From: Patescibacteria group bacterium
GTDB taxonomy: Bacteria; Patescibacteriota; Patescibacteriia; CAIXNZ01
Reading direction: 5' to 3'
NCBI GenBank assembly: GCA_028714455.1
Contig: JAQTMG010000001.1
Span: forward strand, 64,568 to 128,567
Length of the DNA: 64,000 nucleotides
Shown: piece after piece, positions 1 through 64,000 of the stretch
Numbering within the stretch: position 1 is the stretch's first letter
Layout: each line of letters starts with the position of its first letter
The notes under the pieces: generated by a model
Seen by the model: the letters and a program-made list of their open reading frames with translations, nothing else
Database searches by the model: none
Told to the model about the DNA's origin: nothing
Program-made: the position numbers and the translations under genes

Positions 1-58
1 CGCTTGTAGTGTCGATTGTGGCAGTTATTATTGCCGGATTAAATAAATTTAGCATAAC

Positions 59-87
59 TTGACTAAAATATTAACTCTTGCTAAGAT
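59..87 (+). promoter_or_regulatory. sigma70-like promoter TTGACT-17-TAAGAT
   Basis: TTGACT at 59-64, 17-nt spacer, TAAGAT at 82-87; would drive the structured RNA that follows. Confidence 0.4.
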
Positions 88-240
88 GCTTACACAACAT
101 TAAAACACTATTCCACCCCGCCTCGCGGGGACAATCCGGCTAAAGCCGAGATAAATGAAACCCTCGAGGTTTCAATGGTGTGATTTCTAGCTCAAGGCCC
201 AAAGCTCCAAGCTAATATAATCCCGCCATGGGATTTTTTT
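88..240 (+). ncRNA. candidate small structured RNA / rpsF leader ending in an intrinsic terminator
   Basis: Several perfect hairpins: CCCCGC-ctc-GCGGGG, GAAACC-ctcga-GGTTTC. It ends with AATCCC-gccat-GGGATT followed by T7 (219-240). No ORF. Confidence 0.35.
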
Positions 241-293
241 AATGCCTACAAAAAAATTCATAATTCTTAATTCATCATTCATAATTAATATCT

Positions 294-779
294 ATGAGAA
301 TCGAACACTACGAAATCCTTTACATTCTGCCCATGTCCTACACTACTGAAGAAGTAAAGCCGATTACGCAAAAAGTCGCTGAATTAATTAAAACAAATGG
401 CGGCACCATCGCCAAGGAGCAGGATTTAGACAAGCAAAAATTTGCTTATCCAATCAAGAACCAAAGTCATGGCTATTATTTTGTTTACGAATTTGATTTG
501 CCGACTGATAAATTAGCCGCGCTAAATCGCATCTTACAACTGACAAGTGAAGTTTTGAGATTTATCGTCGTTAAAAAACAAATCAAATCAGCCGAACAGA
601 TTAAAGAGGCGGCCAGAATTCAGGAAAAGATTGCCAAGAAAAAAGAAAAAGCCATGGTTGAGGAAGCCAAGGTTGAAAAAGTGAGCAAGGAAAAAGAAAA
701 AGAAAAAACCAAAATTAGCCTCGAAGATCTGGATAAAAAACTTGACGAGATTCTCGACGACACAAAAGAAATGCTATAA
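294..779 (+). CDS. rpsF: 30S ribosomal protein S6 with a Lys/Glu-rich C-terminal extension
   Basis: N-terminal 95 aa align to the S6 family (..HYEILYIL..QKFAYPI..GYYFVYEF..). Gene order is rpsF-ssb-rpsR. Confidence 0.9.
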   Translation: MRIEHYEILYILPMSYTTEEVKPITQKVAELIKTNGGTIAKEQDLDKQKFAYPIKNQSHGYYFVYEFDLPTDKLAALNRILQLTSEVLRFIVVKKQIKSAEQIKEAARIQEKIAKKKEKAMVEEAKVEKVSKEKEKEKTKISLEDLDKKLDEILDDTKEML

Positions 780-932
780 AATATAAGAGCTAAAAGAGCT
801 ATAAGAAAAAGATGAACTAAAGGATAATAGGAAAATGCGCATCCCTTTCCTCCTTTAAACCTATAGACCTATCGCTCCTATAAATAACTTGCAAACTTAT
901 TTAATTTAATTAAACTAATTAACCAAAGTCAT

Positions 933-1391
933 ATGAATTTAAACAAAGTAATGATCATCGGCAATTTGACTCGCGACCCAGAAGTGAGATCAACGCCTGC
1001 CGGCGCTTCTGTCACGAGCTTTTCAGTCGCTACCAATCTCGTCTGGACCGATGCGAACGGACAAAAACAGGAAAGAGTCGAGTATCATAATGTAGTCGCC
1101 TGGAGACGTCTGGCTGACATCATCGGCCAATATCTAAGAAAAGGAAGCAAGGTTTACATCGAGGGCCGATTACAAACGCGCGACTGGGTGGGCCAGGACG
1201 GCGTAAAAAGATACAGAACCGAAATCATCGCCGAAAACATGATTATGCTTGACAGGCCAGGGAACCAGCCGAATCAACCAACTTCACCAGCGCCCAGCGC
1301 TGATATTCCGGTGATCGAACAAGAAGCCGCTCCAAAAAAGGAAGCCGAAACCGAGAGCGATGAAATTAAGCTTGAGGATATTCCTTTTTAA
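933..1391 (+). CDS. ssb: single-stranded DNA-binding protein
   Basis: OB-fold SSB N-terminus (MNLNKVMIIGNLTRDPE..R..V..F..) and an acidic C-terminal tail ending DIPF. Confidence 0.9.
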   Translation: MNLNKVMIIGNLTRDPEVRSTPAGASVTSFSVATNLVWTDANGQKQERVEYHNVVAWRRLADIIGQYLRKGSKVYIEGRLQTRDWVGQDGVKRYRTEIIAENMIMLDRPGNQPNQPTSPAPSADIPVIEQEAAPKKEAETESDEIKLEDIPF

Positions 1392-1432
1392 TCAATTTGA
1401 AACTGTGGATTTATATAAATAATTATCTAATT

Positions 1433-1687
1433 ATGCCAATACAAAGAAACAGAAAGCCGCAGCAAAGAAATAATCCCGAAAAAGTAGTCAGAGAATGTTA
1501 TTTTTGCCAAAATAATATCAACGACATTGATTACAAAGACGGCCAGTTTTTGAGACGCTGGCTTTCTTCATACTGCAAAATAGTGCCAAGACGCAGAAGC
1601 GGAGTTTGCACCAAGCACCAGAGAAAACTTTCTCAAGCGATCAAACGCTCCCGCTACATGTCTCTCTTGCCCTACACACAAAGATAA
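1433..1687 (+). CDS. rpsR: 30S ribosomal protein S18
   Basis: ..IDYKD...L..F....GKI.PRR.SG.C.KHQR.L..AIKR.R...LLPY. The ORF opens at 1397, but the likely start is MPIQRNR at 1433. Confidence 0.85.
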   Translation: MPIQRNRKPQQRNNPEKVVRECYFCQNNINDIDYKDGQFLRRWLSSYCKIVPRRRSGVCTKHQRKLSQAIKRSRYMSLLPYTQR

Positions 1688-1705
1688 AAAATTAAACAAT
1701 TAGTT

Positions 1706-2272
1706 ATGATTTCGAGTTTAAACGATATTAAAAAGGGTCTAAGCATTAATTTCAACGGCGAGCCATTTATCGTGTTGGAAGCGCGCTTTGTCAGAATGCA
1801 ACAGAGAAAACCCGTCATGCAGACAAAACTGCGCAACCTGATCACCGGTAAGGTGCTGGAATATTCCTTCAAACAGGGCGAGCGCGTTGAAGAAGCGGAC
1901 CTCGAAAGGGGCAAGGCGAATTTTTTATACAAGGATGACAGCTTTGCCAATTTCATGGATAACAAAAGCTACGAGCAGTTCACCATACCGCTTGATGTTT
2001 TGGGCGACAAAATTAAATTTTTAAAAGAGGGAACCGAGTGCGACGTTTTATATTATGAAGGAAATCCGGTCAGCGTCGATATCCCGATAAAAATAACTCT
2101 CAAAGTTACTTCCGCGCCGCCAGGAGTAAAAGGCGACACAGCCAGCAATGTGACTAAACAGGTTACTTTGGAAACCGGCGCCACAATTAATGCTCCGCTA
2201 TTTATCAAAGAAGGTGAAAATATAGTTGTTAACACTGATACATCCGAATATGTAGAGCGCGCCAATAATTAA
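1706..2272 (+). CDS. efp: elongation factor P
   Basis: Full-length EF-P similarity (..KKGLSINFNGEPFIVLEA.FV..Q...V..KLRNL.TG....). Confidence 0.9.
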   Translation: MISSLNDIKKGLSINFNGEPFIVLEARFVRMQQRKPVMQTKLRNLITGKVLEYSFKQGERVEEADLERGKANFLYKDDSFANFMDNKSYEQFTIPLDVLGDKIKFLKEGTECDVLYYEGNPVSVDIPIKITLKVTSAPPGVKGDTASNVTKQVTLETGATINAPLFIKEGENIVVNTDTSEYVERANN

Positions 2273-2324
2273 AATCTCCGGAACAAAAAATCGACGCTAG
2301 GCGCCGATTTTTTATTGAGAGATA

Positions 2325-2353
2325 TTGACAAAAATCATTTTTAGCGCTATCAT
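2325..2353 (+). promoter_or_regulatory. sigma70-like promoter TTGACA-17-TATCAT
   Basis: Perfect -35, 17-nt spacer, TATCAT -10. Followed by AAAAAGGAGGGAAG and an ATG at 2377. Confidence 0.5.
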
Positions 2354-2376
2354 TACATAAATAAAAAGGAGGGAAG

Positions 2377-2523
2377 ATGAAAAAAGAAAAAGTGGCGACT
2401 GGCGTTGCCAAAAAAATGACCAACTGGATGCTTCGGGGGAAAAGGCATCAGGTCATTCCCAACAAAAAACGCGACACACGCCACCCCAAGCACCGGCCAG
2501 ATTATCGCAATTGCGATGACTAG
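2377..2523 (+). CDS. 48-aa highly basic small protein of unknown function
   Basis: Not in the ORF track (shorter than 60 aa). MKKEKVATGVAKKMTNWMLRGKRHQVIPNKKRDTRHPKHRPDYRNCDD. Strong SD, its own promoter and terminator, elevated GC. Confidence 0.4.
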   Translation: MKKEKVATGVAKKMTNWMLRGKRHQVIPNKKRDTRHPKHRPDYRNCDD

Positions 2524-2577
2524 GCCGGTTTTTTTATAAAGAAAAAACCCGTTCCACTTTCCGTGAAACGGGCTTTG
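2524..2577. terminator. bidirectional intrinsic terminator
   Basis: CCCGTT..AACGGG stem flanked by T/A runs on both strands. Serves the small + gene and the minus-strand SLT gene. Confidence 0.5.
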
Positions 2578-2586
2578 TTTGGCGAG

Positions 2587-3135
2587 TTATCCTCCCCAGC
2601 AGTGCCTGGAAGCGTTCCACTTCCAAATATTGCCGGCTTTGATTTGTCCAATCGCCCACTTAGTCGCGAAAATCGGGTCGTTGGCATTCTTCTTGCTAAC
2701 CCCTGGATTGTGTTCAGGGACAATCTGGAATAAACCGTAATCACCGGTTGGTCCAGACACTTGCGGCCTCCAACCACTTTCGCATTTGATTATGCGATAC
2801 AGCAGATCCACATTTTCGAAGCTTGCTTCTTCTGCCAGATCGCGCACCAGCTGCTTTAGATTGGCTGGCTTGGCTTTGCTAGTTTTTTTCTTGGGCGAAA
2901 AATAAGCCCAAAATTTGCCCTTGCTATCTTTGCGCAAAGTAATTTTGACGTCATTATAGGCAACTCGCTTGCCGTTTGACATCTCGATCAAAACGCTTTC
3001 CATCACGTTTTCTTTTTCTGAAGAAACTTTCTGGACCTGGCGCGATTTGTCATGCGTTCTGGTAGCCAGAGTCAAAAAGGCGAGGCACAAAATTCCTGCC
3101 TCCATCAGCACTATTTTGAGATAAAATTTTTTCAA
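2587..3135 (-). CDS. secreted lytic transglycosylase (SLT-domain) like protein
   Basis: Signal/TM N-terminus. The ..CESGW.....GDYGLFQI.. motif resembles the SLT catalytic ES-GLMQ signature. Confidence 0.6.
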   Translation of the reverse strand: MKKFYLKIVLMEAGILCLAFLTLATRTHDKSRQVQKVSSEKENVMESVLIEMSNGKRVAYNDVKITLRKDSKGKFWAYFSPKKKTSKAKPANLKQLVRDLAEEASFENVDLLYRIIKCESGWRPQVSGPTGDYGLFQIVPEHNPGVSKKNANDPIFATKWAIGQIKAGNIWKWNASRHCWGG

Positions 3136-3279
3136 GGTACCCTCCTTGCCGCTTACGGCTGATATTGGTTATCAATGTTTTTTCGCCTTAACCAATTCCC
3201 CTATATTTATAATTTTATAGTTTATCACATAAAAATGATTCTGTCAATTTTAAAACCCCCTGACCGGGGGCTTTAAATT

Positions 3280-4326
3280 CTAGCTATTTGATTCTGCTTC
3301 GTTTAGTTCAACCTTATCCCACACGTCTTTTCTAATCGTCTTAACTATCTTGGGATTATCTTTCAGAAATTGTTTGGCGGTTTCGCGGCCCACGCCCAGC
3401 TTAACCTCGCCGTCTTTTTTGTCTTCAAAATTATAAGTGTTGCCTGATTTTTTGATAACTCCCATTTCAGTCGCGGTGTCCAAGACATCGCCGACAATGG
3501 AAATTCCTTCATTGTACAAAATATCAAATTCACAAGAGCGGAACGGAGGAGCGACTTTATTTTTTACAATCTTGGCCTTAACTCGGTTGCCAATAAATTT
3601 GTCTCCCTGCTTAATCTGGGCCGCTCGGCGCACCTCAATTCGAATCGAGGAATAAAATTTAAGCGCCGTGCCGCCTGTCGTTGTCTCGGGATTGCCGAAG
3701 AAGACACCGATTTTTTGGCGTGTCTGATTTATAAAAATTAAAATGGTTTTTGATTTACTAATAACACCCGCCAGTTTTCTCAAAGCCTGGCTCATCAGAC
3801 GCGCCTGCAAAGCCATGTGATGTTCGCCCATTTCTCCTTCAATTTCAGCTTTCGGCGTCAGAGCCGCCACCGAATCAACTACTATCACGTCGACACCATT
3901 GGAGCGTACTAAAGTTTCCACAATATCCAGAGCCTGCTCGCCAGTGTCTGGCTGGGAAATCAAAAGCTCGTCAATGTTCACTCCGATTTTTTTGGCATAA
4001 TCTGGATCAAGCGCATGTTCGGCATCCACAAAAGCTGCCAAACCGCCTTGCTTTTGCACTTCAGCCACAATATGTTGCGCCAAAGTAGTTTTGCCGGACG
4101 CCTCGGGACCAAAAATTTCAATAATCCGGCCGCGCGGCACGCCGCCAACTCCCAGGGCTATATCCAGCGATAAACAACCCGTTGAAACCGCTTCAACCTG
4201 CATAGCCTTGGCTTCGCCAAGCTTCATAATCGCACCATCACCAAATTTTTCTTTAATCTGCGAAATGGCTGTCTCGGCCGCTCTTTCTCTTTCACTGCTT
4301 TCCCCCTTGTCATTCCTCTTATCCAT
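3280..4326 (-). CDS. recA: recombinase RecA
   Basis: [11 protein letters not shown] Walker A and full-length RecA similarity. Confidence 0.95.
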
Positions 4327-4421
4327 AAAAATGTTTATTGAACCACCGATTTATTTACACTGATTACACAAATCCGTGTCATCCGTGATTAAAAACCCGT
4401 GTTTCAGATATCTATTAATAA

Positions 4422-5054
4422 TTATTGAACTAAAATTTCTCTGTAAATCACATTCTCGCTGCTGTGTTTTTTCGATGCTGATATTTTAATGGTATTCAAG
4501 CCTTTTTGCAAATCCAGCGTGGCTAAAAAACCTCCATTAGGGTCTATAAATATTTCCTTACCGTTAATAAAAACTCTGGCCTCTTTTTCTGTTTCACCTT
4601 TGACCTCAATGAAATTCTGGGTTGTGGTCAAGCTCTGCGGTGGCTGGTCGACTTCGAGAAATGGCGGTGTAAATATCTGATTAATCTGTATGCCTAAATA
4701 AATTAACAGGACCAGCAATATAATTCCCATGACGACGTAACGAAATAATTGGGGCGTCATGTAAACCTTGGTTTCCCCTTGAACTTTTTGTTTTTCCAGA
4801 TTTGCGCCCTTATTTATCTCCCGCCCTTTGTTAAAAAGATTTAACAATTTATTGTAATCAAGAGACAGATATTCGGCGTAGGACTTTATCAAATTTTTAG
4901 CGTACAAATCCTCCGGCAGTATCGCGTGGTCATCATTTTCCAGGGCCAGAATCATGCGCTTACTGATCTTGGTATCCTTTTCCACCTGTTCAATTTTGAG
5001 TCCTGCCTCTTCGCGATAGCGTTTTAAAACATGGCCGAGTGTCTCTTCTCTCAT
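4422..5054 (-). CDS. RodZ-like HTH/transmembrane protein
   Basis: N-terminal XRE-type HTH, a single TM helix, and a C-terminal extracytoplasmic domain. Confidence 0.55.
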   Translation of the reverse strand: MREETLGHVLKRYREEAGLKIEQVEKDTKISKRMILALENDDHAILPEDLYAKNLIKSYAEYLSLDYNKLLNLFNKGREINKGANLEKQKVQGETKVYMTPQLFRYVVMGIILLVLLIYLGIQINQIFTPPFLEVDQPPQSLTTTQNFIEVKGETEKEARVFINGKEIFIDPNGGFLATLDLQKGLNTIKISASKKHSSENVIYREILVQ

Positions 5055-5138
5055 AAATAAAATGTAATTTGAACCACGAAATTTTTATCGCTAAATACAC
5101 GAGAATTTCGTGAGTTTTTCGTGAATTATTTTCGTGGT

Positions 5139-7445
5139 TTAAAACTCATTATTCTTTTCAATTTCTTTTGCTTCCTCTTCGGCGTCAACCTCTTCTGATT
5201 CATCATCTGGTAATTCTAATTCTTCGTCTTCACTTTCTTCGTCAACTTCTTCCGAACCCTCATCGTTTGTTGGCAATTCTGCCTCGTTGTCATCAACTTC
5301 TCTTTCAGTCACTAAAATCTCTCTGGGTTTAGCGCCCTCGCCTGGCCCGACAATACCAGCCTCTTCCAGCAAGTCCATCAAACGCGCGGCTCGGGCGTAA
5401 CCGACTTTTAATCTTCTCTGCAAAAATGAAGTGGAAGCTTTGCCGGCTTGCAAAATTATTTCCTTAGCTTCTTCAAAAAGTTCATCGCCCTGATTTGGAT
5501 CAGAAAAATCAACGCTGCCGTCGCCGTTTAAAGATTGGTGTTTTTCCACAACCGCCCGGTCATAGTCGGGTTTTTCGCCGCTTTCTTTAAGGTAATCAAC
5601 CACGCGATTTATTTCTGCATCCGAGAGAAAGGCTCCTTGCAGACGTTTGGGCTTAGAAAGTTCGGCGCTGGTGTAAAGCATGTCGCCGCGGCCCAGAAGT
5701 TTTTCTGCGCCGGCGTGATCCAGGATTGTTCTGGAGTCAGTGATGGAAGCCACGGCAAAAGCGATTCTGCCGGGGATATTGGCTTTAATTAAGCCGGTGA
5801 TGACTTCAACCGATGGCCTTTGTGTCGCCAACACCAAATGGATACCAACGGCGCGAGACATTTGGGCCAAACGTATAATTAGACCCTCAACCTCATGACC
5901 CATGCTGGACATTAAGTCCGCCATTTCATCGACCACAAAAATTATATAGGGCATTTTTTCTTGAGAGATTTTATTAAAGTCATCGATATTTCTTTTGCCC
6001 ATTTTTTCCAAGACAATATAACGGCGATCCATTTCAGCTATGGTCCACTTCAAAGCGTTGACTGTTTTTTTCACGTCAGTGATAACTGGTGTCAGCAGAT
6101 GAGGTATCTCGTTATAAAGCGGCATTTCCACGCGTTTCGGGTCAACGATAATTAATTTTAAAGTGTCAGGACCATTTTGATAAAGTAAACTGGTTATGAC
6201 GGTGTGCAAGCAAACTGATTTGCCCGAACCAGTTTGGCCAGCGACTAATAAGTGCGGCATCTTGCCCAAATCAGCCACCCAGGTATTACCGGCTACATCG
6301 CGACCAAGCGGAATAGTCAGCAAGGTCTTGCGCTGTTTAAATTCCGGACTTTCCAAAAGCTCGCGTAAGCGTACGATGGCCACCGATTGATTGGGCACTT
6401 CAATGCCAACAAGCGACTTGCCGGGAATTGGCGCTTCAATTCTCAATGGGTGAGCGGCCAGGGCTAGGGCCAAATCATCTTGAAGCGCCGTGATGCGAGA
6501 AAGTTTAATGCCTTCGGCTGGTTTTAAAGTATATTGGGTAACTGTCGGGCCAACGCTAATGTCTCCCATCTCAACTGGTATGCCAAAACTCTCCAGGGTT
6601 TTTTGAATTATTTGTTTGTTGGCAGCGATGTTGCCCGAGGTCGGTTTGCTTAACTTGTCATCTAGCAAATCAAGGGGCAAATCTATTTTGTGATAAATCT
6701 TTTTTGTTTTTGGCTCATCGAGCTTGAATTCTTCTTTAGCCGATTCTTTTTCTCTAGTTTCGATTTTTTTGCTGGCAAAAGTAACCTCTTTTTCTTCTTC
6801 ATTTATAGCTTCGTTAGCTTCCTCGTCTTGTTCTTCTTCATTTTCATCGTACTCCTCCTCTCCGCGAGCAAATTTCAATTTTATGTGATAATACCAAATT
6901 GAAAGGCGATCAAAAATTTTGCCAAAAATCGAGCCTGATTCTCTGAAATTATCAATCGAATTATTAATCATTAACAAAATGGAGATGAAAAAAATCGCCA
7001 CCAGCGTGATCAGGGTCGCCCAAAAACCCATCACATTTTGTAAACTGTAGCTTAAAAATAATCCAACGTAACCGCCGCCACGCCCTTCATCAACGGCTAA
7101 GATAGCGTCACTCAATGGAATCACCAAGTGAAAAAGCGCCGTAAAACTCAAAACAAAGAAAAAGAAACCAACATAACTGATAGTGTTTATTTTTTCTTTT
7201 TTATTTAATAATACCCAGCCCCACAAAATTAAAATCACGGGAAAAGCGAATTTTGTCCAGCCCAAAAATAATGACAAAATTTTATCAATCTCTTCGCCCA
7301 CTCTACCCGCCAAATTAAATAAGCCAAGCAAAGAAATGCCGGCTATCGCGAATAAAAATATGATAAAAATCCACTTTTGCGTTTCTGGATGAATTTCTAC
7401 GCGTCTGATGCCATTTTTAGAGTTCCTATTTTTGTTTTTTGACAT
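5139..7445 (-). CDS. ftsK: DNA translocase FtsK/SpoIIIE with N-terminal TM domain, acidic linker and acidic C-terminal tail
   Basis: VAGQTGSGKSV Walker A, a full motor domain, and a gamma-like winged-helix followed by an E/D-rich extension. Confidence 0.9.
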   Translation of the reverse strand: MSKNKNRNSKNGIRRVEIHPETQKWIFIIFLFAIAGISLLGLFNLAGRVGEEIDKILSLFLGWTKFAFPVILILWGWVLLNKKEKINTISYVGFFFFVLSFTALFHLVIPLSDAILAVDEGRGGGYVGLFLSYSLQNVMGFWATLITLVAIFFISILLMINNSIDNFRESGSIFGKIFDRLSIWYYHIKLKFARGEEEYDENEEEQDEEANEAINEEEKEVTFASKKIETREKESAKEEFKLDEPKTKKIYHKIDLPLDLLDDKLSKPTSGNIAANKQIIQKTLESFGIPVEMGDISVGPTVTQYTLKPAEGIKLSRITALQDDLALALAAHPLRIEAPIPGKSLVGIEVPNQSVAIVRLRELLESPEFKQRKTLLTIPLGRDVAGNTWVADLGKMPHLLVAGQTGSGKSVCLHTVITSLLYQNGPDTLKLIIVDPKRVEMPLYNEIPHLLTPVITDVKKTVNALKWTIAEMDRRYIVLEKMGKRNIDDFNKISQEKMPYIIFVVDEMADLMSSMGHEVEGLIIRLAQMSRAVGIHLVLATQRPSVEVITGLIKANIPGRIAFAVASITDSRTILDHAGAEKLLGRGDMLYTSAELSKPKRLQGAFLSDAEINRVVDYLKESGEKPDYDRAVVEKHQSLNGDGSVDFSDPNQGDELFEEAKEIILQAGKASTSFLQRRLKVGYARAARLMDLLEEAGIVGPGEGAKPREILVTEREVDDNEAELPTNDEGSEEVDEESEDEELELPDDESEEVDAEEEAKEIEKNNEF

Positions 7446-7602
7446 AGTAATTTAAAAAATATAAGCGCTAAATTGCCCCTTTTGTATTCAAATTTTATCA
7501 TAAAAATATATATTAAGCAAAACAAAAAAACTCCGTAGGAGTTCAAATAATAAATTTTTCCAATTCCTAATATCTAATACCTAATTACTAATTTCCAAAC
7601 TT

Positions 7603-7660
7603 GAGCGGGGTGACCGGAATCGAACCCCGCACCGCAGGGGTACGGGGCAGGCCGTCACTG
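7603..7660 (-). pseudogene. 3' tRNA-like fragment (Gly-like acceptor ..ACCCCGCTCA) fused to the GC-rich motif
   Basis: rc: CTGCCCCGTAC..GTGCGGGGTTCGATTCCGGTCACCCCGCTCA. Too short for a tRNA and has no foldable T-arm. Confidence 0.35.
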
Positions 7661-7663
7661 TTG

Positions 7664-7736
7664 AGCGGGTAACGGGAATTGAACCCGTATCTCCAGCTTG
7701 GAAGGCTAGCATAATAAGCCATTATACTATACCCGC
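7664..7736 (-). tRNA. tRNA-Gly(TCC)
   Basis: rc: GCGGGTA..CTAGC-CTTCCAA-GCTGG..ACGGG-TTCAATT-CCCGT-TACCCGC-T. Weak, AT-rich D-arm. Confidence 0.6.
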
Positions 7737-7744
7737 ATGATTTA

Positions 7745-7821
7745 TGGTCGGGCTGGTGGGACTCGAACCCACGATCTCTTGGTCCCAAACCAAGCGCGAT
7801 AGCCAGCTTCGCTACAGCCCG
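7745..7821 (-). tRNA. tRNA-Pro(TGG), CCA encoded
   Basis: rc: CGGGCTG-TA-GCGA..TCGC-G-CTTGG-TTTGGGA-CCAAG..GTGGG-TTCGAGT-CCCAC-CAGCCCG-A-CCA. Confidence 0.85.
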
Positions 7822-7894
7822 TCAACAGCAAGAGTCATGAGATATGAGCAAGAGTATAAACTGTTGCTCAAAACTCTAATCTCAAAACTCACAT

Positions 7895-7950
7895 TGCCGA
7901 GGGGGAGAACCCCGTACTATATTTCGCCTTGCTCAATAAGTACGGGGCAG
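7895..7950 (-). pseudogene. truncated 3' fragment of a tRNA-Phe paralog (acceptor CCTCGGC-A) abutting the GC-rich motif
   Basis: rc: CTGCCCCGTAC-TTATTGAGCAAGGCGAAATATAGTACGGGG-TTCT-CCCC-CTCGGC-A. The acceptor 3' strand is complementary to the 5' fragment at 8141-8220. Confidence 0.4.
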
Positions 7951-8068
7951 GTCAGACTCCCGACCCCGCACCATCTCACTGCGTTCGATGTGCGGGGCAG
8001 GCTCGATTTCCTATACTGCCCTCGTCAACTATTTTTAAATTTTCAGACCGGAGTTTATCCCGCACAAA

Positions 8069-8140
8069 TGCCAAGGGGGAGAATCGGACTCCCGACGCAA
8101 GGATTTTCAGTCCTTCGCTCTACCACTGAGCTACCTTGGC
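8069..8140 (-). tRNA. tRNA-Phe(GAA)
   Basis: rc: GCCAAGG-TA-GCTC-AGTGGTA-GAGC-G-AAGGA-CTGAAAA-TCCTT-GCGTC-GGGAG-TCCGATT-CTCCC-CCTTGGC-A. Confidence 0.85.
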
Positions 8141-8220
8141 AAATAAATCCCTGGCATTTGTGCGGGGCTCTACCACTGCCTGCCCACCGAAGCACGAAGT
8201 GCGTAGGTGGGAGCTACCTC
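8141..8220 (-). pseudogene. 5' fragment of a tRNA-Phe paralog (GCCGAGG-TA-GCTC..AGTGGTAGAGC) with a 33-nt hairpin insertion in the D-loop
   Basis: rc begins GGCCGAGGTAGCTC[CCACCTACGCACTTCGTGCTTCGGTGGGCAGGC]AGTGGTAGAGC, followed by CCCCGCAC. Confidence 0.4.
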
Positions 8221-8320
8221 GGCCAGATATAAGTTTGTGTATGAATCGTACGAATCGTATTTTGCGATAAATCTAAAAATACGAATATAATCACTTCTGC
8301 ACACAGACTTATATCTGGCC
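8221..8320. repeat. 100-bp element with 20-bp terminal inverted repeats (GGCCAGATATAAGTTTGTGT ... ACACAGACTTATATCTGGCC), MITE-like
   Basis: 19/20 matching TIRs enclosing an AT-rich 60-bp core with a GAATCGTA direct repeat. Confidence 0.5.
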
Positions 8321-8336
8321 ACGGCCAATTTAATTG

Positions 8337-8376
8337 TGCGCGTGGATGGAATCGAACCATCGACCTCGTCATTACC
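8337..8376 (-). pseudogene. 3' half of a tRNA-Ile paralog (anticodon-loop to acceptor; acceptor CACGCGC-A)
   Basis: rc: GTGCGGGGCAG-GTAATGACG-AGGTC-GATGG-TTCGATT-CCATC-CACGCGC-A. Identical to the intact tRNA-Ile from position ~36 except for the acceptor. Confidence 0.45.
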
Positions 8377-8401
8377 TGCCCCGCACTAAATTTGCTAACT
8401 G

Positions 8402-8475
8402 TGGACGTGGATGGAATCGAACCATCGACCTCGTCATTATCAGTGACGCGCTCTAACCATCTGAGCTACACGTCC
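8402..8475 (-). tRNA. tRNA-Ile(GAT)
   Basis: rc: GGACGTG-TA-GCTC-AGATGGTTA-GAGC-G-CGTCA-CTGATAA-TGACG-AGGTC-GATGG-TTCGATT-CCATC-CACGTCC-A. Confidence 0.85.
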
Positions 8476-8575
8476 TTATTTAATAAAAAATTTTTAAAGC
8501 AAATTTCAGTGCGGGGTCAGTGACCGACCCCAAATCTTCAAAGCAGTGACCCCGCACCAATGCTTCGCATTGTGC

Positions 8576-8613
8576 GGGGCGCAGCGCGCTCTAACCATCT
8601 GAGCTACACGCGC
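8576..8613 (-). pseudogene. 5' fragment of a tRNA-Ile paralog (acceptor GCGCGTG, D-arm identical to the intact gene)
   Basis: rc: G-GCGCGTG-TA-GCTCAGATGGTTAGAGC-GCG, then CTGCGCCCCGCAC. The acceptor is complementary to the 3' half at 8337-8343. Confidence 0.45.
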
Positions 8614-8754
8614 CGATAAAAGTCTGTGATTATATAATTAAAACAATGCTTTCATTTTTTGATTAACAACGCGCTTTAACGCATTGCCTCATAAACTTTT
8701 ATCGGTGCACGCGCAAAAAAATTTATCAATAAGCGAATTATAACAAAAAAAATC

Positions 8755-8808
8755 GGCTTAATCAAGATCTTAACTGATATTAAATAAGCCGATTTTTTTT
8801 AAAAAGCG
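8755..8808. terminator. bidirectional intrinsic terminator downstream of 16S
   Basis: AATCGGCTTAAT...ATTAAATAAGCCGATT hairpin with T8 / A7 on either side. Confidence 0.5.
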
Positions 8809-8914
8809 TCTTTAACTGCTAAAAAGTGATAGAATCAAAATCCAGAAAATTTGTTTCGTTAGAAACAACCGACCTGATTAGAGCTGGCCCGAAAGCCGAG
8901 CTCATTACTCCTTA

Positions 8915-10406
<1,492 letters not shown>

Positions 10407-10815
10407 CAAATAAAATCTGATTGTAACCGTCAGAAGGATCTCCGCCGAAGGCGGATCCGCCTCTGGCGGAAAACTCTCAAATAAAATGATGATAAGGTTC
10501 ATCACAAAAACCTTCCCCAGTTGGGGAAATAAGGAATTGATTCTATCACTTTTTAGTTGTCAAAGAAGAAAAAACAGGGAAATCCATTGTCCATTAAAGT
10601 ATCCCGCGCGCGGGATTTTTAACAGATCGAATTTCTCTGTTTTTTCTCCTCCCCATCGGAGCTATTGCAAAGATGGGATATCTTTGAAAAATAAATTTTT
10701 TTACTTTTTTGAGAACTTTTTAAAGTTAATTTTAGATACTGGCATTATAAACTTTATTATTTAAGCTGTCAAGGGGTTAAAGCGGCCTTTTAATAAACAA
10801 CTTTTGCACAATAAA

Positions 10816-11571
10816 TTATGGATTATACCTATCCCAAACCATGTCATGAATGGAATTTACGGAATCCGCTACATCTTGATTTTTTATTAAAACAGCAAAG
10901 GGATTTTCTTCTGTAGTAAATATTATAACCATATCATCTAAAACGCCAAAAGATGCCTTGATTGGGTAAATTTTATGGGAGACAACAATAGACTCTCTTA
11001 ATTCTGCTTTGTCTTTTCTTAAAACATCCTTAAGAATGGGCGAATCAATCTGCCCAGACCCAATCATTCTACCACCTATGCCCTTAGAAACCCTTTTATT
11101 AATACATTGAGCTACTTGTTTTGTTCCATGCTGCAAAATCGTTCCTTCTACATTTTCAAATGATTTACCAAATTTTGTTTTGGCATTCTCTAGCCAAATG
11201 TCAGAAGCAATTTGCACGCCTTCTATCCCAGAATAATAGCTAATCGCCAATTTTTTTTCTGGTACACTTATTCTCTCAACTAAATCATCTGTTATCTCCT
11301 CCAGGGTTACCATTTTTCTTTCTAAAAGATAGCGCAGCTGTTTTGGACTTAGGGCCTGATATAATTTGCGTTTCTTCAATTTAAAAATTAACAAAAAACC
11401 CTTATCTACCAAATTTTGAACATGGCGATAAGCTGCCGTGCGGGGAATGCCAGCGCCTTTGGCGAGGTCGGACAATGAAGCTGATTCAAAATTTAAAGCC
11501 GCCCAATACAATTTAGCCTCATAATTATTAAGGCTAAAAACTTTTTTCAATTTTTCCATCTGATTTTCCAT
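10816..11571 (-). CDS. TrmB-family (archaeal-type sugar-regulator-like) winged-helix transcriptional regulator
   Basis: N-terminal wHTH (..LSDLAKGAGIPRTAAYRHVQNLVDKGFL..) typical of TrmB. The C-terminal domain is of unknown function. Confidence 0.6.
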   Translation of the reverse strand: MENQMEKLKKVFSLNNYEAKLYWAALNFESASLSDLAKGAGIPRTAAYRHVQNLVDKGFLLIFKLKKRKLYQALSPKQLRYLLERKMVTLEEITDDLVERISVPEKKLAISYYSGIEGVQIASDIWLENAKTKFGKSFENVEGTILQHGTKQVAQCINKRVSKGIGGRMIGSGQIDSPILKDVLRKDKAELRESIVVSHKIYPIKASFGVLDDMVIIFTTEENPFAVLIKNQDVADSVNSIHDMVWDRYNP

Positions 11572-11588
11572 GGCTATACCATATCAAA

Positions 11589-11660
11589 TGACGCAAATTA
11601 CGTCAAATTTTCAAAGAAGTAAATCGCTAATTTTAGATAAAATACCATGTCATATGACAT
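11589..11660. promoter_or_regulatory. two dyad-symmetric candidate operators in the divergent promoter region
   Basis: TGACG-caaatta-CGTCA (11589-11605) and the perfect 14-bp palindrome ATGTCATATGACAT (11647-11660). Confidence 0.3.
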
Positions 11661-11741
11661 TTATTGTCTACAAAAATTGATATTGCTTAGCGGACCTAAT
11701 ATACTACATTTAAGTGTGGTAATCTAACCGAATATAATTAT

Positions 11742-13121
11742 ATGTCAGAATATTCAAACATCAAAAAAGTTTCTCCTCCCGCCGAATTGCCCACGTACCA
11801 AGAAGAAAATGGTGATATTACTTTTTTTGGCAACACGACATTTAAAGAAGCTTACATAGAGAGGAAGGATGTATTCGGCATCTGGCGCTTTGATCGTCGC
11901 CAGCATATTTATATCATTGGTAAAACAGGAGTTGGCAAAACAAAGCTGATCGAACTCTTGACCAGAGCAGACATACTTGACGGTTTTGGCGTGTGTGTGA
12001 TAGACCCGCATGGCGACCTGATAAATTCTCTTCTCGATTATATTCCGGAAGGCCGATTAAAGGATGTTGTCCTGATTGATCCTACAGACACGAATTTCCC
12101 AGTGGCGTTTAATCCTCTTAAAAAAGTTGCGCCCGAGGCGAGACAGCTGGTGGCGAGCGGCTTACTTGAAGTTTTCCGCAAACAATTTGGCGATTTATGG
12201 ACCTCGCGCCTAGAACACGTGTGCAGATTCACAATTTTGGCGCTGCTAGAGTATGAGGAGGCGACGCTCGCCGATATATCTAAAATGCTCACCAACCCGA
12301 AATTCAGACAAGAAGTAATCCCGCGCATCTCTGATTCGGTTGTTCGCCATTTCTGGTCTCTGGAATTTAACAGCTGGAGCGAACGTTTTGACAACGAAGC
12401 CATCATCCCTCTCGTCAATCGAATGGGCCAGTTTTTGGCAAATCCGCTGGTGCGAAACACTTTCGCGCAAAAGGAAAATAAAATAAATTTTGACGAACTC
12501 ATAAATTCATCCAAAATCATACTTGTTAATCTGTCCAAGGGCATTATCGGCGAAGATAACACTGAACTTTTCGGCAGCATCTTGATTACTTCCATTTATC
12601 AGGCGGCTATGCGCAGGGCAAAGATTCCTAGTTCAGAGCGTTCTGATTTTTATCTCTATGTCGATGAGTTCCAAAACGTAGCGACGCAAACGTTTTTGAA
12701 TCTTTTTGCCGAATCAAGAAAATACGGATTGAATATTACCGTCTCCCACCAATATCTCGGCCAAGTTACCCCAAAAATGCGTGACACCATCTTCGGCAAC
12801 ACTGGGACAATTATTTCATTCCGTTTAGGAGGAGAGGATGCCGAGCGTTTGAACAAAGAATTCGCGCCCGTCTGCAAGGAAGAAGACCTGATCAATCTGG
12901 GTCAGCGTGAATTTGTAATAAAACTTTTAATCGCCGGAAACTCCTACGATCCATTTGCCGGCGAGACGCTAGAAGTGGAAGCCACAAAAACTTCGCACAA
13001 AGATCAGATAATCAACTATTCTCGATCAAAATATTCTCGCCCGATTAATGAACTAGAACAAGAAATGGCAGAGGGAGGCGCGGCAGAAAAAAAGGAGGAC
13101 TTTATAGCCCCGGTAGTTTAA
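11742..13121 (+). CDS. FtsK/HerA-superfamily P-loop NTPase (DUF87/HerA-like or TraD/VirD4/VirB4-like)
   Basis: Walker A IIGKTGVGKT, followed by VIDPHGDL, Walker B YLYVDEFQN, and ..ESRKYGLNITVSHQ.. No TM segments. Confidence 0.6.
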   Translation: MSEYSNIKKVSPPAELPTYQEENGDITFFGNTTFKEAYIERKDVFGIWRFDRRQHIYIIGKTGVGKTKLIELLTRADILDGFGVCVIDPHGDLINSLLDYIPEGRLKDVVLIDPTDTNFPVAFNPLKKVAPEARQLVASGLLEVFRKQFGDLWTSRLEHVCRFTILALLEYEEATLADISKMLTNPKFRQEVIPRISDSVVRHFWSLEFNSWSERFDNEAIIPLVNRMGQFLANPLVRNTFAQKENKINFDELINSSKIILVNLSKGIIGEDNTELFGSILITSIYQAAMRRAKIPSSERSDFYLYVDEFQNVATQTFLNLFAESRKYGLNITVSHQYLGQVTPKMRDTIFGNTGTIISFRLGGEDAERLNKEFAPVCKEEDLINLGQREFVIKLLIAGNSYDPFAGETLEVEATKTSHKDQIINYSRSKYSRPINELEQEMAEGGAAEKKEDFIAPVV

Positions 13122-13130
13122 TTTTTTGTT

Positions 13131-14849
13131 ATGGAAAATACTCCTTTGTTTAATTCTAAAATCAAAGAAATATTGAGCCAGCTCCGTCCGGGAGAGAGGA
13201 CCTGCCAAGAAACAGGGGAACGATATTTAATCCGCGAAGAAGATATCGCTTTCTATAAAAGAATGCTAGTGCCGGCGCCAGTTGTAGCGCCCTGGGTGAG
13301 ACAAAGGAATCTGCTGGCGCACGGATCTCCGCCGGATGAACTCTTTAAAATCAAATCGGCCTTATCTGGCAAAGAAATAATCACCAACATAGGACCATCG
13401 CCTGACGTGCCTGTCTACGCGGAGGATGAATGGTTTTCAGACGTCTGGGATGCGGCCGATTATGGCGTAGACTATAAACCCGGCGAAAGTTTCTTCAAAC
13501 AATTCCACGCCCTAAAGTTAAAAGTGCCTCGTCCCTGCAAACTGCCAGATGAGGGCAGTATTAATAGTCCCTGGGCCATAGGAGGCGTTCACATGAAGGA
13601 CTGTTATATGGTCTCGGCTGGTTACGAATGTGAAAACATCTTATATTCGGCCAGCGCAATTAAAAGTCGGGACTGTATGGAAATATTTTTCTCGGATTAC
13701 TGCGAGCTGGGCTACCAGCTTTTTCAATGCAAACACTGCTACAAATCTTCCTTTTTGGACGATTGCGAAAGCTGCATTAGCTGCACCTTTGGCTTTGATC
13801 TGAAAAATTGCGAAAATTGTTTTGGCTGCATTAATTTGCGCCACAAAAAATATAATTTTTTTAACCAACAGCTGACAAAAGAGGAGTACGAAAACAAAAT
13901 GAACGGCCTTAATCTGGGCTCCAGAAAAGAGTTGAACGAGTGGCAAAAAAAATTCAATGAATTTTATAAAAACAACGCCATAAGGGAAAACCTGCATTTA
14001 AAAAATACGCAAAACGTAGTCGGCGACAATCTAACTCAATGCAACGCCTGCTATAACTGCTTTGACTCCTACAACATCCAGGATTCTGCCAATGTTTTTC
14101 GCGGCATGAATGTCCGAGATAGCCATGACATCATGGGCGGCCTAAACATGGAAAAAAGTATCGGGCTGTGCGCGGTGGATTCATACAACGTAAAATATTG
14201 TACCGAAGCCATCTACAATTCAACCAATTTAGAATACTGCGAACTTTGCTACAATTTAGAGAATTGTTTTGGCTGCGTGGGTCTTAGAAACAAAAAATTT
14301 CACATACTTAACAAGCCATACTCGGCAGATGAATATTGGCAATTAGTTAATAAAATCAAGTATGAGATGCTGGCAAGCGGTGAGTACGGCCAGATTTTGC
14401 CGTTAAAATATTTAATCTACGGCTATAACTTAACCTGGGCGAACATTATCTTTCCCATAAACGAAGCGCGAGCCATGGCCATGAAGCTGCCCTGGCATGT
14501 TCACGAAAAAAACTCTGCTAATAATGGCCTCACGGCAGAATCTTTGCCCGATAATATTAAAGAGGCTGATTCAAAAATTATTGGCTCTTTATTGGTCTGC
14601 TCGGAAACCGGCCGATTATTTAAAATCGTAGAACAGGAATTCGATTTCTATAAAAAGATGAACCTGCCTTTGCCCGTCGCTCATCCCCTGGTCAGGAGAC
14701 AAAAATTATATAAAAAATTAAGAACGCCGATACTCTCCGAGAGCGTGTGCGGTAACTGCAATAAAAAAATAATGATACGCGGTTCAATAGAATCGCAAGT
14801 GGCAAAAAACGTCTGCGGTGATTGTTATTTAAAAATTATTAGCTCGTAA
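13131..14849 (+). CDS. 572-aa cysteine-rich protein with an internal duplicated CxxC module and matching N/C-terminal motifs; function unknown
   Basis: Lies 9 bp after the ATPase. The repeats are ..DCESCISCTFGFDLKNCENCFGCINLRHKKYNFFNQ.. and ..YCELCYNLENCFGCVGLRNKKFHILNK.. The N-terminus (CQETGERYLIREEDIAFYKRMLVPAPVVAPWVRQ) resembles the C-terminus (CSETGRLFKIVEQEFDFYKKMNLPLPVAHPLVRR). Confidence 0.75.
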   Translation: MENTPLFNSKIKEILSQLRPGERTCQETGERYLIREEDIAFYKRMLVPAPVVAPWVRQRNLLAHGSPPDELFKIKSALSGKEIITNIGPSPDVPVYAEDEWFSDVWDAADYGVDYKPGESFFKQFHALKLKVPRPCKLPDEGSINSPWAIGGVHMKDCYMVSAGYECENILYSASAIKSRDCMEIFFSDYCELGYQLFQCKHCYKSSFLDDCESCISCTFGFDLKNCENCFGCINLRHKKYNFFNQQLTKEEYENKMNGLNLGSRKELNEWQKKFNEFYKNNAIRENLHLKNTQNVVGDNLTQCNACYNCFDSYNIQDSANVFRGMNVRDSHDIMGGLNMEKSIGLCAVDSYNVKYCTEAIYNSTNLEYCELCYNLENCFGCVGLRNKKFHILNKPYSADEYWQLVNKIKYEMLASGEYGQILPLKYLIYGYNLTWANIIFPINEARAMAMKLPWHVHEKNSANNGLTAESLPDNIKEADSKIIGSLLVCSETGRLFKIVEQEFDFYKKMNLPLPVAHPLVRRQKLYKKLRTPILSESVCGNCNKKIMIRGSIESQVAKNVCGDCYLKIISS

Positions 14850-14875
14850 ATTTAATTTTGGATATTAAACTAAAA

Positions 14876-14910
14876 AGCCTCTTCGCGTCGCAAAGGGGTT
14901 TTTTAATATT
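14876..14910 (+). terminator. intrinsic terminator
   Basis: GCCTCTTCGCG..CGCAAAGGGG hairpin followed by TTTTTT. Confidence 0.45.
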
Positions 14911-15014
14911 TCTTCTTCTGTTTTTGAGAAAAAGAAAAACCCCGGTCCAGATTGCTTTTGACAAAATTGACCGGGTTTAAAATTCAAGTGCTTAAAAGAT
15001 CAAGAGACAAAAGG

Positions 15015-15785
15015 TCAAGAACTGAACTTCCGGGCGAGCGCAACGCGCAAACCGCCGGGGAAGCCGTAGGCCGAGTGGGTGCCGACACAGAGGCCATTGG
15101 AATTAAAGCAGCCGACAACGATGCAGACGCCAACGAAAGACGTCGAAGCACCCCAATGGTACCAACTCTCGGCAATTCGCTCGCCATCATTAACCATATA
15201 AATGGTCAGGATGGCTTCGGCAAAGACGGCCTCATGGCAGCGTTCGTAGTCGGCACCGAGTTTAGCGATTTTTGCGTCTTGCTTACCACAGTTCAAATTG
15301 GTAAACTGGCCGCGAAAGTTGATGAGGTAATAGCCGGTTTGGGGCATGAAAGTCGCCCACTTGTCCTCGTCGCTCTCGAGCCACCAGTCGTCGTCGTTAA
15401 AACAGGGCAGCTTGGTTTTGTCAACGCCGCGCTTTTCTCTTTGCTCGCGCAGGGAAAGGCCATTGATAAAGACCAGACGCCAGTCGGACTGACCGCTCTG
15501 GTTTTCATTGGCGCACTCGAGCAGGGTTTCTTCACTGTAGCGGATGGTTGCGCTTTTTGGCACTTCAATTTCCCAGGCCTTGCCAGCCTGCTCGGCAATG
15601 ATGACCTTGTTGGCGCCAAGAATGTTGATGGCGCGAACAATGGTCAGCCCCTTGGAAAACTTTTTGGGATTTTCCAGAAAAGCGCCAAGTTCCTCGCCTC
15701 CGACTGTTCCGTCCTTGATCATGCGCATCAGATCTTCCAGTTGCCCAGGTGTTACCGAGCAACCAATGACGACTTTTTTCTTCAT
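15015..15785 (-). CDS. hypothetical protein in a GC-elevated cassette-like unit
   Basis: Balanced composition, unlike the overlapping + ORF. AAAGGAGGAA SD 8 nt before the second ATG (MKKKVVIG..). Its own TTGACA-17-TATTAT promoter lies at about 15833-15862 (minus strand). A terminator hairpin lies at 14935-14985. Confidence 0.6.
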   Translation of the reverse strand: MKKKVVIGCSVTPGQLEDLMRMIKDGTVGGEELGAFLENPKKFSKGLTIVRAINILGANKVIIAEQAGKAWEIEVPKSATIRYSEETLLECANENQSGQSDWRLVFINGLSLREQREKRGVDKTKLPCFNDDDWWLESDEDKWATFMPQTGYYLINFRGQFTNLNCGKQDAKIAKLGADYERCHEAVFAEAILTIYMVNDGERIAESWYHWGASTSFVGVCIVVGCFNSNGLCVGTHSAYGFPGGLRVALARKFSS

Positions 15786-15938
15786 CGCCATTTCCTCCTT
15801 TACGTTTATAGCCCGCCGGCTTATTAATACTTAATAATATCGCAGTTTCACATCTTTGTCAACAATAAAACCACGGTTTATTCGAGGGTTATTAATTATA
15901 AAAAATATTTCCTTTTCCCAATACCCAATTCCAAATAC

Positions 15939-16580
15939 CTAATACCTTTTATTTTTTTCTCGCCAATCTTTAATTTTCCCATGATTACCTGAAAGCAAAA
16001 TTTTAGGTACTTTCCAGCCCTTAAATTTTTCCGGCTTGGTATATTGAGGATATTCTAATTCATTTTCTTTACTAAATGATTCGTCTTTTGGCGATTCTAA
16101 ATTACCAAGTACGCCCGGCAATAGGCGAGTGATTCCGTCAACCAAAACCATGGCTGGGATTTCACCGCCAGTTAGAACATAATTGCCAATGGAAATTTCT
16201 TCGTCGGCTAATTTTTCTGCCACGCGATTATCAACGCCCTCGTATCTGCCGCAAATCATAATCAGCTGATCATATTTTTTTAAGCGTCTCAAATCTTTTT
16301 GTGTCAAGGTCTTGCCGCGCGCGGAAAATAAAATTACTCGGCTTTTCTTTTTCCTCTTTATACTTTTGAGCGCCTTGTAAATCGGTTCAATTTTTAATAC
16401 CATACCAGCCCCGCCGCCGTAAGGCGTGTCGTCAACTGATTTATACTTATTCCCAGCAAAATGGCGCAAGTCAGTAATTTTAATATCAATAATTTTCTTC
16501 AACTGCGCGCGCTTAACCATGGCCTTGGAAAAATAAGAATCAAAGATACCGGGGAAGATTGTGATTATGGTGAATTGCAT
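15939..16580 (-). CDS. trmD: tRNA (guanine37-N1)-methyltransferase
   Basis: Full-length TrmD similarity (..ITIFPGIF..YGGGAGMVLK.EP...). Confidence 0.9.
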   Translation of the reverse strand: MQFTIITIFPGIFDSYFSKAMVKRAQLKKIIDIKITDLRHFAGNKYKSVDDTPYGGGAGMVLKIEPIYKALKSIKRKKKSRVILFSARGKTLTQKDLRRLKKYDQLIMICGRYEGVDNRVAEKLADEEISIGNYVLTGGEIPAMVLVDGITRLLPGVLGNLESPKDESFSKENELEYPQYTKPEKFKGWKVPKILLSGNHGKIKDWREKNKRY

Positions 16581-16596
16581 ATGGTTGGCTTTGGGC

Positions 16597-16655
16597 TAAG
16601 AGCTTGGAGCCTAGAGCTAAGTTCCCTAAGCCCAGGACCCTAAGCCCTTAGCTTA
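16597..16655. repeat. heptamer tandem repeats (GAGCTAA x4, then CCCTAAG x4)
   Basis: GGGCTAAGAGCTTGGAGCCTAGAGCTAAG followed by TTCCCTAAGCCCAGGACCCTAAGCCCTTAGC, directly downstream (minus sense) of the four-helix-bundle gene. Confidence 0.5.
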
Positions 16656-16996
16656 TTAATAAATGCGATTAATTGTTTACCAAGCTCTTCAGCTTTAATT
16701 ATTAAGTCGCGATGTTCTTGAACTGTTAAATAATTTTCATCAAGGGCAATGTCCAGACATGCCACGACTTCTTCAAGAGAAGTCAACGAAATATATAAAA
16801 ACCTTTTAAAATCTAAATCGCTATTTCTATTTGAACCTTCAGCTATATTTAAAACTACCGAATTTATAGCTCTTCTAACTTGTGAGGTAAGACAAAATGT
16901 CTCGTCCTTCGGGAATTTTTTTGATATACCATAAATTACTTTACGAAAAACCAAAGCTTCTTTATATATTCTAAATTCTCTAAATCTAAATAGCAT
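16640..16996 (-). CDS. four-helix-bundle protein (23S rRNA intervening-sequence protein family)
   Basis: ..YKEALVFRKVIYGISKKFPKDETFCLTSQVRRAINSVVLNIAEGS.R.S..DF.RFL.IS..SLEE.. The N-terminal 22 aa of the ORF are translated repeat DNA; the likely start is MLFRF at 16996. Confidence 0.7.
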   Translation of the reverse strand: MLFRFREFRIYKEALVFRKVIYGISKKFPKDETFCLTSQVRRAINSVVLNIAEGSNRNSDLDFKRFLYISLTSLEEVVACLDIALDENYLTVQEHRDLIIKAEELGKQLIAFINKLRA

Positions 16997-17003
16997 AAAT
17001 TTA

Positions 17004-17043
17004 TTAAGCCCCAAGCCCATAGCTCCGAGCTCAAAGCTAAATA
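17004..17043. repeat. heptamer repeats (AAGCCCC AAGCCCA TAGCTCC GAGCTCA AAGCTAA), inverse of the left-flank units
   Basis: Flank the upstream side of the four-helix-bundle gene. Contain AAGCCC, the complement of the GGGCTT/CCCTAAGCCC units on the other flank. Confidence 0.45.
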
Positions 17044-17106
17044 AATTATACCACATCGGCAAATAAAAAATCTCCGTAATTTTGCGGAGATTTTTTTATT
17101 TTAAAA

Positions 17107-17862
17107 TTACATCAAAGGCCTGGAGATCGGATAGCTATATATTATTGAATCATCAAAATATGCTACGCCAGCCAGATAATTTACGCCCTTGAGCTGAACT
17201 GCTTTTTCTGCGGTAATCGGCCTTAAAGACAAATTTTCATCGTTGGGATTCACATAGTAAAGTGTAGCGTCAGTCACCCCTTGAATTATAATTCCCTTAA
17301 GATCGCTGATTTCCGGCCGATCGGTAAAAACATTTTTGCCGTTTTTTAATATTACGACATGGTAAACTTTTGAAATTTCCAGATTGTCATTTGAGAGCGC
17401 TCGGTAATAATCAACGCTCGGATTTAAATTTGTATTTCCCAGCACCTCGATCTGGCGCTGCGCGCACACAGGGCTGATTCTGACTTTCGGGTCTCCGGTG
17501 TAAAAGCCGCTTGCGGAAATTTCCGCTCCCACGCAAAGCTGCTCGTCATAAATAATATTTTGAATAAGCGTGTTGGATTCATTGCCGGCCATTGAAGCGG
17601 GAGAGAGAACTGTCTGGTCCGCCTTGGCTTTGGGCATGAAAAATAAAGTCGCAAAATTAGTCGGTTTGGCTTCAACTTTTAAATAAGAAGGTGCCGAAGG
17701 AATTTCATGAAAATGATATTCGCCCATCTCTTCACCATATGATTGACAATTATTCGAACAAACATGGCCGCCATATTGATCAAGAGATCCGGGACTGGCC
17801 AGAGCAAAACTCGGACTCATGACGAGACAGAAGATGGCGAATAAAATCGTGATTTTTTTCAT
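17107..17862 (-). CDS. secreted hypothetical protein (signal peptide, Cys-rich N-terminal segment with YHFHE)
   Basis: Signal peptide MKKITILFAIFCLVMSPSFALA. No recognisable domain. Confidence 0.55.
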   Translation of the reverse strand: MKKITILFAIFCLVMSPSFALASPGSLDQYGGHVCSNNCQSYGEEMGEYHFHEIPSAPSYLKVEAKPTNFATLFFMPKAKADQTVLSPASMAGNESNTLIQNIIYDEQLCVGAEISASGFYTGDPKVRISPVCAQRQIEVLGNTNLNPSVDYYRALSNDNLEISKVYHVVILKNGKNVFTDRPEISDLKGIIIQGVTDATLYYVNPNDENLSLRPITAEKAVQLKGVNYLAGVAYFDDSIIYSYPISRPLM

Positions 17863-17985
17863 AATGTTTGGATTAATTCGTGCGCTATTAACTTAACAAA
17901 TTATTCTGTTAGACGCAAGTGGAAAAAATGTGTCTTCTAAAAACAGAAAAAGACCCCGCTTTGGAGTCTTTTTCTTATCTGATGT

Positions 17986-18306
17986 TTATATTTTTAAATC
18001 GTCGACAACGTCGGTATCAACTTCTTCAGTAGCGCGTGGGCGTCTCATGGAACCCTCGGGCTCATTAATCTTTAAGTTGACTCGGGCGTTATTTTTGGCG
18101 CCGATTATCTTCAAAAGAGTGCGAATGGCGCGGGCTGTATTGCCTCTTTTGCCGATGACATAACCGATATCGGCTGTGTTGATGTTCAGAGTCAATAAAA
18201 CTCCCATCTCATCAACTTTTCTGTCAACTTTTACATCGTTAGGATTGCCCACGATGTTCTTGACAATGTACTCAACAAATTCCACTTCTGGATGTTTTTC
18301 TGCCAT
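17986..18306 (-). CDS. KH-domain RNA-binding protein (KhpA/YlqC-like) with a C-terminal extension
   Basis: ..IVKNIVGNPNDVKVD....GVLLTLNINTADIGYVIGKRGNTARAIRTLLK.. A TTGACA-16-TATAAT promoter lies on the minus strand at about 18395-18430. Confidence 0.7.
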   Translation of the reverse strand: MAEKHPEVEFVEYIVKNIVGNPNDVKVDRKVDEMGVLLTLNINTADIGYVIGKRGNTARAIRTLLKIIGAKNNARVNLKINEPEGSMRRPRATEEVDTDVVDDLKI

Positions 18307-18454
18307 AAGGTTAGACCTTGCTTTTAGTCGGAAAAACCGAATAAAAGGCTTAATTTTTAACAAAATCCTCAAGATCAGAGGATGTCCGCTTTAAAACGGA
18401 TAGTATTATTATATCACACTCATACAAGTTGTCAATGCTAAAAATCCGAAAAAC

Positions 18455-18490
18455 AAAAGAGAGGCGCGAAAATGCCTCTTTTTTATTAAA
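18455..18490. terminator. intrinsic terminator after rpsP
   Basis: AGAGGC-gcgaaaat-GCCTCT with T-runs. Confidence 0.45.
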
Positions 18491-18508
18491 AAATCGAATT
18501 TTTAAAGT

Positions 18509-18850
18509 TTAGACCGCGGGTGTTGGAGCGGGCTGGGCCTCGGGTTTTGCCGCAGAATTAGCTTTTATCTTTTCCTGGCGCTTGCGAGATATTCTTGAGG
18601 CTTTTTTCTTTTTCCCCTCGACAATTCCTTTAGAAACTAACAAATTCCAAACCGTGCCGCTTGTCTGGGCGCCTTTAGAAAGCCAGTATTTTATTCTATC
18701 CGCGTCAAAATTAAGCTCTTTTGAGCGTGGATTATAGGTTCCCAGATTTTCAAGATATGAACCCCAGGGATCTTTGGTTTTTTCACAAACAATTAAGCGA
18801 AAAGTTGGTAATTTGGTCTTGCCCACTCTAGCTAACTTCAAACAAAGCAT
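18509..18850 (-). CDS. rpsP: 30S ribosomal protein S16 with a basic/Ala-Pro C-terminal tail
   Basis: MLCLKLARVGKTKLPTFRLIV.....R.G...E.LG.YNP matches S16. Confidence 0.9.
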   Translation of the reverse strand: MLCLKLARVGKTKLPTFRLIVCEKTKDPWGSYLENLGTYNPRSKELNFDADRIKYWLSKGAQTSGTVWNLLVSKGIVEGKKKKASRISRKRQEKIKANSAAKPEAQPAPTPAV

Positions 18851-18990
18851 AATGAAAATTACTTAATATTTTTGTTTAGTAATATTATATTATAACATCC
18901 CGGCTCATTCGTCAATAGCTTTGTGTAAGGTAAGCCAAAAAACCATTGACATTTTTACTTTTTTATGATATAGTTTGGTATACTAAAAAT

Positions 18991-21057
18991 ATGAGAAAAA
19001 AAAGAAAAATTAATAAAATATTCTTGTCATTTTTTGCCTTTTTCCTAATAATTGCGCAATTTTTTTATTTTTGCGGCGAGGCAAGCGCCAAAGACACGGG
19101 CTATCCAAAATTGGCCAATTATTTCTTGGCCTGGGACGTCTATTTAGACGCCGACATCACCAATTTGGCTAGATGGGACCTGGTGATCTTAAGTCCCCAA
19201 TCAGTCGAAAGAAATCCCCAGCTAATTTCCAAGCTGAAGCAGAAAAACCCCAGTCTGAAAATATTGGCCTATGTTCCGATACAAGAGATAACTCACTCAA
19301 GCGATCTACTCGGCCAAACAAGTTTCTGGACGGAAATTTTCCAAAACGTAGACAAAAACGGCTGGTGGCTGGAAAATGCCGACGGCAGCCACGTCAACTT
19401 CTGGCCAGGCAACTGGTTTATAAACGCCTCGTCCATGGCGCCAAAAACAAACGGCACCAGCTGGCTCGACTATCTGCCTAATCTGGTCAATAAAAAATTT
19501 CTAAAAAATAATTTGTGGGACGGAGTTTTTTACGACAACGTCTGGTACGGCATCTCGTGGCTCAACCAACCCGTTGATCTAAACGGCGATGGCATCGCCG
19601 AGGATTCGCAGACGGTTGATAAATCATGGCAGACGGGCCTTAGCCAGATTTTAACAACCACCCGAAGCTTGGCGCCGAACAAAATTATCATGGCCAACAC
19701 CAATACTAATTTTTATAATAGTCTGCTTAACGGCCGAATGCTGGAAAATTTTCCGGCGCCAAGCGAAGGCGGCTGGAGAGGCTCGATGAATGATTATCTC
19801 GCCTCAAGCTTCCCGTATTCGCCCTCTGGTTTTATCGTCAACGGCACCACCAACAACTCGGGCGATCAGACGGACTATCAGCCATTTCGTTTTGGATTAA
19901 CCTCCGCTCTGATGGGCAATGGGTATTACACTTTTGATTTCGGCGACCAGGGTCACGATAGAATCTGGTGGTACGACGAATACAATTTTTATCTGGGCGA
20001 CTCCAAGTCAAGCCTAAAAAATCTTCTCGACCCAAATTCCAAAGACACCAAACCCAGTGTCTACCAGAGAGAATTTCAAAACGCTCTTGTCCTGGTTAAT
20101 TCCACCAACACCGATCAGAAAATAAATTTTGACGTTGAATACGAAAAAATTAAAGGAGCCCAGGATCCCGCCGTCAATAACGGCAGCGTCATCAAAAATA
20201 TTGAATTGGCGGCCAACGACGGCGTTGTCTTGCTGCGCCGAATCGAGGAGATAACCAACGACGCGTTTTATAATGGCTCTTTCATCCGCGTATTTAATAC
20301 CAACGGCGATTCTCTAAGAAATGGGTTTTTCCTTTATGAAAGTCAATTTCGCGGCAATAATGAAATAGAAAACAGCGACGTCAACGAGGATGGACAAAAT
20401 GAAACGATCGTGGCGGACGAAAGCAAAATCACCATCTACGATAAGGACCAAAACGTGGTTGCTTCTTTCTACCCTTATGGTACAAAATATAATAAGGGAA
20501 TAAATTTTGTCTTATCCGACATAAACGGCGATGACGATCTGGAAGTCATAACCGGTACGCTCCGAGGTTACGCGCCGCAAGTCAAGATTTTTTCTTACAC
20601 CGGCAAAGTTATCAATTCCGGTTTTTACGCTTACTCTAAAAATTTCCAAGGCGGCGTGAACGTGGCTGTCTGTGATTTAAACGGCAATGGCCAGAAAACC
20701 ATAGTGACTGGCGCCGGCTATAACGGCGGCTCGCTCGTTAAAACTTTTAACGCTAGCGGCAACTCTACCTCAAAAGGATTCTATGCGTACGCCAAGACGT
20801 TCATCGGCGGCGCCTATGTTGCCTGCGGCGACGTTAACGGGGATAATAAAGACGAGATCGTGACTGGCGCCGGGCAGGGAGGCAGCCCCCAAGTCCGTAT
20901 CTTTAATAATAAATTCCAGGCGATCGGCAAAAGCTTTTGGCCGTTTGAAAAGTCAGCCAGAAACGGTGTCCGCGTGATTGCCAATGATCTTGACGGCAAC
21001 GGCCAAGCGGAAATTCTGGCCGCCACTCCCTACACCTTTACCACCTCTCTGAAATAA
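18991..21057 (+). CDS. secreted protein: glycoside-hydrolase-like TIM-barrel N-domain plus C-terminal FG-GAP/VCBS beta-propeller repeats
   Basis: Signal/TM at MRKKRKINKIFLSFFAFFLIIA. Repeated DxNGDGxxE/D..VTG.G motifs near the C-terminus. Promoter TTGACA-17-TATAGT at about 18940-18975. Confidence 0.65.
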   Translation: MRKKRKINKIFLSFFAFFLIIAQFFYFCGEASAKDTGYPKLANYFLAWDVYLDADITNLARWDLVILSPQSVERNPQLISKLKQKNPSLKILAYVPIQEITHSSDLLGQTSFWTEIFQNVDKNGWWLENADGSHVNFWPGNWFINASSMAPKTNGTSWLDYLPNLVNKKFLKNNLWDGVFYDNVWYGISWLNQPVDLNGDGIAEDSQTVDKSWQTGLSQILTTTRSLAPNKIIMANTNTNFYNSLLNGRMLENFPAPSEGGWRGSMNDYLASSFPYSPSGFIVNGTTNNSGDQTDYQPFRFGLTSALMGNGYYTFDFGDQGHDRIWWYDEYNFYLGDSKSSLKNLLDPNSKDTKPSVYQREFQNALVLVNSTNTDQKINFDVEYEKIKGAQDPAVNNGSVIKNIELAANDGVVLLRRIEEITNDAFYNGSFIRVFNTNGDSLRNGFFLYESQFRGNNEIENSDVNEDGQNETIVADESKITIYDKDQNVVASFYPYGTKYNKGINFVLSDINGDDDLEVITGTLRGYAPQVKIFSYTGKVINSGFYAYSKNFQGGVNVAVCDLNGNGQKTIVTGAGYNGGSLVKTFNASGNSTSKGFYAYAKTFIGGAYVACGDVNGDNKDEIVTGAGQGGSPQVRIFNNKFQAIGKSFWPFEKSARNGVRVIANDLDGNGQAEILAATPYTFTTSLK

Positions 21058-21066
21058 TTTTTTCAC

Positions 21067-22878
21067 ATGGAAAAAGAAAAAAAAGAAATCATCGCGGTGA
21101 ACCCAAAACCGATTACAGAAAAAACCGAGCAAACCAAGCCCGGGGGTGTTACCATTAAAAAAGTCGGCAATCTTACTTTCAACATATTTACTGACAAAAT
21201 CAGAAAGCGTTACCAAAAACATTACCTGTCAGACAAAACGCACCTAATCATAGATGGCATTTTTGCCTTGATCATTATCCTACTGCTCGGCTCACTGGTT
21301 AACCTCTGGCTTTTTAGCAGAACAAAACTCATTAATTTGATGGATTTTAAAGTCAGCTCCGTGCCCGAGATTCTGATCAACGGCCAGAACGCGCAATTTC
21401 AAATTAATTTTACCAACACGACCGGTGATGAACTGAAAGAGGCGGTGCTTATTTTAAAACTGCCTGATAGCCTAAAAAATCCGCAATTCGATTCTGCTAA
21501 CTTTGATTTAAAGACGCACTCGCTGAAAATCGGCGACATAAGTGGACACGGCAGCGGAGAGCTTAAAGTCAGCGGCTTGCTGCTCGGCAATCTCGGCTCG
21601 AAACAAGAATTTCTGGCGGTGATTAATTACAAAAATAAGTACGGCCAAGATCGGCAGGAATTTTTTAGCCAGACTCTTTGGCTCACGCAATCGGTTATAG
21701 AGACAAAAATCACTCTGCCCGCTAAAATCACGGCCACCTCTCCTTTTGAAGGCGATATCTTTGTGAAAAATAACGCCGATTCAAATTTTAAAGATTTCAA
21801 GCTTAAGCTAATCGGTCCGACCGGGTTCAGATTAATCAAGCCGGATCTCAACGACCAAAGCGATTTAAGCTGGGCCATTAATCCGACCACGCAAGGTGAA
21901 AATTTTAAATTCAATGGAAAAACATACGCCGAGAAACCACAACCCCTGAATCTGCGCGATGAAATCTACGCCACTTACCAGGGCCAAGAGTATTTGCTGG
22001 CCGAGGGTACGGCTTCTGCGCCGGTAGAATTTTCGAAATTTATTTTGGATTTTTCCAACCCGGAAAAAAATGCGTTTGCCAAACCCGGCGATACCATAAC
22101 CTATAACGTGCACTACAAAAACACTGAAAATTTTACGCTCAATAACGTCGTGCTTGGTCTAGAACTTAGTGGCGACTATGCTGATTCTACCAGTCTCAAA
22201 AATAAATCCGTTGGTTCCATCGCGCCCGGTCAAGAAGGTATGCTGGAAATTTCAACCGGCCTTAAGCCCACCATAAACTTCAGCACATTTAACGAGTCTG
22301 GTTACAACATAGAAGCCAGAATCGTCGCCAGTTTTGATCAGGAGGGTGCGGCCACTTCTTTAGAAAGCCTGCCCCTGGTTACAAAATTGAGTTCGAGATT
22401 AAGCCTGGACACGGACACATTATTCTTTACTTCAGAGGGAGACCAGATCGGAGTCGGCTCGGTACCGCCCAAAGTCGGCGAGTACACTTCCTACTGGGCG
22501 GTCATCAAAGTTACGAATACCAATAATAAAGTTCAAAACGTCAAGGTGTTCGCCCAGATTCCCGACGGCGTCGAATTCACGAAAATCTATAACGTGACCG
22601 CCGGCAACCAAATCATCTATAACAAAGAAACTAACCAGCTTGAGTGGCAGATTGAGGAAATACCCGCTCTGGCAGGCCTTTATAATCCAGCGCCAGAAGC
22701 GAGAATCCAACTGGCCATCACGCCCACCAGCGACCAAGTCGGCACCAGCCCGCTTTTGCTCTCCAACATCTCTGCCAGCGGCACAGATGAAGTAACCGGC
22801 TATTTGTTAACCGCGGTCGGCGCCAGCGTCAGCACAATAATTTCCAGCGATCCAACTCTAAACGAAGTGATCCAATAA
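21067..22878 (+). CDS. membrane-anchored surface protein with repeated beta-sandwich (DUF11-like) domains
   Basis: Single N-terminal TM (IIDGIFALIIILLLGSLVNLWLF) and a long Thr/Asn-rich ectodomain. Lies 10 bp after the previous gene. Confidence 0.55.
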   Translation: MEKEKKEIIAVNPKPITEKTEQTKPGGVTIKKVGNLTFNIFTDKIRKRYQKHYLSDKTHLIIDGIFALIIILLLGSLVNLWLFSRTKLINLMDFKVSSVPEILINGQNAQFQINFTNTTGDELKEAVLILKLPDSLKNPQFDSANFDLKTHSLKIGDISGHGSGELKVSGLLLGNLGSKQEFLAVINYKNKYGQDRQEFFSQTLWLTQSVIETKITLPAKITATSPFEGDIFVKNNADSNFKDFKLKLIGPTGFRLIKPDLNDQSDLSWAINPTTQGENFKFNGKTYAEKPQPLNLRDEIYATYQGQEYLLAEGTASAPVEFSKFILDFSNPEKNAFAKPGDTITYNVHYKNTENFTLNNVVLGLELSGDYADSTSLKNKSVGSIAPGQEGMLEISTGLKPTINFSTFNESGYNIEARIVASFDQEGAATSLESLPLVTKLSSRLSLDTDTLFFTSEGDQIGVGSVPPKVGEYTSYWAVIKVTNTNNKVQNVKVFAQIPDGVEFTKIYNVTAGNQIIYNKETNQLEWQIEEIPALAGLYNPAPEARIQLAITPTSDQVGTSPLLLSNISASGTDEVTGYLLTAVGASVSTIISSDPTLNEVIQ

Positions 22879-22884
22879 AATAAA

Positions 22885-22915
22885 AACTGGGCGTTCGCCT
22901 GGTTTTTTATTTGTT
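22885..22915 (+). terminator. intrinsic terminator
   Basis: CTGGGCG-ttc-GCCTGG followed by TTTTTTATTT. Confidence 0.45.
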
Positions 22916-23162
22916 CGCCATTGACTTAAAATAAAAAATCGCCTAGAATATCTATATTATTCGTATATTCGCCTGCCGGCCGGCAGGCAGGTAAAAAATT
23001 CGTAATTCGTAAATAATGAAAAATTATTCACAAAAAACTAATAAAAAAATGACGCGCTTTCGCACGCCCAGCACCTTTCGCGCCAATTTCAAACTCGTCA
23101 AAAGGCAAAAAATTCAAAATCCCTAATTCATAATTCTTAATTCATATTTCATAATTCAAATT

Positions 23163-24485
23163 ATGCAGTACAAATACGAAATCAAAAAATTGCCTAAAAG
23201 TCAGCTCGAGATCAAGGTAACAATTCCGGCCAAAGAGCTGGAACCATTTTTTAATAAAGCCGTAGAAACTCTTTCGGCCCAAACCAAAATCGACGGTTTT
23301 AGACCAGGCAAGGTGCCGCTGGAGATGTTGAAAAAAAAAGTGGGTGAGATGAAAATCTACGAAGAAGCAGCCGCGCTGGCCACGGAAAAATCATATGTTG
23401 AAATCGCTGCCAAGGAAAAATTTGAGCCGCTTGGCTCACCCAAAGTTGATTTTGAAAAGCTGGCGCCTGATAATGATTTTGTCTACAAGGCAGTCGTTGA
23501 TTTGATGCCAGAGATAAAGGTAGGCGATCTAAAATCAATTAAGGTTAAAAAAAAAGAAATTAATATCACTGATAAAGAAGTAGATAAGGTAATTAATGAT
23601 TTAAGAAAAATGCGCGCCACTGAAGTTTTGGAAAATAAAAAAGCCGAAGTCGGCGATAAAGTTGAAATCGACTTTGATATTTTACGCGACAATGTACCGA
23701 TTGAAAACGGCGCCCAGAAAAAATATCCGGTCATGATCGGCGAAAACCAATTTATCCCAGGCTTTGAAGAAAATCTAATCGGCTTGGAAGCGAACGGGGA
23801 AAAAGAATTTGAATTAAAGTTTCCAGAAAAATATCATAACAAAAATCTGGCCGGCCAAGTAGCGAAGTTCAAAGTTAAAATGCTAGCCGTCTATAAAAGA
23901 AATATCCCCGAACTTAATGATAAATTTGCCGAGACCTTGGGCATGAAAACCGTGGCTGATTTGAAAAAACAAATTGAGCATAATCTGGAGCACGAAGAGC
24001 ATCACAAAGAAGAGGAAAGAGTTGAGACAGAACTTTTAGACAAACTGATTGATAAGTCGCAAGTCGGCGATATACCCGACGTTCTAGTTGACGGGGAAGC
24101 CGCTAAGATGGTTCAAGAATTGCAAAGTAATGTGGCCACACAGGGATTAAAATTCGAAGACTACTTAAAGCACCTAAATAAAACTCCGGAGCAGTTGAAG
24201 CTCGATTTCGTGCCACAGGCCATCCGGAGAATAAAAGCGGCGCTAATCACTCGCGCCATATTCTTCAGAGAAAAACTGGAAATATCAGAAAGCGATCTTG
24301 AACGCGAGATCGAAGCTATGAGTCGTTATTACCAAAATAATCCTGAAATAATTAAGAGCTTAAAAACCCCAGAATATCGCGATTACATTAGAAACATCAT
24401 TGGCAACCGCAAGGTCATGGATTATCTCAAAGCGCTGTGTGTGGAAAGGCCAGAAAAGAACGGCAAAATTGAACATAATCACTAA
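23163..24485 (+). CDS. tig: trigger factor
   Basis: Full-length trigger-factor architecture (N-terminal ribosome-binding domain, PPIase, C-terminal domain). Confidence 0.9.
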   Translation: MQYKYEIKKLPKSQLEIKVTIPAKELEPFFNKAVETLSAQTKIDGFRPGKVPLEMLKKKVGEMKIYEEAAALATEKSYVEIAAKEKFEPLGSPKVDFEKLAPDNDFVYKAVVDLMPEIKVGDLKSIKVKKKEINITDKEVDKVINDLRKMRATEVLENKKAEVGDKVEIDFDILRDNVPIENGAQKKYPVMIGENQFIPGFEENLIGLEANGEKEFELKFPEKYHNKNLAGQVAKFKVKMLAVYKRNIPELNDKFAETLGMKTVADLKKQIEHNLEHEEHHKEEERVETELLDKLIDKSQVGDIPDVLVDGEAAKMVQELQSNVATQGLKFEDYLKHLNKTPEQLKLDFVPQAIRRIKAALITRAIFFREKLEISESDLEREIEAMSRYYQNNPEIIKSLKTPEYRDYIRNIIGNRKVMDYLKALCVERPEKNGKIEHNH

Positions 24486-24651
24486 TCTTAGCAAAAAAAA
24501 TCCCGTCAACGCGGAATTTAGTTGCCACTATCTATTGACAAAATTAAAAAAATATGCTATTATATTATTATTAGAATAACGATTCTTTAAAAATAAAGGT
24601 TCTATCGGTCGGATATATACACGCTCAAAAAACCCAAAAAGGAGGGTAAAA

Positions 24652-25056
24652 ATGTCAAAGGTGAAAGAGGTACTTAAGAAGCTTAAGGACTTCGAGAATG
24701 CGGCGGCCTGTGTGGTGATCATCTTGGCGTTAGTCTGCTTCGGGGCGATCCTGCATACCAAGCTGTCGAACCAGCCGAGCCAAGAGCTTTCCGAAATCCC
24801 CCTCGTCACGCGACCCATTTCGGAAAAAATGGGGTTAGTCGAGGGCAGACCGCAATCACTGGACAATCACACGCTACTCTATGTTGTCAGGGTCATGCTG
24901 GATGATGGCAGCATGGTACCGGCACTGGTGGTCAACCCGTACGACCCCCAAAACCCGAAAGTGTTTTCTGGACAAAAAATCAAAGTCAGGTGCAAGTCGT
25001 ATGGCTATGGAGAAAACCATCTGGCTCATGAAACGTGCTTGATCATACAATACTGA
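24652..25056 (+). CDS. membrane-anchored hypothetical protein (cassette-like unit, elevated GC)
   Basis: TTGACA-17-TATTAT promoter at 24535-24563. AAAAAGGAGGGTAAAAATG SD. Confidence 0.5.
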   Translation: MSKVKEVLKKLKDFENAAACVVIILALVCFGAILHTKLSNQPSQELSEIPLVTRPISEKMGLVEGRPQSLDNHTLLYVVRVMLDDGSMVPALVVNPYDPQNPKVFSGQKIKVRCKSYGYGENHLAHETCLIIQY

Positions 25057-25134
25057 ACCTAAATATAACAACAAACCGCCAACAGCAATGCTGGCGGTTT
25101 TTTCTTTTTCAAAAAATAAATGCTAAACTTAAGT

Positions 25135-25185
25135 TAGTTAATTAGTTAATTAGTTTATTAGTTAATTAGTTTATTGGTTATTAGT
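25135..25185. repeat. AT-rich tandem octamer repeat (TTAATTAG/TTTATTAG, about 6 units)
   Basis: gttaattagttaattagtttattagttaattagtttattggttattag. Confidence 0.5.
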
Positions 25186-25192
25186 ATTTTTT

Positions 25193-25696
25193 ATGAAAAT
25201 TGCAATCATATCCGACTCCCACGACAATTGGCCAGACATTGAAAAAGCCATCAAATATATAAATAAATTAAAAATCCGCACCATTATTCACTGCGGTGAT
25301 GTTTGCGCCCCGGCGGTTTTGGCGGCCATGGCGAAAATATTTAAGGGAGATGAATTACATTTGGTAAAAGGCAATGTCGATGGCGACATCGAAGGATTCA
25401 AAAGAAAAATTAAAGAAAACTCGAAAATTATTTATCATGGCAATACTGGCAAATTGGAAATTGATGGACTAAAAATAGTTTTTTGTCATGATCCCTTTGT
25501 GGCCAAAAAAATGGCTGACTCACAAAGATATGATTTTGTTTTTTACGGTCACACGCACAGACCTTGGCACGAAAAAATTGGCAAAACAGAAATGCTAAAC
25601 CCCGGTACGTTGGCTGGTTTGTTTTATAAAGCGACTTTCGCTATCTTTGACACTGAAACAAGAAAAGCCAAACTGATACTTTTGGAAAAAATTTAA
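25193..25696 (+). CDS. metallophosphoesterase (YfcE/MJ0936-like phosphodiesterase)
   Basis: DSHDN..GD...H.GN.D..GHTH motif series. Confidence 0.8.
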   Translation: MKIAIISDSHDNWPDIEKAIKYINKLKIRTIIHCGDVCAPAVLAAMAKIFKGDELHLVKGNVDGDIEGFKRKIKENSKIIYHGNTGKLEIDGLKIVFCHDPFVAKKMADSQRYDFVFYGHTHRPWHEKIGKTEMLNPGTLAGLFYKATFAIFDTETRKAKLILLEKI

Positions 25697-25703
25697 AAAG
25701 AAA

Positions 25704-25740
25704 AAGAGGACGCAGCGGCGTCCTCTTATAATTTTATTAC
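25704..25740 (+). terminator. intrinsic terminator
   Basis: GAGGACGC-agcg-GCGTCCTC hairpin followed by a T-rich run. Confidence 0.55.
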
Positions 25741-26104
25741 CGTGATCATCTTTCGCAGATGCTGAATCGAGATTACTCGCTTTGAGCCAGTGTGCGGCTC
25801 CGGAAATCTTCTCCTTAGGCGAATATTCGATTGCTCCGTAAAACATGACCGCAGTAATCGCGTAAGGTATTATTGCCTCGTTTCTTCAGATCTTAAAGAA
25901 GAAACTTTAATCTGGCAACGGCCCAATCTGTGGCGTTTAGATCAGGCACAACCTTACCATAATTATATTATACTAAATAAAATTTAACCGTCAAGCCATT
26001 ATCCACAAGTCTGGCCCAAACTCACGCGTGTATTTTTAGATTAAAGCTTTATTCTCTAAATCTGGTATAATATAAGTGGAAATTAAATCTTCTTAGCAAA
26101 AAAT

Positions 26105-26557
26105 ATGAATGACACACTATTAATCACTCTGCAATTACTTCTCGCCATTTTTCTGGGCGGCCTAATCGGCGTGGAAAGAGAAACCCTGGGCAAACCGGCC
26201 GGTTCCAGAACCTATGCCCTGATCGCGCTCGGTTCAGCGCTCTTTACGATTCTATCGGTCAAGGGTTTCTGCCAATACCCGAACGCCGTGCCAACCGCGC
26301 TGGTCAGCCAGATTATTATTGGCATTGGTTTTATCGGCGCCGGCTTAATAATTTTCCATCGACAGCACATCGAGGGGATAACTACGGCTTCCGGCCTCTG
26401 GGCCACGGCCGCCGTAGGTATCGCCATCGGTATCGGCTGGTACTATGTGGCCATTATCACCTCGGTCATGATTTTCCTTTTACTCTACATCGTCAGAAAG
26501 GTTGAATTCGAAAGGCACAAGAAAAAAACTCTCTGGTCGCTTTTTGAAAAAAAGTAA
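26105..26557 (+). CDS. MgtC/SapB-family membrane protein
   Basis: ..LLLAIFLGGLIGVERE...K.AG.RT..LIALGSALFT.. The MgtC signature is present, with 4-5 TM helices. Confidence 0.8.
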   Translation: MNDTLLITLQLLLAIFLGGLIGVERETLGKPAGSRTYALIALGSALFTILSVKGFCQYPNAVPTALVSQIIIGIGFIGAGLIIFHRQHIEGITTASGLWATAAVGIAIGIGWYYVAIITSVMIFLLLYIVRKVEFERHKKKTLWSLFEKK

Positions 26558-26561
26558 AAGC

Positions 26562-27179
26562 ATGGCCATTATTTTAAAAATCAATTTTGAAAAACCCGAG
26601 CGTGAAAAAATCGGAAAAGTCGTTGAGGTGTTGAAAGCCGGCGGTATTATAGTTTATCCGACTGACACGATTTACGGACTCGGCTGCGACATCTTCAAAA
26701 AGCAAGCCGTTGAAAAAATTTACCAGCTCAAGGGTCGAGCACGTAAAAAACCATTGAGTATCATCTTCGCCGATATCAAAGAAGTAGCCAAATACTGTAT
26801 CATCCAGGATTACGCCTATCGGCTGATGAACAAGGTTCTGCCCGGACCCTACACATTTATTCTCAAGGCGCGCAATGCCATGCCCAAAACGTTTTTGCCG
26901 AAAAATAGAACCGTGGGTGTGCGCATACCCAACAATCAAATCTGTCTGGAGATTGTCAAAGCCTTGGGCAACCCGATTATCACCACCAGTTTAAATATAT
27001 CAGGCGAAGATGTCATGTCCGATCCCAAACAGCTCTCCAAAGAAATGAGCAACAAGATTGAAATAATTATTGACAACGGCCCGCTGGCGCTTGAGCCATC
27101 GTCCGTGATTGATTTAAGCGGCGACAAACCAGAGGTGCTGCGCCGAGGCTTAGGCGAGCTAAATCTTTTCCAATATTAA
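26562..27179 (+). CDS. tsaC: L-threonylcarbamoyladenylate synthase (TsaC/YrdC/Sua5 family)
   Basis: ..GGIIVYPTDTIYGLGCD...KIY..KGR...PL...F.. The ORF opens upstream, but the likely start is MAIILKI at 26562. Confidence 0.85.
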   Translation: MAIILKINFEKPEREKIGKVVEVLKAGGIIVYPTDTIYGLGCDIFKKQAVEKIYQLKGRARKKPLSIIFADIKEVAKYCIIQDYAYRLMNKVLPGPYTFILKARNAMPKTFLPKNRTVGVRIPNNQICLEIVKALGNPIITTSLNISGEDVMSDPKQLSKEMSNKIEIIIDNGPLALEPSSVIDLSGDKPEVLRRGLGELNLFQY

Positions 27180-27180
27180 T

Positions 27181-27459
27181 ATGAAAAAAACCATAACCAT
27201 TATAATCATCTTTTTAATAATCGCGGCTGGCGTGGCTCTGTCGTTTTCTTATTTTTTTAATCCCCAAAAAGTTGTGACCCAGAGATTTAGTGAATGCGTC
27301 CTACTCCAGGACACAAAAAACGGCACGGTCGGCTGTTTCGGCTGCGCTAACGAGATTTGCAAAGACGCGCCCGAAGGCTGGGTTTTGTATAAAAAGCCGC
27401 AGGTGGGCATTCCTTACGCCTGCAACCCGACACCAGACGGCTGCGTACTTGTCCAATAA
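27181..27459 (+). CDS. small membrane-anchored Cys-containing hypothetical protein
   Basis: N-terminal TM, six Cys residues, 92 aa. Confidence 0.45.
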   Translation: MKKTITIIIIFLIIAAGVALSFSYFFNPQKVVTQRFSECVLLQDTKNGTVGCFGCANEICKDAPEGWVLYKKPQVGIPYACNPTPDGCVLVQ

Positions 27460-27460
27460 A

Positions 27461-27691
27461 ATGTCTGATAAAATTTTAAACATAAAAGTAATCCCCAACG
27501 CCAAGGTCAATAAAATTTCGGCCGAAGATGGCGTTTTTAAAATAAAGATTTGTGCGCCGGCTCATGAAGGCAAAGCCAACAAGGCGCTCATTAAATTTCT
27601 AAGCGAACACTTCGGCGTCCCTAAAAGCAAAATTAAGATCATCTCCGGTGAAAAAGCCAGGGATAAAAAAGTGAGACTAGCTGGATCTTGA
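27461..27691 (+). CDS. DUF167 (YggU-like) family protein
   Basis: MSDKILNIKV.PNAK.NKI...DGVFKIKI.APA.EGKANKALIKFLSEHFGVPKSKI.I.SG..R.K.V. Confidence 0.7.
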   Translation: MSDKILNIKVIPNAKVNKISAEDGVFKIKICAPAHEGKANKALIKFLSEHFGVPKSKIKIISGEKARDKKVRLAGS

Positions 27692-27813
27692 CAAAAAAAT
27701 AAAATAATAATAATCTAAGTGTATCTTTTGGGAAAAGGTATTTTATGGTGAGCCGGGGATACTAAACATGGATCTTTCAAAAAAGTCCTCAAAATGAGGC
27801 GGGGAGGAGCAAG

Positions 27814-28218
27814 ATGAAGAGATTGTTTGTGTTTTTGATCATGATCCTGGCGCTGACGATGCTAATGCCCACGAAGAGCAAGGCGTTCAATGACGAGAAC
27901 ACGGGCCAGCAGACCATCGCGATGACGACTTCCGGCGACCTGTCCAGCTCCCTCGCAGTGGCGGGCATGGACCAAGCCAACTTCCAGAACACGGATATTA
28001 TCCTGGGAGATCCCACGGATATCGCGAACTTGCCGGACGCGAAGATTCTGATGACGAAGACGGAGAAAAGCGTGTTCGAGCAAACGGTCGAGACGACCAG
28101 TTACAAGACCTTCGGTCTCAACACCGGCCAAATGATTATCGTGGCCCAAAATCATGACCAGCAGACCCGCCAATACGCGGAAGAAACCTGGACAAGCTGC
28201 GGCAACCACTCGCCCTAA
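27814..28218 (+). CDS. secreted hypothetical protein (cassette-like unit, elevated GC)
   Basis: Signal peptide. Promoter TTGACA-17-TAATCT at 27688-27716. GGGGAGGAGC SD. Terminator at 28240-28272. Confidence 0.55.
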   Translation: MKRLFVFLIMILALTMLMPTKSKAFNDENTGQQTIAMTTSGDLSSSLAVAGMDQANFQNTDIILGDPTDIANLPDAKILMTKTEKSVFEQTVETTSYKTFGLNTGQMIIVAQNHDQQTRQYAEETWTSCGNHSP

Positions 28219-28239
28219 TCTTACTACCAACAAAAACAT

Positions 28240-28272
28240 CGAGGCGGCTCGCCAAGAGCCGCCTCTTTTTTA
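28240..28272 (+). terminator. intrinsic terminator
   Basis: GAGGCGGCTC-gccaa-GAGCCGCCTC followed by TTTTTTATT. Confidence 0.6.
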
Positions 28273-28378
28273 TTGACAAATTCCTTATTAAATAATAAGA
28301 TGCCGAGTACTTGATGTTTAAAAAAATAAAAAACGTTAAATTTCGAGCGTCTCGAAAAAACGAGACAAGGGAGGTAAC

Positions 28379-28909
28379 GTGAAAAAACTGGTTTTGTTGG
28401 CGGCACTTTTGGTCATCTCAACCTGCCTGCTGGAGGCAAAAAACTCCGACCGTCATTCATTCACCAACAAAAAAAGCGGCTATGCTCTTTCGTGTCCCGA
28501 CGGCTGGACCATGGCTTATGAGGAACAAATCAATCTCCTAAGTCTGTACTCGCCTGACGCGAAAAAGCACCCGAACGACACGCTGGATCTGGAACGCGGG
28601 TTAAAGATCGAGCTGACACCGATGAAAAACGCGGCTGACTTTGACGAAATTATCAAGCCGAAAGACGACAGCGGCCAGACCTGTTCGTACAAACCCAGAA
28701 GCATCCTTATCCTGGGCAAGGAAAAAGTCCAAATCTACGCCTGCGACGACGGCGAAACTCTGTTTCTGGCCGCGCTAAGGCAGGATGGCAAAAAATTTAT
28801 CGCGGCCTTTGGCTACGTCCCTGAAAAAGACAAGTGGAATTTTTACACGGATGAATTTGCCAAGACGCTTTCTCGCCTCAAATTCATTGAAACAAGCGGC
28901 TCCAAGTGA
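28379..28909 (+). CDS. secreted/lipoprotein-like hypothetical protein (GTG start; cassette-like unit)
   Basis: Promoter TTGACA-17-TAAGAT at 28274-28302. GGGAGGTAAC SD. Signal peptide. Terminator at 28889-28925. Confidence 0.5.
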   Translation: MKKLVLLAALLVISTCLLEAKNSDRHSFTNKKSGYALSCPDGWTMAYEEQINLLSLYSPDAKKHPNDTLDLERGLKIELTPMKNAADFDEIIKPKDDSGQTCSYKPRSILILGKEKVQIYACDDGETLFLAALRQDGKKFIAAFGYVPEKDKWNFYTDEFAKTLSRLKFIETSGSK

Positions 28910-29001
28910 GCCGCTTTTCTTTTTTCGTGTTTGACAAACCAGAACCATAAAGAATAAAATCAATTAACTGGACCTTTAAAAATCAAAGGAGGACGAATCA
29001 A

Positions 29002-30078
29002 ATGAAATTAAAAAAATTTCAAGGCGCGCTTGCTCATTTGGCTTTTGACCCCGGAAAATCAAGGGGCCGTCTTGGCTGCTCTTGCGCCGGACCAAAACGT
29101 TTCGATGATGACGATTTTTTGTCCAAAAACGTTAACCTCTTCCAAGTTGATATCGTAAAAATTCTCAACAGCAAAGCGCTGCGCCGGGCCTCGGGCAAGA
29201 CCCAGGTTTTCCCGATTCCAAACAACCCCCATATCCGTACGAGGCAGCTGCATACGCTTGAAGTTGCAGCCGTGGCCATACCGATCGCCAGCATCTTGGG
29301 CCTGAACGTGGAGCTTTGCGAGGCCATCGCCTATGGCCACGACATCGGCCACGCGCCGTTTGGGCACTTTGGCGAACGTTATATCACGGAAAAGTCAAAC
29401 AAACCCTTCTTGCACGCGGTCAGTTCGGCCATCGTGGCCCAAAGGATTGAAAGGAAAGGAAGCGGGCTTAATCTCTGTTTTGAGACGTTGCAAGGGATAT
29501 TAACCCATTCGGGCACAAGAGACTTTGGTGTCAAATTCAATCAGGCTCTGCCCCAGGAATATCTGACCGTGAAGCTGGCCGACAAAATCGCCTTTACTTT
29601 CTCCGATTACAACGACGCCGAGCGAGTCGGCATGATCACCGAGCCAAATGATTCTGGCATCTTTTCTCTCGGCGATTATCAGCGTGTTCGGGTGGCCAAG
29701 TGCATTGAGGCGGCCGTAATTGAAAGCGCGGAAAAGGGCCATGTCTCATTCAAAGAATCTAAGGCCGCGAAAAAATTCATGAAATTACGCGAGTGGCTCT
29801 TTGAAAAGGTCTATCTGCCAATCAATTTTGATGTCCAGCGAGCCTACCTGGATCGGCTGTTAGACTTTCTCACCAAAGATTCTCATTTTGAAGGCTGCGA
29901 TCCATTTCTGCTCATCTCACTAATGACTGACCAAGAAGTTTTCAAATTTGGTGAATTTTGCAACAGCGCGACCATCCCCAAATTCGAAGCGCTCCAGAAT
30001 TTCGGCGTAATCGAAATACTGGACTGGCTCCGGGGAAAAAAGTTTGATTTCTCCAGTTTCGATCTGAAACAAGTCTAA
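29002..30078 (+). CDS. dGTP triphosphohydrolase-like HD-domain phosphohydrolase
   Basis: ..ALRRASGKTQVF.....HIRTRQLHTLEVA.....GHDIGHAPFGH. matches the dGTPase N-terminal/HD motifs. AAAGGAGGACG SD. GC-elevated. Confidence 0.75.
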   Translation: MKLKKFQGALAHLAFDPGKSRGRLGCSCAGPKRFDDDDFLSKNVNLFQVDIVKILNSKALRRASGKTQVFPIPNNPHIRTRQLHTLEVAAVAIPIASILGLNVELCEAIAYGHDIGHAPFGHFGERYITEKSNKPFLHAVSSAIVAQRIERKGSGLNLCFETLQGILTHSGTRDFGVKFNQALPQEYLTVKLADKIAFTFSDYNDAERVGMITEPNDSGIFSLGDYQRVRVAKCIEAAVIESAEKGHVSFKESKAAKKFMKLREWLFEKVYLPINFDVQRAYLDRLLDFLTKDSHFEGCDPFLLISLMTDQEVFKFGEFCNSATIPKFEALQNFGVIEILDWLRGKKFDFSSFDLKQV

Positions 30079-30085
30079 CCAAAAA

Positions 30086-30118
30086 ACGCCTGGAATAATC
30101 CGGGCGTTTTTCTTTTTA
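30086..30118. terminator. bidirectional intrinsic terminator
   Basis: ACGCCTGG-aataat-CCGGGCGT hairpin followed by TTTTTCTTTTT. Confidence 0.5.
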
Positions 30119-30123
30119 TAAAA

Positions 30124-30387
30124 TTACGGTACTGGATCGTGACCGCCTTTGGCAAGTGGATGACAGCGCATTATTCTTTTGGCGCCCAACCAAGTGCCTT
30201 TGATAACTCCATACTTTTGAATTGCCTCAAAAGTATATTCACTGCAAGTCGGATAAAAGCGGCAGCCCCAGAAAGGGAAGATGTAGCGCATTGGTCCGTG
30301 GTCAAACGATAAAGTTCTTTGATAAATCAAAATAACTAAAAGTGTGACGTTTTTTATCTGTTCTCCGATAGTTTTAATAATTTTCAT
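30124..30387 (-). CDS. yidD: membrane protein insertion efficiency factor YidD
   Basis: ..YQRTLS.....[19 protein letters not shown]...RI.RCHP....G.DPVP. Confidence 0.85.
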
Positions 30388-30737
30388 ATGAGTCTGGCTT
30401 TTCTTAAAGCTTCGCCCAGCACCCGCTCAATTTCCTTAAAATCCGCCACCCTGCCTTTCTCATAAATGATTTTAGGGGAAGTGATTACGGCAATGTCATA
30501 GCCGCTGGCAATCTGGCCCAAATTGTGGCGTAGAATCTCGCGGATTCTGCGCCTGATCAAATTGCGCTTATTTGCTCTTTTACTCACCTTGTTTGAGGTA
30601 ATTATGACAAAACGGGAGTAATTTAATCCGTTTTTCTGAAATCTTAGCACCAAAAATAAAAAATAAACCGCTTTGCCGTGCTTCATCAGCGACTCGATGT
30701 CTTTTTTAAGCTTTAAGCGGTTTATTTTTTTTAACAT
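30384..30737 (-). CDS. rnpA: ribonuclease P protein component
   Basis: Small basic protein placed between rpmH and yidD, with RnpA-like motifs. Confidence 0.8.
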
Positions 30738-30744
30738 ACTGTTT

Positions 30745-30897
30745 TCTATTTTCTCTTAGACCTCACGGTCAAGCGATGCCTGCCCTTGGCTCTTCTTCTT
30801 TTAAGTACGTGACGGCCATTTTTGGTCTTCATGCGCGCTCGAAAGCCGTGGGTTTTGGCTCTTTTTCGCTTTTTCGGCTGATAAGTTCTCTTTGGCA
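30745..30897 (-). CDS. rpmH: 50S ribosomal protein L34 (not in the ORF track; 50 aa)
   Basis: Hand-translated: [50 protein letters not shown]. Confidence 0.85.
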
Positions 30898-31103
30898 TAA
30901 AAGTGTAATAATTTATCGTGAAATTATACAGAGATAATAACAGTTGTGGAAAAATTTGTCAAAAAAAAAATTATGTATTAAGATGAATCCACAATTTGTG
31001 AACAAGCTATTAACATTTGTGACTTTTCTTAGATTTTTGTTCAATCTTTTTTATGTTATTATTTAATATAACGACTTCCTCAATCAAATAATTTCGGGGG
31101 ATT
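30898..31103. other. candidate oriC segment 1 (rpmH-dnaA spacer), AT-rich with DnaA-box-like 9-mers
   Basis: GAATCCACA and TTGTGGAAA / TTGTGAACA motifs. Classic rpmH<->dnaA position. Confidence 0.4.
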
Positions 31104-32477
31104 ATGAATACTCAACAAATTTGGCAAGCGGTTTTAGGAGAATTAGAGCTTGGCTTATCAAAAGCCAATTTTACTACCTGGTTTAAGGGCACTTTTATTT
31201 TAGATTTGAATGAGAATAAAGTCATCGTTGGCGTCCCCAACGGCTTTACCAAGAGTTGGCTGGAAAAAAAGTACACTTCGGACATCTTAAAAGCCTTGAG
31301 GAGCATTACGGAAACGAATTTGCGCGAAATTTCTTTCACTGTTTCTTCGCTCAAGAACACGCCCAAGGAAATAACCGAGATTATCGCCACCGAAGGCCAA
31401 AAGCCGGCCGTTTCAGTTGATTCTGTTTCCCGCCGCCAGACAGCTCCCAATATTATCGGCTTAAACCCCAAATATACTTTCACCACTTTTGTGGTCGGCA
31501 AAAATAACGAACTCGCTCGCGCCGCGGCCACGGCCGTAGCCTCAAACCCGGGCGTGACCTATAATCCTCTTTTTATTTATGGCGGCGCTGGATTGGGCAA
31601 GACCCATCTGCTCCAAGCTATTGGCCACGAAGTCTTGGCTAAGCACCCTGAAAAAAAAGTGCTCTATTTAACCTGCGAAAAATTCACCAATGACTTTGTC
31701 AACGCCGTGGGAAGCGGCCGCGCCAATGGCTTTAAAGACCTTTACCGCAACGTTGACGTTTTATTAATTGACGACATCCAATTCATCGCCGGCAAAGAGG
31801 GCACCCAGGAAGAATTTTTTCATACCTTCAACGCCCTGCACCAAAATAACAAACAACTGATTCTGTCTTCTGACCGACCGCCCAAATCGATCCCGGCCTT
31901 GGAAAATCGCTTGCTGACAAGATTTGAATGGGGCATGATCGCTGACATCTCTTGCCCAGATTATGAAACACGTCTGGCCATTTTAAAATCAAAATCACAA
32001 GAAAAAAATTATACGCTCGAACACGGGGTCTTAAATTTTTTAGCCAACACCATCTCCAGCAACATCAGGGAGCTCGAAGGCGCCTTGAACCGCATTATCG
32101 CTTACCACCAGCTCAATGGCCTGCCGCCCACCCTAGAAAGCGTGAAGAAAATATTGGCTAATATTACTACAAATTTACAGAAAAAGTCTTTAAACCCAAA
32201 AGATATTATGCAGACCGTCGCCAACTTTTATGATATTGCCATTGATGATGTGACTGGTAAATCTAGAGAGAAAAAGCTGGTCGTGCCCAGGCAAATAATT
32301 ATGTTTTTGATGCGCACGGAAATAAAAAGCTCTTTTCCGGCCATTGGCAATGAGCTGGGCGGCCGAGATCACACCACGGCCATGCATGCCGTCGGCAAAA
32401 TTCAGACAGATTATGATAATGATGAAAAAACCAGACGCGAGATAGAGCAAATCAAACAGCGACTTTATAATCTGTAA
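31104..32477 (+). CDS. dnaA: chromosomal replication initiator DnaA
   Basis: Full-length DnaA similarity (AAA+ GGAGLGKTHLLQAIG, C-terminal DNA-binding domain). Confidence 0.95.
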   Translation: MNTQQIWQAVLGELELGLSKANFTTWFKGTFILDLNENKVIVGVPNGFTKSWLEKKYTSDILKALRSITETNLREISFTVSSLKNTPKEITEIIATEGQKPAVSVDSVSRRQTAPNIIGLNPKYTFTTFVVGKNNELARAAATAVASNPGVTYNPLFIYGGAGLGKTHLLQAIGHEVLAKHPEKKVLYLTCEKFTNDFVNAVGSGRANGFKDLYRNVDVLLIDDIQFIAGKEGTQEEFFHTFNALHQNNKQLILSSDRPPKSIPALENRLLTRFEWGMIADISCPDYETRLAILKSKSQEKNYTLEHGVLNFLANTISSNIRELEGALNRIIAYHQLNGLPPTLESVKKILANITTNLQKKSLNPKDIMQTVANFYDIAIDDVTGKSREKKLVVPRQIIMFLMRTEIKSSFPAIGNELGGRDHTTAMHAVGKIQTDYDNDEKTRREIEQIKQRLYNL

Positions 32478-32762
32478 TTTTTGTTCACAGCGTGTGGATT
32501 AATATAATTTTTTCTGCGCAAAAGTTCTGCACATTAACTTTAAAAAGAATTGATAACTTCGGTAAAATTTTCACACCAAAATCTTTTGACTTTTTCACCC
32601 ACTTTTTATCAACCCACATACTACTATCTTTTACATAACTTTTAAACAACCATTTTGGGGTGATTTAATAAAATTTTCTGAAGAAAAATAAAAAATTATT
32701 AAAAAAATATTTTTCATCCACATCCTTATTATAATTACTATTAATTAAAACTATAAAAAACT
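32478..32762. other. candidate oriC segment 2 (dnaA-dnaN spacer) with DnaA boxes and an AT-rich unwinding region
   Basis: TGTGGATTA (32494-32502), TTGTTCACA, TCATCCACA (about 32716-32724), TTATCAACC. Also long A/T runs. Confidence 0.45.
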
Positions 32763-33917
32763 ATGAAAGCAACTTGTACACAAGAAAATTTAAAACGCGG
32801 GCTAAATATTGTTTCGCACATTTCCAGTAAAAACACTTCTTTACAAATTTTGGGAAATGTTTTAATTAAAGCCGATAAAAATGTGGTGAGTTTAATTACC
32901 ACCAACTTAGAAATGGGCGTCAGATGCCAGGTCCGCGCCAAAGTTTACAAAGAAGGCAGTTACACTGTCAATTCCCGGCTGCTCAATGACTTCGTGGGTT
33001 TATTAAAAAATGAAAAAGTTGATCTGGAATTAAAAGATGACGCGCTTGAGGTTTGGACTGATAATCAGGAAACAAAAATTAAGGGTGAAAGCGCTGAAGA
33101 ATTTCCCTTAATTCCTCAAATCAGTAAAAAGTCAGCCTATGTTTGTGGTATTGATGAACTCGTGCGCGCGCTCACCCAAGTTTTATTCGCTGTTTCTGTT
33201 TCAGAAACCAGGCCGGAGATCTCGGGTGTGTATTTTAACTTTAGCGATGGCAATTTAACCATCGCGGCTACTGATAGTTATCGTTTGGCCGAGAAAAAGA
33301 TTAAATTAAACGAGAAAAATGAGGTTGAAAAAGAAGCCATTATCCCGGCCAAGACCGTGCAAGAGCTTTTCCGCATGCTTTCTTCTGTTTCTGGCTCTGC
33401 CAGCGAAGAGGGCGGCGCTAGTAAACTAGAGATTTACTTTGAAGAAAACCAGGTCATGTTCGTTTTTGACGATATTGAACTGGTTTCCCGCGTGATTGAG
33501 GGCCAATATCCAAATTACAAGCAAATAATTCCAGCCAGCCATAAAACAAGAGCCGTAGCCAATATCTCTGATCTGGTTAGCGCGGTCAAGGCGGCCTCTT
33601 TATTCTCACGCACTGGTATTTATGATATTAACTTTGAACTCAAAGAGGGCAAATTGGTTATCTCTTCAACCAATAGCCAATTGGGTGAAAGCAAATCAAG
33701 GGTAGCGGGTAAAATAGAGGGTGATGATAATAAGGTGGTTATCAATTACCGCTATTTATTAGATGGTTTGCAAAACATTGATTCAACTGATGTAGTCTTT
33801 GAAATGATTGACTCTTCAAACCCCTGCATCTTAAGGCCAGCCGAGAGCTTGAATGATAAAAATGAAGCCATTGCCGCCCAGGATTATTTGTATATCATAA
33901 TGCCGATTAAACAATAA
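32763..33917 (+). CDS. dnaN: DNA polymerase III beta sliding clamp
   Basis: Full-length beta-clamp similarity; gene order is dnaA-dnaN. Confidence 0.95.
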   Translation: MKATCTQENLKRGLNIVSHISSKNTSLQILGNVLIKADKNVVSLITTNLEMGVRCQVRAKVYKEGSYTVNSRLLNDFVGLLKNEKVDLELKDDALEVWTDNQETKIKGESAEEFPLIPQISKKSAYVCGIDELVRALTQVLFAVSVSETRPEISGVYFNFSDGNLTIAATDSYRLAEKKIKLNEKNEVEKEAIIPAKTVQELFRMLSSVSGSASEEGGASKLEIYFEENQVMFVFDDIELVSRVIEGQYPNYKQIIPASHKTRAVANISDLVSAVKAASLFSRTGIYDINFELKEGKLVISSTNSQLGESKSRVAGKIEGDDNKVVINYRYLLDGLQNIDSTDVVFEMIDSSNPCILRPAESLNDKNEAIAAQDYLYIIMPIKQ

Positions 33918-33968
33918 GTAGCGGCGTATTTTTTCGAAATAAATTTTAAAAAATATTTTATTAAACTC

Positions 33969-34292
33969 ATGTTGATTATTAGTTTTCTTATTTTATTCTT
34001 GGGTCTAATATTAAATTCAGTAGTTTTTTATTGGAACGAGATGTTAAAAAATGGATTTAGAACCGGTGCGCCGTACTATTTTATTAAGCATGGTGGCACC
34101 TATGCATTTGTAGATATAATTTTATTTTTTATAATCTTGTTTTTCGGGGGGTTACCATGGTATTTAGTAATCATTTGTTATTTATTGTCAATGATAGTCG
34201 CAGTTACAATATCGGAGAAAAAATATAAGCAGAGGCTAGGGGAAATAATAAAAGATGAAGAAAAAGAAGGGGGTAACCCATTTACAAAATAA
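33969..34292 (+). CDS. small integral membrane protein
   Basis: Three predicted TM helices. No domain recognised. Confidence 0.4.
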   Translation: MLIISFLILFLGLILNSVVFYWNEMLKNGFRTGAPYYFIKHGGTYAFVDIILFFIILFFGGLPWYLVIICYLLSMIVAVTISEKKYKQRLGEIIKDEEKEGGNPFTK

Positions 34293-34402
34293 GAATATAC
34301 CCAAGAATTAAAAAATTTTGATAAGGCACGAAAAATACAGGGAAAATGGAGAAATATTAAATAATAGTATTTTTAAAGCTTAATATGAATTTTTAAAACA
34401 GT

Positions 34403-34867
34403 ATGATTATAGAAACTTCCTCGATCGTTATAGCCGGGCTCTCATTTACATTATCAATATATGTTATATTAAGGGATAGGAAAAATAAAAAGCATGATAA
34501 CCTTGTTGACGCTCGCGAAAGAATTTTGAACATATTTGATGAAGAAGAAGTGCTCACACCAGATGAAATGCAGGAGCACTTTGAAGACAACCCCGAATCT
34601 TATGAAGCACAAAAACTCAGGGCGGAATTGCGCGATAAATCTTTCAAGGTAGATCGGGAGTTCGAATATCTTTGTTTCTTAGTTATAAAAAAGCAGGTTG
34701 ATTTTCAGGAATTTTTCAATCTATTTCATAAGTGGCTTGCCATGAGAGATTTAATGTGGACGGATTACCAACAGTATAAACAAGAAAATTTACCTTTTAC
34801 TTGGAGGGTTATAAAACTGTCGAAAGATAAAAAATTATTACCGCTAAAGAAAGTCGATAATAAATAA
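34403..34867 (+). CDS. hypothetical protein with an N-terminal TM anchor
   Basis: ORF only. Confidence 0.45.
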   Translation: MIIETSSIVIAGLSFTLSIYVILRDRKNKKHDNLVDARERILNIFDEEEVLTPDEMQEHFEDNPESYEAQKLRAELRDKSFKVDREFEYLCFLVIKKQVDFQEFFNLFHKWLAMRDLMWTDYQQYKQENLPFTWRVIKLSKDKKLLPLKKVDNK

Positions 34868-34958
34868 AAGGGAGCATATCAAAGTGCTTCTTTTTATTTT
34901 TAACCTTTGAAAAATAAAAGCCGCCTCAACTTTTCAGTATCGGCGGCTGTAGCGCTAG

Positions 34959-35147
34959 TTATACAGGCTTTCTTTTCAGCACGATCACATACTCTGCGGG
35001 CTTTATGCCCGTGAGCACAGGGATTATTCCGAGCTGCGAAAGGTCAACAGAGTTGGCCTTGATTTCCAGCGTCGGGTCTTCCTTGTACTTTGCCGTGGCC
35101 TCTTCAAGATCTCCCTCTTCAACAATGATAACAATCGCACTCGCCAT
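34959..35147 (-). CDS. 62-aa acidic small protein (cassette-like unit)
   Basis: MASAIVIIVEEGDLEEATAKYKEDPTLEIKANSVDLSQLGIIPVLTGIKPAEYVIVLKRKPV. AAGGAGGTAAAAATG SD. TTGACA-17-TACATT promoter (minus strand). Terminator hairpin at 34911-34950. Confidence 0.5.
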   Translation of the reverse strand: MASAIVIIVEEGDLEEATAKYKEDPTLEIKANSVDLSQLGIIPVLTGIKPAEYVIVLKRKPV

Positions 35148-35330
35148 TTTTACCTCCTTGGGTAGATTTGGTTGTATTTTACAACACGATTTCTTTACCA
35201 AAATGTATCTCAAATAATAAATTATGTCAATAGTGTAATTACTGGTTTTATTTAACTCATTTTCATGATAAAATTATAAGAGTTTAGTATTAATTAATAC
35301 ACCCGCTGGAGTGGGAATAAAATAAAATTT

Positions 35331-36044
35331 GTGCCTAAATTAATTTTTGACATTGAGACAATTGGCGAAGATTTTGATTCTTTAGACAAGACCACGCAGG
35401 AAAATCTGACGCACTGGCTGAAAAATGAAGCGCTGACTGACGAAGAATACAAATCCAAAATGGAATATATTAAAAACCGAATGGGTTTTAATCCATTGAC
35501 TGGCGAGATCGTGGCCATTGGTGTTTTGGAATACGAAACCAATCGGGGTGCGGTTTATTATCAGGCGCCGAATCAGAAAGTTGAGGAGTTAGAAGAAGAT
35601 GGCATTAAATACAAGGCCATGTCAGAAAAAGAAATGCTGGGAAAATTCTGGCAAGGCATGATTAATTATACGGAGTTTGTTAGTTTTAATGGCCGCGCCT
35701 TTGATGTGCCATTTTTGATGATTCGCTCGGCTATCAATGGCGTTAAACCAACCAAGGATTTAATGTCTAATCGCTATTTGAACAGTCAGAAGTTTAATGC
35801 CTTGCACATTGATTTAAAAGACCAGCTTTCTTTTTACGGCGCTGTTTATCGCCACGACAGTTTACATTTGTTTTGCCGGGCTTTTGGCATTAAGAGTCCT
35901 AAAGCCGAGGGGATAACCGGTGATGATGTGGCGCGGCTTTTTAAAGAAAAAGAATTTAAAAAAATCGCGGAGTATAATTCCTGGGATTTGCGCGCGACTC
36001 GGCGACTTTATGATTATTGGGATAAATATCTGAATATAAAATAA
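35331..36044 (+). CDS. RNase-H-fold 3'-5' exonuclease (PolB-exonuclease-domain-like), GTG start
   Basis: ExoI motif LIFDIETIG, plus later Asp/Tyr motifs. Confidence 0.7.
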   Translation: MPKLIFDIETIGEDFDSLDKTTQENLTHWLKNEALTDEEYKSKMEYIKNRMGFNPLTGEIVAIGVLEYETNRGAVYYQAPNQKVEELEEDGIKYKAMSEKEMLGKFWQGMINYTEFVSFNGRAFDVPFLMIRSAINGVKPTKDLMSNRYLNSQKFNALHIDLKDQLSFYGAVYRHDSLHLFCRAFGIKSPKAEGITGDDVARLFKEKEFKKIAEYNSWDLRATRRLYDYWDKYLNIK

Positions 36045-36946
36045 TGTTTTGGCTTTACATCACAATTTTTTCTTATTTGCTTTTTGCCTTAGCCAACTTA
36101 GGCGATAAACTGATGGTTAGCAAATATCAAACCAAACCAGTGGTTTATGCTTTTTATGTTGGCTTTTTGGGAATCGTGGGTTTGGTTTTAATTCCTTTTG
36201 GCGTTATTAATCCTGGCGCGAGCCAGATTATTTGGTCACTTTTGGCTGGCCTGGCTTTTGTAGGCGCTCTTTATTTTATGTACCAGGCGCTGCACATCGG
36301 TGAGACAACCAGAGCCATCACAATTTTGGGCGGCACCAGCCCGATTTTTACTTTTATTTTTTCATTATTTTTTATTCCTGAAAATCTAAGATTAACCGAG
36401 TTGGTTGCTTTTTTTGTTCTAATCATGGCCATTGTTATTCTCTCTTGGCCGCCCAAGGATCATATAAGTAAAAAAATTCAGCACCAGCAGACAAAGTTTG
36501 CGCTGATCGCGGGAATTTTTTATGCGGCCAATTATGTGCTTTCCAAATTTGTTTACGCGCACCAGCCGTTTGTTTCTGGATTTTTTTGGATCAGAATCGG
36601 TTGTGTTATCACGGCCTTGCTTATTTTGCTCTGGCCCAGAAACAGAAAAGCTATCTCGCTGGATTTGCGCAAACCCAAGAAGCAAAAAAAAGCGGGTTTA
36701 CTTTTGGGCGTACAGATTCTGGGGGGACTGGGCGTGATTGGTCAAAATATCGCGCTTTCGCTGACCAGTGCCAGCTTAGTTAATGCCTTGCAGGCTATTC
36801 AATACGCTTTTATTTTTGTACTCACGGCGCTTTTGGGCAAAAAGATTCCAGTACTTTTGGAAAAACTTCACCCAAAAGAGATTATCAGGAAAATTATTGC
36901 TATAATATTAATAAGCATCGGTCTCTACCTGATAACCATTTCTTAA
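36044..36946 (+). CDS. EamA/DMT-superfamily transporter
   Basis: Ten TM helices in a duplicated 5+5 arrangement. Confidence 0.75.
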   Translation: MFWLYITIFSYLLFALANLGDKLMVSKYQTKPVVYAFYVGFLGIVGLVLIPFGVINPGASQIIWSLLAGLAFVGALYFMYQALHIGETTRAITILGGTSPIFTFIFSLFFIPENLRLTELVAFFVLIMAIVILSWPPKDHISKKIQHQQTKFALIAGIFYAANYVLSKFVYAHQPFVSGFFWIRIGCVITALLILLWPRNRKAISLDLRKPKKQKKAGLLLGVQILGGLGVIGQNIALSLTSASLVNALQAIQYAFIFVLTALLGKKIPVLLEKLHPKEIIRKIIAIILISIGLYLITIS

Positions 36947-36947
36947 C

Positions 36948-37946
36948 ATGAAAAAGAGAAAAAAACTTATACTCAAGATAGTTATTTTTGTCATTGTCAT
37001 CTTGGCTTTAGCGCTTTATGTTTTGTCGCTTTATACATTTAACCCCAATAAAAAAATTGTCTACGGTGTTACCTTTTCCGAGGAATACGCCTCGCAAATT
37101 GGTCTTGATTGGAAGCAAACCTTTACCGCGCTTTTAGATGATTTAAAAATTAGATACATTAGAATCCCTACTTATTGGGATAATATTCATCCCGAAGAAA
37201 ATATTTATAATTTTAATGATGTTGATTGGCAGGTAAACGAGGCAGCCAAGCGTGATGCTCATATTGTTTTGATAGTTGGTCGCAGGCAACCGCGCTGGCC
37301 AGAATGCCATGATCCGGCCTGGGTCAGCGGCCTGAATGATGCGACAGCTCATGATAAAGTTATGACCGACATCAAGGCCGTGGTTAATCGTTATAAAAAT
37401 AATAAAGCCATTGAAATTTGGCAGGTGGAAAATGAACCGTTTCTGGATTTTTTTGGTGAGTGCCCCAAGATGTCAAAAAAAGAAGTAGCCGAAGAAGTTG
37501 CTTTAGTCAAAAGTCTTGATACTCGCCGAATTTTGCTGACTGATTCTGGTGAGTTAAGTTCCTGGTATCCCTTAATTAAAATGTCAGATCTATTTGGCAC
37601 CACTTTATATCGCACCACCTGGAACAAACTAATTGGTTATTGGCATTATTTTTTCATTACGCCTTCATTTTATCGAGTCAAAGCCTTTCTGTGGGGTAAA
37701 CCCCAGGAGGCGGTGTATGTGGCGGAACTGCAAGCCGAGCCTTGGATCGTTAACGATCTAGTCACCACTCCGTTAACTGAACAGTTTAAAACAATGAACG
37801 CCAAGATACTCGTCCAGAATGCCGACTTTGCCAACAAGACAAATTTTTATCGCGCTTATTTTTGGGGAGCGGAATGGTGGTATTGGTTAAAGACGGCCAA
37901 AAACGATAATTCGGTCTGGGAAGCGGCCAGAAAATACTTTAAATAG
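36948..37946 (+). CDS. membrane-anchored glycoside hydrolase (GH5-like TIM barrel)
   Basis: An N-terminal TM helix and the WQVENEP motif (GH5 NEP catalytic-acid signature). Confidence 0.6.
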   Translation: MKKRKKLILKIVIFVIVILALALYVLSLYTFNPNKKIVYGVTFSEEYASQIGLDWKQTFTALLDDLKIRYIRIPTYWDNIHPEENIYNFNDVDWQVNEAAKRDAHIVLIVGRRQPRWPECHDPAWVSGLNDATAHDKVMTDIKAVVNRYKNNKAIEIWQVENEPFLDFFGECPKMSKKEVAEEVALVKSLDTRRILLTDSGELSSWYPLIKMSDLFGTTLYRTTWNKLIGYWHYFFITPSFYRVKAFLWGKPQEAVYVAELQAEPWIVNDLVTTPLTEQFKTMNAKILVQNADFANKTNFYRAYFWGAEWWYWLKTAKNDNSVWEAARKYFK

Positions 37947-37962
37947 ACCTTTTATTTTTAGT

Positions 37963-39114
37963 ATGAAAAAGAAACTAAGAATCGGTTTTTTTACCGACAC
38001 TTATAAACCCCAGGTCAATGGGGTTGTTTCTTCTATTGATAATTTCCGGAAGGAGCTTGAAGGGCAGGGTCACGAGGTTATTGTTTTTTGCCCCAGAGTT
38101 AAGGGCGAAAAAGACACGACCGAGGTGAAGCGCTTCCCTTCTTTTAAATTTATTTTTCAGCCTGAATACAGAGTCTCTCTGCCAGTGACCATGGATCTAG
38201 AAAAGACAATCGGCCAAGAACTGGATATTATTCATGCCCACACGCCTTTCGGCCTTGGCCTCTTGGGTTATTATTACGCCGTTAAAAAACACAAACCCTT
38301 TATTTATACTTTTCATACTCTATATCCGGAATACGTAAAAACCTATTTTTTAAAAGGCAGAGTGGTAACGCCCAAGATGGTGGAAAAGCTTTCTTCATTT
38401 TTTTCCAATCACTGTGATTTAACTCTGGCGCCCTCAAGCAAGATAAAAAAGTTGCTTCTTTCATACGGTGTGATAAAGCCGGTAGCGATTTTACCAACAG
38501 GCGTAGCCATAGACGAATTTGAAGAGCCTGACGGGCTAAAAGAATTTAGCGGTAAATATAATTTAGGCAAAGATGAGAAGATATTGGTTTATGTCGGAAG
38601 ATTAGGCAAGGAAAAAAATATAGAATTTTTGATAAGAACTGCGGCAGAACTGAAAAAGAAAATAAATAACGTCAAGCTGCTTTTAGTGGGTGACGGGCCG
38701 GGGAAAGAATCTCTGAAAAACTTGGTAAAAAAATTAGGGCTCGGCAACACGGTTATTTTCACCGGCTATCTACCCAGAGCTGAAGTAAATAAGGCTTATC
38801 ACGCCAGCGATATTTTTGTTTTTGCTTCTCAAACGGAAACGCAGGGCATGGTTTTGTTGGAAGCCGCCGCCTGCGGCTTGCCCATAGTCGCTGTTAAGGA
38901 TTTGGCGTTTGGTGAAGTTTTAAAAAATGGCGTAAATGGTTTTGCCTGCGAAAAAAATTCAGCTGTTTTTGCCGGCAAAATACTTTTGTTGTTAAAAAAT
39001 AAAAAACTTTACCGCGCGATGTCCGTCAGCGCTCTAAAAAGGGCCAGGCTCTTGAGCAGTAAAAATCAGACAAAAAGACTCTTGCGCTTATATAAAAGCA
39101 CATCTGAAAAATAA
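37963..39114 (+). CDS. GT4-family glycosyltransferase
   Basis: GT-B fold with the conserved ..ETQGMVLLEAAACGLPIVA.. motif. Confidence 0.85.
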   Translation: MKKKLRIGFFTDTYKPQVNGVVSSIDNFRKELEGQGHEVIVFCPRVKGEKDTTEVKRFPSFKFIFQPEYRVSLPVTMDLEKTIGQELDIIHAHTPFGLGLLGYYYAVKKHKPFIYTFHTLYPEYVKTYFLKGRVVTPKMVEKLSSFFSNHCDLTLAPSSKIKKLLLSYGVIKPVAILPTGVAIDEFEEPDGLKEFSGKYNLGKDEKILVYVGRLGKEKNIEFLIRTAAELKKKINNVKLLLVGDGPGKESLKNLVKKLGLGNTVIFTGYLPRAEVNKAYHASDIFVFASQTETQGMVLLEAAACGLPIVAVKDLAFGEVLKNGVNGFACEKNSAVFAGKILLLLKNKKLYRAMSVSALKRARLLSSKNQTKRLLRLYKSTSEK

Positions 39115-39117
39115 AAA

Positions 39118-39150
39118 CCCCCGTAGTGCGGGGGCTTTTTTATCTTTGGT
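39118..39150. terminator. bidirectional intrinsic terminator
   Basis: CCCCCG-tagtg-CGGGGG with T-runs on either strand. Confidence 0.6.
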
Positions 39151-39153
39151 AAA

Positions 39154-41724
39154 TTAAACGCCTGGCAATTTGAGATTCAGATCCACTTCAACCGACGAGG
39201 AATTATCAATATCGTCATAGGCAGTTACTTTTAATTTGTGGTAGCCGTTGGGTAAGCCGCTGATGTTGGTGGTCAGACTAAATGGTGAGCTGGTGGTCGT
39301 GCCCAAAGAGTTTCCATCCAGTTCATAAGTCACCCGACTGATGCCGCGTGGAGCGCTGGCATTTACGGTAAATGTAACTGGGTTTGATTCAATGGCCTGG
39401 CCGTTTTGCGGGCTAATCAGAGTGAGAGTCGGGAAGTTGGCCGGCACATGCAGATCGTCATTTTCAGTCGGTGGATTTTGGAAAACAAATTGAACGCCGC
39501 TTTCTTTGGCCTGGTTTTCATACCACTGTTTGACGCCGTCTTCCCATGGTTGGAACATCGGATCAGAGGCGGGGTTGGCGGGCGGCGGCCCAGTCGGGTT
39601 ATCCTTGTCAATATAATATAAAATATCGTGAGCGACTGTAAATTTCTTTTTTTCTATAAACGAAGCGGGCGTGTATTGTGTCGCTAATTTACCCGAGGCG
39701 CGGTCAATATTTACTTCAACCTCGCTGGGCAGTTGGCCTCGCAAAATCGGCGGTAGATTGGGATCAAGCGGATCCGGCACTTTAAAATATTCAACCGGCG
39801 AATCCTTTAAGATGCTGGCCATGTACTCGTGCCAAATCGGCGCGGCCACCACCACACCATCAGCACCAGCCGTCATGTTCTTGCCATCACTGTTGCCCAC
39901 CCAGACGCCAGTCACGTAAGAAGGGGTGTAGCCGATGGCCCAGGCGTCTTTGTTATCGTTGGTGGTGCCCGTTTTAGCACAAATCGGCCGATCTCCCATG
40001 GTTAGCGGCGAATTAGCGCCGAAGATAAAGGAGCGAGCGCCGTTATCTGAAAGTATGCTGTTAACTTGACGAACCGTATTTTCAGACAACACCTTGTGCG
40101 CTTTGGGTTGAAATTCTTGTAGCACCTTGCCGGATTTATCTTCAACTTTTAAGACAGCGGCCAGCTCGGCTCTGTCACCGTCGCGAGCAAAGGCGGTAAA
40201 AGCGCCGACGTGATCAATCAGCTTGACCTCGCAACCGCCCAAAACCAGGGAGAGGCCGCACTGACTTTTATCCGTAATGGTGCTGTAACCCATATTTTCC
40301 ATCTGGGTTTTGACATTTTCATAACCGGCCAGGTAAAGAGTTTTTACGGCTGGAATATTGAGCGAGCCGGCCAGGGCTTTACGCATAGTAATCGGCCCAT
40401 ACTCTTTTTTCGTATAATTTCTCGGGGCGTATACTTGAGGCGTGGTAGCAAAAATTGTGTAGGTATCATAAAGCACGGTCTCGGTGGTAAAACCTTTTTC
40501 AAAAGCGGTAGCGTAGACTATCGGTTTGATTGAGGAGCCGGGCTGGCGTGGCCAGGTCGTAACGTTAACTTGGCCGTCAATAGCATCATCATTAAAATTC
40601 TGGGAGCCGACCATGGCCAGAATCTCGCCCGTCTTGGCGTCAACCGAGAGCAGGGCGGCATTGGCGGCTTTGTATTTTAGATTTGTCTCATTGGCGTCAT
40701 GAACGGCTTTTTCAGCCAGCCTCTGCTTATCCAGATCTAAAGTGGTGATTACCTTGAGACCGCCCTCTTGTAACATTTGGTCGCCAAATTGTTCAGACAA
40801 AAGTCCCTGCACATAAAAAACAAAATGAGGCGCTAAAATTCCGCCGGCATTTTCGCCGATAAAAGTAATTTTTTCTTGCTTGGCTTTTTCAGCCTCATCC
40901 TTTTTGATATAGCCATTTTGCACCATTGCGTCTAAAACTCTTTTTTGTCTGGCAAATAATTCATCGGTGTGCGTGCCGTAAGGCGAGAGTCGTGTCGGTG
41001 CCTGGGGCAACGCGGCCAATAAAGCGGCTTCGGCCAGGTCTAAATCCTTGGCGCGCTTGCCAAAATAATAATTGGCAGCCGCTTCAATGCCGAAATTTAC
41101 AGAGCCGTAAGAAATTTGGTTAAAATATAATTTAAGGATTTGGTCCTTGGTAAATGTTTTTTCTATCTCATAAGATAAGATAAGCTCCTTGATTTTTCTG
41201 GGAATGGTTTTTTCGCTGGATAGGATGACCGTTTTAACTAGCTGCTGCGTGATTGTCGAGCCGCCCTGCGCTCTGCTGCCGGAGAGAATATCGGCGATGA
41301 CTGAACGGATAATACTGGTTATCTTAAAGCCTTTGTGTTTGTAAAAATCTTTATCTTCGATTGAAATAGTTGCCCACTTGGAGTAATCAGAGATCTGGTC
41401 AAGCTCAACCACCGTTCTTCTTTCGCCGCCATTCATCTCCCACAAAACCGTGTTGCCGGTGCGATCGTAAATTTTAGTTGATTCAGAGACTACCCGATTC
41501 ATCATGTCATTGGGGTTGGGCAGACCTCGCGAGTAGACGGCGATAACCCCGACAAACAAAATACCGCCGGCCAGCACCAAAATGACGCCCCAGACCGCGA
41601 GCTTGGCCAAAAGAGCTTTTGAGGAGAGACCTTTCAAGTCTAGATGCAGGCCCTTTGGGAATAATTTACGTTTTCTATATTTTTGCCAGCTCTTGGGTGA
41701 GCGGGCTAGTTGTGGAATGGGCAT
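39154..41724 (-). CDS. mrcA: class A penicillin-binding protein (PBP1A: transglycosylase+transpeptidase) with C-terminal Ig-like domains
   Basis: Glycosyltransferase-51 motifs (..EDKDFYKHKGF..RAQGGSTITQQL..) and a transpeptidase SxxK region. Confidence 0.9.
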   Translation of the reverse strand: MPIPQLARSPKSWQKYRKRKLFPKGLHLDLKGLSSKALLAKLAVWGVILVLAGGILFVGVIAVYSRGLPNPNDMMNRVVSESTKIYDRTGNTVLWEMNGGERRTVVELDQISDYSKWATISIEDKDFYKHKGFKITSIIRSVIADILSGSRAQGGSTITQQLVKTVILSSEKTIPRKIKELILSYEIEKTFTKDQILKLYFNQISYGSVNFGIEAAANYYFGKRAKDLDLAEAALLAALPQAPTRLSPYGTHTDELFARQKRVLDAMVQNGYIKKDEAEKAKQEKITFIGENAGGILAPHFVFYVQGLLSEQFGDQMLQEGGLKVITTLDLDKQRLAEKAVHDANETNLKYKAANAALLSVDAKTGEILAMVGSQNFNDDAIDGQVNVTTWPRQPGSSIKPIVYATAFEKGFTTETVLYDTYTIFATTPQVYAPRNYTKKEYGPITMRKALAGSLNIPAVKTLYLAGYENVKTQMENMGYSTITDKSQCGLSLVLGGCEVKLIDHVGAFTAFARDGDRAELAAVLKVEDKSGKVLQEFQPKAHKVLSENTVRQVNSILSDNGARSFIFGANSPLTMGDRPICAKTGTTNDNKDAWAIGYTPSYVTGVWVGNSDGKNMTAGADGVVVAAPIWHEYMASILKDSPVEYFKVPDPLDPNLPPILRGQLPSEVEVNIDRASGKLATQYTPASFIEKKKFTVAHDILYYIDKDNPTGPPPANPASDPMFQPWEDGVKQWYENQAKESGVQFVFQNPPTENDDLHVPANFPTLTLISPQNGQAIESNPVTFTVNASAPRGISRVTYELDGNSLGTTTSSPFSLTTNISGLPNGYHKLKVTAYDDIDNSSSVEVDLNLKLPGV

Positions 41725-41785
41725 TAGGTGAAGTTTTAAAATTTAACAGTATTATAGTATAATCCTCTTTTTTTATCAAGGCAAC

Positions 41786-42286
41786 CTAGCGAATTCGATC
41801 AAAGAATTTTTTTGAGTTTTGGCAGGTTAAAGCAATGGCCAGGGCATCGGCCGCATCATCTGGCTTGGGTATTTTGTTCAATTTAAGCAGCGCTTTGACC
41901 ATCTCTTGGACTTGTCTCTTATCGGCTTTGCCATAACCGCAGACCGCTTGCTTTACTTGTAAAGGAGTGAATTCATAAAGCGGCAGTTTATTTAATCTGG
42001 CCGTTAGTAAGATTACGCCGCGGGCCTGGCCGACTAAAAGAGCGGTTTTGACGTTTTTACAAAAAAATAATTGTTCCACGGCCATGCTACTCGGATGGTA
42101 TTTTTTTATCAAATCGTTTAGCGCATTAAAAATATATTCTAGGCGCAAGGAAAATTCCTGTTTGCTAGAAGTTGAGATAATGCCATAATCAAGAATTTTT
42201 GAATCACTCTCTTTAATAAAGGCATAACCCGTGGTGGCTAAACCAGGGTCGATGCCTAAAATTATGTTGTTTTGTTTGTTTTTCAT
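41786..42286 (-). CDS. ruvC: Holliday junction resolvase RuvC
   Basis: ILGIDPGLATTGYA...E.LF...N..TAL..GQARG. Confidence 0.9.
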   Translation of the reverse strand: MKNKQNNIILGIDPGLATTGYAFIKESDSKILDYGIISTSSKQEFSLRLEYIFNALNDLIKKYHPSSMAVEQLFFCKNVKTALLVGQARGVILLTARLNKLPLYEFTPLQVKQAVCGYGKADKRQVQEMVKALLKLNKIPKPDDAADALAIALTCQNSKKFFDRIR

Positions 42287-42367
42287 TCTTTCTTAATGAT
42301 AGCAAGAATTCCGCTTGAAATACAAAAACGGTTGAGCGGGAGAAGGTTTGGAAGAGAATAAAAAAAC

Positions 42368-42474
42368 AGCGAAAACGGTTTTATTTTTATGTAGAGACAC
42401 GGCGCGCCATGTCTCTACAATGTCGTTGTAGAGACGCATTGCTATGTGTCTCTATGTTTTTTAAGCCGTTTTCG
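42368..42474. repeat. structured element: 10-bp inverted repeat (GCGAAAACGG/CCGTTTTCGC) enclosing two GTAGAGAC..GTCTCTAC hairpins
   Basis: Hairpin 1 (42390-42417) is a near-perfect 28-bp palindrome around GGCGCGCC. Hairpin 2 (42427-42454) is followed by T6. Confidence 0.55.
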
Positions 42475-42517
42475 CCCAAACTTGGAGGAAAAAATATGAT
42501 CATGCTAATAAAATTTA

Positions 42518-42550
42518 AAACCGCCGGCGATGCCAGCGGTTTTTTCTTAT
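42518..42550. terminator. bidirectional intrinsic terminator after yebC
   Basis: CCGCCGGC-gat-GCCAGCGG with T6 / A-runs. Confidence 0.55.
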
Positions 42551-43275
42551 TTAAGGTTGGAGTAATAATTATCAACATCTTCCATTTCATCCAGCGCTTC
42601 GAAAAGGGCTTCATTCTTTTTTGTTTTTTCTTCATCTAACGAAATCCACTCTTTGGGTACATATTCTATTTCTGCGTAGTCGGCTGAAAAGCCCAGGCCC
42701 TCAATTCCTTTACTGACTTTCTGCAGATCTTCCATTTTAGTATAGACAACAAGAGAATCTTCTTCCTTGGCCATTTCCTGGGCGCCCAGGTCTATTAATT
42801 GAAGTTCAAGTTCATCAAGATTTTTGTCGACAATTTTTTCATTGGCTATCCTGATCACACCCTTGAGCTCGAATTGCCAGGCCACGGCATTTTTTCCCGC
42901 GAGTTGGCCGCCGTGGGCATTTAAAACGTGCTTAATATCAGAAGCGGTCCTATTTTTATTATCGCTTAAGCACTTAATGATTATGGCTGTGCCGCCTGGG
43001 CCAAAGCCCTCATAAATTAATTCCTCAATTTCCGCGCCTTCTTTAATTTCGCCGGTGCCTCGTTTAACCGCTCGTTCTATATTTTCCTTGGGCATATTGG
43101 CGGCTCGCGCCCTGTCAATGGCCAGGCGCAAAGTGAAGTTGCTGTCTGGATTGCCGCCCTTTTCTCGCGCGGCCACGGTTATGGCTCGGCCGAGTTTTGT
43201 AAACACATTTGCTCTTTTTGAATCGGTTACGGCTTTTTGTCTTTTGGTTGTCGCCCATTTGGAGTGCCCGCTCAT
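42547..43275 (-). CDS. yebC: YebC/PmpR-family transcriptional regulator
   Basis: MSGHSKWATTKRQKA.D..R...F.KL.R.I..A.. is a canonical YebC N-terminus. Confidence 0.9.
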   Translation of the reverse strand: MSGHSKWATTKRQKAVTDSKRANVFTKLGRAITVAAREKGGNPDSNFTLRLAIDRARAANMPKENIERAVKRGTGEIKEGAEIEELIYEGFGPGGTAIIIKCLSDNKNRTASDIKHVLNAHGGQLAGKNAVAWQFELKGVIRIANEKIVDKNLDELELQLIDLGAQEMAKEEDSLVVYTKMEDLQKVSKGIEGLGFSADYAEIEYVPKEWISLDEEKTKKNEALFEALDEMEDVDNYYSNLK

Positions 43276-43500
43276 ATTTTTTGGTTAATAATGTTATTAA
43301 GATTTTATCAATTTTTGAAAAAAAATCAAGGTATCCACATGTTTGGATTTTTTTACTTGCCATTATTATATAGAGTGCTATACTTTAATTAAGTTTTTGG
43401 TCTTTCATCTAAATTACCTAATCTCTCCCAATTAATATATGCCCTGCTTTGTTTATTTTGCCACCATGCTTAGCAAAATGACCGCGCAGGGTTTTTTAAT

Positions 43501-44121
43501 ATGTTGATTCCCATCGCGATATTATTTTTGGCTGTCATCTGCCTGGTTCTACTGGCTTTTTTGGGCTATTACATTATTTCTTTGTACGGACTGATTATTT
43601 TGCTTTTGGTGACCATAGCTTACGGGCTGCTTTCTTTGCTGGAGGGTTATAGAGTAATTATCTTGGGCCGAGCACCATTTATCAGAAGCAGCAAGAAGAT
43701 AATACGTCTGATTCTCCAGGGAGTAGACTTCAAAAAGGGCGCGACGGTTTGCGAGCTTGGTTGCGGTGACGGCCGATTTCTTAGAGAGCTGGCCAGAAAT
43801 CGTGACGTAAGCTGTTTCGGTTACGAATATTCGCTGCCGCCCTATCTGCTTGGCAGACTGTATAATTATTTTAGCAGAAAAAAGGTAAAGATATATTTTA
43901 AGGATTTTTTTAAGGCGGATCTCTCTGGCGTCGATTACATTTTTTGTTATTTAATGCCCAAAGAGATGATTGAGCTGGAGAAAAAAATACGGCGGGAATT
44001 GAAGCCGGGTAGTCTTATTATTTCTAACACCTTTATTTTTCGCGGCTGGCAACCCATTAAAGTAATCAAGGGTTCTTCGCCAGCCGCTTTGAACAGTAAT
44101 GTTTACATTTATCGAACCTAG
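43501..44121 (+). CDS. membrane-anchored class I SAM-dependent methyltransferase
   Basis: Two N-terminal TM helices, then motif I VCELGCGDGRF. Confidence 0.7.
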   Translation: MLIPIAILFLAVICLVLLAFLGYYIISLYGLIILLLVTIAYGLLSLLEGYRVIILGRAPFIRSSKKIIRLILQGVDFKKGATVCELGCGDGRFLRELARNRDVSCFGYEYSLPPYLLGRLYNYFSRKKVKIYFKDFFKADLSGVDYIFCYLMPKEMIELEKKIRRELKPGSLIISNTFIFRGWQPIKVIKGSSPAALNSNVYIYRT

Positions 44122-44163
44122 GCTAGAATTGCCTAAAAACAGAAAAAGTAATACAATTTAAGC

Positions 44164-45759
44164 ATGGTCATCAAAAAAATTATTCAAAAAACCAAGGAAC
44201 TGATTGAAAAAAATCAGTTTATTTTATATTTAGCGATTTTTGCCGCGGCTTTGTTTGTCGGCTTGTGGCTGCAGTCAAGCCCGACTTTTTTGGATCCCGA
44301 TTCTTTCTACCACTTAAAAATGGCCAAGTTAATAGCGGCTAATTTTGGTCCGATAATAAATTTTCCCTGGTTAAAATTTACGCTGCTGGCCAACGATTAT
44401 GTTGACCACCATTTTCTTTATCACGTGTTGGCGATACCCTTTATTAAAATATTGGGCGATTTGGCCGGTCTGAAATTTTATACCGTGATTTTATCTGCCG
44501 CGCTAGTCTTGTTGAGCTATTGGTTTTTTAAAAAATATAAAGTCGTTTACGCGGGAATTTTCGCTCTGGTTCTGCTTTTTTCGCCGGCCTTTTTATTTCG
44601 CGTCTCGCTGGTCAAGGGGAATTCATTTTCGTTAATCCTGCTTTTCCTGGGGATTTATTGCGTCTTTAAAAAAAGATATTGGCTTTTATTTTTGCTCTCT
44701 TTTATTTACGTTTGGTCATATGGAGGATTTTTATTAATTTTACTGATGTCGGGTGTCTACTCATTCTCGGTTGCTCTTTGGGCAACATTTAATGATAGTT
44801 ATTCGCAAAATTCCGTAAAATATTTTTTTAAAGTTTTATTTTCTCCGGAGAATCTAAAACCGATTATTTTTTCAGCGCTTGGCATTATTCTGGGAATTTG
44901 CGCAAATCCATATTTTCCCGGAAACATTAGTTTTTATTGGCAGCAGCTGGTGCAGATCGGTCTGATTAACTATCGGGGGGTAGTTAATGTAGGCGGCGAG
45001 TGGTATCCTTATCCGCCACTGCAGCTAATTGGCGATGCCGGCTTGGTTTTAATGTTTTTTTCGCTGGCCGTGATGTTATTTTTCGTCTTTATTAAGAAAC
45101 AAAAGCCCGAAACTATTTTTTTCTTTATCGCTTCACTGATTTTTTTGGCGTTAACGCTGAAATCAAAACGTTACGTTGAATATTTTATTCCATTTGTGGT
45201 ATATTTTTCGGCCCTGGCCACGACCTTGGCCTTGGGCGATATAAAAATCAAAGATTTAATTTCTAAAATAGAAAATATTGATAAGCGCCTCGGCAGATTG
45301 TTAATTCTAATATTCATTTATCTTTTGGTAATCATTCCTCTGGTGATGGTTAAAGACGCCTATATTACTTTTTCGAGCTTCAGAGGCGGCATTAGTTTCA
45401 CGCGTTTTAGCGGCGTCTCCGCTTATTTGGAGAAAAATACGAATCAGGGTGATGTGATCATGCACACCAGCTGGGATGATTTCCCCATGCTTTTTTATTA
45501 CAACTCCAAAGATTATTACATCGTCGGCTTGGATCCGACCTTCATGTACAATTACAGCCCATCATTGTACAATCTCTATGCCGATATTACCATGGCCAAG
45601 ATAAACACTAATTTATACCAACAGATTAAAGATAATTTTGGCGCTAAATATTTTGTCGTAAATAGCGGCCGAGACGCGCTGGAGAAGAATTTGCAAAATG
45701 ACGGCAATTTTACCAAGGTTTATGAAGACAGCGACGGCAAGATTTATAAATTGAAATAA
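44164..45759 (+). CDS. polytopic membrane protein, putative GT-C-fold glycosyltransferase (ArnT/PMT-like)
   Basis: More than 10 TM helices. DPDSFYH in the first periplasmic loop resembles the GT-C DExxY/R motif. Confidence 0.5.
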   Translation: MVIKKIIQKTKELIEKNQFILYLAIFAAALFVGLWLQSSPTFLDPDSFYHLKMAKLIAANFGPIINFPWLKFTLLANDYVDHHFLYHVLAIPFIKILGDLAGLKFYTVILSAALVLLSYWFFKKYKVVYAGIFALVLLFSPAFLFRVSLVKGNSFSLILLFLGIYCVFKKRYWLLFLLSFIYVWSYGGFLLILLMSGVYSFSVALWATFNDSYSQNSVKYFFKVLFSPENLKPIIFSALGIILGICANPYFPGNISFYWQQLVQIGLINYRGVVNVGGEWYPYPPLQLIGDAGLVLMFFSLAVMLFFVFIKKQKPETIFFFIASLIFLALTLKSKRYVEYFIPFVVYFSALATTLALGDIKIKDLISKIENIDKRLGRLLILIFIYLLVIIPLVMVKDAYITFSSFRGGISFTRFSGVSAYLEKNTNQGDVIMHTSWDDFPMLFYYNSKDYYIVGLDPTFMYNYSPSLYNLYADITMAKINTNLYQQIKDNFGAKYFVVNSGRDALEKNLQNDGNFTKVYEDSDGKIYKLK

Positions 45760-45760
45760 T

Positions 45761-48112
45761 ATGAAGCGTATTTTAATAGTAATTCCTGCCTACAATGAAG
45801 AAAAAATAATCGCTCAAAATCTCGAGCGTTTGGCTGATTTTTGCTCAAAAAATTTGATCGGAGATGAATTTAAAATTATTTTGGCTGATAATAATTCAAT
45901 TGATAAAACCTCCGAGATAGTCAAAAACTTGGCCGAAAAAGACAACATGATTATTTATCGTTACTATGATAAAAAGGGCAAGGGTCTGGCGGTTTTAAAC
46001 ACCTGGAGAAATGAAGCAAATAATTTTGATATTTTTGTCTTTATGGACGCTGACCTATCAACTGATTTATCAGCGTTGACTCCGCTCTTATTGGCTATTG
46101 TCCAGGGGAGCGATATAGCAGTTGGCTCACGCTATTTAAAAGATTCGGTTGTTAGGAGGCAATTTTCAAGAAGATTTTTTTCTCGCGGTTATAATACATT
46201 TTTTAGGTTCTTGCTTGGTGCTAAAATAAGTGATTATGCTTGCGGTTTTAAGGCGGTCAGCAAAAAAGTGGTGGCAGAGCTGGTTCCGAAAATAAAAAAC
46301 GATCAGTTCTTCTTTGATTCAGAGCTGCTTTTCCGAGCGGAAAAAGCACAATCTAAAATAAAAGAAATTCCAGTGAAATGGGCGGAGCCTCGCCAGAGTA
46401 ATGAAAGTAAAGTTAGCGTGTTAAAAGTTGCCTGGCGATATTTCAGAGAAATTTTGCGTCTGAAAAGAGAAAGCAACCCAAATAAATTAAGCCGCAATGA
46501 AATTAAATTTATCTGGTTAGTCGGTCTTATTTTGATTGCGGTTACGGCGCTGCCTTATCTGTATGGTTATCTTTCGAGAGGCGACCTTTATTACACGGGC
46601 GCTCATATATTTTCACCCGTAGATACACCAGTTTATTATTCTTATATTGAACAGGCAAAAGACGGACATTTTTTATTCGGCGATTTATTTTCCAATGAAC
46701 TTAACGAGCCGAGACTATTTAACCCGTTTTGGCTGTTAGTCGGGTTCGTGGCAAAAATTTTTAATCTGTCAGCTCCAATCGCGGTCCAAGTTTTTAGAAT
46801 AATTTTAATCCCCATATTTTTATTTGTTCTTTATAAATTTATTAGTTTTTTTATCGGCGAAAAGTATACCGTGACAAGAAAAAAAATGTGTTTTTTGTAT
46901 TCAATTTTTGCGACAGGTCTGGGCGGATTTTTTTATTACTGGCTGCACGCCGACATGAATAACGGCAACAGCTTTAATCTGGCCATGGATATGTGGGTAC
47001 CCGAAGCAAGTAATTTTTTAATAATATTTACATCGCCACATTTTATCGCTTCAATCACTTTAATAATCTCAATTTTCTATTTATTTTGGCTCTCGCTGGA
47101 CACTTTAAAATTTAGATATTCTATTGCCGCTGGTTTAGCCGCCCTTTTTTTGTTCGGTTTTCATCCATTTTTTATTCCCACAATTTATTTTATATCTTTT
47201 GTTTATTTAATTTTTCTTTTTTTAAAAAACAAAAAAATTGACCTTAAGCCAATTTTAAATTATTTTTTGCTGGTAATTATTTCGTTGCCGTCAGCACTTT
47301 ATTATTTGTATCTGCTCTTAACTGATTCAAGTCTAGGGGTTAAAGCAGCGCAGAATATTTGTCTGACGCCAGGAGGAATTAATTTTTTTATAAGCTATGG
47401 GCTTGGTTTATTTTTTGCGATTTTCGCCGTGGTGTACTTAGTTGAGAGCAAGCGAGCCAATAACAAATTATTCTTTCTTATTATTTGGTTTTGGTCGTCG
47501 ATTTTGCTGATTTACGGCCCTTTTAATTTTCAGCGACGCTTAACCGAAGGGTTTCAAGTTCCTTTAACTATTTTGGCTTTCATCGGTTTCGTAATAATTT
47601 GGGATTTATTGAAAACAAAATGGAAAATTTTTAGAGAAGCAAAACTTTGGCAAATACTCCCGTTTTTTATTTTTTTCTTTTGTTTCACCAATATCTTGGT
47701 TTATTACGGAGATTTTAGATTCCTCGCTTCCAAACCCGAGATTGTTTATATCGAGAAGGGAACAAAGACAGCCATGGATTGGTACAGAGTCAATTCTGGT
47801 TATGAAGACACGATTTTAGCTTCTCGAATCGATGGTAATTTAATTCCAGGCGTAATCGGCAGGAGAGTGTTCCTGGGCCATGATGTTGAAACGATAAATT
47901 ATAAACAGAAACTGGCCGAGATTATGAATTTTTTTGGCGGTAATAATGATGACCAGAAAAAGATAAATTTTTTGAAAGAAAACCGTATTGATTATTTATT
48001 TTACTCTGTTTCAGAAAAACGGCTCGGAAATTTTAACCCGTCAGTTAAGAATTATTTGGCTAAGATTTACGAAAAAAATGGCGTAGAGATTTTTAAAGTT
48101 ATTGGAGATTAA
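45761..48112 (+). CDS. GT2 glycosyltransferase (polyprenol-phosphate sugar synthase-like) fused to a large polytopic GT-C-like membrane domain
   Basis: N-terminus: ..VIPAYNEE..ADNNS.D.T......DADLS.. (GT2 DxD). C-terminus: about 12 TM helices. Confidence 0.75.
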   Translation: MKRILIVIPAYNEEKIIAQNLERLADFCSKNLIGDEFKIILADNNSIDKTSEIVKNLAEKDNMIIYRYYDKKGKGLAVLNTWRNEANNFDIFVFMDADLSTDLSALTPLLLAIVQGSDIAVGSRYLKDSVVRRQFSRRFFSRGYNTFFRFLLGAKISDYACGFKAVSKKVVAELVPKIKNDQFFFDSELLFRAEKAQSKIKEIPVKWAEPRQSNESKVSVLKVAWRYFREILRLKRESNPNKLSRNEIKFIWLVGLILIAVTALPYLYGYLSRGDLYYTGAHIFSPVDTPVYYSYIEQAKDGHFLFGDLFSNELNEPRLFNPFWLLVGFVAKIFNLSAPIAVQVFRIILIPIFLFVLYKFISFFIGEKYTVTRKKMCFLYSIFATGLGGFFYYWLHADMNNGNSFNLAMDMWVPEASNFLIIFTSPHFIASITLIISIFYLFWLSLDTLKFRYSIAAGLAALFLFGFHPFFIPTIYFISFVYLIFLFLKNKKIDLKPILNYFLLVIISLPSALYYLYLLLTDSSLGVKAAQNICLTPGGINFFISYGLGLFFAIFAVVYLVESKRANNKLFFLIIWFWSSILLIYGPFNFQRRLTEGFQVPLTILAFIGFVIIWDLLKTKWKIFREAKLWQILPFFIFFFCFTNILVYYGDFRFLASKPEIVYIEKGTKTAMDWYRVNSGYEDTILASRIDGNLIPGVIGRRVFLGHDVETINYKQKLAEIMNFFGGNNDDQKKINFLKENRIDYLFYSVSEKRLGNFNPSVKNYLAKIYEKNGVEIFKVIGD

Positions 48113-49976
48113 ATTTACCGAGCGATTTTTCACTGTCAATTACCGAAGAAATACTACCAATGCCGTTCAATTCATAACCGCCGCTCATACTTAAAATTTC
48201 AACATTATTTACTTTTGGCAGGTCATAAAAATTAATCTGGACTATCTGGCCAGTTTGCCAGCTGCTGGTCGGGTAAAAGCCATAGCCGAGAGCATAAATT
48301 TGGCCGTCAAGCTTGATTAAATAGTTTTCGCTGATTTGCTTCAGCGGTCGGAAATAAAGCGAGATAATATTGCCAGTTTGATTTGAGCCAAGAAATTCTA
48401 TCTGATCAGCCAGTTTTATATTCTGGCTGTTTTTTATTTCAGGCATTTTTTGGAAGATAGTATAAAGAGTTGGTTCCGCACCTTGGTAATTTCGTTGCCA
48501 GAGCGCCAGATTCCCGCTGACCATTTTCAAGTGATAATTTTTGTCTAGCAGCAGCTTTCTCATATTGGCCGCGCCCTGATAATAATATTCTTTGGCCGCT
48601 GTTTCATATTGCAAATGGAAACCGACAAAGTCATTAAAATTTAAAAGCAGATATTCAGTCTCGTTAGGCACAATGTAATCGCCGGCATTGTACTGCTGTT
48701 TTCCCAGAAAAACATAATTGAGTGAATATAATTTTTCTCTGGAGGAAAGATTGGAAATAAAATCATAATCAGTAATCAGCGAGGCTCCCGCCGGAATTTG
48801 TCTGACAAAATAATTTTTTTGCGCCACATCCTTGTAATTTATAGTGGCAATATCTGTAACTAAGGGAATAAGCGGGCCTAAAATCAAGAAATTATAAATA
48901 AGCGTTATGGCCAAGGCGATAAGAATTAGATCTTTGAATTTGTTATAGAAAATTAATGCCTTTTGGTTTTTTGACAATGATTCAAGTGAAAAAATCGTGG
49001 CGATTGAGAGAGCGAAAATAAAAGGCGTGGCGTAGTGCGTTCTCAAGATTGATTCGCCTGAAGCAAAGCCAAGAACTATTTCCATGAATTGGCCCAAGCA
49101 GAGGAGTAAGTATTTTGGGCGGTAAATCGGCAAAAAAATAAAAACCAGCAAAAAACCCAAAACCAATTCGACGTTGGCTAAGTTGACGACGTGCTGAAGC
49201 ACGAGCGGAAACTGGAGAAAAAAATTTTTGGCTATCTCCGGCAACGAAGTGCCCAGCCATTTGTAGTAGATTAAAAATTTATATTGAGATGAGGCGGAAA
49301 AAAACGAGACCATTTTTAGGGCGCCCAAAAAATATAAAGCTGAACCTATGGTCGCGGTTAAAATCCACTTCGGCTTTTTCTTATCAATGATGGCCACGAT
49401 GCCAAACATAAAAATCACAAAAGCCAGGTCTTCTCTGATCATCAGCGTTAAGATAGAAAGGATGATAAATGGCCAAAATTTATTTTCATCGTAAAAATAA
49501 AAGACCCAGAAAAGAAAAAACATGGCCAGGGCGAGCATGTGAAATTCAAAAAAATTAATATTCAGAGTCACCGGATTGAAGAGATATAAAATAATGGCCA
49601 GGAGCGCTGTCTGGGGCCGAAGATGCTTTTTACAAATTAAATAAAGCGGAATTGCTGAAAGCGCCAGGAATAATGATTGCATCAGTAACAAACTGATTGG
49701 CGATTTGTACAGAGAATATAGCGGCGCCAAAAATAAAATCATTATTTCAAAATGATCACCTAGATACAGAGTGGGATGAATCGTGAATTGAAATAATTTA
49801 CCGATTGAGGTATTGTAGAAAACCTGGTTGAAAATCGCCAAATCAAGGGCGTTATATTGATAGGTAAAGTATTTAAAGAGACAGGCGGAAAAGGTGAAAA
49901 TAAAATAAATAAAGACCAAAATCCAGGTAATTTTAGCCAATTTTTGCCAATTCAGAGTTTTAAAGTAATTAACCAT
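48099..49976 (-). CDS. DUF2079-family polytopic membrane protein with an extracytoplasmic C-terminal domain
   Basis: ..YNALDLAIFNQ...HFE.. motif typical of DUF2079. Confidence 0.6.
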   Translation of the reverse strand: MVNYFKTLNWQKLAKITWILVFIYFIFTFSACLFKYFTYQYNALDLAIFNQVFYNTSIGKLFQFTIHPTLYLGDHFEIMILFLAPLYSLYKSPISLLLMQSLFLALSAIPLYLICKKHLRPQTALLAIILYLFNPVTLNINFFEFHMLALAMFFLFWVFYFYDENKFWPFIILSILTLMIREDLAFVIFMFGIVAIIDKKKPKWILTATIGSALYFLGALKMVSFFSASSQYKFLIYYKWLGTSLPEIAKNFFLQFPLVLQHVVNLANVELVLGFLLVFIFLPIYRPKYLLLCLGQFMEIVLGFASGESILRTHYATPFIFALSIATIFSLESLSKNQKALIFYNKFKDLILIALAITLIYNFLILGPLIPLVTDIATINYKDVAQKNYFVRQIPAGASLITDYDFISNLSSREKLYSLNYVFLGKQQYNAGDYIVPNETEYLLLNFNDFVGFHLQYETAAKEYYYQGAANMRKLLLDKNYHLKMVSGNLALWQRNYQGAEPTLYTIFQKMPEIKNSQNIKLADQIEFLGSNQTGNIISLYFRPLKQISENYLIKLDGQIYALGYGFYPTSSWQTGQIVQINFYDLPKVNNVEILSMSGGYELNGIGSISSVIDSEKSLGKFNLQ

Positions 49977-50029
49977 ATGCTTTCAGTTTAAGCCAAAAGC
50001 GGCGGAAAATAAAGATGACCATTGACAGA

Positions 50030-50058
50030 ATTCATTAAATATGTTAGAATACTAGAAT
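50030..50058 (+). promoter_or_regulatory. sigma70-like promoter TTGACA-17-TAGAAT
   Basis: Precedes CTAAAGGAGGGAAGAAATG of the lipoprotein gene. Confidence 0.45.
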
Positions 50059-50117
50059 AGTTTGGTTCGTTTTATTGAAAAAATAATAACTCCAAAAAAC
50101 CCTAAAGGAGGGAAGAA

Positions 50118-50651
50118 ATGAAAAAGATTAGCGTGTTAATCGTCTTTGCGATGGTCACATTTTTTGTGGCCTCGTGCATGGAAGTCAAGCGACCCGGCCT
50201 CACGGCTCGAGTGATTGACCCCAGGGTCACCAAAACCCTGGCCGATCCCAAGGCCGATTACACCAACGGCGTGGCGCCGGCCATCGCCCAGATCTTGCCG
50301 AAGAACCCCAACGCGACAGTGATCATCTCTAAAAATGGAGACGTCACCTACATCGGGGACAACGGCAACGGCGGACAGCAGATGGGCATTTTCGAGAACC
50401 ACGCCAAACACGGCATCTTGGTGCGTGTCTACCGCGATGGGGAAGAAAAGCTTAGCTTTGAGGTCACACCTCGCGGCTACAAGCGGCTTTTTCTCCTGCC
50501 CGGGGAGTATGGCCTTAAGGTCATGGCGCCGGATCTGGTCACTATCTTGGCTGAAGGGGATTTCAGCGTCGACGCGATCGGAGCTGACAACTTCAGCGAG
50601 TACGCCAACATGCGGGTGGGTTTCATCCGCCAATATTATCCGGTCAGATAA
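50118..50651 (+). CDS. lipoprotein of unknown function (GC-rich cassette-like unit)
   Basis: Signal peptide with ..FFVASC lipobox-like Cys; about 58% GC. The overlapping minus/plus ORFs are antisense artefacts. Confidence 0.55.
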   Translation: MKKISVLIVFAMVTFFVASCMEVKRPGLTARVIDPRVTKTLADPKADYTNGVAPAIAQILPKNPNATVIISKNGDVTYIGDNGNGGQQMGIFENHAKHGILVRVYRDGEEKLSFEVTPRGYKRLFLLPGEYGLKVMAPDLVTILAEGDFSVDAIGADNFSEYANMRVGFIRQYYPVR

Positions 50652-50669
50652 AACTTCGTCGGATTCAAA

Positions 50670-50706
50670 AGAGAGGCAGCAGCCGTTGCCTCTCTCTTTT
50701 TTTATA
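50670..50706. terminator. bidirectional intrinsic terminator closing the pilin-like array
   Basis: AGAGAGGCA-gcagccg-TTGCCTCTCTCT with T7 / A-runs. Confidence 0.6.
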
Positions 50707-50709
50707 ATT

Positions 50710-51135
50710 TTAACTTCCACCCGTAACTGTTCCTGGCGGTGTTCCCCCGCCACCTCCGCCGCCGACCGATTCCGTTATCGAATTCAAAACAAATGAGGCT
50801 ATCGAATAAGCGGCAATCACGATGATTAATCCGATCACGGCGTACATGATAGTACTTTTTGCCTTTTTAGTTTTGTCTGCTTCTCCCTGGGAAGTCATGT
50901 AAATAAAGCCTCCATATAAAATCAGACCAACAAAAATGATGCCGAGAAGGGTTAGAATTGATTTAATTATCAGCGACGCAACCTGTTGAGGCGGCATATA
51001 TGTGCCACCATAAATTTTTTGGCCAAAGCTGTTGACGTTTTCGCTGATGTTTAGGGCTAGTGACGGTTGAGTTAACAGCAGACAAAAGCCGGTTAAGATA
51101 ATGGGGATGAGTAAGAATTTTAAATTTTTTTTCAT
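50710..51135 (-). CDS. VirB2/TrbC-like pilin paralog P1 (Gly/Pro-rich tail ..GGGGGGTPPGTVTGGS)
   Basis: Signal peptide - helix (IIKSILTLLGIIFVGLILYGG) - MTSQGEADKTKKAK loop - helix - tail. Confidence 0.6.
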   Translation of the reverse strand: MKKNLKFLLIPIILTGFCLLLTQPSLALNISENVNSFGQKIYGGTYMPPQQVASLIIKSILTLLGIIFVGLILYGGFIYMTSQGEADKTKKAKSTIMYAVIGLIIVIAAYSIASFVLNSITESVGGGGGGGTPPGTVTGGS

Positions 51136-51143
51136 AATAAATT

Positions 51144-51647
51144 TTATTTACAGCCGCAAAGATCGCCGGAACAGCAACTCTGCGAGCAACAGCTTGCGCT
51201 GCCCGATTTTCTGTATTGGCAGCACTCGCAGGAATTATAATCAAGCGAACCCGCGTTTTCACATTTCGGATTAAAAGCCGGTTTTCCGCCGGGCGTTTCA
51301 ACCTGGGTTACTATAAAATAAGTTATTGAATAACCGGAGACGATAATTATGATGCCGATGACAGCCGCGATTATCGCGTTTTTGCCTTTCTTTACCTTGT
51401 CTGGTTCACCTTGAGAAGTCATGTACAAAAATCCGCCGTAAATTAACAGCGCCACAAAGATGATGCCGACCAGTCCCAACACGGCCTGTATTATAATCGC
51501 CGCATACTGCTCAACCGAAACATCGGTGAATCCAGATTCTTGCGCCGTGTTGGCTAATCCTTGTCCGAATTGCGAGGCAAAAACCTGATTGACGAGCGGC
51601 AGGGAAAGGGCTAAGGAAATTAAGATAAAGTAAAATGTTTTTTTCAT
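51144..51647 (-). CDS. VirB2/TrbC-like pilin paralog P2 (Cys-rich tail, 11 Cys)
   Basis: ..IIQAVLGLVGIIFVALLIYGGFLYMTSQGEPDKVKKGKNAIIAAVIGIIIIVSGYSITYFIV.. followed by a C-rich tail. Confidence 0.6.
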   Translation of the reverse strand: MKKTFYFILISLALSLPLVNQVFASQFGQGLANTAQESGFTDVSVEQYAAIIIQAVLGLVGIIFVALLIYGGFLYMTSQGEPDKVKKGKNAIIAAVIGIIIIVSGYSITYFIVTQVETPGGKPAFNPKCENAGSLDYNSCECCQYRKSGSASCCSQSCCSGDLCGCK

Positions 51648-51650
51648 AGG

Positions 51651-52034
51651 TTATGGCTTTACCTCGAGGGCGGCCGCGATGAAATATGTTATAGAATAGG
51701 CCGCGACTATTATCAAAAGGCCGATTATGGCGCCGGAAATTATTTTCTTGGCCCCCTCGACCTGTTTTTCATTGCCGGCTGACGTCATCCATCTTATGCC
51801 GCTATAGATTATTAATACCAAAAATATTATGCCGACCAATCCCAACACGGCCTGAATAATGGTGGCGATAAATGAAACTAGATCCGATTGTTGCAATCCT
51901 GCCTGATTAGCCGTGGAATTAATAAATTCCGTGGAATTTCCTAATTGCAAAGTGGCAGATGCGGCTTGAGCAAAAAATAATATAGTCAGGCAAAGCGCCA
52001 ACGATATTATTAAAGGTTTAAAATTTTTAAACAT
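51651..52034 (-). CDS. VirB2/TrbC-like pilin paralog P3 (no tail)
   Basis: Same two-helix core as P2. Its IIQAVLGLVGIIF segment is identical to that of P2. Confidence 0.6.
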   Translation of the reverse strand: MFKNFKPLIISLALCLTILFFAQAASATLQLGNSTEFINSTANQAGLQQSDLVSFIATIIQAVLGLVGIIFLVLIIYSGIRWMTSAGNEKQVEGAKKIISGAIIGLLIIVAAYSITYFIAAALEVKP

Positions 52035-52057
52035 ATAATTTTTTGTATCAACTAATT

Positions 52058-52483
52058 TTAACTTCCGCCGACTACTGTTCCTGGCGGAATGCCACCCGTA
52101 GGACCAGTTGATTGTTCTATGGCCGAGGTGACAAAAAAAGTAATCGCATAGGCACCGACTACGATGACTAACCCTATAACGGCATATTCTAGAATTTTTT
52201 TGGCTTGGCTAATCTTTTTTTCTTCGCCGCCACTTGTCATCCAGAGTACACCCCCATAAATAAATAAAACGACAAAAGCAACGCCCACTATTCCGAGAGC
52301 AACATTGATAATGCCCGCGACAATGGCGGCGGGATCACTTTGTTTAAGGCCGGTCTCTCCGGCTGTTTGCTGAAAAAATCCAGTTACATCCTTAAATGAA
52401 TAAGCAAGACAACTTTGAGAAAAAATTAAAAAACAAAAAACAGCAAGTGAAAAAATTACTATTGTGGTTGTTTTTTTGGACAT
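52058..52483 (-). CDS. VirB2/TrbC-like pilin paralog P4 (Gly/Pro-rich tail ..TGGIPPGTVVGGS)
   Basis: Core ..ALGIVGVAFVVLFIYGGVLWMTSGGEEKKISQAKK.. The tail matches P1. Confidence 0.6.
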   Translation of the reverse strand: MSKKTTTIVIFSLAVFCFLIFSQSCLAYSFKDVTGFFQQTAGETGLKQSDPAAIVAGIINVALGIVGVAFVVLFIYGGVLWMTSGGEEKKISQAKKILEYAVIGLVIVVGAYAITFFVTSAIEQSTGPTGGIPPGTVVGGS

Positions 52484-52485
52484 AT

Positions 52486-52869
52486 TTATTTACCGGCACC
52501 CGAGATGGCCTGGAAAACCAAACTGGTAATCGCATAGGCGGCGCCTAACACTATCGCTCCAATGATGGCCCAGGTAATTATTTCCTTGCCTTTTTTCACC
52601 TGTTCTTCTTTACCGGCTGCGGTCATTATTCTGATTCCGCCGTAGATTATTAGAAATAGAAATAATGAACCGGCAATGGCCAGGGCTGCGCCAGCGATTT
52701 GCCCAAGAAATTGGGCGGCCGTGATATTAATATTCAAACCGGCCTGACCAGCCGTTTCATTTAGGCCGTAACTGTTATCAGCAGCAATCGCCGCGGTTAC
52801 TAAAATAATAGCAAATAATGAAAGTGTTATTAAAAATGGTAATATTTTTTTTAAATATTTTTTTTTCAT
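52486..52869 (-). CDS. VirB2/TrbC-like pilin paralog P5
   Basis: Core ..LFLFLIIYGGIRIMTAAGKEEQVKKGKEII.. Confidence 0.55.
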   Translation of the reverse strand: MKKKYLKKILPFLITLSLFAIILVTAAIAADNSYGLNETAGQAGLNINITAAQFLGQIAGAALAIAGSLFLFLIIYGGIRIMTAAGKEEQVKKGKEIITWAIIGAIVLGAAYAITSLVFQAISGAGK

Positions 52870-52923
52870 AATTTTCGTATTATTTAAGGGTAGACAACCT
52901 GCCTACCCTTAAATAAATTTTAT

Positions 52924-53286
52924 TTACGTTGCGTTCAATATGCTTCCAACGACGAAGTTGGCTATGGCGTAAGCTGACAGTACAATCACTAAGCCGATAA
53001 CGCCTTGGAAAAGAAGTGATTTCGCGCTTTTTACAGCGTCCTCATTCCCCATGGCCGTCATCCATTTAAAGCCGCCGACTAAGATTATGACTATCGCGAT
53101 GATGCCCAAAAGTCCCATCATGACGTTGATAATGCTAGCGACAGTAGCTCTGATGTCTCTCGTGCCTAGGCCGATGGCGGTGGCATAAGAAATACCCACA
53201 TCAATGCTGACTGCGCCGGCGACTTGAGGCAATAAGATGAGGGCAAGCAGGCCCAAGAAGATAGCCGTTGTTATGCTCTTTTTCAT
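52924..53286 (-). CDS. VirB2/TrbC-like pilin paralog P6
   Basis: Likely start at MKKSITT (53286). Core ..LLGIIAIVIILVGGFKWMTAMGNEDAVKSAK.. Confidence 0.55.
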   Translation of the reverse strand: MKKSITTAIFLGLLALILLPQVAGAVSIDVGISYATAIGLGTRDIRATVASIINVMMGLLGIIAIVIILVGGFKWMTAMGNEDAVKSAKSLLFQGVIGLVIVLSAYAIANFVVGSILNAT

Positions 53287-53445
53287 GTTTTTAGTTCCTT
53301 TGATGCTTGGCAAGGCCAAGCAATGGATTATTAATAATTATATAATTCCGCGTTGGCGGGTAATTTTTTAAGTACAATTTATTTATTTCATTATAATATT
53401 TCTGCTAATAAAAGGCAAGATTTGTGTTTTTTACTTCAGCGTTTC

Positions 53446-54030
53446 CTAGTCGGAAGTTGAGTTTTGAATACAGCAGATTGGGGTGCCGCCAGAACAGTCA
53501 GTGAAAGATCCGTTTTGTTCTAAATAGCCCTCGTCGCAAGTAAAAGCGGCGCACTTATAGCCCTTGCCAAGGCTGGCTGCGTATAACTGGCAGGTGGTGG
53601 TATTTTGAGTTTGCGTGATTGGCGTTTCAGTGTTTGGCTTGACTCCTCCGGTGCCGCCGGTTATACCGCTGACAATAAAGCTGACAAAGACATAACTGCC
53701 AAAAATTACTATCAGCCCTATAATTGCCCAAGTTAAAACATCTTTGCCTTTTTTTACCATGTCTGGGTTGCCGTGTGAGGTTAGCATGTACATTCCCCCA
53801 TAAATAAACATTATAAAGGCGATGGAACCGACAATGCCCAGCAAAACCTTAACAGTGTTGCCGATAACTTGGGGCACTGTCAGGTTGGTGGAAACGGGAC
53901 TTATGTCGCTAATATCTATTGATTGTGAGCCAGAACTGCCTTGCGCCAGGCAATAGCTACAAGCCAATAAACAGCCTAACAATATCGTAAAAAGGAAAAA
54001 ACATTTGAGGCCTAGTTGTTTCGTTTTCAT
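53446..54030 (-). CDS. VirB2/TrbC-like pilin paralog P7 (Thr-rich linker plus a Cys-rich tail, 8 Cys)
   Basis: Core ..LLGIVGSIAFIMFIYGGMYMLTSHGNPDMVKKGKDVL.. Confidence 0.6.
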   Translation of the reverse strand: MKTKQLGLKCFFLFTILLGCLLACSYCLAQGSSGSQSIDISDISPVSTNLTVPQVIGNTVKVLLGIVGSIAFIMFIYGGMYMLTSHGNPDMVKKGKDVLTWAIIGLIVIFGSYVFVSFIVSGITGGTGGVKPNTETPITQTQNTTTCQLYAASLGKGYKCAAFTCDEGYLEQNGSFTDCSGGTPICCIQNSTSD

Positions 54031-54051
54031 ATGGTTATTTAATTATTTATG

Positions 54052-54477
54052 TTATTTAGTGGGAGCGGTACAGGTTAAATTCTTCGATATGTAGTCTCTC
54101 GCGTTTTGGATTTGCCCGCCAGTCGCGGCCAGGACCGCAAAATTTACGATCGTGTAGGCCAATATAACTATCGTTAACCCGATCACGGAGTTTACTAAAA
54201 TATTTTTTCCCTTAGAAACCATGGCTGGGTTGCCGTGAGAAGCGAGCATGTAGATACCTCCGTATACAAAATAGATGAAAATTATACTGCCGATGATGCC
54301 GATGACAAATCGGCCGATATTTATTACCGTCTGTATTATGTCGCAGAGCGAGCAATCTCCAGTGGACACGCAAGCTGGCAATAAAATCCCATTACTTTGA
54401 GCCAGTGCAAATTTAGCGCTTAATAAAAGTGCCGAGAGTGAGGCAAGCAGAACAATAATTATTTTTGTCTTTTTCAT
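54052..54477 (-). CDS. VirB2/TrbC-like pilin paralog P8 (Cys cluster before the core, short Cys tail)
   Basis: Core ..IGIIGSIIFIYFVYGGIYMLASHGNPAMVSKGKNIL.. Confidence 0.6.
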   Translation of the reverse strand: MKKTKIIIVLLASLSALLLSAKFALAQSNGILLPACVSTGDCSLCDIIQTVINIGRFVIGIIGSIIFIYFVYGGIYMLASHGNPAMVSKGKNILVNSVIGLTIVILAYTIVNFAVLAATGGQIQNARDYISKNLTCTAPTK

Positions 54478-54481
54478 AAGT

Positions 54482-55855
54482 CTAATAAGTTTGATTAATT
54501 TTTCCTACCCCCAGGTTAATTATTTGCTCGGTCGGCAGTGTTCCCGCGAGATTCTGGTTTATCATATCCTTAAAAATTTGTTCAGCCGCCTGTTCGTTTT
54601 TGCCCTTGTACCAGCTTTTGGCTGTCAGAATTTGGTTAACAAAAGGCGAGAGCTCCTGATCGTCAATTTGTGAACTTATCAAGCTTCTTAGGGCAGTGGG
54701 CAGATGAGCTCTACTTAAATATTGTTTGGTGTTATTTTCATTGGCCGCGATGTAGAGGATGAAATCCCAGGCTTCGTTTGGATGTTGGCTTTTTTTGGAA
54801 ACCGTGCTCACCCAGTAATTGGCAAAATTAAGCGGATTGCCGATTTGCGGTATGGGCGCGATCTGAAAATTTAATTTTGGCGCTTGGGTTTTTAGAGTGG
54901 GAATCTGGTAGGCGTAGCCGAAAAAGAAAGCGGTTTTGCCGTTTTCAAAACTCTGAAGCGATTCGCTCATCTTGCTGTTCCAGGTATAGGCTTGATTGGC
55001 TGGCGAAGCGAAGCTGGTATAAAAATTAAGCGCCTCGATGGCGGGCGAGCCTGATCTATTGAAGCCCGCGGGTACCTGGCTAAACGTCGCCAAACCGGCC
55101 TCGTTTATCATCGGCGCTCCGTCCTGCATCATAAGCAGGCTCAAGATGTCGGTTGAGCGTGTGACATTGTCGGCTGTGCCTATGGCGGCGCCGGCTTGGA
55201 TTATATTTCCCTTGGTGTCCTGTTTGGTCAGCTTGATCACGTCATTTCTTAATTCGTCCCAGGTTTTTGGCGGCGAGGAAATCCCAGCGTTGTTCAGCAG
55301 GTCTCGATTATAATACAGGGCCAGCGTGTCGATGCTTAGGGGTAGTCCGTAAATTTGGTCGCTAATTACCTGGTTATCATAAACAACGTCCGGATAAAGA
55401 TTTCTTATATCGAGCAGTGATAAAGTTTTTTCCGTTTTCATTTGCGTGTAGGTTTGTTTCTGGATGGTGCCGCTTTGCACTTCGGTAGGTATGGTTAGCG
55501 AAGCCGGCAAAGGGAGTATCTTAGCGGCGTAGCTGCCCATCCAGGTTGTCTGGATGGAAAAAATATCAGGGCCTCTGTCTTCTGCCAGGGCGTTTAGAAG
55601 TTCGTTTTCATATTCCTCGGCCGTAAAATTTTTGTAATTGATGGTGATGTGGGGATGTTGCTGTTGATAAGTAGCTAAAAGATCTTGCAGATTTGAACTG
55701 TCGTTAAAAACGCTCCAGTAGTTTAAAGTTATTGGCGTTGGTTTGCCTGGGGTTAAACCGGCTGGCGGTCCGCCGCACTGAAAACCACTTGTGATGATTA
55801 CCAGCGATAAAACGGCCAGGATAAATATTTTTTTGTTTTGGCAGAATTTTTTCAT
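54482..55855 (-). CDS. extracellular solute-binding lipoprotein (ABC-type sugar-binding family 1), orphan
   Basis: Signal peptide with ..ITSGFQC lipobox-like Cys. SBP_bac_1-like length and motifs. No permease/ATPase genes adjacent. Confidence 0.7.
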   Translation of the reverse strand: MKKFCQNKKIFILAVLSLVIITSGFQCGGPPAGLTPGKPTPITLNYWSVFNDSSNLQDLLATYQQQHPHITINYKNFTAEEYENELLNALAEDRGPDIFSIQTTWMGSYAAKILPLPASLTIPTEVQSGTIQKQTYTQMKTEKTLSLLDIRNLYPDVVYDNQVISDQIYGLPLSIDTLALYYNRDLLNNAGISSPPKTWDELRNDVIKLTKQDTKGNIIQAGAAIGTADNVTRSTDILSLLMMQDGAPMINEAGLATFSQVPAGFNRSGSPAIEALNFYTSFASPANQAYTWNSKMSESLQSFENGKTAFFFGYAYQIPTLKTQAPKLNFQIAPIPQIGNPLNFANYWVSTVSKKSQHPNEAWDFILYIAANENNTKQYLSRAHLPTALRSLISSQIDDQELSPFVNQILTAKSWYKGKNEQAAEQIFKDMINQNLAGTLPTEQIINLGVGKINQTY

Positions 55856-55863
55856 ATTTTGAG

Positions 55864-56733
55864 CTAAATTTTTATGTTTTTTAAATAATTTCGAATCTCT
55901 TTGACTGTGTCGGCTCTTTTCAGGCCCAAATCAATGTTGGCTTGCAGCCAGCCGATTTTTGAGCCGGTGTCGTAGTAAGTTCCTTCAACTAGAGCGGCCA
56001 AAAGTCTTCTCTTTTTAGAAAGATTGCAGATCGCGTCGACCAGCCAGAGTTCGCCACCCTTGCCGATTTTAGTTTTTTCCAGCTCTTCAAAGATGTCGGG
56101 AGTCAGGATGTAGGCGCCGAGAGTACCGATGCGGCTCGGAGCTTTTTGCGGGCCTGGTTTTTCAACAATGCTTTTTATCTGAAAGACATTTTTTTCAATT
56201 TTTTCGCCGTCTATCACGCCGTATTTTTTGGTGCCCTCGTCGTCAATCTCAATGGCCGTCAGAACCGGATCCTCATATTTATTGAAGACATCAATAAGTT
56301 GCGAGAGCCGCGGTTTTTTTTCGTTTAAGAAAAGATCGTCGCCCCAGATCACGGCAAACGGCTCATCGCCTATTATTCTTTTGGCATTCAGAACCGGCGT
56401 GCCGTTTCCATATGGACCTTTTTGCCTGATGTATATGAAATTTGCCAGATCGGCTATTTTTTTGATTTCTGCCCGCAGATCTTCCTTGCCTTGCTTTTTT
56501 AGCCAATTCTGAAGTTCGTAATTATAGTCAAAGTGATCTTCGATCGCCCTCTTTGAAGCGCCGGTCACCAATATTATATCTTCAATGCCCGAGGCCACCG
56601 CTTCCTCGACGATGTATTGGATAACTGGCTTGTCGATGATTGGTAGCATCTCCTTGGGCATGGCTTTTGTCAGCGGCAGAAAGCGCGTGCCAAAGCCCGC
56701 CACCGGTATGATGGCTTTTTTTATTTTAAGCAT
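55864..56733 (-). CDS. galU: UTP--glucose-1-phosphate uridylyltransferase
   Basis: KKAIIPVAGFGTRFLPLTKAMPKEMLPIIDKPVIQY.VEEA..SGI.. Confidence 0.9.
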   Translation of the reverse strand: MLKIKKAIIPVAGFGTRFLPLTKAMPKEMLPIIDKPVIQYIVEEAVASGIEDIILVTGASKRAIEDHFDYNYELQNWLKKQGKEDLRAEIKKIADLANFIYIRQKGPYGNGTPVLNAKRIIGDEPFAVIWGDDLFLNEKKPRLSQLIDVFNKYEDPVLTAIEIDDEGTKKYGVIDGEKIEKNVFQIKSIVEKPGPQKAPSRIGTLGAYILTPDIFEELEKTKIGKGGELWLVDAICNLSKKRRLLAALVEGTYYDTGSKIGWLQANIDLGLKRADTVKEIRNYLKNIKI

Positions 56734-56795
56734 AACAAAGACAAAAAAGGTATGAATTTCTTTAAGTCCATAATATCATAATTATGGGCAGAATA

Positions 56796-56830
56796 AAACA
56801 AAAACGTCCCGCGGCGCGGGACGTTTTTTA
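56796..56830 (-). terminator. intrinsic terminator between the amidase gene and galU
   Basis: GTCCCGCG-gc-GCGGGAC hairpin with a T-run on the minus strand. Shares the core CCCGCGGCGCGGG with the terminator at 62689-62718. Confidence 0.55.
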
Positions 56831-56832
56831 TC

Positions 56833-59115
56833 TTATTTTTTTGTCACCTTTGTCTCCAGACGCATGTCCTTGGCGTTGTTTAGCGTGATGGCCGTTTTTC
56901 CGTCTAGAAGCTGAAACACCTGCGGGTAGGTGTTAGCCTTCCAATATGACTGAATAACGAATTTGATATTTATCTCTTCGCCTGGTTTAACGCTTGTTTT
57001 CGTTTGCTTGACCGTCTTGCTGTTTAGCCAGGACCAGTCCTTGAACCACGAATTGGTGCCGTCGATATCATAGCTTTTTAGCGTCGGCATTTTCCAGGTT
57101 TTTGTACCCGTGTTTTTAAACGTCAGGATCACGGTTTTTCTGGTATTTAATTTCATTGAGCTCGGAATCGTGCTGGACGTTAATTCGGCTGAATAAGGCG
57201 CGATTATTTTTGTGGTCTTATCGAATTTATAGATTTCATTTCCTTCATAGATAACGCTGATTGTATAAATAGAGTCTCCAATATTGGCAGAGGCTTTGCC
57301 CTTAAAACTGAAAGTAACGAATGAATTTGGATCAATTACCCCCTTCTCTAGACTCGCGAGATAAACGCTCTCTTTCCCGTTTTGAATCAGAACTTGAAGC
57401 TTGTCAGTAAAAAGAGCGGCGTTGCTGATGTTTTGGAATTTAATTGTGCCCTTGATCTCTTCTTTGGTGCCAATTTTTTCAGGAAAATCAGTCTGGGTCA
57501 ATTCGACTCGAAAAATACTTTGAGAGTTAACCGTTTGGTTGCAGCTGGTGCAGGGAATCTTGTTTAAGGCAATTGTAAAATCGGTATTGGGGAAATAGCC
57601 TTTATCTGACCAGGCCAGCACAAAATTTTTGGTGGTTTTCTGTTCGGCCGGCGAGCCAAGGACTAATTTAAATTTACCAATCTGACCCGGCTCGACGTTT
57701 CCTCCGGTGAGTCTAAAAATCTGGTTGTTTGAATCAACGACGACAGCATCTTTTTCGGCTGATTCCATGGCGATTTTAACCGAATCAATTCTGGCCATTT
57801 TATTTTTGATCTGTTCGTCAGTGACATAGACATAGTTATCTTCATAGCCGCGCCAGGTCTCCAGACCGGTGTTTTTGAATTCAACGCTCACCTCGGCCGA
57901 TCTTGTCTCTTCAACGTTAATTTCTTTGGCGCTTTGTTTCACCAGTTCGGCTGAAGTCGGCTGCGGTTTTTTATAGCCGCCGATTTCCTGCAAGATGTTA
58001 TAAGATAGTTGCCTGACTTGCGGCAAAAGATCATAAATAAGATTGCCGGGGCAGGTTGTTTTGACCACGTCTCTGTGACCTAAAATATTTGGCATCATCT
58101 TGCCCTCGTATTCACTCTGACCCATCGGGTCTATGTTAAATTCTCTTGATTTTTCGGCAATCAATTTATCCAGGGCGTTTTTAGCCGCGTCCGTGAGATG
58201 ATCAGGCGTGTTACAAGCTGAATTTTTATTTTCATTTCTAGTTTCATAGCAGCCTAAAATGGCAATGCCGATCGAGCTTCTGTTATTCATGTAGGCATGG
58301 CCGCCCACGACTCCGTCGCCGCCAAAGCGGCCTTCATAAACATTGCCCTTGGAATCAATTATATAGTTGTAGCCGATGTCACCCCAGTTCTTCACTTTGG
58401 CATGCCAATAATAAATCGCCCGTATTGAGGTCATAGGGTTGAGACCATTTTCTTCGCCGGCCGTGTGATGGATTATGAATCTTTTTGGCGAGTAATATTC
58501 CTCGGGCCAGAGATCACTGCCAGTCGCGTCATATCTGTAGGTTTCATCGGCGCCCCAATTTTTTCGAGCCACGATCTGGAAGATATCATTTGAGCCAGAA
58601 CTCATCGTTACGTTTCCACTCGGCCCCCTGGTCGTATCGAGATAGGTAAAGTTTAGATTTTTCAGATTATTTTTTTCGGCTTGATTATTAAAAATCAATT
58701 TATATTGAAACGTATCGGTTAATTTTGCGGGAATCATTTGGCTATTAAGTCCTTCGCCGGTACCGTCTTTGCCGCCGATATCATCGTCGATTTCGATTTG
58801 CTGCCAATCAGACCAGATCTCATTTAAAAATCTCACATAGATGGCTGGCTGGTCTTGAGAACCGTCTTGGAGATTCCAGCTCAAAAATAAAGCGTTGAAG
58901 GGAAAGTCGGTTCTTAAAATAGGGGAATTTATCTCGCTCTTGGAAGATTCTAGGGCAATAAAAAAAGAGCCATTTTCCGCGGGTGAGTTTATCTCAAGGT
59001 GGCCCTCTCTAACGTTATTATTATTGGAATCAGCGTTAACCAAGGTTAGGGCTAAAACCGCTGACCAAAATATCACTAAAATTAGTACAAATTTTGTCTT
59101 TATTTTAAATTTCAT
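56833..59115 (-). CDS. secreted N-acetylmuramoyl-L-alanine amidase (Amidase_2/PGRP domain) with multiple Ig-like C-terminal repeats
   Basis: ..KRFIIHHTAGE..........GDIGYNYIIDSKGNVYEGR.. and ..HRDV..TTCPG.. The likely start is MKFKIKT at 59115. Confidence 0.75.
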   Translation of the reverse strand: MKFKIKTKFVLILVIFWSAVLALTLVNADSNNNNVREGHLEINSPAENGSFFIALESSKSEINSPILRTDFPFNALFLSWNLQDGSQDQPAIYVRFLNEIWSDWQQIEIDDDIGGKDGTGEGLNSQMIPAKLTDTFQYKLIFNNQAEKNNLKNLNFTYLDTTRGPSGNVTMSSGSNDIFQIVARKNWGADETYRYDATGSDLWPEEYYSPKRFIIHHTAGEENGLNPMTSIRAIYYWHAKVKNWGDIGYNYIIDSKGNVYEGRFGGDGVVGGHAYMNNRSSIGIAILGCYETRNENKNSACNTPDHLTDAAKNALDKLIAEKSREFNIDPMGQSEYEGKMMPNILGHRDVVKTTCPGNLIYDLLPQVRQLSYNILQEIGGYKKPQPTSAELVKQSAKEINVEETRSAEVSVEFKNTGLETWRGYEDNYVYVTDEQIKNKMARIDSVKIAMESAEKDAVVVDSNNQIFRLTGGNVEPGQIGKFKLVLGSPAEQKTTKNFVLAWSDKGYFPNTDFTIALNKIPCTSCNQTVNSQSIFRVELTQTDFPEKIGTKEEIKGTIKFQNISNAALFTDKLQVLIQNGKESVYLASLEKGVIDPNSFVTFSFKGKASANIGDSIYTISVIYEGNEIYKFDKTTKIIAPYSAELTSSTIPSSMKLNTRKTVILTFKNTGTKTWKMPTLKSYDIDGTNSWFKDWSWLNSKTVKQTKTSVKPGEEINIKFVIQSYWKANTYPQVFQLLDGKTAITLNNAKDMRLETKVTKK

Positions 59116-59226
59116 TTGGGTTTTTGTTTTAAAATTGGCTAATTTTAGCTCAATTATACTCTCATTATAGCATAATTTTTTTCTTTTGTAAAGAACCTGG
59201 TGCGATATTTTAGCTAATTTTAGCAA

Positions 59227-60684
59227 TTATTCTAATATTTCATCAATTAACTCTTGTTCGGGCTTAATTTTTATATTTAATAATTCGTAAATAAATTCCT
59301 TCTCAATTCCCCTAAATAGATAAATAAATACAAAGTAGATAAATATAGCTATGATTAGCTGAAAAATAACGTTTAAATTGGGCGAAAAGTACAAGAATAT
59401 GGCCATTAATATAGACGCCAGGAGGCTCTTTGAAAATATTATAAATTTTGGAGAAAATTTGGCTGTTTTTGTCACAACATAGTAGTTAAAGGCTAAAATC
59501 AGAAATTCAGAGAGTACCGTAAATATTGCCGCGCCAAAATAGCCGTATTTTGGAATCGTCAGAATATAACCAACCAAAGAGAAAATCGCCACAAAAACGT
59601 ACAACCAGACCATTTTTCTTTGTTTGTCGATGGAAACTACTGCATAGCCGAAAAGAGAATTTATAAAGATTATGCCAGTCGCCACGATTATGATCTGCAA
59701 AATCATGCCCGAAAGAGTAAATTCTGGTCCGGCTATCAAAACCATCAATTTCTCGGCGACAAAATAAGTACCTATGATCATGGGCACGGTCAAGATGACA
59801 AGGGCGTCAAAAGTTCTTTGAAAAAGGTTTTTGAACTTGTCAAAATTTTTCTGAACCCAGGCGGCGGTCAGCAACGGGAAAATTATGCCGGTAAAAAGAT
59901 AAATAAAATTTACCAGAATTTCCAGCACCCGATACGGCGCGTTGTATAAGCCGACTTCAGCCTGACTGCGGACGAGAGAGAGTATGAGCGTGTCAGCCTT
60001 GAAGTAGACGAGGTTGAAGGCGATCGAGATGGCCAGCGGCCAGGTCAGATGAAAAATTTTTTTCCAGACCTGCCAGTCAAAAGCAAATTTTATTTTTATA
60101 AATTTTAAGACTAATAAATAGTTGATGATAAAATTCACCAGGTTACCCAGGACCACTGCCCAGATCAAATTTAAAAATCCAAAATTGTTAAAGACAAAAA
60201 AAGCCACGAGGACGAGAAGTGTCAGTCTGCCGGCAACCTCGGCTATGGCGACTCCTCCCAGCTTCAGCTCATTTTGAAAAAGGCTGATTAGAATTTGGTT
60301 GAGCGCTGATAAAAAAAATGAAATCGAAGCGATGGCGATGCCGATTTTTATCAGATTATCGTAGGGAAAAAAAATAACCACGAGAGGGGCGAGTCCGAGG
60401 AATATAAGAGCAGTAAAAAATCTAAAGGTAAAAATATTATTAACCGCCTTTTCTTTCTCTGCTCCAAAATCGGCAATCAATCTAATGACGGTCAGCGACA
60501 AACCCATGTCGACAAGTATCCCAAAAAATTGAAGAAAGGCCATGATGGTGGAGTATTGGCCAAAACCCGATTGCCCCAGATATCTGGTCATTAGGGCGAT
60601 CGTAAAAACGCCTAAAATGGTTCCCAGTACTTTGCCGGAAAATTGTAACGCGGTGTTAAAAGCGATTTTTCTTGTTAGAGACAT
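59227..60684 (-). CDS. Wzx-like oligosaccharide/polysaccharide flippase (MOP superfamily)
   Basis: About 14 TM helices. Typical PST-family N-terminus ..RKIAFNTALQFSGKVLGT.. Confidence 0.7.
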   Translation of the reverse strand: MSLTRKIAFNTALQFSGKVLGTILGVFTIALMTRYLGQSGFGQYSTIMAFLQFFGILVDMGLSLTVIRLIADFGAEKEKAVNNIFTFRFFTALIFLGLAPLVVIFFPYDNLIKIGIAIASISFFLSALNQILISLFQNELKLGGVAIAEVAGRLTLLVLVAFFVFNNFGFLNLIWAVVLGNLVNFIINYLLVLKFIKIKFAFDWQVWKKIFHLTWPLAISIAFNLVYFKADTLILSLVRSQAEVGLYNAPYRVLEILVNFIYLFTGIIFPLLTAAWVQKNFDKFKNLFQRTFDALVILTVPMIIGTYFVAEKLMVLIAGPEFTLSGMILQIIIVATGIIFINSLFGYAVVSIDKQRKMVWLYVFVAIFSLVGYILTIPKYGYFGAAIFTVLSEFLILAFNYYVVTKTAKFSPKFIIFSKSLLASILMAIFLYFSPNLNVIFQLIIAIFIYFVFIYLFRGIEKEFIYELLNIKIKPEQELIDEILE

Positions 60685-60944
60685 ATTAAATATATGGTAG
60701 CAGAAAAATTGATTTTTCGCCATTGAAAAGACTCCGTGTTTTGAGACCTCCATTTTTGACAAGCTTAATCAGATTGTCTTGAATTCATTGAAAATTTATT
60801 GAACAAATAATGTATACAAAGAGCCCATTTTCATTGACTGAAACCGAAAAAAATGCTATAATGTAAATATAAAATAAAAATAAAATGAGAACCTTTAATA
60901 CAACTTATTTCGGCTGGAAATACTGCCAAAAGCAGGAACGAGCT

Positions 60945-62678
60945 ATGACCAGGAAAAGAACCAATCTGGATTTTTTCCTTAGTATTGTCATAGCTTTTTT
61001 GATTATCTTTTTCGTCTCGCAGTTTTTAGCTCACCTCGATACCATCATAAGATTTCCGGCTGGTCAAAATTTTTCTACACTTAATCCCTTCGCGATTAGC
61101 ACGGCCGAGGCGGCCACAGCCACCTCCCTGAAAGAAGGCGATTTAATTAAATATTCCGGAGCCGCTGCCGTCTATCTGGTAAAGGACGGCGGCAGATATT
61201 CTTTCCCCTTTAAAAAAGTTTACCAGTCTTATTACGGCGATGATTTTTCAAAGGTAAAATTGATTACGCTAGCCGAACTTTCCAGCCTGCCGTTAAAAGG
61301 CAACGTGAAATTGCCCGAAAATACTCTTGTAAAAATCGCCACTGACCCCAGGGTATATAAGGTAGTTAAGATTAACAGCTTGTCATATCTGAAATGGATC
61401 GAGACAGAAGCTGAAGCAAAAGCGCAGTTTGGCAGTAAATGGACAAATAAAATAATTGATATGCCCGATGTTTTTTTTACTGATTACCAGACCGCGACGG
61501 TTTTGGCGACCCAGCCGATAAATAATAATTCCCAATCAGTTGGTTTGGTGGAAATATGCATGAGCTTAAAACCAGATGAACAAAAAACAGCCGCTCAAAA
61601 GCTGCTCTTGGATGAATGTCAAAAAATAGGCGCCAATGTTACTGACGATGGAGTAGTTTTTGTTGATGCGGCGCCAAGCCCGCAAACTGCCGTCTATCCC
61701 GCTCCGACACCAGACCCCGCGCCAACGCCTGCTCCGACACCGACGCCAGTCACTCCCACTCCAACTCCCTCACCAGCACCAGGGCCTTCTCAATTAGATT
61801 CGGCGTATGGTCCTCTGATCAGAGTTGGACTTTATTACACTTCTTCCGCCGTTATTTTAACTGCCAATTATTCTTATAAAGTTAAGGATCAGAACAAATC
61901 GCTTTTGGCGAGCGTACCGGCCGGCGTGCAAAGCAACGTCACCTTTAACTTTTCCAATAAGACATACAGCCTGTCAGCCAACGGAGTGAATCTGGCGACC
62001 AGCTCATATTTAAGATTTGAAGGCGACGCCAGCAACACAGTTTTCGAGATAATTTCTTTTGACAACGTGACTGGCTGGAACGCGAATTTGAATGACAATA
62101 AATTTTTAGGAAGTCTGGAAATCAGATACGCGAGCGCGACAAGCAGATTATGGGTGATAAACGAGCTGCAACTGGAGAATTATTTAAAGGGTCTGGCCGA
62201 AACCACGAATTATTCGCCGCTTGAATATCAGAAAGCTCTGGTTACGGCGGCCAGAACGTATGCCATGTATCATTACAATCGAGGGACTAAACACGCCGCC
62301 GAGAATTTCACGGTTGATGCCACCAACGATCAGGTTTATCGCGGCTACAATTCACAGCTGCGCCTAACCGTGGTTACCCAAGCGGTTGAACAGACTAAAG
62401 GCATGGTAGTAACTTACGGCGATCAGGTCGTTGTCACTCCATATTTTTCTTACAGCGATGGCTATACGAGAGATTGGGAAGACGTTTGGGGCGGTTCGCC
62501 AGTGCCTTGGTGCCGCGCAGTTAAAGAGCCGGCCGGTTATGACAAGACAACCATGTACGGTCACGGCGTCGGGCTTTCGGCCAGAGGCGCCTTGCTCCTG
62601 GCCAATGATTACAGCTACGGCTACGAGCAGATTCTTAAATACTATTACACCGGAATCGAATTAAAAAAGATTTATTAA
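60945..62678 (+). CDS. SpoIID/LytB-domain protein (peptidoglycan lytic transglycosylase-like), membrane-anchored with an Ala/Pro/Thr-rich linker
   Basis: The C-terminal roughly 220 aa match SpoIID (..TARTYAMYHYNRGTKHAAENFTVDATNDQVYRGY..YFSYSDGYTRDWEDVWGG..). Confidence 0.7.
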   Translation: MTRKRTNLDFFLSIVIAFLIIFFVSQFLAHLDTIIRFPAGQNFSTLNPFAISTAEAATATSLKEGDLIKYSGAAAVYLVKDGGRYSFPFKKVYQSYYGDDFSKVKLITLAELSSLPLKGNVKLPENTLVKIATDPRVYKVVKINSLSYLKWIETEAEAKAQFGSKWTNKIIDMPDVFFTDYQTATVLATQPINNNSQSVGLVEICMSLKPDEQKTAAQKLLLDECQKIGANVTDDGVVFVDAAPSPQTAVYPAPTPDPAPTPAPTPTPVTPTPTPSPAPGPSQLDSAYGPLIRVGLYYTSSAVILTANYSYKVKDQNKSLLASVPAGVQSNVTFNFSNKTYSLSANGVNLATSSYLRFEGDASNTVFEIISFDNVTGWNANLNDNKFLGSLEIRYASATSRLWVINELQLENYLKGLAETTNYSPLEYQKALVTAARTYAMYHYNRGTKHAAENFTVDATNDQVYRGYNSQLRLTVVTQAVEQTKGMVVTYGDQVVVTPYFSYSDGYTRDWEDVWGGSPVPWCRAVKEPAGYDKTTMYGHGVGLSARGALLLANDYSYGYEQILKYYYTGIELKKIY

Positions 62679-62688
62679 AAATAAAAAA

Positions 62689-62718
62689 TTCCCCGCGGCG
62701 CGGGGAATTTTTTTATGT
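62689..62718. terminator. bidirectional intrinsic terminator
   Basis: CCCCGCGGCGCGGGG hairpin flanked by A/T runs. Confidence 0.6.
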
Positions 62719-62720
62719 CG

Positions 62721-63329
62721 CTATTTATTGTTTTCGTGATGGAGTATCTCGTGTATCTCATGTTCGAGATTATCTTCTTCTCTTTGCACCAGGCCATTTA
62801 TTGTTTTAACTATATCAAACGGTAAGGGCACCTGGTGAAAAGAAAAACGCTCCAACTTGCCGGCGGTTTGGACAATGACAGTGCCATAATTAAAAAATGT
62901 TTCAAAAAATCCTTTTTGCACGGCCGTAACATCCTGAACCTTGTCGATTGTTTGTTCCGAGATGACCCTGTTAAAAAGTCCCTTCTGTTCTATGTCGATG
63001 ATCCTCTTGCTGGTTACGATCCAGACATCAAGATGATAGTCGATAAAAGCATTAAAGAAAAAGAGAATCATAAATAGATAGTAGATGCTGGTCAGCAGAA
63101 GGAGAAAGGAATAATAGATTTCATTCGTTATAAGGAAGGGAAAAGCGTAGAGCAGAAAGTAATATATGGCGATAGGGATTAACCCGAGCAGTATGTACAA
63201 GATCCATTTGCCAAGTAAAATAATCCAGTGGCGTCTTAAAAAAAGAAGCAGCTTCTCATCCTCCTGGCGGTTTGGTATTGTTCCCTCGATATACATAGGA
63301 TATTTTAAATGGTAAAGGTTTGGGTCCAA
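62721..63329 (-). CDS. bacterial PH-domain (YdbS/YdbT-like) membrane protein
   Basis: Two TM helices followed by a bPH-like segment (..DVWIVTSKRIIDIEQKGLF....). Confidence 0.6.
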   Translation of the reverse strand: MDPNLYHLKYPMYIEGTIPNRQEDEKLLLFLRRHWIILLGKWILYILLGLIPIAIYYFLLYAFPFLITNEIYYSFLLLLTSIYYLFMILFFFNAFIDYHLDVWIVTSKRIIDIEQKGLFNRVISEQTIDKVQDVTAVQKGFFETFFNYGTVIVQTAGKLERFSFHQVPLPFDIVKTINGLVQREEDNLEHEIHEILHHENNK

Positions 63330-63529
63330 TCAATGGGCAGACCGAGTTTATACGTGATAAACAGCAATAAGACAGTGGCTCCCAAAAATAGAAACGTCGC
63401 CAAAAAGCTGGTGAAGCTCAAAAAGCCGAATCTGAACAGGTGGTAAAGATTTATCAGCGCATAAAGGAAAAATAAGGCGAGGCTGATTCCGTAGATGACA
63501 AGGTAGGTTGTGATGGAGACTTCGAGCAT
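63305..63529 (-). CDS. small two-TM membrane protein
   Basis: ORF only. A hydrophobic 74-aa product overlapping the bPH gene start. Confidence 0.35.
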   Translation of the reverse strand: MLEVSITTYLVIYGISLALFFLYALINLYHLFRFGFLSFTSFLATFLFLGATVLLLFITYKLGLPIDWTQTFTI

Positions 63530-63533
63530 ATAT

Positions 63534-64000
63534 TTATAATAAGCTATTTTGCTCTTTATCCAAAATCGGCTTTAAACCGAGATGTTCAAAGGCGCGCTTG
63601 GTGGCGGTTCTGCCTCTGGGCGTGCGCTGCAAAAATCCTAACTGCATCAAAAATGGTTCATAGATATCTTCGAGCGTATCCATTTCCTCGTTGGTGGCTG
63701 CTGCCAATGTATTTAAGCCGACAGGACCGCCCGAGAATTTTTCAATAATGGCCATTAAAATCTTGCGGTCTACTTCATCTAGGCCTAGTTCATCAATTTC
63801 CAAAAGTTTAAGGGCGTCCAGCGCCAGATTTCCAGTAACATCGCCGTCAGCTTTGACCTGGGCAAAATCACGCACGCGCTTGAGTAAGCGATTGGCCACG
63901 CGCGGCGTTCTCCTGGCACGCTCGGCAATTAATTTGGAAGCATCACTGTCAATCTCAATATCTAAAATTTTTGCTGAACGGTTAATAATCTTCTGGATAT
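63534..64000 (-). CDS. ruvB: Holliday junction helicase RuvB, C-terminal part (gene continues past the window edge)
   Basis: ..[19 protein letters not shown]... is the C-terminal winged helix of RuvB. The reading frame stays open to position 64000. Confidence 0.85.

Follow-up and report, generated by a model that had tools for sequence, protein, structure and literature searches.

The closest described systems are the 'SD-blind' ribosomes of the Bacteroidia (Jha et al. 2020, PMC7797042; McNutt et al. 2023, PMC9976891; Naeem et al. 2026, PMC13000453), where genes largely lack a Shine-Dalgarno (SD) sequence, the 16S anti-SD is retained and strong, extended SDs are confined to a few genes. In Flavobacterium johnsoniae the strong SD belongs to a single gene, rpsU, which encodes a ribosomal protein, and serves autoregulation; the anti-SD is canonical but sequestered, and in Flavobacterium it is ribosomes lacking bS21 that translate rpsU (PMC9976891; PMC13000453). 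Anti-SD loss or absence has been described in a subgroup of Parcubacteria; about half of all Parcubacteria lack the canonical motif, and SD helices were inferred not to form in the lineages without it (Tsurumaki et al. 2022, PMC9297842). A mixture of promoter-proximal and SD-led starts is described for the GeneMarkS-2 groups C and X, along with 'atypical' genes (Lomsadze et al. 2018, PMC6028130). Here we analyse 64,000 nt (the window) from a Falkowbacteria-like member of the candidate phyla radiation, a tiny uncultured bacterium from the same phylogenetic neighbourhood as the Parcubacteria subgroup. Nine SD-led genes in the window are probably the organism's own class of autonomous, monocistronic, SD-dependent genes, specific to its clade and maintained by selection, rather than foreign cassettes.

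SD energy was calculated for the duplex between the window's own 16S tail, CAUCUCCUUUCU, and positions -20 to -3 of each start. Genes were called as greedy longest ORFs with starts corrected manually, rather than by a trained gene finder, and the sample, a small one, comprised 64 kb of the source genome and about 130 kb of close relatives, all with heuristic calls. Among about 65 window genes, nine have energies of -9.0 to -11.5 kcal/mol (~14%, about one in seven), and the other 56 average -1.1 kcal/mol (sd 2.5; Mann-Whitney p=1.7e-6). The histogram is bimodal with only three intermediates: one at 16640 (-8.7), whose GGAGA lies within a terminator hairpin, dnaA (-7.2) and a T4SS pilin gene (-6.1). 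The SD-less background with a strong-SD minority, as read in the earlier note on this DNA, is thus real. AGGAGG occurs 20 times in the window, nine of them 4-10 nt 5' of a start with an ORF of at least 40 aa; permuted hexamers were so placed in 0-5 of 9-29 occurrences, most in 0-3 (AGGAGG binomial p about 3e-5). No ribosomal-protein gene is among the window's SD genes, and rpsF, rpsR, rpsP and rpmH are all without an SD. The units and the 16S features are as follows (dG, SD energy in kcal/mol).

Unit 1, 2325-2576, plus strand: promoter 2325-2353 (TTGACA-17-TATCAT); SD AAAAGGAGG 2364-2372; CDS 2377-2523, 48-aa basic peptide; bidirectional terminator 2544-2576; dG -9.4, GC3 0.59
Unit 2, 2544-3247, minus strand: promoter 3247-3219 (TTGACA-17-TAAACT with TG); SD AAGGAGG 3141-3147; CDS 2587-3135, TTG start, 182 aa; dG -9.0, GC3 0.52
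16S rRNA gene, 8916-10413, minus strand
16S rRNA 3' tail CCAUCUCCUUUCU, 8914-8926, minus strand: anti-SD core UCUCC (CCUCC in E. coli)
Unit 3, 14936-15862, minus strand: promoter 15862-15834 (TTGACA-17-TATTAT); SD AAAGGAGG 15794-15801; CDS 15015-15785, 256 aa; terminator hairpin about 14936-14978; dG -9.1, GC 0.53, GC3 0.65
Unit 4, 24535-25100, plus strand: promoter 24535-24563 (TTGACA-17-TATTAT with TG); SD AAAAGGAGG 24637-24645; CDS 24652-25056, 134 aa, N-terminal membrane anchor; terminator 25073-25100; dG -9.4, GC3 0.65
Unit 5, 27688-28265, plus strand: promoter 27688-27716 (TTGACA-17-TAATCT); SD GGGAGG 27802-27807; CDS 27814-28218, 134 aa, predicted signal peptide; terminator 28241-28265; dG -11.5, GC3 0.79
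Unit 6, 28273-28916, plus strand: promoter 28273-28301 (TTGACA-17-TAAGAT); SD AAGGGAGG 28367-28374; CDS 28379-28909, GTG start, 176 aa, predicted signal peptide or lipobox; terminator 28894-28916; dG -10.6
Unit 7, 28931-30111, plus strand: promoter 28931-28960 (TTGACA-18-TAAAAT); SD AAAGGAGG 28985-28992; CDS 29002-30078, 358 aa, HD domain, dGTPase-like; terminator 30082-30111; dG -9.2
Unit 8, 34920-35230, minus strand: promoter 35230-35202 (TTGACA-17-TACATT); SD AAGGAGG 35153-35159; CDS 34959-35147, 62-aa acidic protein; terminator about 34920-34947; dG -10.0, GC3 0.57
Unit 9, 50022-50695, plus strand: promoter 50022-50050 (TTGACA-17-TAGAAT with TG); SD AAAGGAGG 50104-50111; CDS 50118-50651, 177 aa, predicted lipoprotein signal ...FFVASC; terminator 50670-50695; dG -9.5, GC 0.55, GC3 0.73

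The earlier note had given each of its genes except MgtC a promoter, SD and terminator of its own, and all nine units indeed have an exact TTGACA promoter, a leader of 16-90 nt and an intrinsic terminator, a G+C-rich hairpin followed by a T-run (units 1 and 2 have that at 2576-2544 in common). Eight of its genes stay on the list, including 34959-35147, which lies on the minus strand; the gene at 2587-3135 on the minus strand, with its TTG start, AAGGAGG and TTGACA-17-TAAACT, had been overlooked. The MgtC gene at 26105-26557, put forward there as a partial member, is an ordinary conserved gene with no SD, a leader of ~26 nt and syntenic orthologues of 54-73% identity in five sister loci. The unit 1 peptide has no match in Pfam, NCBIfam, PHROG or PADLOC, the unit 2 protein combines a hydrophobic anchor at its N terminus with an SLT lytic-transglycosylase domain, and the AF2 model of the unit 3 protein (15015; pLDDT 88) has no significant match in the PDB. 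Judged from the signal peptides or lipoboxes in their translations, several units probably encode small exported proteins, as had been proposed.

Exact TTGACA-16..18-TAnnnT sites number 15 in the window, and nine of these precede the nine SD genes (Fisher p=2e-8). A consensus promoter, although present in all nine, is not exclusive to the units: the 16S rRNA P1 promoter is TTGACA-17-TATAAT, and others stand at the native genes rpmH, 18991 and one for a KH protein. The unit promoters and the rRNA promoter of the organism itself fall into one type (TTGACAaa-17-TAnnnT). With transcription start sites inferred from -10 boxes, leaders of the SD-led genes are 14-158 nt long, with the SD 4-9 nt ahead of the start codon; in native genes whose promoter can be recognised, the leader measures 0-29 nt and lacks an SD. 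These leader lengths would fit a distinct set with another mode of initiation, which the earlier note gave as its alternative reading.

The window's 16S tail carries a variant anti-SD, UCUCCUUU, and is identical to that of a sister genome (L002). Seven Watson-Crick pairs and one G-U are possible between AAAGGAGG and 3'-UUUCCUCU-5', and the tail presumably pairs with the AAAGGAGG sites. All nine window SDs contain GGAGG, which suits the canonical CCUCC, and none contains GGAGA, the perfect complement of UCUCC; both forms are present among the SDs of relatives.

The units have a GC of 0.46-0.55 against a mean of 0.42 for the other window genes, so the GC excess described before stands, but at 46-55% against 42% rather than 50-58% against 45%. 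GC3 is 0.52-0.79 (mean 0.63) against a mean of 0.46 elsewhere (p about 8e-6), and the top five values in the window all belong to unit genes. Since native genes presumed to be highly expressed (r-proteins, EF-P, tig, recA) have a GC3 of 0.45, the 0.63 of the units falls outside the codon bias that expression ordinarily brings in this genome. Within eight related loci, the GC3 of SD-led ORFs is 0.094 above that of the non-SD ORFs of the same locus (n=31 vs 119, p=9e-7).

In related genomes and metagenome contigs, orthologues of 28379, 29002 and 15015 keep promoter, SD, terminator and GC excess. The 28379 gene (unit 6) has syntenic orthologues of 26-37% identity in related loci L001, L002, L003 and L005, and across these five genomes, the window included, A(A/G)GGAGG is kept and a TTGAC-type -35 box is readable upstream of each gene, although leader sequence and length differ. 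The HD gene 29002 (unit 7) adjoins yidD-rnpA-dnaA, and orthologues are so placed in L001 (78%), L003 (61%) and L092 (55%), each with AAAGGAG(G/T) and TTGACAAA; it is missing from L002 and L005. Its proposed role as an anti-phage dNTPase finds no support in this synteny beside rnpA and dnaA or in its score of 79 bits against the 400-bit cut-off of NCBIfam antiphage_dGTPase; housekeeping-type dGTPase models fit better, still below their cut-offs. The uncharacterised, Parcubacteria-restricted 15015 (unit 3) family has about 90 members, and its SD is kept in all eight metagenome loci with readable upstream sequence as well as in L095 and L005, with promoter and terminator also kept wherever the flanks are long enough to read. 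Its genes have a GC of 0.45-0.54 (0.48-0.54 in the eight metagenome loci and the sister-MAG copy) inside loci of 0.34-0.44. Conservation of the signals is seen for units 3, 6 and 7; among the loci examined, none contains an orthologue of unit 4, 5, 8 or 9. Per 10 kb of sequence, the window has 1.4 composite signatures, its close relatives 1.2 (over 130 kb) and other Parcubacteria 0.07 (over 1.19 Mb), the last being roughly what the permuted-motif control gives. Since the kit is conserved in related genomes, it probably marks a native expression class and not imported DNA. Synteny with normal composition, which the earlier note had set against its own reading, applies in its first half only: synteny holds for some units, whereas the deviant composition recurs in the relatives.

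We suggest that gene starts in this Falkowbacteria-like clade are built in two ways; a minority with strong, extended SDs in a mostly SD-less lineage would imply that one cell uses two modes of initiation. About 85% of genes start at the promoter, 10-30 nt behind it, or a few nucleotides after the preceding gene, with AU-rich upstream sequence and no SD, and initiation on them would be leaderless, 5'-proximal or coupled. The minority combines a consensus sigma-70 promoter, a leader of 16-160 nt, the A-extended SD AAAGGAGG and an intrinsic terminator; their transcripts would be monocistronic and initiation driven by SD-anti-SD pairing. Selection may maintain the kit and the GC3 excess, for instance to secure high expression or separate control of it. 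Members of the class are mostly small, fast-evolving, lineage-restricted and often exported, and many sit in variable slots between core genes, although some are conserved (the dGTPase-like HD protein, a secreted protein family and, in relatives, a small zinc-ribbon protein). Between 15 and 38 kb, the sisters lack five of six SD genes or have them at no more than 37% identity, which is true of three of 20 non-SD genes (Fisher p=0.0045).

The main reading of the earlier note was import from an SD-dependent donor; promoter, SD, terminator and GC would then be remnants of GC-richer sources outside the lineage. Deviant GC is a textbook indicator of transfer; the raised GC and GC3, the atypical codon usage, the canonical GGAGG of all window SDs and the two orphan units without traceable relatives would fit. 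We hold such an origin to be very improbable given the syntenic orthologues with the same signals and GC excess in several related genomes, promoters that equal the native rRNA consensus, an A-extended SD that matches the native variant tail, and a signature that is clade-specific at similar density across clade members. Every named source of a 15015 homologue is Parcubacteria, Falkowbacteria, Uhrbacteria or Patescibacteria, and the nearest HD homologues of 29002 grade into one another as proteins of ~350 aa that are syntenic in those relatives that were examined, with canonical dGTPases carrying an HD_assoc domain the most distant among the matches listed. Within the group, the 80 Parcubacteria loci examined all make little use of SDs and thus reveal no SD-rich pool of donors. 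Chance, or an artefact of assembly or annotation, is effectively refuted: gene starts were called heuristically and the genome is metagenome-assembled, but motif placement, promoter association and GC3 have p values of 1e-5 to 1e-8, and assemblies made independently in other studies show this architecture as well. An unlikely alternative is a specialised-translation regulon, in which a ribosome subpopulation or state with a free 16S tail would read the SD genes and switch surface or host-interaction proteins together. It would draw on the sharply two-class architecture, an anti-SD retained though mutated, the enrichment of exported proteins and the Bacteroidia precedent (PMC9976891; PMC13000453), but ribosome heterogeneity has no support in the present sequence analysis, ribosomal-protein genes are missing from the class, its functions are heterogeneous (HD hydrolase, transglycosylase, zinc-ribbon protein in relatives), and -9 to -11.5 kcal/mol is ordinary SD strength, against typically below -13 for rpsU of Bacteroidota (PMC9976891).

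A mobile accessory gene pool within the clade deserves more weight, although we doubt it: cassettes of promoter, leader, SD, ORF and terminator would recombine among related Falkowbacteria or Uhrbacteria at hotspots between core genes, in the manner of phage 'morons', and shared kit and GC excess would travel with them and tell of the pool they came from rather than of selection in their present host. Of the nine units, three or four, either orphans or insertions specific to the lineage, occupy variable slots between core genes, as the earlier note had proposed in part; 24652, 27814 and 34959 are insertions relative to sister genomes. Unit 4 (24652), with no homologue in sister loci or viral contigs, sits between tig and a metallophosphoesterase gene, where L001, L002 and L003 have about 65-190 nt of intergenic sequence; in the window, L004, L005 and L014 this slot, empty in the other three, is filled by SD-led genes that are unrelated to one another. 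The trmD-downstream slot has different SD-led genes in the window, L005 and L014. Unit 5 (27814) is missing from sister loci and has itself as sole credible match in 1.84 billion representative proteins, unit 8 is part of a 1.4-kb insert that separates dnaN from the 35331 gene but is absent from L002 and L003, and a search of 5.8 billion clustered proteins with unit 9 returned only itself. The closest sister MAG has its 15015-family gene at another locus, adjoining a reverse transcriptase, and the excess of synonymous identity of that gene to the window copy is 0.36, against a median of about 0.1 (maximum 0.53) for core genes of the same genome pair, which exchange within the clade could explain; the family's GC is steady at about 0.51-0.54 whatever that of the host (0.34 to 0.44), and unit codon usage is distinct from every native gene class. 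Yet the insertion boundaries showed neither integrase nor transposase, and no target-site duplications or flanking repeats; viral contigs, phage records and plasmid records yielded no relatives of the units, and no donor of about 54% GC was identified. The 28379 and HD genes are stably syntenic where core proteins are only 50-80% identical, and the amino-acid identity of unit orthologues falls below that of core genes instead of exceeding it, contrary to what recent exchange would give.

The units share with the Bacteroidia the largely SD-less genes, the retained anti-SD and the small strong-SD minority. They differ from Flavobacterium johnsoniae in comprising ~14% of window genes, none ribosomal, in an anti-SD core that is mutated (UCUCC) rather than canonical, and in having their own consensus promoters, long leaders, terminators, raised GC3 and largely accessory or exported products. 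The window 16S is without the exact CCTCCT motif searched by Tsurumaki et al. 2022 (PMC9297842), but its tail still offers UCUCCUUU and a defined gene class has complementary sites. Phage 'morons' are reportedly single genes of deviant base composition that bring their own promoter and terminator, and chromosomal hotspots are said to gather accessory genes between conserved neighbours, one slot holding different genes in each genome. The units resemble both in being single genes with their own signals and deviant GC, between conserved neighbours in slots of varying content; unlike morons, they have no prophage context, mobile-element genes or viral relatives, and several are stably syntenic clade-wide. 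Genomes of the GeneMarkS-2 groups likewise combine the two kinds of start with a compositionally atypical gene fraction. In group C the internal genes of operons are said generally to use SDs, whereas those of the window have none, and it is the compositionally atypical, monocistronic, accessory fraction of the window that is SD-led.

Open reading frames (ORFs) in the window were called greedily, with obvious starts corrected and ORFs inside RNA genes removed; the gene calls are thus heuristic. The duplex energy (dG) of upstream positions -20 to -3 was computed against the tail of the window's own 16S rRNA, which is encoded at:

8916-10413, minus strand: 16S rRNA gene (Rfam scan)

Nine genes, named here by coding sequence start (2377, 2587, 15015, 24652, 27814, 28379, 29002, 34959 and 50118), have dG values of -9.0 to -11.5 kcal/mol, against a mean of -1.1 (sd 2.5) for the remaining 56. 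Since 53 of these 56 lie above -6, and the other three between -6 and -9, the earlier note's claim that native genes are without a Shine-Dalgarno (SD) sequence holds for most of them. That note had also listed nine cassettes, one of them (MgtC) only in part; the other eight are confirmed by dG, promoter and terminator, among them the 62-aa gene 34959-35147, which lies on the minus strand. The ninth, the MgtC gene, is an ordinary conserved gene that lacks an SD, and the list lacked 2587-3135 (minus), which encodes an SLT-domain protein with a TTG start and also qualifies.

Nine of the 20 AGGAGG hexamers in the window sit 4-10 nt before the start codon of an ORF of at least 40 aa; composition-matched permuted hexamers gave 0-5 such placements, mostly 0-3, per 9-29 occurrences (binomial p ~3e-5). 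An exact TTGACA box, a 17-18 nt spacer and a TAnnnT box precede all nine SD genes and about 4 of the 56 others (p=2e-8), the window total of exact TTGACA-spacer-TAnnnT sites being 15. A hairpin followed by a T-run ends each unit, as had been claimed. The atypical composition noticed earlier is also borne out: GC at third codon positions (GC3) is 0.52-0.79 in the units (mean 0.63) vs 0.46 elsewhere (p=8e-6), the five highest GC3 values of the window all belong to units, and the excess recurs in orthologues from relatives. The units use more C/G-ending codons and avoid TTA, AGA and ATA, unlike all native genes, including the ribosomal-protein genes, efp, tig and recA. As a cause, adaptation of codons to high expression found no support: the set of ribosomal-protein, EF-P, tig and recA genes has the same GC3 as other genes and differs from the units in codon usage, so the usual expression-linked bias of this genome does not account for the GC3 excess. 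On a comparison base of 64 kb of one genome and about 130 kb of close relatives, the signals and their co-occurrence are matters of observation, the SD class holds far beyond chance, and an artefact is scarcely credible.

Promoters of consensus type are not peculiar to the units. The 16S P1 promoter is TTGACA-17-TATAAT, and near-consensus promoters are also present at rpmH, the KH-protein gene, 18991 and the PBP1A gene; consensus promoters are native, and what separates the classes lies downstream of the promoter. Inferred leaders of native genes with a recognisable promoter are 0-29 nt long and have no SD; in SD genes they span 16-90 nt (window) or 14-158 nt (relatives). Many native genes start -4 to +9 nt after the preceding gene, a spacing that fits coupled initiation. 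Near-identical stretches of ~35 nt, AATTCATAATTCTTAATTCAT[C/A]ATTTCATAATT, occur before rpsF (257-293, plus) and tig (23127-23162, plus) and read as a TTCATA-17-CATAAT promoter ending 7-8 nt before the ATG, which suggests leaderless mRNAs for these two presumably highly expressed genes. Folding of the unit leaders revealed no consistent SD sequestration or 5' stabiliser, and an Rfam gathering scan of the window found only the 16S and four tRNAs, none in unit leaders. The order at 8401-10413 (minus) is 16S, tRNA-Ile, tRNA-Phe, tRNA-Pro, tRNA-Gly and then ftsK, with no 23S next, which suggests unlinked rRNA genes.

The 16S tail of the window is ...GGACCAUCUCCUUUCU, with the anti-SD core UCUCC and not CCUCC. 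Because the tail of the sister locus L002 is identical, the variant is a lineage trait rather than a sequencing error. By sequence inspection, seven Watson-Crick pairs and one G-U pair can form between the unit consensus AAAGGAGG and UCUCCUUU. Low SD usage is general across 80 Parcubacteria loci; according to Tsurumaki et al. (PMC9297842), the canonical CCTCCT is undetectable in about half of Parcubacteria, and they conclude that no SD helices form there.

In the rpsF-ssb intergenic region (774-860, minus) a perfect AAAGGAGG is followed by an ATG that opens just a 22-aa ORF, with no recognisable promoter, and is probably there by chance; the plus strand of this site, in the rpsF-ssb-rpsR mRNA, reads CCUUUCCUCCUUUAAACC and resembles an anti-SD tail. 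Two exact TTGACA-16..18-TAnnnT sites have no assigned gene, one (32942-32971, minus) inside the 5' end of dnaN and pointing towards the dnaA-dnaN spacer, the other (48112-48139, minus) at the junction of the convergent genes 45761-48112 and 48099-49976. The gene at 16640-17062 (minus), absent from sister loci, encodes a four-helix bundle (TIGR02436) weakly similar to DGR Avd; the GGAGA ahead of its start lies inside a bidirectional terminator hairpin (17065-17096), so that it is unlikely to work as an SD. The stretch from the metallophosphoesterase gene to mgtC holds an orphan transcription unit (25704-25994, minus) with a TTGACG-16-TATAAT promoter, ~240 nt and a strong terminator. It has neither a convincing ORF nor an Rfam match, and when 25650-26100 was scanned by E-value all matches were at chance level. 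In L001, L002, L003, L005 and L092, all related loci, the same position holds an SD-led gene for a 65-79-aa zinc-ribbon (CxxC...CxxC) protein; for the window's unit, a decayed gene and a small RNA are the candidates. Seven or eight small paralogues stand in tandem at 50710-54477 (minus), 2-23 nt apart and without SD; the one that was scanned matches the T4SS_pilin and TrbC/VirB2 families, which makes these predicted type IV secretion pilins and not type IV pili.

Neither the window's recA nor the 256-aa product of 15015 has an exact match on record; other exact matches point to an NCBI 'Patescibacteria group bacterium' MAG (locus tags PHC97_, 193-kb contig). The window was placed through named matches and its trigger factor (23163-24485), which is 81-83% identical to that of two Candidatus Falkowbacteria MAGs, 65-69% to that of Uhrbacteria- or Parcubacteria-labelled MAGs, and <45% to that of other Patescibacteria. 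Gene order from trmD to beyond dnaN is kept in L001, L002, L003, L005, L014 and L092. Syntenic orthologues of 28379, a predicted secreted protein for which an AF2 model of 28379 alone (pLDDT 56) was too poor for use, occur in L001, L002, L003 and L005 with identities of 26-37%; all have A(A/G)GGAGG 4-8 nt before the start and a readable TTGAC-type -35 box upstream, and their leaders vary in sequence and length. The HD gene 29002 has orthologues in L001 (78% identity), L003 (61%) and L092 (55%), placed between a DUF167 gene (or the 28379 orthologue) and yidD-rnpA-dnaA, each with TTGACAAA and AAAGGAG(G/T). In the 15015 family the SD (GGAGG or GGAGA) is kept in 8/8 metagenome contigs with a readable upstream region and in the sister-MAG copy, and promoter and terminator are kept wherever flanks are readable. 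Its GC is 0.48-0.54 within loci of 0.34-0.44, with a 20-point excess in the sister MAG. Pooled over eight related loci, SD-led ORFs have a GC3 0.094 above that of the non-SD ORFs of their own locus (p=9e-7). The composite signature of promoter, SD and ORF has a density of 1.4 per 10 kb in the window and 1.2 in close relatives, and of 0.07, roughly the control level, in 1.19 Mb of other Parcubacteria, and is thus a trait of the window's clade. The signals also expose database starts that are mis-set: the NCBI product of 15015 (15015-15785, minus) has 235 aa, 21 codons short of the 256-aa form that SD and homologues support, and the database start of the HD gene of L092 (5001-6089) is a GTG that precedes the SD-ATG by 18 nt.

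The 15015 family comprises ~90 proteins, of which all named members are from Parcubacteria or Patescibacteria; P0015 is a paralogue in the same genome. The metagenome scan for the family was seeded with a narrower alignment, A2, the 27-sequence A1 being too diverse as a seed. An AF2 model of the product (pLDDT 88) had no significant match in the PDB, the top hits being C-type-lectin-like folds with E >= 0.36. Three leads hinted at 15015 as a DGR target: the Avd-like gene 16640, the reverse transcriptase next to its homologue in the sister MAG, and a C-terminus that alternates between conserved and variable. The idea was rejected because no template/variable repeat was found: the 3' 315 nt of 15015 are not repeated in the window or in the sister-MAG locus L095, and no reverse transcriptase is among the window genes scanned. 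In L095 (5700-7800) the family gene lies beside an SD-led reverse transcriptase (RVT_1) gene, with two 43-nt direct repeats, 84 nt apart, upstream, and an SD-led 146-aa gene. From stop to terminator, most members carry 3-6 TTGA copies at ~8-10 nt spacing, e.g. CCATTGACCATTGAATTTTTGACC... (L081, L082, L083, L085, L086, L088 and L089), and the window copy (14979-15014, minus) has two; multi-frame stop codons or a protein-binding array are possibilities.

For 29002, the earlier note proposed a dNTP hydrolase of anti-phage type, and the scores and the genomic position speak against it. The best NCBIfam match of its HD-domain product is NF002327 (dGTP triphosphohydrolase; 189 bits vs a cut-off of 393), the antiphage dGTPase family NF041026 scores 78.9 bits (cut-off 400), and the PADLOC dGTPase model covers residues 38-214 only (E=2e-33); the protein resembles dGTP triphosphohydrolases below every curated cut-off. 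Its context is not that of a variable defence island, since the site by yidD-rnpA-dnaA is kept in L001, L003 and L092. Homologues of ~350 aa are numerous. A 605-kb contig carries one of them; a second is on a contig of 841 kb whose neighbouring genes, with IF5A-like and wyosine-formation domains, give it an archaeal look. Scores, homologues and conserved position argue for a housekeeping nucleotide hydrolase rather than a defence gene, with some doubt left by its patchy presence, the gene being missing from L002 and L005.

The SD class is tied to variable gene content. Compared with sister genomes, 24652, 27814 and 34959 are insertions; synteny is kept for 28379, for 29002 and, in L005, for 15015. 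In the 15-38 kb region 5/6 SD genes are absent or poorly conserved, vs 3/20 others (p=0.0045). Three sisters have nothing in the slot downstream of tig, which in the window, L004, L005 and L014 holds unrelated genes, all SD-led, GC-richer and mostly coding for lipoproteins; the slot downstream of trmD behaves in the same way. The 15015-family gene of the closest sister MAG is at a different locus, beside a reverse transcriptase gene, and its synonymous identity to the window copy, compared as a gauge of recent transfer, is above that of most core genes, within the core range, at sites near saturation. Between 16S and trmD, the 5 kb of 10816-15785 are absent in L002; besides unit 3 (15015) they encode a TrmB-like HTH regulator, a coupling ATPase of TrwB/VirD4 type and a hypothetical protein of 572 aa, and may be an integrated-element remnant or a rearrangement. 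Two more genes absent from sisters, at 33969-34867 (plus; 107 and 154 aa), have GC of 0.30-0.34, no SD and no Pfam match; accessory genes thus fall into two types by composition, of which the GC-rich one alone is SD-led.

Integron cassettes and phage morons do not fit the units. Integron cassettes are promoterless ORFs, each with an attC, beside intI, whereas each unit starts from a TTGACA-17-TAnnnT promoter of its own; its 3' hairpin has a G+C-rich stem and a T-run after it, as an intrinsic terminator does, and no integrase domain occurs among 30 window proteins scanned with Pfam. Phage morons or prophage cargo were rejected as well, as the units are flanked by the core genes efp, recA, trmD, tig, rnpA, dnaA and dnaN and have no viral relatives: none were found in viral contigs, phage records or plasmids, IMG/VR had none for four units, blastn of 24400-30200 against phage records gave no match, and PHROG and PADLOC matches are confined to the HD and SLT domains.

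The account we lean towards is that the units form a clade-specific class of autonomous monocistronic genes, maintained by selection, whose long leaders would require SD-anti-SD pairing for initiation, while the bulk of the genome would initiate leaderless, from short leaders or by coupling. The class is enriched for exported, fast-evolving and accessory proteins. What we infer here is that the SD is really used, that the transcripts are monocistronic and that selection acts on the kit and on GC3; the variant anti-SD, the conservation of signals across orthologues and their clade specificity are observed. Import from SD-using donors outside the lineage, the reading of the earlier note, would account for foreign-looking composition and now seems remote, because orthologues carry the signals in synteny. 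Nor did a separate donor lineage emerge from homologue searches: named matches of 15015 are all Parcubacteria or Patescibacteria, the nearest matches of the HD gene are syntenic in relatives, and no homologues were found for 50118 among 5.8 billion sequences or for 27814 among 1.84 billion. The comparative evidence says that the units are mostly not foreign. A mobile cassette pool within the clade, partly compatible with a selected class, explains the orphans and the constant family GC better; we regard it as rather unlikely. The alternative offered in the earlier note, a distinct mode of initiation, is plausible, and would amount to dual-mode translation initiation in an SD-poor lineage. A regulon of specialised ribosomes like the Bacteroidia bS21/rpsU system (PMC9976891, PMC13000453) matches the finding that most genes lack an SD while the 16S keeps the anti-SD UCUCCUUU; the SD genes here are not ribosomal-protein genes and the window is without rpsU. 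We rate this reading as improbable, a little less so than import.

A bolder proposal, which we consider unlikely, is that a Falkowbacteria/Uhrbacteria clade kept its mutated anti-SD chiefly for a dedicated SD regulon of self-contained, GC3-enriched exported, fast-evolving or accessory genes, translated by a distinct mode and possibly switched as a group, through ribosome state or tail accessibility, during host-cell interaction. Why SD-poor bacteria retain an anti-SD is an old question, and the answer in Bacteroidia is a single autoregulated gene and rRNA processing. In this CPR lineage with its variant anti-SD, the SD-led minority is sharply set off, and it differs as well in promoter type and leader length, in its monocistronic layout, and in GC3 and evolutionary volatility. 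Should the pattern be genome-wide, it would offer a sequence-only handle on the accessory, surface-exposed proteins of uncultivable episymbionts, a warning of starts mis-set by gene callers (as for 15015) and a tractable test of dual-mode initiation outside Bacteroidia. In the Bacteroidia system it is rpsU that has the strong SD, while bS21, bS18 and bS6 sequester the anti-SD; if true, the dedicated SD regulon would be the second independent case of two-channel translation in bacteria, governing accessory functions and not a ribosomal protein.

Follow-up and report, generated by a model that had tools for sequence, protein, structure and literature searches.

Within the 64-kb window analysed here (64,000 nucleotides of a Patescibacteria genome), a minus-strand unit running from promoter to terminator (8765-7518) contains four intact tRNA genes together with older Ile and Phe genes that survive as halves. 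The intact tRNA-Ile and tRNA-Phe each lie between the halves of a broken gene, as an earlier note on this DNA had described. We read the window copies, with a probability of about 0.56, as non-autonomous remnants of a family of GIY-YIG/hairpin mobile elements, which would enter the loops of RNA genes and heal the target with a spare tRNA. The inserts have a defined anatomy and exact insertion points, are present in some relatives and absent from others, and recur in Ile, Phe, Gly, Pro and 16S genes.

ARAGORN and Rfam call four tRNAs in the island, all on the minus strand and all downstream of a bacterial 16S gene (10413-8916, minus strand). The operon promoter (10 of 12 consensus matches) is the sole strong minus-strand site, is embedded in the terminator hairpin 3' of 16S, and is kept in the relatives L001, L018 and L021. 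Because one promoter and one terminator bracket the island, the whole of it is predicted to be co-transcribed.

8737-8765, minus strand: tRNA operon promoter, TTGATT-17-TATAAT
8402-8475, minus strand: intact inner tRNA-Ile(GAT), allele C, acceptor GGACGTG/CACGTCC, 74.9 bits (ARAGORN, Rfam)
8069-8140, minus strand: intact inner tRNA-Phe(GAA), acceptor GCCAAGG/CCTTGGC, 69.3 bits (ARAGORN, Rfam)
7748-7821, minus strand: intact tRNA-Pro(TGG) (ARAGORN, Rfam)
7664-7736, minus strand: intact tRNA-Gly(TCC), type R (ARAGORN, Rfam)
7604-7651, minus strand: hairpin CCTG-CCCCGTAC...GTGCGGGG (7651-7625), then tRNA-Gly type S 3' fragment (7624-7604)
7518-7544, minus strand: intrinsic terminator closing the tRNA operon

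The type S piece, preceded by its hairpin, is the degenerate Gly-like 3' fragment previously noticed beside tRNA-Gly, and it matches the intact tRNA-Gly of L003 and L028.

The outer Ile gene and its surroundings are composed as follows.

8708-8714, minus strand: 7-nt copy GCGCGTG of the outer Ile 5' acceptor strand, upstream of inverted-repeat element 1
8614-8707, minus strand: inverted-repeat (MITE-like) element 1, terminal repeats CCGATAAAAGT.../...ACTTTTATCGG, DNA fold z -3.8
8585-8613, minus strand: outer tRNA-Ile nt 1-28, allele A, acceptor GCGCGTG
8524-8584, minus strand: hairpin block, 61 nt, between outer Ile nt 28 and 29, fold z -4.0
8517-8523, minus strand: outer tRNA-Ile nt 29-35 (TCACTGA), directly before the cassette arm
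8375-8516, minus strand: Ile cassette at anticodon nt 35^36, arms CCCCGCACTGAAATTTGC / GCAAATTTAGTGCGGGG, CAGG tail
8337-8374, minus strand: outer tRNA-Ile nt 36-73, acceptor CACGCGC and discriminator A

This outer gene is complete, interrupted rather than deficient: the 5' and 3' fragments of the earlier description are both present, but nothing is missing, with nt 29-35 at 8523-8517. When 8613-8585, 8523-8517 and 8374-8337 are joined computationally, the product is called as tRNA-Ile(GAT) and is identical to the intact L001 allele. The fragment acceptors (GCGCGTG/CACGCGC) pair at 7 of 7 positions and differ from the intact gene (GGACGTG/CACGTCC) by two base pairs, as claimed; the 3' fragment (8374-8337) equals the intact gene apart from the acceptor, and the 5' fragment (8613-8585) matches it at 27 of 29 bases. 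At outer nt 35^36 the cassette reads CCCCGCAC...tRNA-Ile...GTGCGGGG-CAGG, and the block at 8524-8584 consists of the hairpin CCCCGCAC-AATGCGAAGCATTG-GTGCGGGG and a second TCACTG copy. In the predicted RNA fold, the arm helix and the acceptor helix of the shell (the outer halves) enclose the inner tRNA-Ile (z -5.9).

The outer Phe gene is broken into more pieces.

8319-8325, minus strand: 7-nt near-copy GCCGTGG of the outer Phe 5' acceptor strand
8224-8318, minus strand: inverted-repeat (MITE-like) element 2, fold z -5.7
8211-8223, minus strand: outer tRNA-Phe nt 1-13, acceptor GCCGAGG, intact counterpart in L018/L005
8178-8210, minus strand: 33-nt hairpin with CAGG tail in the outer Phe D-loop (C13^A14)
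8167-8177, minus strand: outer tRNA-Phe nt 14-25
8059-8166, minus strand: Phe cassette, inner gene bracketed by the 18-nt foldback CCCGCACAAATGCCAGGG / CCTTGGCATTTGTGCGGG
8039-8046, minus strand: outer Phe anticodon-loop remnant CTGAAAAT, both stem strands lost
7965-8001, minus strand: hairpin CCTG-CCCCGCAC...GTGCGGG, homologous to the outer Phe nt 39^40 insert in L025, L028 and L031
7952-7964, minus strand: outer tRNA-Phe variable loop to T-loop, GTCGGGAGTCTGA
7910-7951, minus strand: 42-nt hairpin CCTG-CCCCGTAC...GTACGGGG in the outer Phe T-loop, fold z -4.4
7895-7909, minus strand: outer tRNA-Phe 3' end TTCTCCCCCTCGGCA, acceptor CCTCGGC

Phe fragments with the acceptors GCCGAGG/CCTCGGC had been reported, and they are found at 8223-8211, 8177-8167, 7964-7952 and 7909-7895. 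The 3' piece, described as truncated, is present, but its T-loop holds the 42-nt hairpin (7951-7910) and the anticodon stem strands are lost; with that stem gone, the joined outer Phe of the window gives no tRNA call. The position homologous to CTGAAAAT is intact in L025, L028 and L031. The 33-nt D-loop hairpin, also noted before, has homologues at the same site in the outer Ile of L001 and the outer Phe of L031, where stem changes are compensatory, and an element related to the T-loop hairpin is present in the L031 outer Phe. The trailer after the outer Phe 3' end is that of the intact Phe gene in L018/L005.

Hairpin elements are strongly clustered in the island: the 8-mer GTGCGGGG has 8 copies within 7625-8579 and 2 in the remaining 63 kb (0.86 expected), and together with the variant GTACGGGG it reaches 12 copies in the island. 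The earlier note counted at least ten copies of the 11-nt motif; in full length it occurs only 4 times at no more than 1 mismatch. The A-A'-A hairpin triplets are real. The D-loop insert is a different hairpin that shares only GGGCAGG. Across the 76-nt stretch 8509-8584, identity is 96-97% in L001 and L018, genomes in which 16S is 95% and the ITS 84-88% identical, and 93% in L021, where hairpin 2 of the block is broken; conservation above that of the ITS (96-97% vs 84-88%) suggests host-side constraint.

The two inverted-repeat elements of ~95 nt adjoin the 5' ends of both outer genes, each after its 7-nt acceptor-strand copy. The layout with the GCGCGTG copy upstream is also found in L018 and L028, and members of the element 1 family stand immediately upstream of tRNAs, once in L018 and three times in L028. 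The 5' end of 16S carries a related insert.

10414-10484, minus strand: 16S 5'-end double hairpin, 57 nt (10470-10414), preceded by a 14-nt duplicate of the 16S start (10484-10471), z -3.7

This double hairpin is absent in L018 and has homologues at tRNA-Pro fragments in L001 and L025. Sites of the hairpin family comprise D-loops, T-loops, the 16S leader and two 16S insertions of L021; a hairpin between ssb and rpsR is found in L020 only. Homologous hairpins occur in different genes with compensatory stem changes, and at one D-loop site the same insert has opposite orientations in L001 and L021. The hairpin inserts have no constant target-site duplication; duplications vary from 7, 14 and 16 nt up to whole genes, a pattern that does not match a single transposase.

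The same nesting recurs in seven independent assemblies. Position 35^36 is interrupted in Ile (window, L018, L001) and in Gly (L003, and twice in L023), position 31^32 in Phe (L025, L028, L031). D-loop insertion at C13^A14 is shared by the window Phe, L001 Ile, L031 Phe and L025 Ile. Scans of the genome collection returned few loci, and recurrence refers to these islands. Joined outer genes of L018, L001, L025 and L028 are likewise called as tRNAs (five genomes with the window). Shell acceptor stems are perfectly paired in six of eight cases and covary between L025 (GCCGAGG/CCTCGGC) and L028 (GCCTGGG/CCCAGGC); those of L001 and L031 are mismatched, and their outer genes hold up to five inserts. 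Gly shell 1 of L023 is without its 3' half.

Empty sites exist among relatives for both nests. L018/L005 have an intact Phe gene with the acceptor and trailer of the shell, Phe is also uninterrupted in L001, an uninterrupted Ile gene directly follows the promoter in L031, and L028 has an Ile without a nest. The earlier note was right to derive the fragments from a once-intact paralog. Ile acceptor alleles change places, with A outside and C inside in the window and B-like outside and A inside in L001, and these shell/core swaps are accounted for neither by a single invasion nor by vertical descent. The T-arms of shell and core are identical within the window and within L001 and different in L018.

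Relatives carry single-domain GIY-YIG ORFs of 83-105 aa, sandwiched precisely between the fragment of a tRNA and its intact counterpart. In L025 the order is Pro, ORF, double hairpin and Pro 3' fragment; in L031 it is Gly shell, ORF and Gly; in L011 an Ile 5' shell whose D-loop holds a hairpin is followed by the ORF and then by Ile. L028 has one intact GIY-YIG ORF and one pseudogene, and L021 carries one inside its 16S helix-6 insertion, in an arm-ORF-arm layout bounded by CCCCACACC/GGTGTGGGG. All of these ORFs match Pfam GIY-YIG, and their nearest solved relatives are UPF0213 proteins (uncharacterised activity). The ORFs are physically linked to the nests, the link being one of position. A Y1_Tnp-like ORF lies near the L027 island. 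In the window, Pfam on ORFs to ~51.1 kb found no nuclease, transposase or integrase gene, tblastn over the whole 64 kb with the GIY-YIG and Y1 proteins of relatives found no such gene, and there is no RAYT. The proposal of a tRNA cassette inserted in the anticodon region of a paralog stands in substance, with the cassette exactly at nt 35^36, but its attC-like label is unsupported: neither a GTTRRRY core nor an integrase is present, and relatives point instead to small GIY-YIG genes.

Under the mobile-element reading, the island would be a record of repeated RNA-gene invasions by small palindromic elements. Each would be a CCC...GGG stem rich in G+C, in most cases with CAGG after it, and its variable interior would be no more than a few bases or else a gene, either one for a small GIY-YIG nuclease or one for a tRNA, whole or partial. 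Insertion would be into single-stranded loops of tRNA and rRNA genes (D-loop, anticodon loop at 31^32 or 35^36, T-loop). A cell whose essential single-copy tRNA gene is hit would survive only if the same event brought a working copy, so that the intact tRNA would come to lie inside the cassette and the resident halves outside as a shell. The shell would be co-transcribed, gain further hairpins and slowly decay, and gene conversion with the inner copy would keep its interior similar; since shell and core acceptors differ, a single recombination would give a mismatched tRNA, which would hinder loss of the cassette. As for enzyme and insertion chemistry, we infer that the break is made by a GIY-YIG protein, possibly a single-strand DNA nuclease of the Ssn kind with the hairpins as its substrate, and that spread may proceed through repair or recombination with incoming DNA, the conserved tRNA halves serving as homology. 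Counting against this reading are the lack of a nuclease gene in the window, the positional nature of the GIY-YIG link, the variable duplications, the exchange of Ile acceptor alleles between shell and core, the high conservation of the hairpin block and the perfectly paired acceptors of most shells.

It is unlikely that the shell and hairpin block are instead a functional RNA leader and trailer, kept after an old insertion to guide how the inner tRNA is processed, stabilised or released under regulation from the operon transcript. Such a role would suit an island co-transcribed from one promoter to one terminator, the alternative hairpins A-A'-A-tRNA-A', an RNA fold that nests the inner tRNA (z -5.9) and a block conserved above the ITS and equal to 16S, and the perfectly paired acceptors in six of eight shells could reflect RNA-level function rather than recent insertion. 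However, close relatives lack the nest (Ile in L031 and L028, Phe in L018 and L001), disruptive D- and T-loop inserts accumulate in shells, shell acceptors of L031 and L001 are mismatched, and block hairpin 2 is broken in L021.

Local duplication, deletion and gene conversion with no mobile element, the tandem copies arising by slippage at GC hairpins, is a quite improbable origin. Gene conversion is clearly active, as the T-arms indicate (identical in the window and L001, different in L018), and inserts are flanked by variable-length duplications, but each nest would require three copies and two precise deletions. The break nucleotides are identical across tRNA species and genomes (35^36, 31^32, 13^14), homologous hairpins lie in unrelated genes and also inverted, and in relatives the junctions are occupied by nuclease ORFs. 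The earlier note's third option, remains of duplication and deletion, describes the later decay but not the origin.

We consider it very unlikely that the inserts descend from group I introns by decay or miniaturisation, a 35/36 intron having gained a tRNA in a peripheral loop and lost its core. The site is typical for Patescibacteria tRNA group I introns (PMC13011429), the inserts end in G, and a genuine group I intron in the L021 16S is bounded by the same CCCCGCACC/GGTGCGGGG arms; against this, the island gives no group I signal even at E <= 5, the last base of the 5' exon is A in Ile and C in Gly rather than U, many inserts are only 27-61 nt, and the same elements occur in D-loops, T-loops and intergenic DNA.

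Less likely still, with a small residual chance for Ile, is the idea that the outer genes are functional split or intron-containing tRNAs from which the inserts, inner tRNA included, are removed and the halves ligated. The complete outer Ile of the window, valid joined outer tRNAs in five genomes, covarying shell acceptor stems (L025 vs L028) and a closing stem at the junction of every insert speak for it. Yet the window outer Phe is without an anticodon stem and is not a tRNA, the shells of L001 and L031 are mismatched and hold five inserts, Gly shell 1 of L023 is missing its 3' half, an intact isoacceptor always lies inside the nest, and the same allele is uninterrupted in relatives. No bulge-helix-bulge can form at 35^36 because only 2 bp lie between the junctions, and no splicing endonuclease is known from bacteria. 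Split tRNAs assembled through the GC motifs, as once suggested, are therefore unsupported. An assembly artefact (a strain-mixture or hairpin-induced chimera) is conceivable for a metagenome-assembled genome with inverted repeats that can mislead assemblers, but the same architecture in L001 (NCBI), in L018/L019, L025, L028 and L032 (ENA) and in L021 and L031 (JGI), assemblies that come from different samples and pipelines, with L018 and L019 from different samples and identical in island sequence, makes an artefact extremely unlikely.

Several known systems resemble the proposed elements in part. Single-domain GIY-YIG proteins of ~94 aa are site-specific single-strand DNA nucleases that bind hairpin repeats (NTS/SRM, with NTS-ssnA-NTS units), in which the C directly after the palindrome is critical, and the Ssn nuclease, whose substrate is single-stranded DNA, influences how incoming DNA recombines (PMC11893778, Chenal et al. 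2025). Both systems associate a ~90-aa single-domain GIY-YIG protein with 20-50-nt G+C-rich hairpin repeats oriented by flanking bases (here a palindrome followed by CAGG or CAAG), and the L021 element has the arm-ORF-arm layout. Island repeats differ in motif sequence, in tRNA cargo and in being concentrated inside RNA genes rather than genome-wide; the island ORFs resemble the Ssn proteins (clade cd10448) in domain and size, and their nearest solved relatives are UPF0213.

Free-standing homing endonucleases (fungal mitochondrial GIY-YIG/LAGLIDADG ORFs; T4 SegB in a tRNA cluster; PMC2988022, PMC13096335) also have a nuclease ORF adjoining the target, a replacement end that keeps the invaded gene functional, a resident fragment that stays as a pseudogene, patchy presence among relatives, and an ORF that later decays and is lost. 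The island differs in that its targets are tRNA loops with whole tRNA genes nested in the resident anticodon, its elements are bounded by palindromic hairpins, and its ORFs are without classical DNA-binding domains. Allomyces atp6 is another case of a homing endonuclease gene arriving with a duplicated part of its target. REP/BIME elements with RAYT (IS200/IS605-type Y1) are likewise short G+C-rich imperfect palindromes with a conserved tetranucleotide at one foot, in both orientations and in pairs or triplets, and a Y1_Tnp-like ORF is found near the island of L027; REPs are extragenic with hundreds per genome, whereas island copies within 64 kb are all in one RNA-gene island, and the tetranucleotide is CAGG vs GTAG.

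Integrase-driven islands and prophages in tRNA genes, with anticodon-loop and T-loop sublocations, were reportedly described by Williams in 2002. They share tRNA loops as entry points, an element-borne copy that restores the gene and a displaced 3' fragment as a direct repeat (compare Pro in L001 and L025). The nests, in contrast, have no integrase and inserts of 30-200 nt, include a 5' fragment as well, and hold a complete inner gene whose acceptor mismatches the displaced fragments. The group I introns found at position 35/36 of Patescibacteria tRNAs (Nakagawa et al. 2026, PMC13011429) share phylum, the unusual anticodon-loop site and inserts ending in G, and the 16S gene of a relative holds a genuine group I intron flanked by the island arm sequence; island inserts are without a ribozyme core or a 5' exon ending in U and hold a second tRNA, and the host gene appears inactivated, not spliced. 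Archaeal split, permuted and multi-intron tRNAs (PMC3978253) have several interruption sites, including D- and T-arms, G+C-rich complementary break-point sequences and related inserts apparently moved between tRNA genes, whereas here the host is bacterial, there is no bulge-helix-bulge, and the interrupted genes are redundant and decaying with the intact copy inside the insert. Mobile GC clusters and double-hairpin or repetitive hairpin elements of mitochondria (PMC4478555, PMC2800124) are small G+C-rich hairpins of A+T-rich compact genomes, in or beside RNA genes, in both orientations and sometimes double (compare window 10470-10414), but are organellar, with no known enzyme, tRNA cargo or nesting.

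Read as relics of mobile elements, the nests would represent a recurring, apparently undescribed route for selfish DNA into essential single-copy RNA genes of small-genome Patescibacteria.

The window is chromosomal DNA from the metagenome-assembled genome of a member of the Patescibacteria (CPR). Its tRNA island reads on the minus strand in the order 16S rRNA (10413-8916), half of a processing stem, a terminator hairpin with an embedded promoter, the tRNA genes, a terminator and FtsK. Its intact tRNA-Ile, -Phe, -Pro and -Gly are the only four tRNAs in the window (ARAGORN and Rfam), and none encodes CCA. No 23S gene was found in the 64-kb window, 16S is followed by neither 23S nor 5S, and the rRNA genes are unlinked here. 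The neighbouring genes are all of ordinary kinds, with S6, SSB, S18, EF-P, RecA and FtsK to one side, TrmD, S16 and trigger factor further away and rnpA-dnaA-dnaN near 30-34 kb. The tRNA fragments described in an earlier note are present in the sequence. Below, the broken older tRNA halves are called the shell or outer gene, the intact tRNA inside a cassette the core or inner gene, and both together a nest; n^m is an insertion point between tRNA nucleotides n and m, and L numbers are handles for loci or assemblies of relatives.

Features of the 16S leader and tRNA island
10414-10484, minus: 16S leader, a 57-nt double hairpin (10470-10414) preceded by a 14-nt copy of the first bases of 16S (TTATTTGAGAGTTT)
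8765-8737, minus: promoter TTGATT-17-TATAAT, inside the terminator hairpin downstream of 16S
8714-8708, minus: 7-nt acceptor-strand copy GCGCGTG, after the promoter
8707-8614, minus: inverted-repeat element 1 (~95 nt), preceding outer Ile
8613-8585, minus: outer Ile nt 1-28
8584-8524, minus: 61-nt hairpin block in outer Ile
8523-8517, minus: outer Ile nt 29-35, TCACTGA
8516-8375, minus: Ile cassette, consisting of arm CCCCGCACTGAAATTTGC, spacer, intact tRNA-Ile, spacer, arm GCAAATTTAGTGCGGGG and CAGG
8374-8337, minus: outer Ile nt 36-73
8325-8319, minus: near-copy of the acceptor strand, before element 2
8318-8224, minus: inverted-repeat element 2 (~95 nt), preceding outer Phe
8223-8211, minus: outer Phe nt 1-13
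8210-8178, minus: D-loop hairpin, 33 nt, with CAGG tail
8177-8167, minus: outer Phe nt 14-25
8166-8059, minus: Phe cassette, intact tRNA-Phe between 18-nt foldback arms
8046-8039, minus: outer Phe anticodon-loop remnant
8001-7965, minus: hairpin in outer Phe
7964-7952, minus: outer Phe nt ~46-58
7951-7910, minus: T-loop hairpin, 42 nt
7909-7895, minus: outer Phe 3' end
7651-7604, minus: hairpin and 3' end of a second Gly type, after tRNA-Gly
7544-7518, minus: single terminator of the tRNA island, followed by FtsK

Relatives were found via FtsK homologues and one ITS pattern, and the nearest are labelled Candidatus Falkowbacteria, Parcubacteria and Buchananbacteria. L001, L018/L019/L005 and L021 have 16S ~95% identical to that of the window, and L025, L028/L027 and L031/L032 are more distant (FtsK protein 76-79% identical to the window); the order 16S-Ile-Phe-Pro-Gly is common to all of them. 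A genome-collection scan returned 13 loci, two with the island beside FtsK, and querying metagenomes with a conserved 22-mer of the ITS yielded one contig, L021. Viral sequences scanned for hairpin or junction patterns yielded either no match or two chance ones in unrelated G+C-rich coding DNA, and there is no evidence that phages carry the elements.

The surroundings of the island vary. Between TrmD and 16S the window (10816-15827) encodes a TrmB-type regulator, a TrwB/VirD4-like coupling ATPase and two ORFs without a Pfam match; in L001 these four genes are missing and TrmD directly precedes 16S, and L027 has a Y1_Tnp-like ORF, radical SAM, TrmB and an IS481-type transposase in the interval, which is a variable insertion point. 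TrmB adjoins FtsK without an intervening 16S-tRNA island in L004 (1800-2660) and L023 (5146-6001), so the rRNA-tRNA module as a whole moves within the group. A PF05635 gene ("23S rRNA intervening sequence" four-helix-bundle, Avd-like) recurs beside RNA-gene islands (window 16640-17062, L025 1897-2142, L027 709-1080), lying between tRNA-Phe and tRNA-Pro in L025. Elsewhere in the window, rnpA, dnaA and dnaN lie together at 30384-33917 at the cumulative GC skew minimum, the probable replication origin region, and an ORF with TrbC/VirB2-type pilin domains (50710-51135) together with a coupling-protein-like ORF (11742-13121) suggests that this chromosome has genes for type IV secretion or DNA transfer.

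At the Ile locus the earlier note had described a paralogous tRNA split into halves around the intact gene. The fragments do flank that gene, but the outer gene is not incomplete: it is whole when its three pieces are joined. The joined sequence is called tRNA-Ile(GAT) by ARAGORN and equals the intact tRNA-Ile of L001 base for base. Because the joined outer gene is a complete tRNA identical to the L001 gene, the cassette must split the anticodon precisely at 35^36 and has cost the target no bases. ARAGORN with introns allowed reported neither the outer genes nor any extra gene. The predicted RNA fold of the region is also a nest of shell acceptor helix, arm helix and inner cloverleaf (z -5.9).

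An Ile nest with the same hairpin block and junctions occurs in L018, L001 and, for its 5' part, L021. Ile is uninterrupted in L031, where it directly follows the promoter, and L028 has only an inverted-repeat element with a duplicated acceptor. Three acceptor alleles are distributed over shells and cores: A (GCGCGTG/CACGCGC), B (GGGCGTA/TACGCCC) and C (GGACGTG/CACGTCC).

Ile acceptor alleles in shell and core
Window: shell A, core C
L018: shell A, core B
L001: shell B-like, core A
L021: shell B; the contig ends before the core
L025: shell B, core C

Vertical descent of these alleles was rejected, since the halves of a pseudogene would have had to change in concert. Identity across the 76-nt hairpin block reaches 96-97% in genomes that share 95% in 16S and 84-88% in the ITS, which argues for constraint or repeated overwriting. 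The joined outer genes of L018, L001, L025 and L028 are called tRNAs. Of eight shells, six have an acceptor helix that is paired throughout, and L025 and L028 differ there by two compensatory pairs; the shell of L031 has two mismatches and one G-T, and that of L001 one mismatch and one G-T. Shell and core have evidently undergone gene conversion, because the shell T-stem of the window and L001 equals the core's GATGG/CCATC and that of L018 differs (CCTGG/CCAGG).

Both Phe fragments reported in the earlier note were likewise found, although the outer gene has additionally lost its anticodon stem and gained a T-loop hairpin; the joined gene is not called as a tRNA. The note had also proposed looking for an empty site in related genomes, and one exists: Phe in L018/L005 is uninterrupted and carries exactly the shell acceptor GCCGAGG/CCTCGGC and the trailer of the window's outer 3' end. 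Phe is uninterrupted in L001 as well. A homologous nest is found in L025, L028 and L031 (CCCTGCACC...inner Phe...GGTGCAGGG-CAGG at 31^32), and a second hairpin, at 39^40, has the loop GAACGNAGTGAG in common with window 8001-7965. The window D-loop insert has homologues, with compensatory changes in their stems, in two other outer genes, L001 Ile and L031 Phe. One D-loop insert points in opposite directions in L001 and L021, at an identical site. The 3' flank of the window inner Phe is the sequence that follows the outer 3' end in L031, and its 5' flank is an inverted copy of the inner Phe's own 3' end.

Gly is nested at 35^36 in L023/L025, with outer halves GCGGGTG.../...CACCCGC around CCCGCCTGCC...intact Gly...GCGGGCAGG and, beside the nest, an older Gly fragment with a 30-nt hairpin likewise at 35^36; L003 Gly has the same right junction (GGCGGGCAGG^CAAGCTGG). 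The 16S gene of L021 (minus strand 1403-1697, 2087-2419) carries two insertions, a group I intron that Rfam scores at 60 bits, located at GTGCCAG^CAGC and bounded by CCCCGCACC/GGTGCGGGG, and 330 nt in helix 6, bounded by CCCCACACCTTT/AAAGGTGTGGGG, that encode a GIY-YIG ORF. L025 2571-2641 (= L023 888-958), a Pro 3' fragment from the D-loop on with a double hairpin in place of the 5' part, is called tRNA-Pro by ARAGORN and Rfam and is an annotation trap. The tRNA-Pro anticodon stems of the window (7748-7821) and L018 (2751-2827) differ by two compensatory pairs (CTTGG/CCAAG vs TCTGG/CCAGA), and the 73-nt spacer upstream is 98.6% identical; tRNA stems here either evolve more quickly than their flanks or are exchanged.

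The clustering of a GC motif claimed in the earlier note was borne out, with eight copies of the 8-mer GTGCGGGG in 7625-8579 and two in the rest of the window (0.86 expected). The full 11-nt motif is rare (four copies at <=1 mismatch), and the real common feature is a CCC...GGG palindrome followed by CAGG. The hairpins include CCCCGCAC...GTGCGGGGCAGG and CCCGCC...GGCGGGCAGG, the junctions read ...GGGGCAGG^TAAT and ...GGGCAGG^CAAG, and folding is far better than in shuffled controls (DNA z -3 to -5.7 for most). Scanning the whole 64 kb for G+C-rich hairpins showed the family to be absent outside this one island. The hairpin inserts were found to share neither a constant target tetranucleotide nor a fixed target-site duplication, and no ribozyme, intron or known small RNA came up when the island was searched with Rfam at E <= 5. 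The 16S-leader double hairpin (CCGCC-AGA-GGCGG, CCGCC-TTCG-GGCGG) has homologues at the Pro 3' fragment in L001 and L025; L018 has one copy of the 16S start, without the insert. The ~95-nt elements (8707-8614 and 8318-8224) have 16-20-nt terminal repeats and a 7-nt acceptor-strand copy on the far side, and additional copies occur in L018 and L028. Another G+C-rich element of ~100 nt, starting ACCCCGCACCAG...GGTGCGGG..GTGCGGGG, is common to L020 (5560-5690), where it separates ssb from rpsR, and L006 (2035-2135), where it lies in the 5' part of a gene for 261 aa. Rfam has no match for it, and the ssb-rpsR spacers of the window, L001 and L003 lack it.

Islands of relatives contain ORFs of 83-105 aa, sited at junctions, whose only Pfam match is the GIY-YIG catalytic domain and whose nearest solved chains are UPF0213 BH0048 and EF2693. 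The order in L025 is intact Pro, GIY-YIG ORF, double hairpin and a Pro 3' fragment starting in the D-loop, and in L031 decayed Gly shell, GIY-YIG ORF and intact Gly; L028 has two, an intact ORF and a pseudogene, and behind each come an inverted-repeat element and a tRNA. Four of the GIY-YIG ORFs have the coordinates L025 2296-2547, L028 3518-3784, L031 9083-9400 and L021 2353-2105. In the distant L011 (FtsK 51% identical), an Ile 5' shell with D-loop hairpin precedes a GIY-YIG ORF and intact Ile, and ahead of the intact gene, at 7940-8260 (partly masked, N), this shell with its hairpin and the GIY-YIG unit's tail recur in tandem at least twice. A Y1_Tnp-like ORF lies near the island in L027 only. 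The relatives' GIY-YIG and Y1_Tnp proteins had no tblastn match in the window, and Pfam scans of its large ORFs to ~51.1 kb turned up neither a transposase nor an integrase nor an RNA ligase.

The components are similar to kinds already known, namely a hairpin repeat with a small nuclease, a homing cassette with target duplication, and a MITE. Ssn proteins are a close precedent: they are single-domain GIY-YIG proteins of ~94 aa that act as site-specific single-strand DNA nucleases, bind oriented hairpin repeats and need a C just after the palindrome; their genes are often repeat-flanked like an insertion sequence, and they modulate recombination of transforming DNA (PMC11893778). The Ssn/SRM system comprises ~90-100 aa proteins of the cd10448 clade and 20-50-nt hairpin repeats with oriented flanks, in many copies beside the nuclease gene; here the hairpins have a C(A/G)GG foot and adjoin ORFs in L021 and L025, and their copy number outside the islands is low. 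A junction ORF with patchy distribution, as in a homing-endonuclease cassette with target duplication, is found in L025, L031, L011 and L028; the window itself has no such ORF. Only the ~95-nt elements have the set of features of a MITE (short, non-coding, terminal inverted repeats, target-site duplication, several copies). Literature searches turned up no account of a tRNA gene sitting within the anticodon of a paralogous one, or of bacterial tRNA genes colonised by GIY-YIG ORFs and hairpins. The phenomenon is recurrent, position-specific and testable.

The most likely mechanism is that a family of palindromic elements inserts in the loops of RNA genes; the family's autonomous form would be arm-GIY-YIG-arm. 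Insertion in a single-copy tRNA gene would be kept only if the same event brought a functional copy, either a whole tRNA, as in the nests, or the missing half, as for Pro in L001 and L025 and Ile in L011. The displaced halves would remain as a shell that is co-transcribed, collects more hairpins and decays. Any single recombinant between shell and core would be a mismatched tRNA, and the acceptor difference thus presumably stabilises the nest; two crossovers would bring back an uninterrupted gene, and this may have occurred at L018 Phe. We infer a role for the GIY-YIG protein, action on single-stranded DNA and spread by recombination with incoming DNA.

Four observations fit this mechanism poorly: the swapping of Ile alleles, the conservation of the hairpin block, the paired shell acceptors and the inner Phe flanks. 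Because of them, an RNA-level role of the shell and hairpins is kept alive, as is, at low probability, a productive outer Ile. In the latter case the outer tRNA-Ile would still be matured, with RNase P and RNase Z freeing the inner tRNA, the inserts cut at their closing stems and the halves ligated. This is very improbable; if true, one locus would yield two isodecoders with different acceptor stems, and bacteria would have a tRNA intervening-sequence system that depends on proteins and whose intron holds a tRNA gene.

The inserts carry a terminal G like a group I intron, but no Intron_gpI match at E <= 5 was found in 7400-8950 and the last base of the 5' exon is A35 (Ile) or C35 (Gly). Split tRNAs of the archaeal type, raised in the earlier note, find no bulge-helix-bulge here and only 2 bp between junction-proximal segments by inspection; as a needed copy such a tRNA was rejected, since each nest has an intact isoacceptor, outer Phe lacks an anticodon stem and the L001 and L031 shells are mismatched. 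Integrase-type tRNA islands have a tyrosine or serine integrase and a tRNA 3' direct repeat at the far end only; here no integrase was found among the large ORFs to ~51.1 kb, and 5' and 3' fragments both flank a complete inner gene with a non-matching acceptor. The attC-like label is not supported, as integrons have inverse core RYYYAAC, core GTTRRRY, IntI and attI, and the junctions have no core site and the ORFs scanned in the window no integrase. REP/RAYT systems, in which REPs lie outside genes in hundreds of copies and also flank a RAYT gene, are dismissed because all copies within the 64 kb lie in a single island and the window has no Y1 transposase.

If insertion of palindromic elements with a supplied tRNA copy is the correct reading, selfish DNA can colonise essential RNA genes of the most streamlined bacteria, which have one gene per tRNA, given a spare. 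Position 35/36 is where group I introns of Patescibacteria are concentrated (PMC13011429), and that the Ile and Gly nests use this preferred tRNA intron site of the phylum hints at a shared targeting logic. The tRNA fragments lead to annotation errors, and nests escape standard tRNA finders. The same reading would account for how very quickly tRNA alleles are replaced among close relatives here. It would also place the single-domain GIY-YIG nucleases, a large and mostly uncharacterised family that attracts current interest as a source of single-strand DNA tools, and their hairpin partners in a concrete cellular context, the loops of tRNA and rRNA genes.

What the first reader, a model, noticed from the sequence alone, without database searches (positions are those of the whole stretch)
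11742..14849. Co-transcribed FtsK/HerA-superfamily ATPase and a 572-aa cysteine-rich protein with an internally duplicated module and duplicated termini
Upstream gene. It is 9 bp upstream of its partner and encodes a 459-aa soluble P-loop NTPase:
- Walker A IIGKTGVGKT;
- the VIDPHGDL box typical of HerA/VirB4/VirD4/TraD-type translocases;
- Walker B YLYVDEFQN;
- an ESRKYG...SHQ arginine-finger-like segment.

Downstream gene. It encodes a 572-aa protein with no TM segments and roughly 40 Cys, arranged as CxxC knuckles. One module is clearly duplicated (..CESCISC-x9-NCENCFGCINLRHKKYNFFNQ-x-EEY.. and ..CELC-x4-ENCFGCVGLRNKKFHILNK-x-DEY..). The N- and C-termini also carry the same roughly 40-aa motif (C[QS]ETG[ER]..[YF].I.E[EQ][DE][IF].FYK[RK]M.[VL]P.PV..P.VR.[QR].L).

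I cannot place this Cys-rich protein in any family I know. An ATPase of the DNA/protein-translocase superfamily paired with a multi-zinc-ribbon-like partner could be any of:
- a conjugation/secretion coupling module;
- a HerA-type defence system;
- a novel nucleic-acid-handling machine.

The divergent TrmB-family regulator and the dyad operators in the shared promoter region suggest regulated expression.
Basis: partly seen in the sequence, partly recalled or inferred. Interest (0 to 1): 0.65.

Follow-up and report, generated by a model that had tools for sequence, protein, structure and literature searches.

The report
Coupling ATPase with cysteine-rich solenoid partner
A soluble ATPase of the type that feeds cargo into type IV secretion machines is co-transcribed with a member of a very large, unnamed, Patescibacteria-only family of cysteine-rich beta-solenoid and zinc-finger proteins, which elsewhere forms tandem arrays of up to 11 copies and may be the missing clients of the secretion system these tiny bacteria need to live on their hosts.

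Summary
Both ORFs, the 9-nt spacer, the ATPase motifs and both internal duplications are real. The Cys-rich protein has 28 cysteines, not about 40, and most of its central Cys positions swap with Ser/Val/Ile/Leu across the family. Only the C-terminal CxxC...CxxC ribbon is invariant.

The ATPase is a membrane-anchor-less relative of type IV coupling proteins (DotL, TrwB, Cagbeta by fold). It is about 55% identical across Patescibacteria.

The partner has no Pfam, NCBIfam, PADLOC or PDB match. It belongs to a family of at least 2,400 clusters at 50% identity, and every source-named or titled member I saw was a patescibacterial MAG apart from a few oddly labelled bins.

The ATPase-partner gene pair is conserved, with 0-9 nt gaps, in relatives whose partner proteins are 33-78% identical. 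More widely, the family forms tandem arrays and is about 10-fold enriched next to:
- two ATPase paralogs, one carrying the same C-terminal zinc ribbon;
- a TM-anchored DUF8128 protein, which is fused to the ATPase in some lineages;
- TrmB-like regulators.

In one close relative the pair lies directly beside T4SS genes. The window itself holds eight VirB2-like pilin genes.

Best reading: a split coupling-protein module whose clients or adaptors are the Cys-rich proteins. The biochemical function is inferred, not shown.

The parts
10816..11571 (-). TrmB-family winged-helix regulator (251 aa), divergent from the ATPase operon
   Evidence: Pfam TrmB 4e-13 at residues 8-77. Homologous regulators of about 250 aa occur in 15 of 82 related loci, usually divergent and directly upstream of Cys-rich arrays. 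The same arrangement is seen in L088. It is absent in the closest relative I examined, L091.
11572..11741 (.). Shared divergent control region. It holds the dyad ATGACGCAAATTACGTCA (11588-11605), the palindrome ATGTCATATGACAT (11646-11659), the direct repeat ATACCATnTCAnATGAC (11576-11592 and 11642-11658) and a promoter-like site TTGATA-17-TATACT (11677-11705).
   Evidence: ATGACG-N7-CGTCA occurs once in the 64 kb window, with 0 expected by chance. It recurs at the equivalent TrmB/ATPase intergenic position of L088. Operator function is inferred.
11742..13121 (+). Soluble type IV coupling protein-like ATPase (ATP1, 459 aa). It has a nucleotide-binding domain with an inserted all-alpha domain and no TM anchor. 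Its disordered C-terminal tail ends in ...FIAPVV.
   Evidence: Pfam TrwB_AAD_bind, DUF87, T4SS-DNA_transf and TraG-D_C are all above cutoff. AF2 model: pLDDT 86.6. Foldseek PDB: DotL 4e-10, TrwB 4.5e-9 with TM about 0.6, HerA 9e-9, Cagbeta, VirB4. Family mean column identity is 67%, and the tail tip P-x-P-x-[VI] is conserved.
13131..14849 (+). Cys-rich beta-solenoid and zinc-finger protein (572 aa), a member of an unnamed Patescibacteria-wide family
   Evidence: No Pfam, NCBIfam or PADLOC family at E<=1. 725 homologs in the word-indexed search and 5,943 representative clusters at E<=1e-3, of which 2,420 are at E<=1e-30. AF2 model: pLDDT 89.5, pTM 0.90.
13182..13328 (+). N-terminal treble-clef-like module (residues 18-66). 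The zinc ligand set is degenerate in this protein: only C25 remains.
   Evidence: Homologous to residues 488-536 (hhalign 99.2%). In the family the columns are C25 98%, position 28 71% Cys, position 53 73% and position 56 69%. Pfam zf_Tbcl and zf_Tbcl_2 hit 4 and 12 of 49 members.
13578..13916 (+). Repeat module R1 (residues 150-262): Cys-ladder solenoid rungs capped by the highly conserved CFGCxNLRxKKYxFFNxxxxxEEY motif and a helix
   Evidence: R1 against R2: hhalign 99.9%, E=1.4e-34. The lowest column entropy in the protein is at residues 226-255. Model confidence here is only 68-74.
13980..14375 (+). Repeat module R2 (residues 284-415): beta-solenoid with short strands recurring every 6 residues, variable rungs, a conserved CFGCVGLRNKK cap and a helix
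   Evidence: DSSP strands start at 320, 326, 332, 338 and 344. The only fold matches, all weak, are to left-handed beta-helix proteins. The rungs at 316-360 are the most variable part and the cap at 376-405 the most conserved. Position 391 alternates between Cys (86%) and His.
14592..14735 (+). C-proximal treble-clef-like module (residues 488-535), with only the first Cys retained family-wide; basic (pI 10)
14736..14849 (+). C-terminal CxxC-x18-CxxC zinc ribbon (residues 536-572), the only invariant metal site. It is homologous to the zinc ribbon that follows the ATPase domain in the paralogous ATPase ATP2.
   Evidence: C540, C543, C562 and C565 are 96-100% conserved. hhalign of the ATP2 zinc finger against this segment gives 97.2% and E=3.4e-11, whereas the ATP2 finger does not match the N-terminal module. 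There is a weak match to the second finger of LIM domains.

Best explanation
The locus is the core of a Patescibacteria-specific split coupling-protein module.

The 459-aa protein is the soluble motor of a type IV coupling protein (T4CP): a nucleotide-binding domain plus an all-alpha domain. The membrane anchor that T4CPs normally carry at the N-terminus is missing here. In relatives it is supplied by a separate TM-bearing DUF8128 protein, or by a DUF8128 domain fused to the ATPase.

The 572-aa protein is one member of a large family of cytoplasmic scaffolds. Each has two tandem Cys-ladder beta-solenoid modules with variable rungs and highly conserved caps. These are flanked by small treble-clef-like modules and end in an invariant zinc ribbon.

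I propose that the Cys-rich proteins are clients of the ATPases, either translocated substrates or substrate adaptors. The conserved termini and zinc ribbon would dock on the ATPase complex. The same ribbon is built into the second ATPase paralog. ATP1 ends in a conserved acidic, hydrophobic-tipped tail like the partner-binding tails of TraD and DotL. The diversified solenoid surface would provide target specificity, and the complex would feed the patescibacterial type IV secretion apparatus. A TrmB-like repressor acting at the ATGACG-N7-CGTCA dyad probably controls the operon in this genome.

Shown: the architecture, the family size, the gene linkage and the fold class of the ATPase. Inferred: physical docking, translocation, the link to the T4SS and the regulation.
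For: (1) T4CP identity of the ATPase.
- Pfam TrwB_AAD_bind, T4SS-DNA_transf and TraG-D_C are above cutoffs.
- The best solved-structure matches are DotL (6sz9), TrwB and Cagbeta, ahead of HerA and VirB4.

(2) Conserved operon.
- ATP1 followed by the Cys-rich gene, with 0-9 nt gaps, is seen in L091 (78% identity), L087/L089/L090 (49%), L088 (48%) and L001 (33%).

(3) Wider linkage.
- In 82 distinct loci, 29 hold an ATPase relative within about 16 kb, 15 of them directly adjacent. Among loci of 18 kb or more, 17 of 40 hold one.
- The chance expectation is about 4%. I derived this from about 2 T4CP homologs per genome (5,713 in 2,918 genomes, PMC12102498) and an assumed genome size of about 1 Mb.

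(4) Shared domain.
- The zinc ribbon of the ATP2 paralog is homologous to the invariant C-terminal ribbon of the Cys-rich family (Pfam zf_Tbcl_2 on ATP2, and on 12 of 49 family members).

(5) Membrane anchor in trans.
- The DUF8128 protein has an N-terminal TM region. It recurs in these loci and is fused to the ATPase N-terminus in Peribacteria and Gracilibacteria.

(6) T4SS context.
- In L089/L090 the order is ATP1, Cys-rich, DUF8128, ATP2, TrbL_3/VirB6-like, a 635-aa protein, PrgI (VirB3), TraC-like.
- The window carries eight VirB2-like pilin genes at 50713-54477.

(7) Client-like evolution.
- Tandem arrays reach 11 copies, with 281 copies in 85 loci and some fragmented copies.
- The rungs are variable while the caps and termini are conserved.

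(8) Conserved ATP1 tail tip.
- It parallels the TraD-TraM and DotL-adaptor tails. This parallel rests on my own knowledge; Pfam TraG-D_C is described as the TraM recognition site.
Against: - Most loci, including this window, are not adjacent to virB4 or virB6. The published survey found only 148 of 5,713 patescibacterial T4CP homologs near virB4. It also noted that the t4cp of S. epibionticum was not essential although the T4SS was, so exaptation is possible (PMC12102498).
- Stable zinc-binding solenoids are awkward substrates for a secretion channel that usually needs unfolded cargo.
- The family has one fixed architecture and two near-invariant motifs. That looks more like a machine part or an enzyme than a typical effector repertoire.
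- The ATPase is so conserved (about 55% identity phylum-wide) that a housekeeping role is plausible.
- No interaction was modelled or measured.
Confidence: 0.45

Rival explanations
1. A T4SS-independent cytoplasmic machine. The coupling-protein-like ATPases have been exapted as nucleic-acid or protein translocases or remodellers. Examples would be handling imported DNA or RNA, or chromosome and replication-linked tasks. The Cys-rich proteins would be nucleic-acid-binding or specificity cofactors that use their basic zinc-finger termini.
For: - Most loci sit in housekeeping contexts (rpoA-L17-L13-S9, grpE/dnaK, dnaG-rpoD, trmD, 16S) and not near T4SS genes.
- The published survey itself raises exaptation.
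- The terminal modules are basic, with pI 9-10.
- There are weak NCBIfam hits to the archaeal DNA-import ATPases CedD and CedB.
- The ATPase is extremely conserved.
Against: - The DUF8128 partner carries TM helices, which points to a membrane-associated complex.
- One close relative places the genes directly beside VirB6-like, PrgI and TraC-like genes.
- Tandem arrays of up to 11 diversified copies are unusual for a core nucleic-acid machine.
- No nucleic-acid-binding domain with a known function was detected.
Confidence: 0.25
2. An anti-phage or anti-MGE defence system of the HerA/MADS type. The hexameric ATPase would be the motor, and the arrays of diversified Cys-rich paralogs would be sensors for different invaders.
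For: - PADLOC mad8 hit at 3.3e-14 and weaker HerA hits.
- Foldseek matches to HerA from the Sir2-HerA and DUF-HerA defence complexes.
- The paralog arrays have variable surfaces.
- phrog_5156 hits the ATPase at 9e-56.
Against: - The T4CP structures score better than HerA.
- No nuclease, Sir2, methyltransferase or other effector domain lies in the operon or among its recurrent neighbours.
- The genes are near-universal and highly conserved across the phylum, rather than patchy as defence islands are.
- The NCBIfam HerA_antiphage score is 10.7 bits against an 800-bit cutoff.
- The family is essentially absent from viral contigs.
Confidence: 0.1
3. The Cys-rich protein is an autonomous enzyme or structural protein, and its adjacency to the ATPase has no functional meaning. 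Candidates are a left-handed beta-helix acyltransferase, a gamma-carbonic-anhydrase-like metalloprotein, or a filament-forming solenoid.
For: - The only fold matches are to hexapeptide-repeat proteins: gamma-CA, LpxD, GlmU and PglD.
- Strands recur every 6 residues.
- Two near-invariant motifs could be active or assembly sites.
Against: - The fold matches are insignificant (E of 0.05 or worse, TM of 0.2 or less).
- No Pfam hexapeptide hit was found.
- The linkage to the ATPases is about 10-fold above chance and holds with 0-9 nt gaps over a 33-78% identity range.
- The C-terminal ribbon is shared with ATP2.
Confidence: 0.1
4. A radical-SAM/SPASM or ferredoxin-type Fe-S maturase acting on a peptide.
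For: Only the abundance of CxxC spacings.
Against: - No radical-SAM, SPASM or ferredoxin family hit in Pfam or NCBIfam, even at E<=1.
- Most Cys columns are replaceable by S/V/I/L.
- No precursor-peptide gene or CxxxCxxC motif is present.
Confidence: 0.02

Closest known systems
Type IV coupling proteins (VirD4 / TrwB / TraD / DotL / Cagbeta)
   Same: - FtsK-HerA-type nucleotide-binding domain with an inserted all-alpha domain.
- Pfam TrwB_AAD_bind, T4SS-DNA_transf and TraG-D_C are above cutoff.
- The best structural matches are DotL, TrwB and Cagbeta.
- The flexible C-terminal tail has a conserved tip, like the partner-binding tails of TraD and DotL (the comparison rests on my own knowledge).
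- In one relative the gene sits beside VirB6-like, PrgI and TraC-like genes.
   Different: - No N-terminal transmembrane domain. A separate or fused DUF8128 protein appears to replace it.
- No relaxase is present.
- The gene is usually far from virB4.
- Scores are far below the NCBIfam TraD and VirD4 cutoffs.
- Two paralogs are usual per genome, one of them with a zinc ribbon.
Legionella type IV coupling complex (DotL-DotM-DotN-IcmSW-LvgA, PDB 6sz9)
   Same: - DotL is the top structural hit for the ATPase.
- That complex combines a coupling ATPase whose C-terminal tail binds small adaptor proteins with a cysteine-rich zinc-binding subunit, DotN (my own knowledge).
- This parallels an ATPase paired with zinc-ribbon partners.
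   Different: - No sequence or fold match between the Cys-rich protein and DotN, IcmS, IcmW or LvgA appeared in the PDB searches.
- The Legionella adaptors are single-copy, whereas the patescibacterial family is expanded into arrays.
Bartonella VirB/VirD4 with tandem Bep effector arrays
   Same: From my own knowledge: tandemly duplicated, uniformly built paralogs lie next to a coupling ATPase. A conserved, positively charged C-terminal module serves as the coupling-protein-dependent signal, and the rest of each protein diversifies. Here the C-terminal modules are conserved and basic, and the solenoid rungs vary.
   Different: - The domains are entirely different: there is no FIC or BID domain.
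- Secretion is not shown.
- The arrays are often distant from any T4SS genes.
HerA-based systems (HerA-NurA; Sir2-HerA / DUF4297-HerA defence; MADS mad8)
   Same: - Same ATPase superfamily.
- Pfam DUF87 is above cutoff.
- PADLOC mad8 hit at 3e-14.
- Foldseek HerA hits from 1e-8 to 1e-4.
   Different: - The T4CP structures rank higher.
- No HerA partner nuclease, Sir2 or methylase is present.
- The NCBIfam HerA_antiphage score is 10.7 bits against an 800-bit cutoff.
- The gene shows core-like conservation.
Left-handed beta-helix (hexapeptide-repeat) proteins
   Same: - Short strands recur every 6 residues in the R2 module of the model.
- The only fold hits, all weak, are gamma-CA, LpxD, GlmU and PglD.
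   Different: - E-values are 0.05 or worse.
- There is no Pfam Hexapep hit.
- The Cys/Ser ladder has a spacing of 3.
- There are two modules, each capped by a CFGCxNLRNKKY motif that no described family carries.
Pfam zf_Tbcl (PF13451) and zf_Tbcl_2 (PF23477), 'probable treble clef' zinc fingers
   Same: - 4 and 12 of the 49 aligned family members hit these models.
- ATP2 paralogs carry zf_Tbcl_2.
- The ATP2 finger aligns to the family's C-terminal ribbon at 97% probability.
   Different: - The window protein itself hits neither model at E<=1.
- Its N-terminal copy has lost three of its four Cys.
- The function of these Pfam domains is unknown, and no paper in the library mentions them.

Membership tests
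Type IV coupling protein (VirD4/TraD/TrwB) | FtsK-HerA-type P-loop domain with Walker A, Walker B and an arginine finger | tested here: met
   The motifs are present and invariant in the 36-sequence alignment. Foldseek matches TrwB, DotL and Cagbeta with probability 1.00.
Type IV coupling protein (VirD4/TraD/TrwB) | All-alpha domain inserted in the nucleotide-binding domain | tested here: met
   Pfam TrwB_AAD_bind scores 31.6 bits against a 20.5-bit cutoff, over residues 53-343. The AF2 model has a helical insert at about residues 131-241. TM is about 0.6 to TrwB over more than 400 columns.
Type IV coupling protein (VirD4/TraD/TrwB) | N-terminal transmembrane anchor | tested here: not met
   The maximum 19-residue hydropathy is 1.46, and the protein starts about 55 residues before Walker A. 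In relatives a TM-bearing DUF8128 protein is encoded nearby or fused to the ATPase. No DUF8128 gene is in the window.
Type IV coupling protein (VirD4/TraD/TrwB) | Genetic association with a T4SS (virB4, virB6 and others) and/or a relaxase | tested here: inconclusive
   The window has a VirB2-like pilin array 36 kb away but no virB4, virB6 or PrgI detectable by tblastn. Relatives L089 and L090 have the pair contiguous with TrbL_3-like, PrgI and TraC-like genes. No relaxase was seen. The literature reports only 148 of 5,713 homologs near virB4.
Type IV coupling protein (VirD4/TraD/TrwB) | Score above the curated NCBIfam cutoffs for TraD/VirD4 equivalogs | tested here: not met
   SXT_TraD scores 50.8 bits against 366, and conju_CD1115 scores 43.3 against 250.
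HerA helicase / HerA-based defence | N-terminal HAS barrel plus a partner nuclease, Sir2 or DUF4297 in the operon; score above the HerA_antiphage cutoff | tested here: not met
   HerA_antiphage scores 10.7 bits against 800. The neighbours are a TrmB-like gene, the Cys-rich protein, an unknown 258-aa ORF and trmD. HerA structures rank below the T4CPs.
MADS (mad8) | mad8-like ATPase together with the other mad genes, including a methyltransferase | tested here: not met
   mad8 hits at 3.3e-14 over part of the profile. None of the three neighbouring proteins hits any MADS model.
Hexapeptide-repeat left-handed beta-helix proteins | Pfam Hexapep repeats and a significant fold match to an LbH domain | tested here: inconclusive
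zf_Tbcl / zf_Tbcl_2 treble-clef zinc fingers | Two CxxC pairs (four ligands) and a match to the Pfam model | tested here: inconclusive
   The C-terminal ribbon has all four Cys and is homologous to the zf_Tbcl_2 finger of ATP2. The N-terminal module keeps one Cys in four. The window protein hits neither Pfam model at E<=1, whereas 16 of 49 relatives do.
Radical-SAM / SPASM / ferredoxin-type maturase | CxxxCxxC or SPASM Cys clusters, a Pfam or NCBIfam match, and a cognate peptide gene | tested here: not met
   No such family at E<=1. The Cys columns are poorly conserved.

The most novel reading that the evidence does not exclude
The Cys-rich solenoid family is the effector or cargo repertoire of the essential patescibacterial type IV secretion system, which has been sought for some time. 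In this reading, diversified beta-solenoid proteins are recognised through their invariant C-terminal zinc ribbon and treble-clef modules by a split coupling protein (DUF8128 anchor plus ATP1 and ATP2). They are then delivered to, or displayed toward, the host bacterium. The tandem arrays would record an arms race with hosts.
Probability: 0.25. Interest if true: 0.85.

Novelty: new variant of a known kind. Interest (0 to 1): 0.66.

Why it matters
Patescibacteria are a large share of bacterial diversity and live attached to other microbes. Their T4SS is essential for epibiotic growth in the one genetically tractable species (PMC12857230, PMC12102498). What it moves is unknown. The roughly two coupling-protein homologs per genome have no assigned partners.

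This locus ties those ATPases to three things:
- a specific, very large and undescribed protein family, which can take up 21 kb of a roughly 1-Mb genome;
- a candidate membrane anchor, DUF8128;
- a shared zinc-ribbon docking module.

That turns an open question into concrete binding, localisation and knockout experiments. It also flags a new solenoid and zinc-finger architecture that is absent from Pfam and the PDB.

Tried and rejected
- Foldseek against the PDB and against BFVD gave nothing at E<=1e-3.
- A profile search of PDB sequences gave only a LIM-like match to the C-terminal ribbon, at E=0.03.
- Plain self-BLASTP did not detect the internal repeats. Profile-profile comparison was needed.
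- I first assumed the ATP2 zinc finger matched the N-terminal module of the Cys-rich family. hhalign showed it matches the C-terminal ribbon instead.
- The IMG/VR scan found one partial hit only, so a phage or MGE origin was rejected.
- Literature searches returned nothing that describes this family or its link to the ATPases. I searched for the family, for zf_Tbcl, PF13451 and PF23477, for DUF8128, and for CPR paralog arrays.
- The local Pfam copy lacks DUF8128 and did not reproduce the weak TrbL_3 hit. Those two labels rest on precomputed annotations.
- The 404-aa gene upstream of ATP2 in L003 is not a DUF8128 homolog.
- Other recurrent neighbours are housekeeping genes without an obvious functional link: ribosomal proteins, an ABC transporter, alaS, murC and a CutA-like gene.

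Full report
**Observation**

Both lie on the + strand, in the same frame, with a 9-nt spacer and no terminator-like site between them.

In a 36-sequence alignment of homologs their core residues are invariant: G60 K61 G63 G65 K66; D88 P89 H90 G91; Y304 Y306 D308 E309 F310; E324 R326 K327; H336 Q337. Neither protein has a TM-like segment.

The Cys-rich protein has 28 cysteines with 11 CxxC spacings, not about 40.

Both claimed duplications are real.
- Residues 18-66 against 488-536 give 99.2% probability and E=1e-19 in profile-profile comparison.
- Residues 150-262 against 284-415 give 99.9% and E=1.4e-34.
- An unrelated pair of segments gave 0.6%.

**The ATPase**

Pfam places it in the type IV coupling protein group. 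TrwB_AAD_bind, DUF87, T4SS-DNA_transf and TraG-D_C are all above their cutoffs but weak. NCBIfam TraD and VirD4 models hit far below their cutoffs.

An AF2 model (pLDDT 86.6) matches DotL of the Legionella coupling complex best (6sz9, 4e-10). TrwB follows (4.5e-9, TM about 0.6), then HerA, Cagbeta and VirB4.

The protein lacks the N-terminal membrane anchor of T4CPs. The family is very conserved, at about 55% identity across Patescibacteria and 67% mean column identity. NCBI names it 'type IV secretion system DNA-binding domain-containing protein'.

A 2025 survey counted 5,713 such VirD4-like homologs in 2,918 Patescibacteria genomes. Only 148 were near virB4, and the authors raised the possibility of exaptation (PMC12102498).

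The window also encodes a genuine FtsK at 5142-7445, so this protein is not the cell's FtsK.

**The Cys-rich protein**

It hits nothing in Pfam, NCBIfam or PADLOC at E<=1. It nevertheless belongs to a very large family.
- 725 homologs in the word-indexed search.
- 5,943 representative clusters at E<=1e-3, of which 2,420 are at E<=1e-30.

Every named or titled member I saw was a Patescibacteria MAG, apart from three bins titled Gammaproteobacteria or Pseudomonadota. The representative library carries no taxonomy, so the restriction to this phylum rests on those named members only.

The AF2 model is confident overall (pLDDT 89.5, pTM 0.90). The R1 module is weaker, at 68-74.

The architecture, from N- to C-terminus, is:
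- A treble-clef-like module. It has CxxC...CxxC in about 70% of the family. Here only C25 remains.
- A conserved alpha/beta region.
- Two homologous solenoid modules. Their short strands recur every 6 residues. Each is capped by the family's most conserved motif, CFGCxNLRNKKYxxxNxxxxxEEY, followed by a helix.
- A second treble-clef-like module, degenerate in the whole family.
- An invariant CxxC-x18-CxxC ribbon.

The central Cys columns are typically 25-85% Cys and swap with S/V/I/L/A. That is what one expects of solenoid core or ladder positions, not obligatory zinc knuckles. One position in the R2 cap alternates between Cys and His, which hints at a second metal site.

**Genomic context across relatives**

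The ATP1 then Cys-rich gene order, with 0-9 nt gaps, is kept in four sets of relatives:
- L091: partner 78% identical.
- L087/L089/L090: partner 49%, ATPase 71%.
- L088: partner 48%.
- L001: partner 33%.

In 82 distinct loci fetched around family members:
- 59 hold two or more copies, and arrays reach 11 copies in 21 kb. In total there are 281 copies in 85 loci.
- 29 hold an ATPase relative within the DNA held for the locus (mean 16 kb). In 15 of these it is directly adjacent.
- Among loci of 18 kb or more, 17 of 40 hold an ATPase relative.

With about two ATPase genes per genome and an assumed genome size of about 1 Mb, chance would give about 4%.

Two ATPase subfamilies occur.
- ATP1 is the window's type. 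It ends in an acidic linker and a conserved ...EP[LI][IV] tip.
- ATP2 is 42-45% identical to ATP1 and longer. It has a zinc finger after the ATPase domain and a long disordered tail.

The ATP2 finger is homologous to the C-terminal ribbon of the Cys-rich family (97.2%, E=3.4e-11). It is not homologous to the N-terminal module.

A third recurrent neighbour is a TrmB-like regulator of about 250 aa, homologous to the window's 10816-11571. It occurs in 15 loci, usually divergent and directly upstream of an array. It is absent in the closest relative I examined.

A fourth recurrent neighbour is DUF8128. This is a protein of about 420 aa with N-terminal TM helices. It is stand-alone in several loci and fused to the N-terminus of the ATPase in Peribacteria and Gracilibacteria (E=3e-22). 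The fusion junction corresponds to the conserved PPxELP motif at the start of the window ATPase.

In L089 and L090 the gene order is ATP1, Cys-rich, DUF8128, ATP2, TrbL_3/VirB6-like, a 635-aa protein, PrgI (VirB3-like), TraC-like. There the module is contiguous with a T4SS cluster.

The window itself has no detectable virB4, virB6 or PrgI. It does carry eight tandem VirB2-like pilin genes at 50713-54477. Such pilin arrays are described as a hallmark of the essential patescibacterial T4SS (PMC12857230).

The family is essentially absent from IMG/VR contigs. Its other neighbours are housekeeping genes.

**Regulation**

The 170-bp divergent region holds:
- the dyad ATGACGCAAATTACGTCA at 11588-11605;
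- the perfect palindrome ATGTCATATGACAT at 11646-11659;
- a 17-nt direct repeat;
- a promoter-like site 36 nt upstream of the ATPase start.

ATGACG-N7-CGTCA is unique in the window, with 0 expected by chance. It recurs in the equivalent intergenic region of L088. Repression by the TrmB-like protein is a reasonable inference but is not shown. It is not a universal feature of the module.

**Interpretation**

Four things are shown: a conserved operon, a wider conserved neighbourhood, the T4CP fold of the ATPase, and a zinc ribbon shared between ATP2 and the Cys-rich family.

I infer that DUF8128 plus ATP1/ATP2 form a split coupling protein, and that the Cys-rich proteins are its clients. The evolutionary pattern fits either a substrate repertoire or a set of specificity adaptors: fixed termini and caps, variable solenoid rungs, tandem arrays and fragmented copies. 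The closest functional analogies, drawn from my own knowledge, are the Bartonella VirD4-Bep arrays and the DotL tail with its adaptors and the Zn-binding DotN.

Confidence in a real functional partnership is high, about 0.85. Confidence in the T4SS-client mechanism is moderate, about 0.45.

The main rival, at about 0.25, is a T4SS-independent cytoplasmic role for exapted ATPases. It is favoured by the usual distance from virB4 and by the housekeeping contexts. A defence system (about 0.1) and an autonomous solenoid enzyme (about 0.1) are less likely. An Fe-S maturase is effectively excluded.

**Novelty**

The ATPase family is known and counted in the literature but has no assigned function. 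I found no description of any of the following in the searchable literature or in the domain libraries:
- the Cys-rich family;
- its tandem arrays;
- its linkage to both ATPase paralogs, to DUF8128 and to TrmB-like regulators;
- the shared zinc ribbon.

I rate the finding a new variant of a known kind: a coupling-protein module built around a partner protein family that no domain library describes.

Noticed in passing
window 50713-54477 (- strand): Tandem array of eight small (120-194 aa) paralogs with N-terminal hydrophobic leaders. All score above the Pfam T4SS_pilin gathering cutoff (E from 1e-8 to 2e-11), and most also hit TrbC/VirB2. This looks like the VirB2-like pilin array reported for patescibacterial T4SS loci, yet no virB4, virB6 or PrgI gene was detectable in the window.
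   Followed up: partly
L087/L089/L090 (e.g. L089 9769-11025) and L008, L012, L028, L043, L078; fused in L011, L018, L047, L054, L064, L069, L076, L077, L082: DUF8128 proteins of about 420 aa with N-terminal TM helices recur next to the ATPase paralogs. In Peribacteria and Gracilibacteria they are fused to the ATPase N-terminus, without the TM part. This may be the missing membrane anchor of a split coupling protein. No copy is in the window.
   Followed up: partly
window 13080-13118 (ATPase C-terminus) and ATP1 orthologs in L008, L009, L012, L028, L036, L037, L043, L064, L065, L069, L070, L078, L080, L082: ATP1 orthologs end in a low-complexity acidic linker followed by a conserved hydrophobic tip (...EPLI, ...EEPIV, ...FEMPLI; in the window ...FIAPVV). 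It resembles the partner-docking tails of TraD, DotL and SSB.
   Followed up: partly
L050 7939-8829, L032 1171-2109, L060 14769-15656, L085 539-1432; split copies at L017 2696-4445 and L046 16392-18055: Some arrays contain shorter copies that cover only about residues 120-420 of the query, that is the solenoid core without the zinc-finger termini. Others contain copies split into two pieces. These may be a truncated subfamily or pseudogenes, suggesting birth-and-death evolution.
   Followed up: no
window 15015-15791 (- strand) and 10816-11571 (- strand), compared with L091: The 258-aa ORF downstream of the Cys-rich gene has no family hit in any library. Both it and the TrmB-like regulator are absent from the otherwise syntenic closest relative (16S - ATP1 - Cys-rich - trmD). 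Both therefore look like lineage-specific insertions flanking the pair.
   Followed up: partly
window 11742-13118: The ATPase matches phrog_5156 strongly (9e-56, positions 415-806 of an 824-position profile). This is a phage protein family of unknown function, so related ATPase domains exist in larger phage proteins.
   Followed up: no
window 8916-10413 (-), 7664-8475 (-), 16640-17062 (-): A complete 16S rRNA gene is followed by four tRNAs, with no 23S rRNA detected anywhere in the 64 kb window. A 140-aa ORF beside trmD is homologous (same blastp cluster) to 124-aa ORFs found in five related loci. From memory, both look like 'four-helix-bundle / 23S rRNA intervening-sequence' proteins. I did not run a family search on this ORF.
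   Followed up: no
L003/L025 9476-9982, L058 15287-15790 and three other loci: A second type of small winged-helix regulator (PaaX_M-like, about 168 aa) recurs beside Cys-rich arrays in Paceibacteria-type loci. In L003 the array sits between grpE and dnaK.
   Followed up: no
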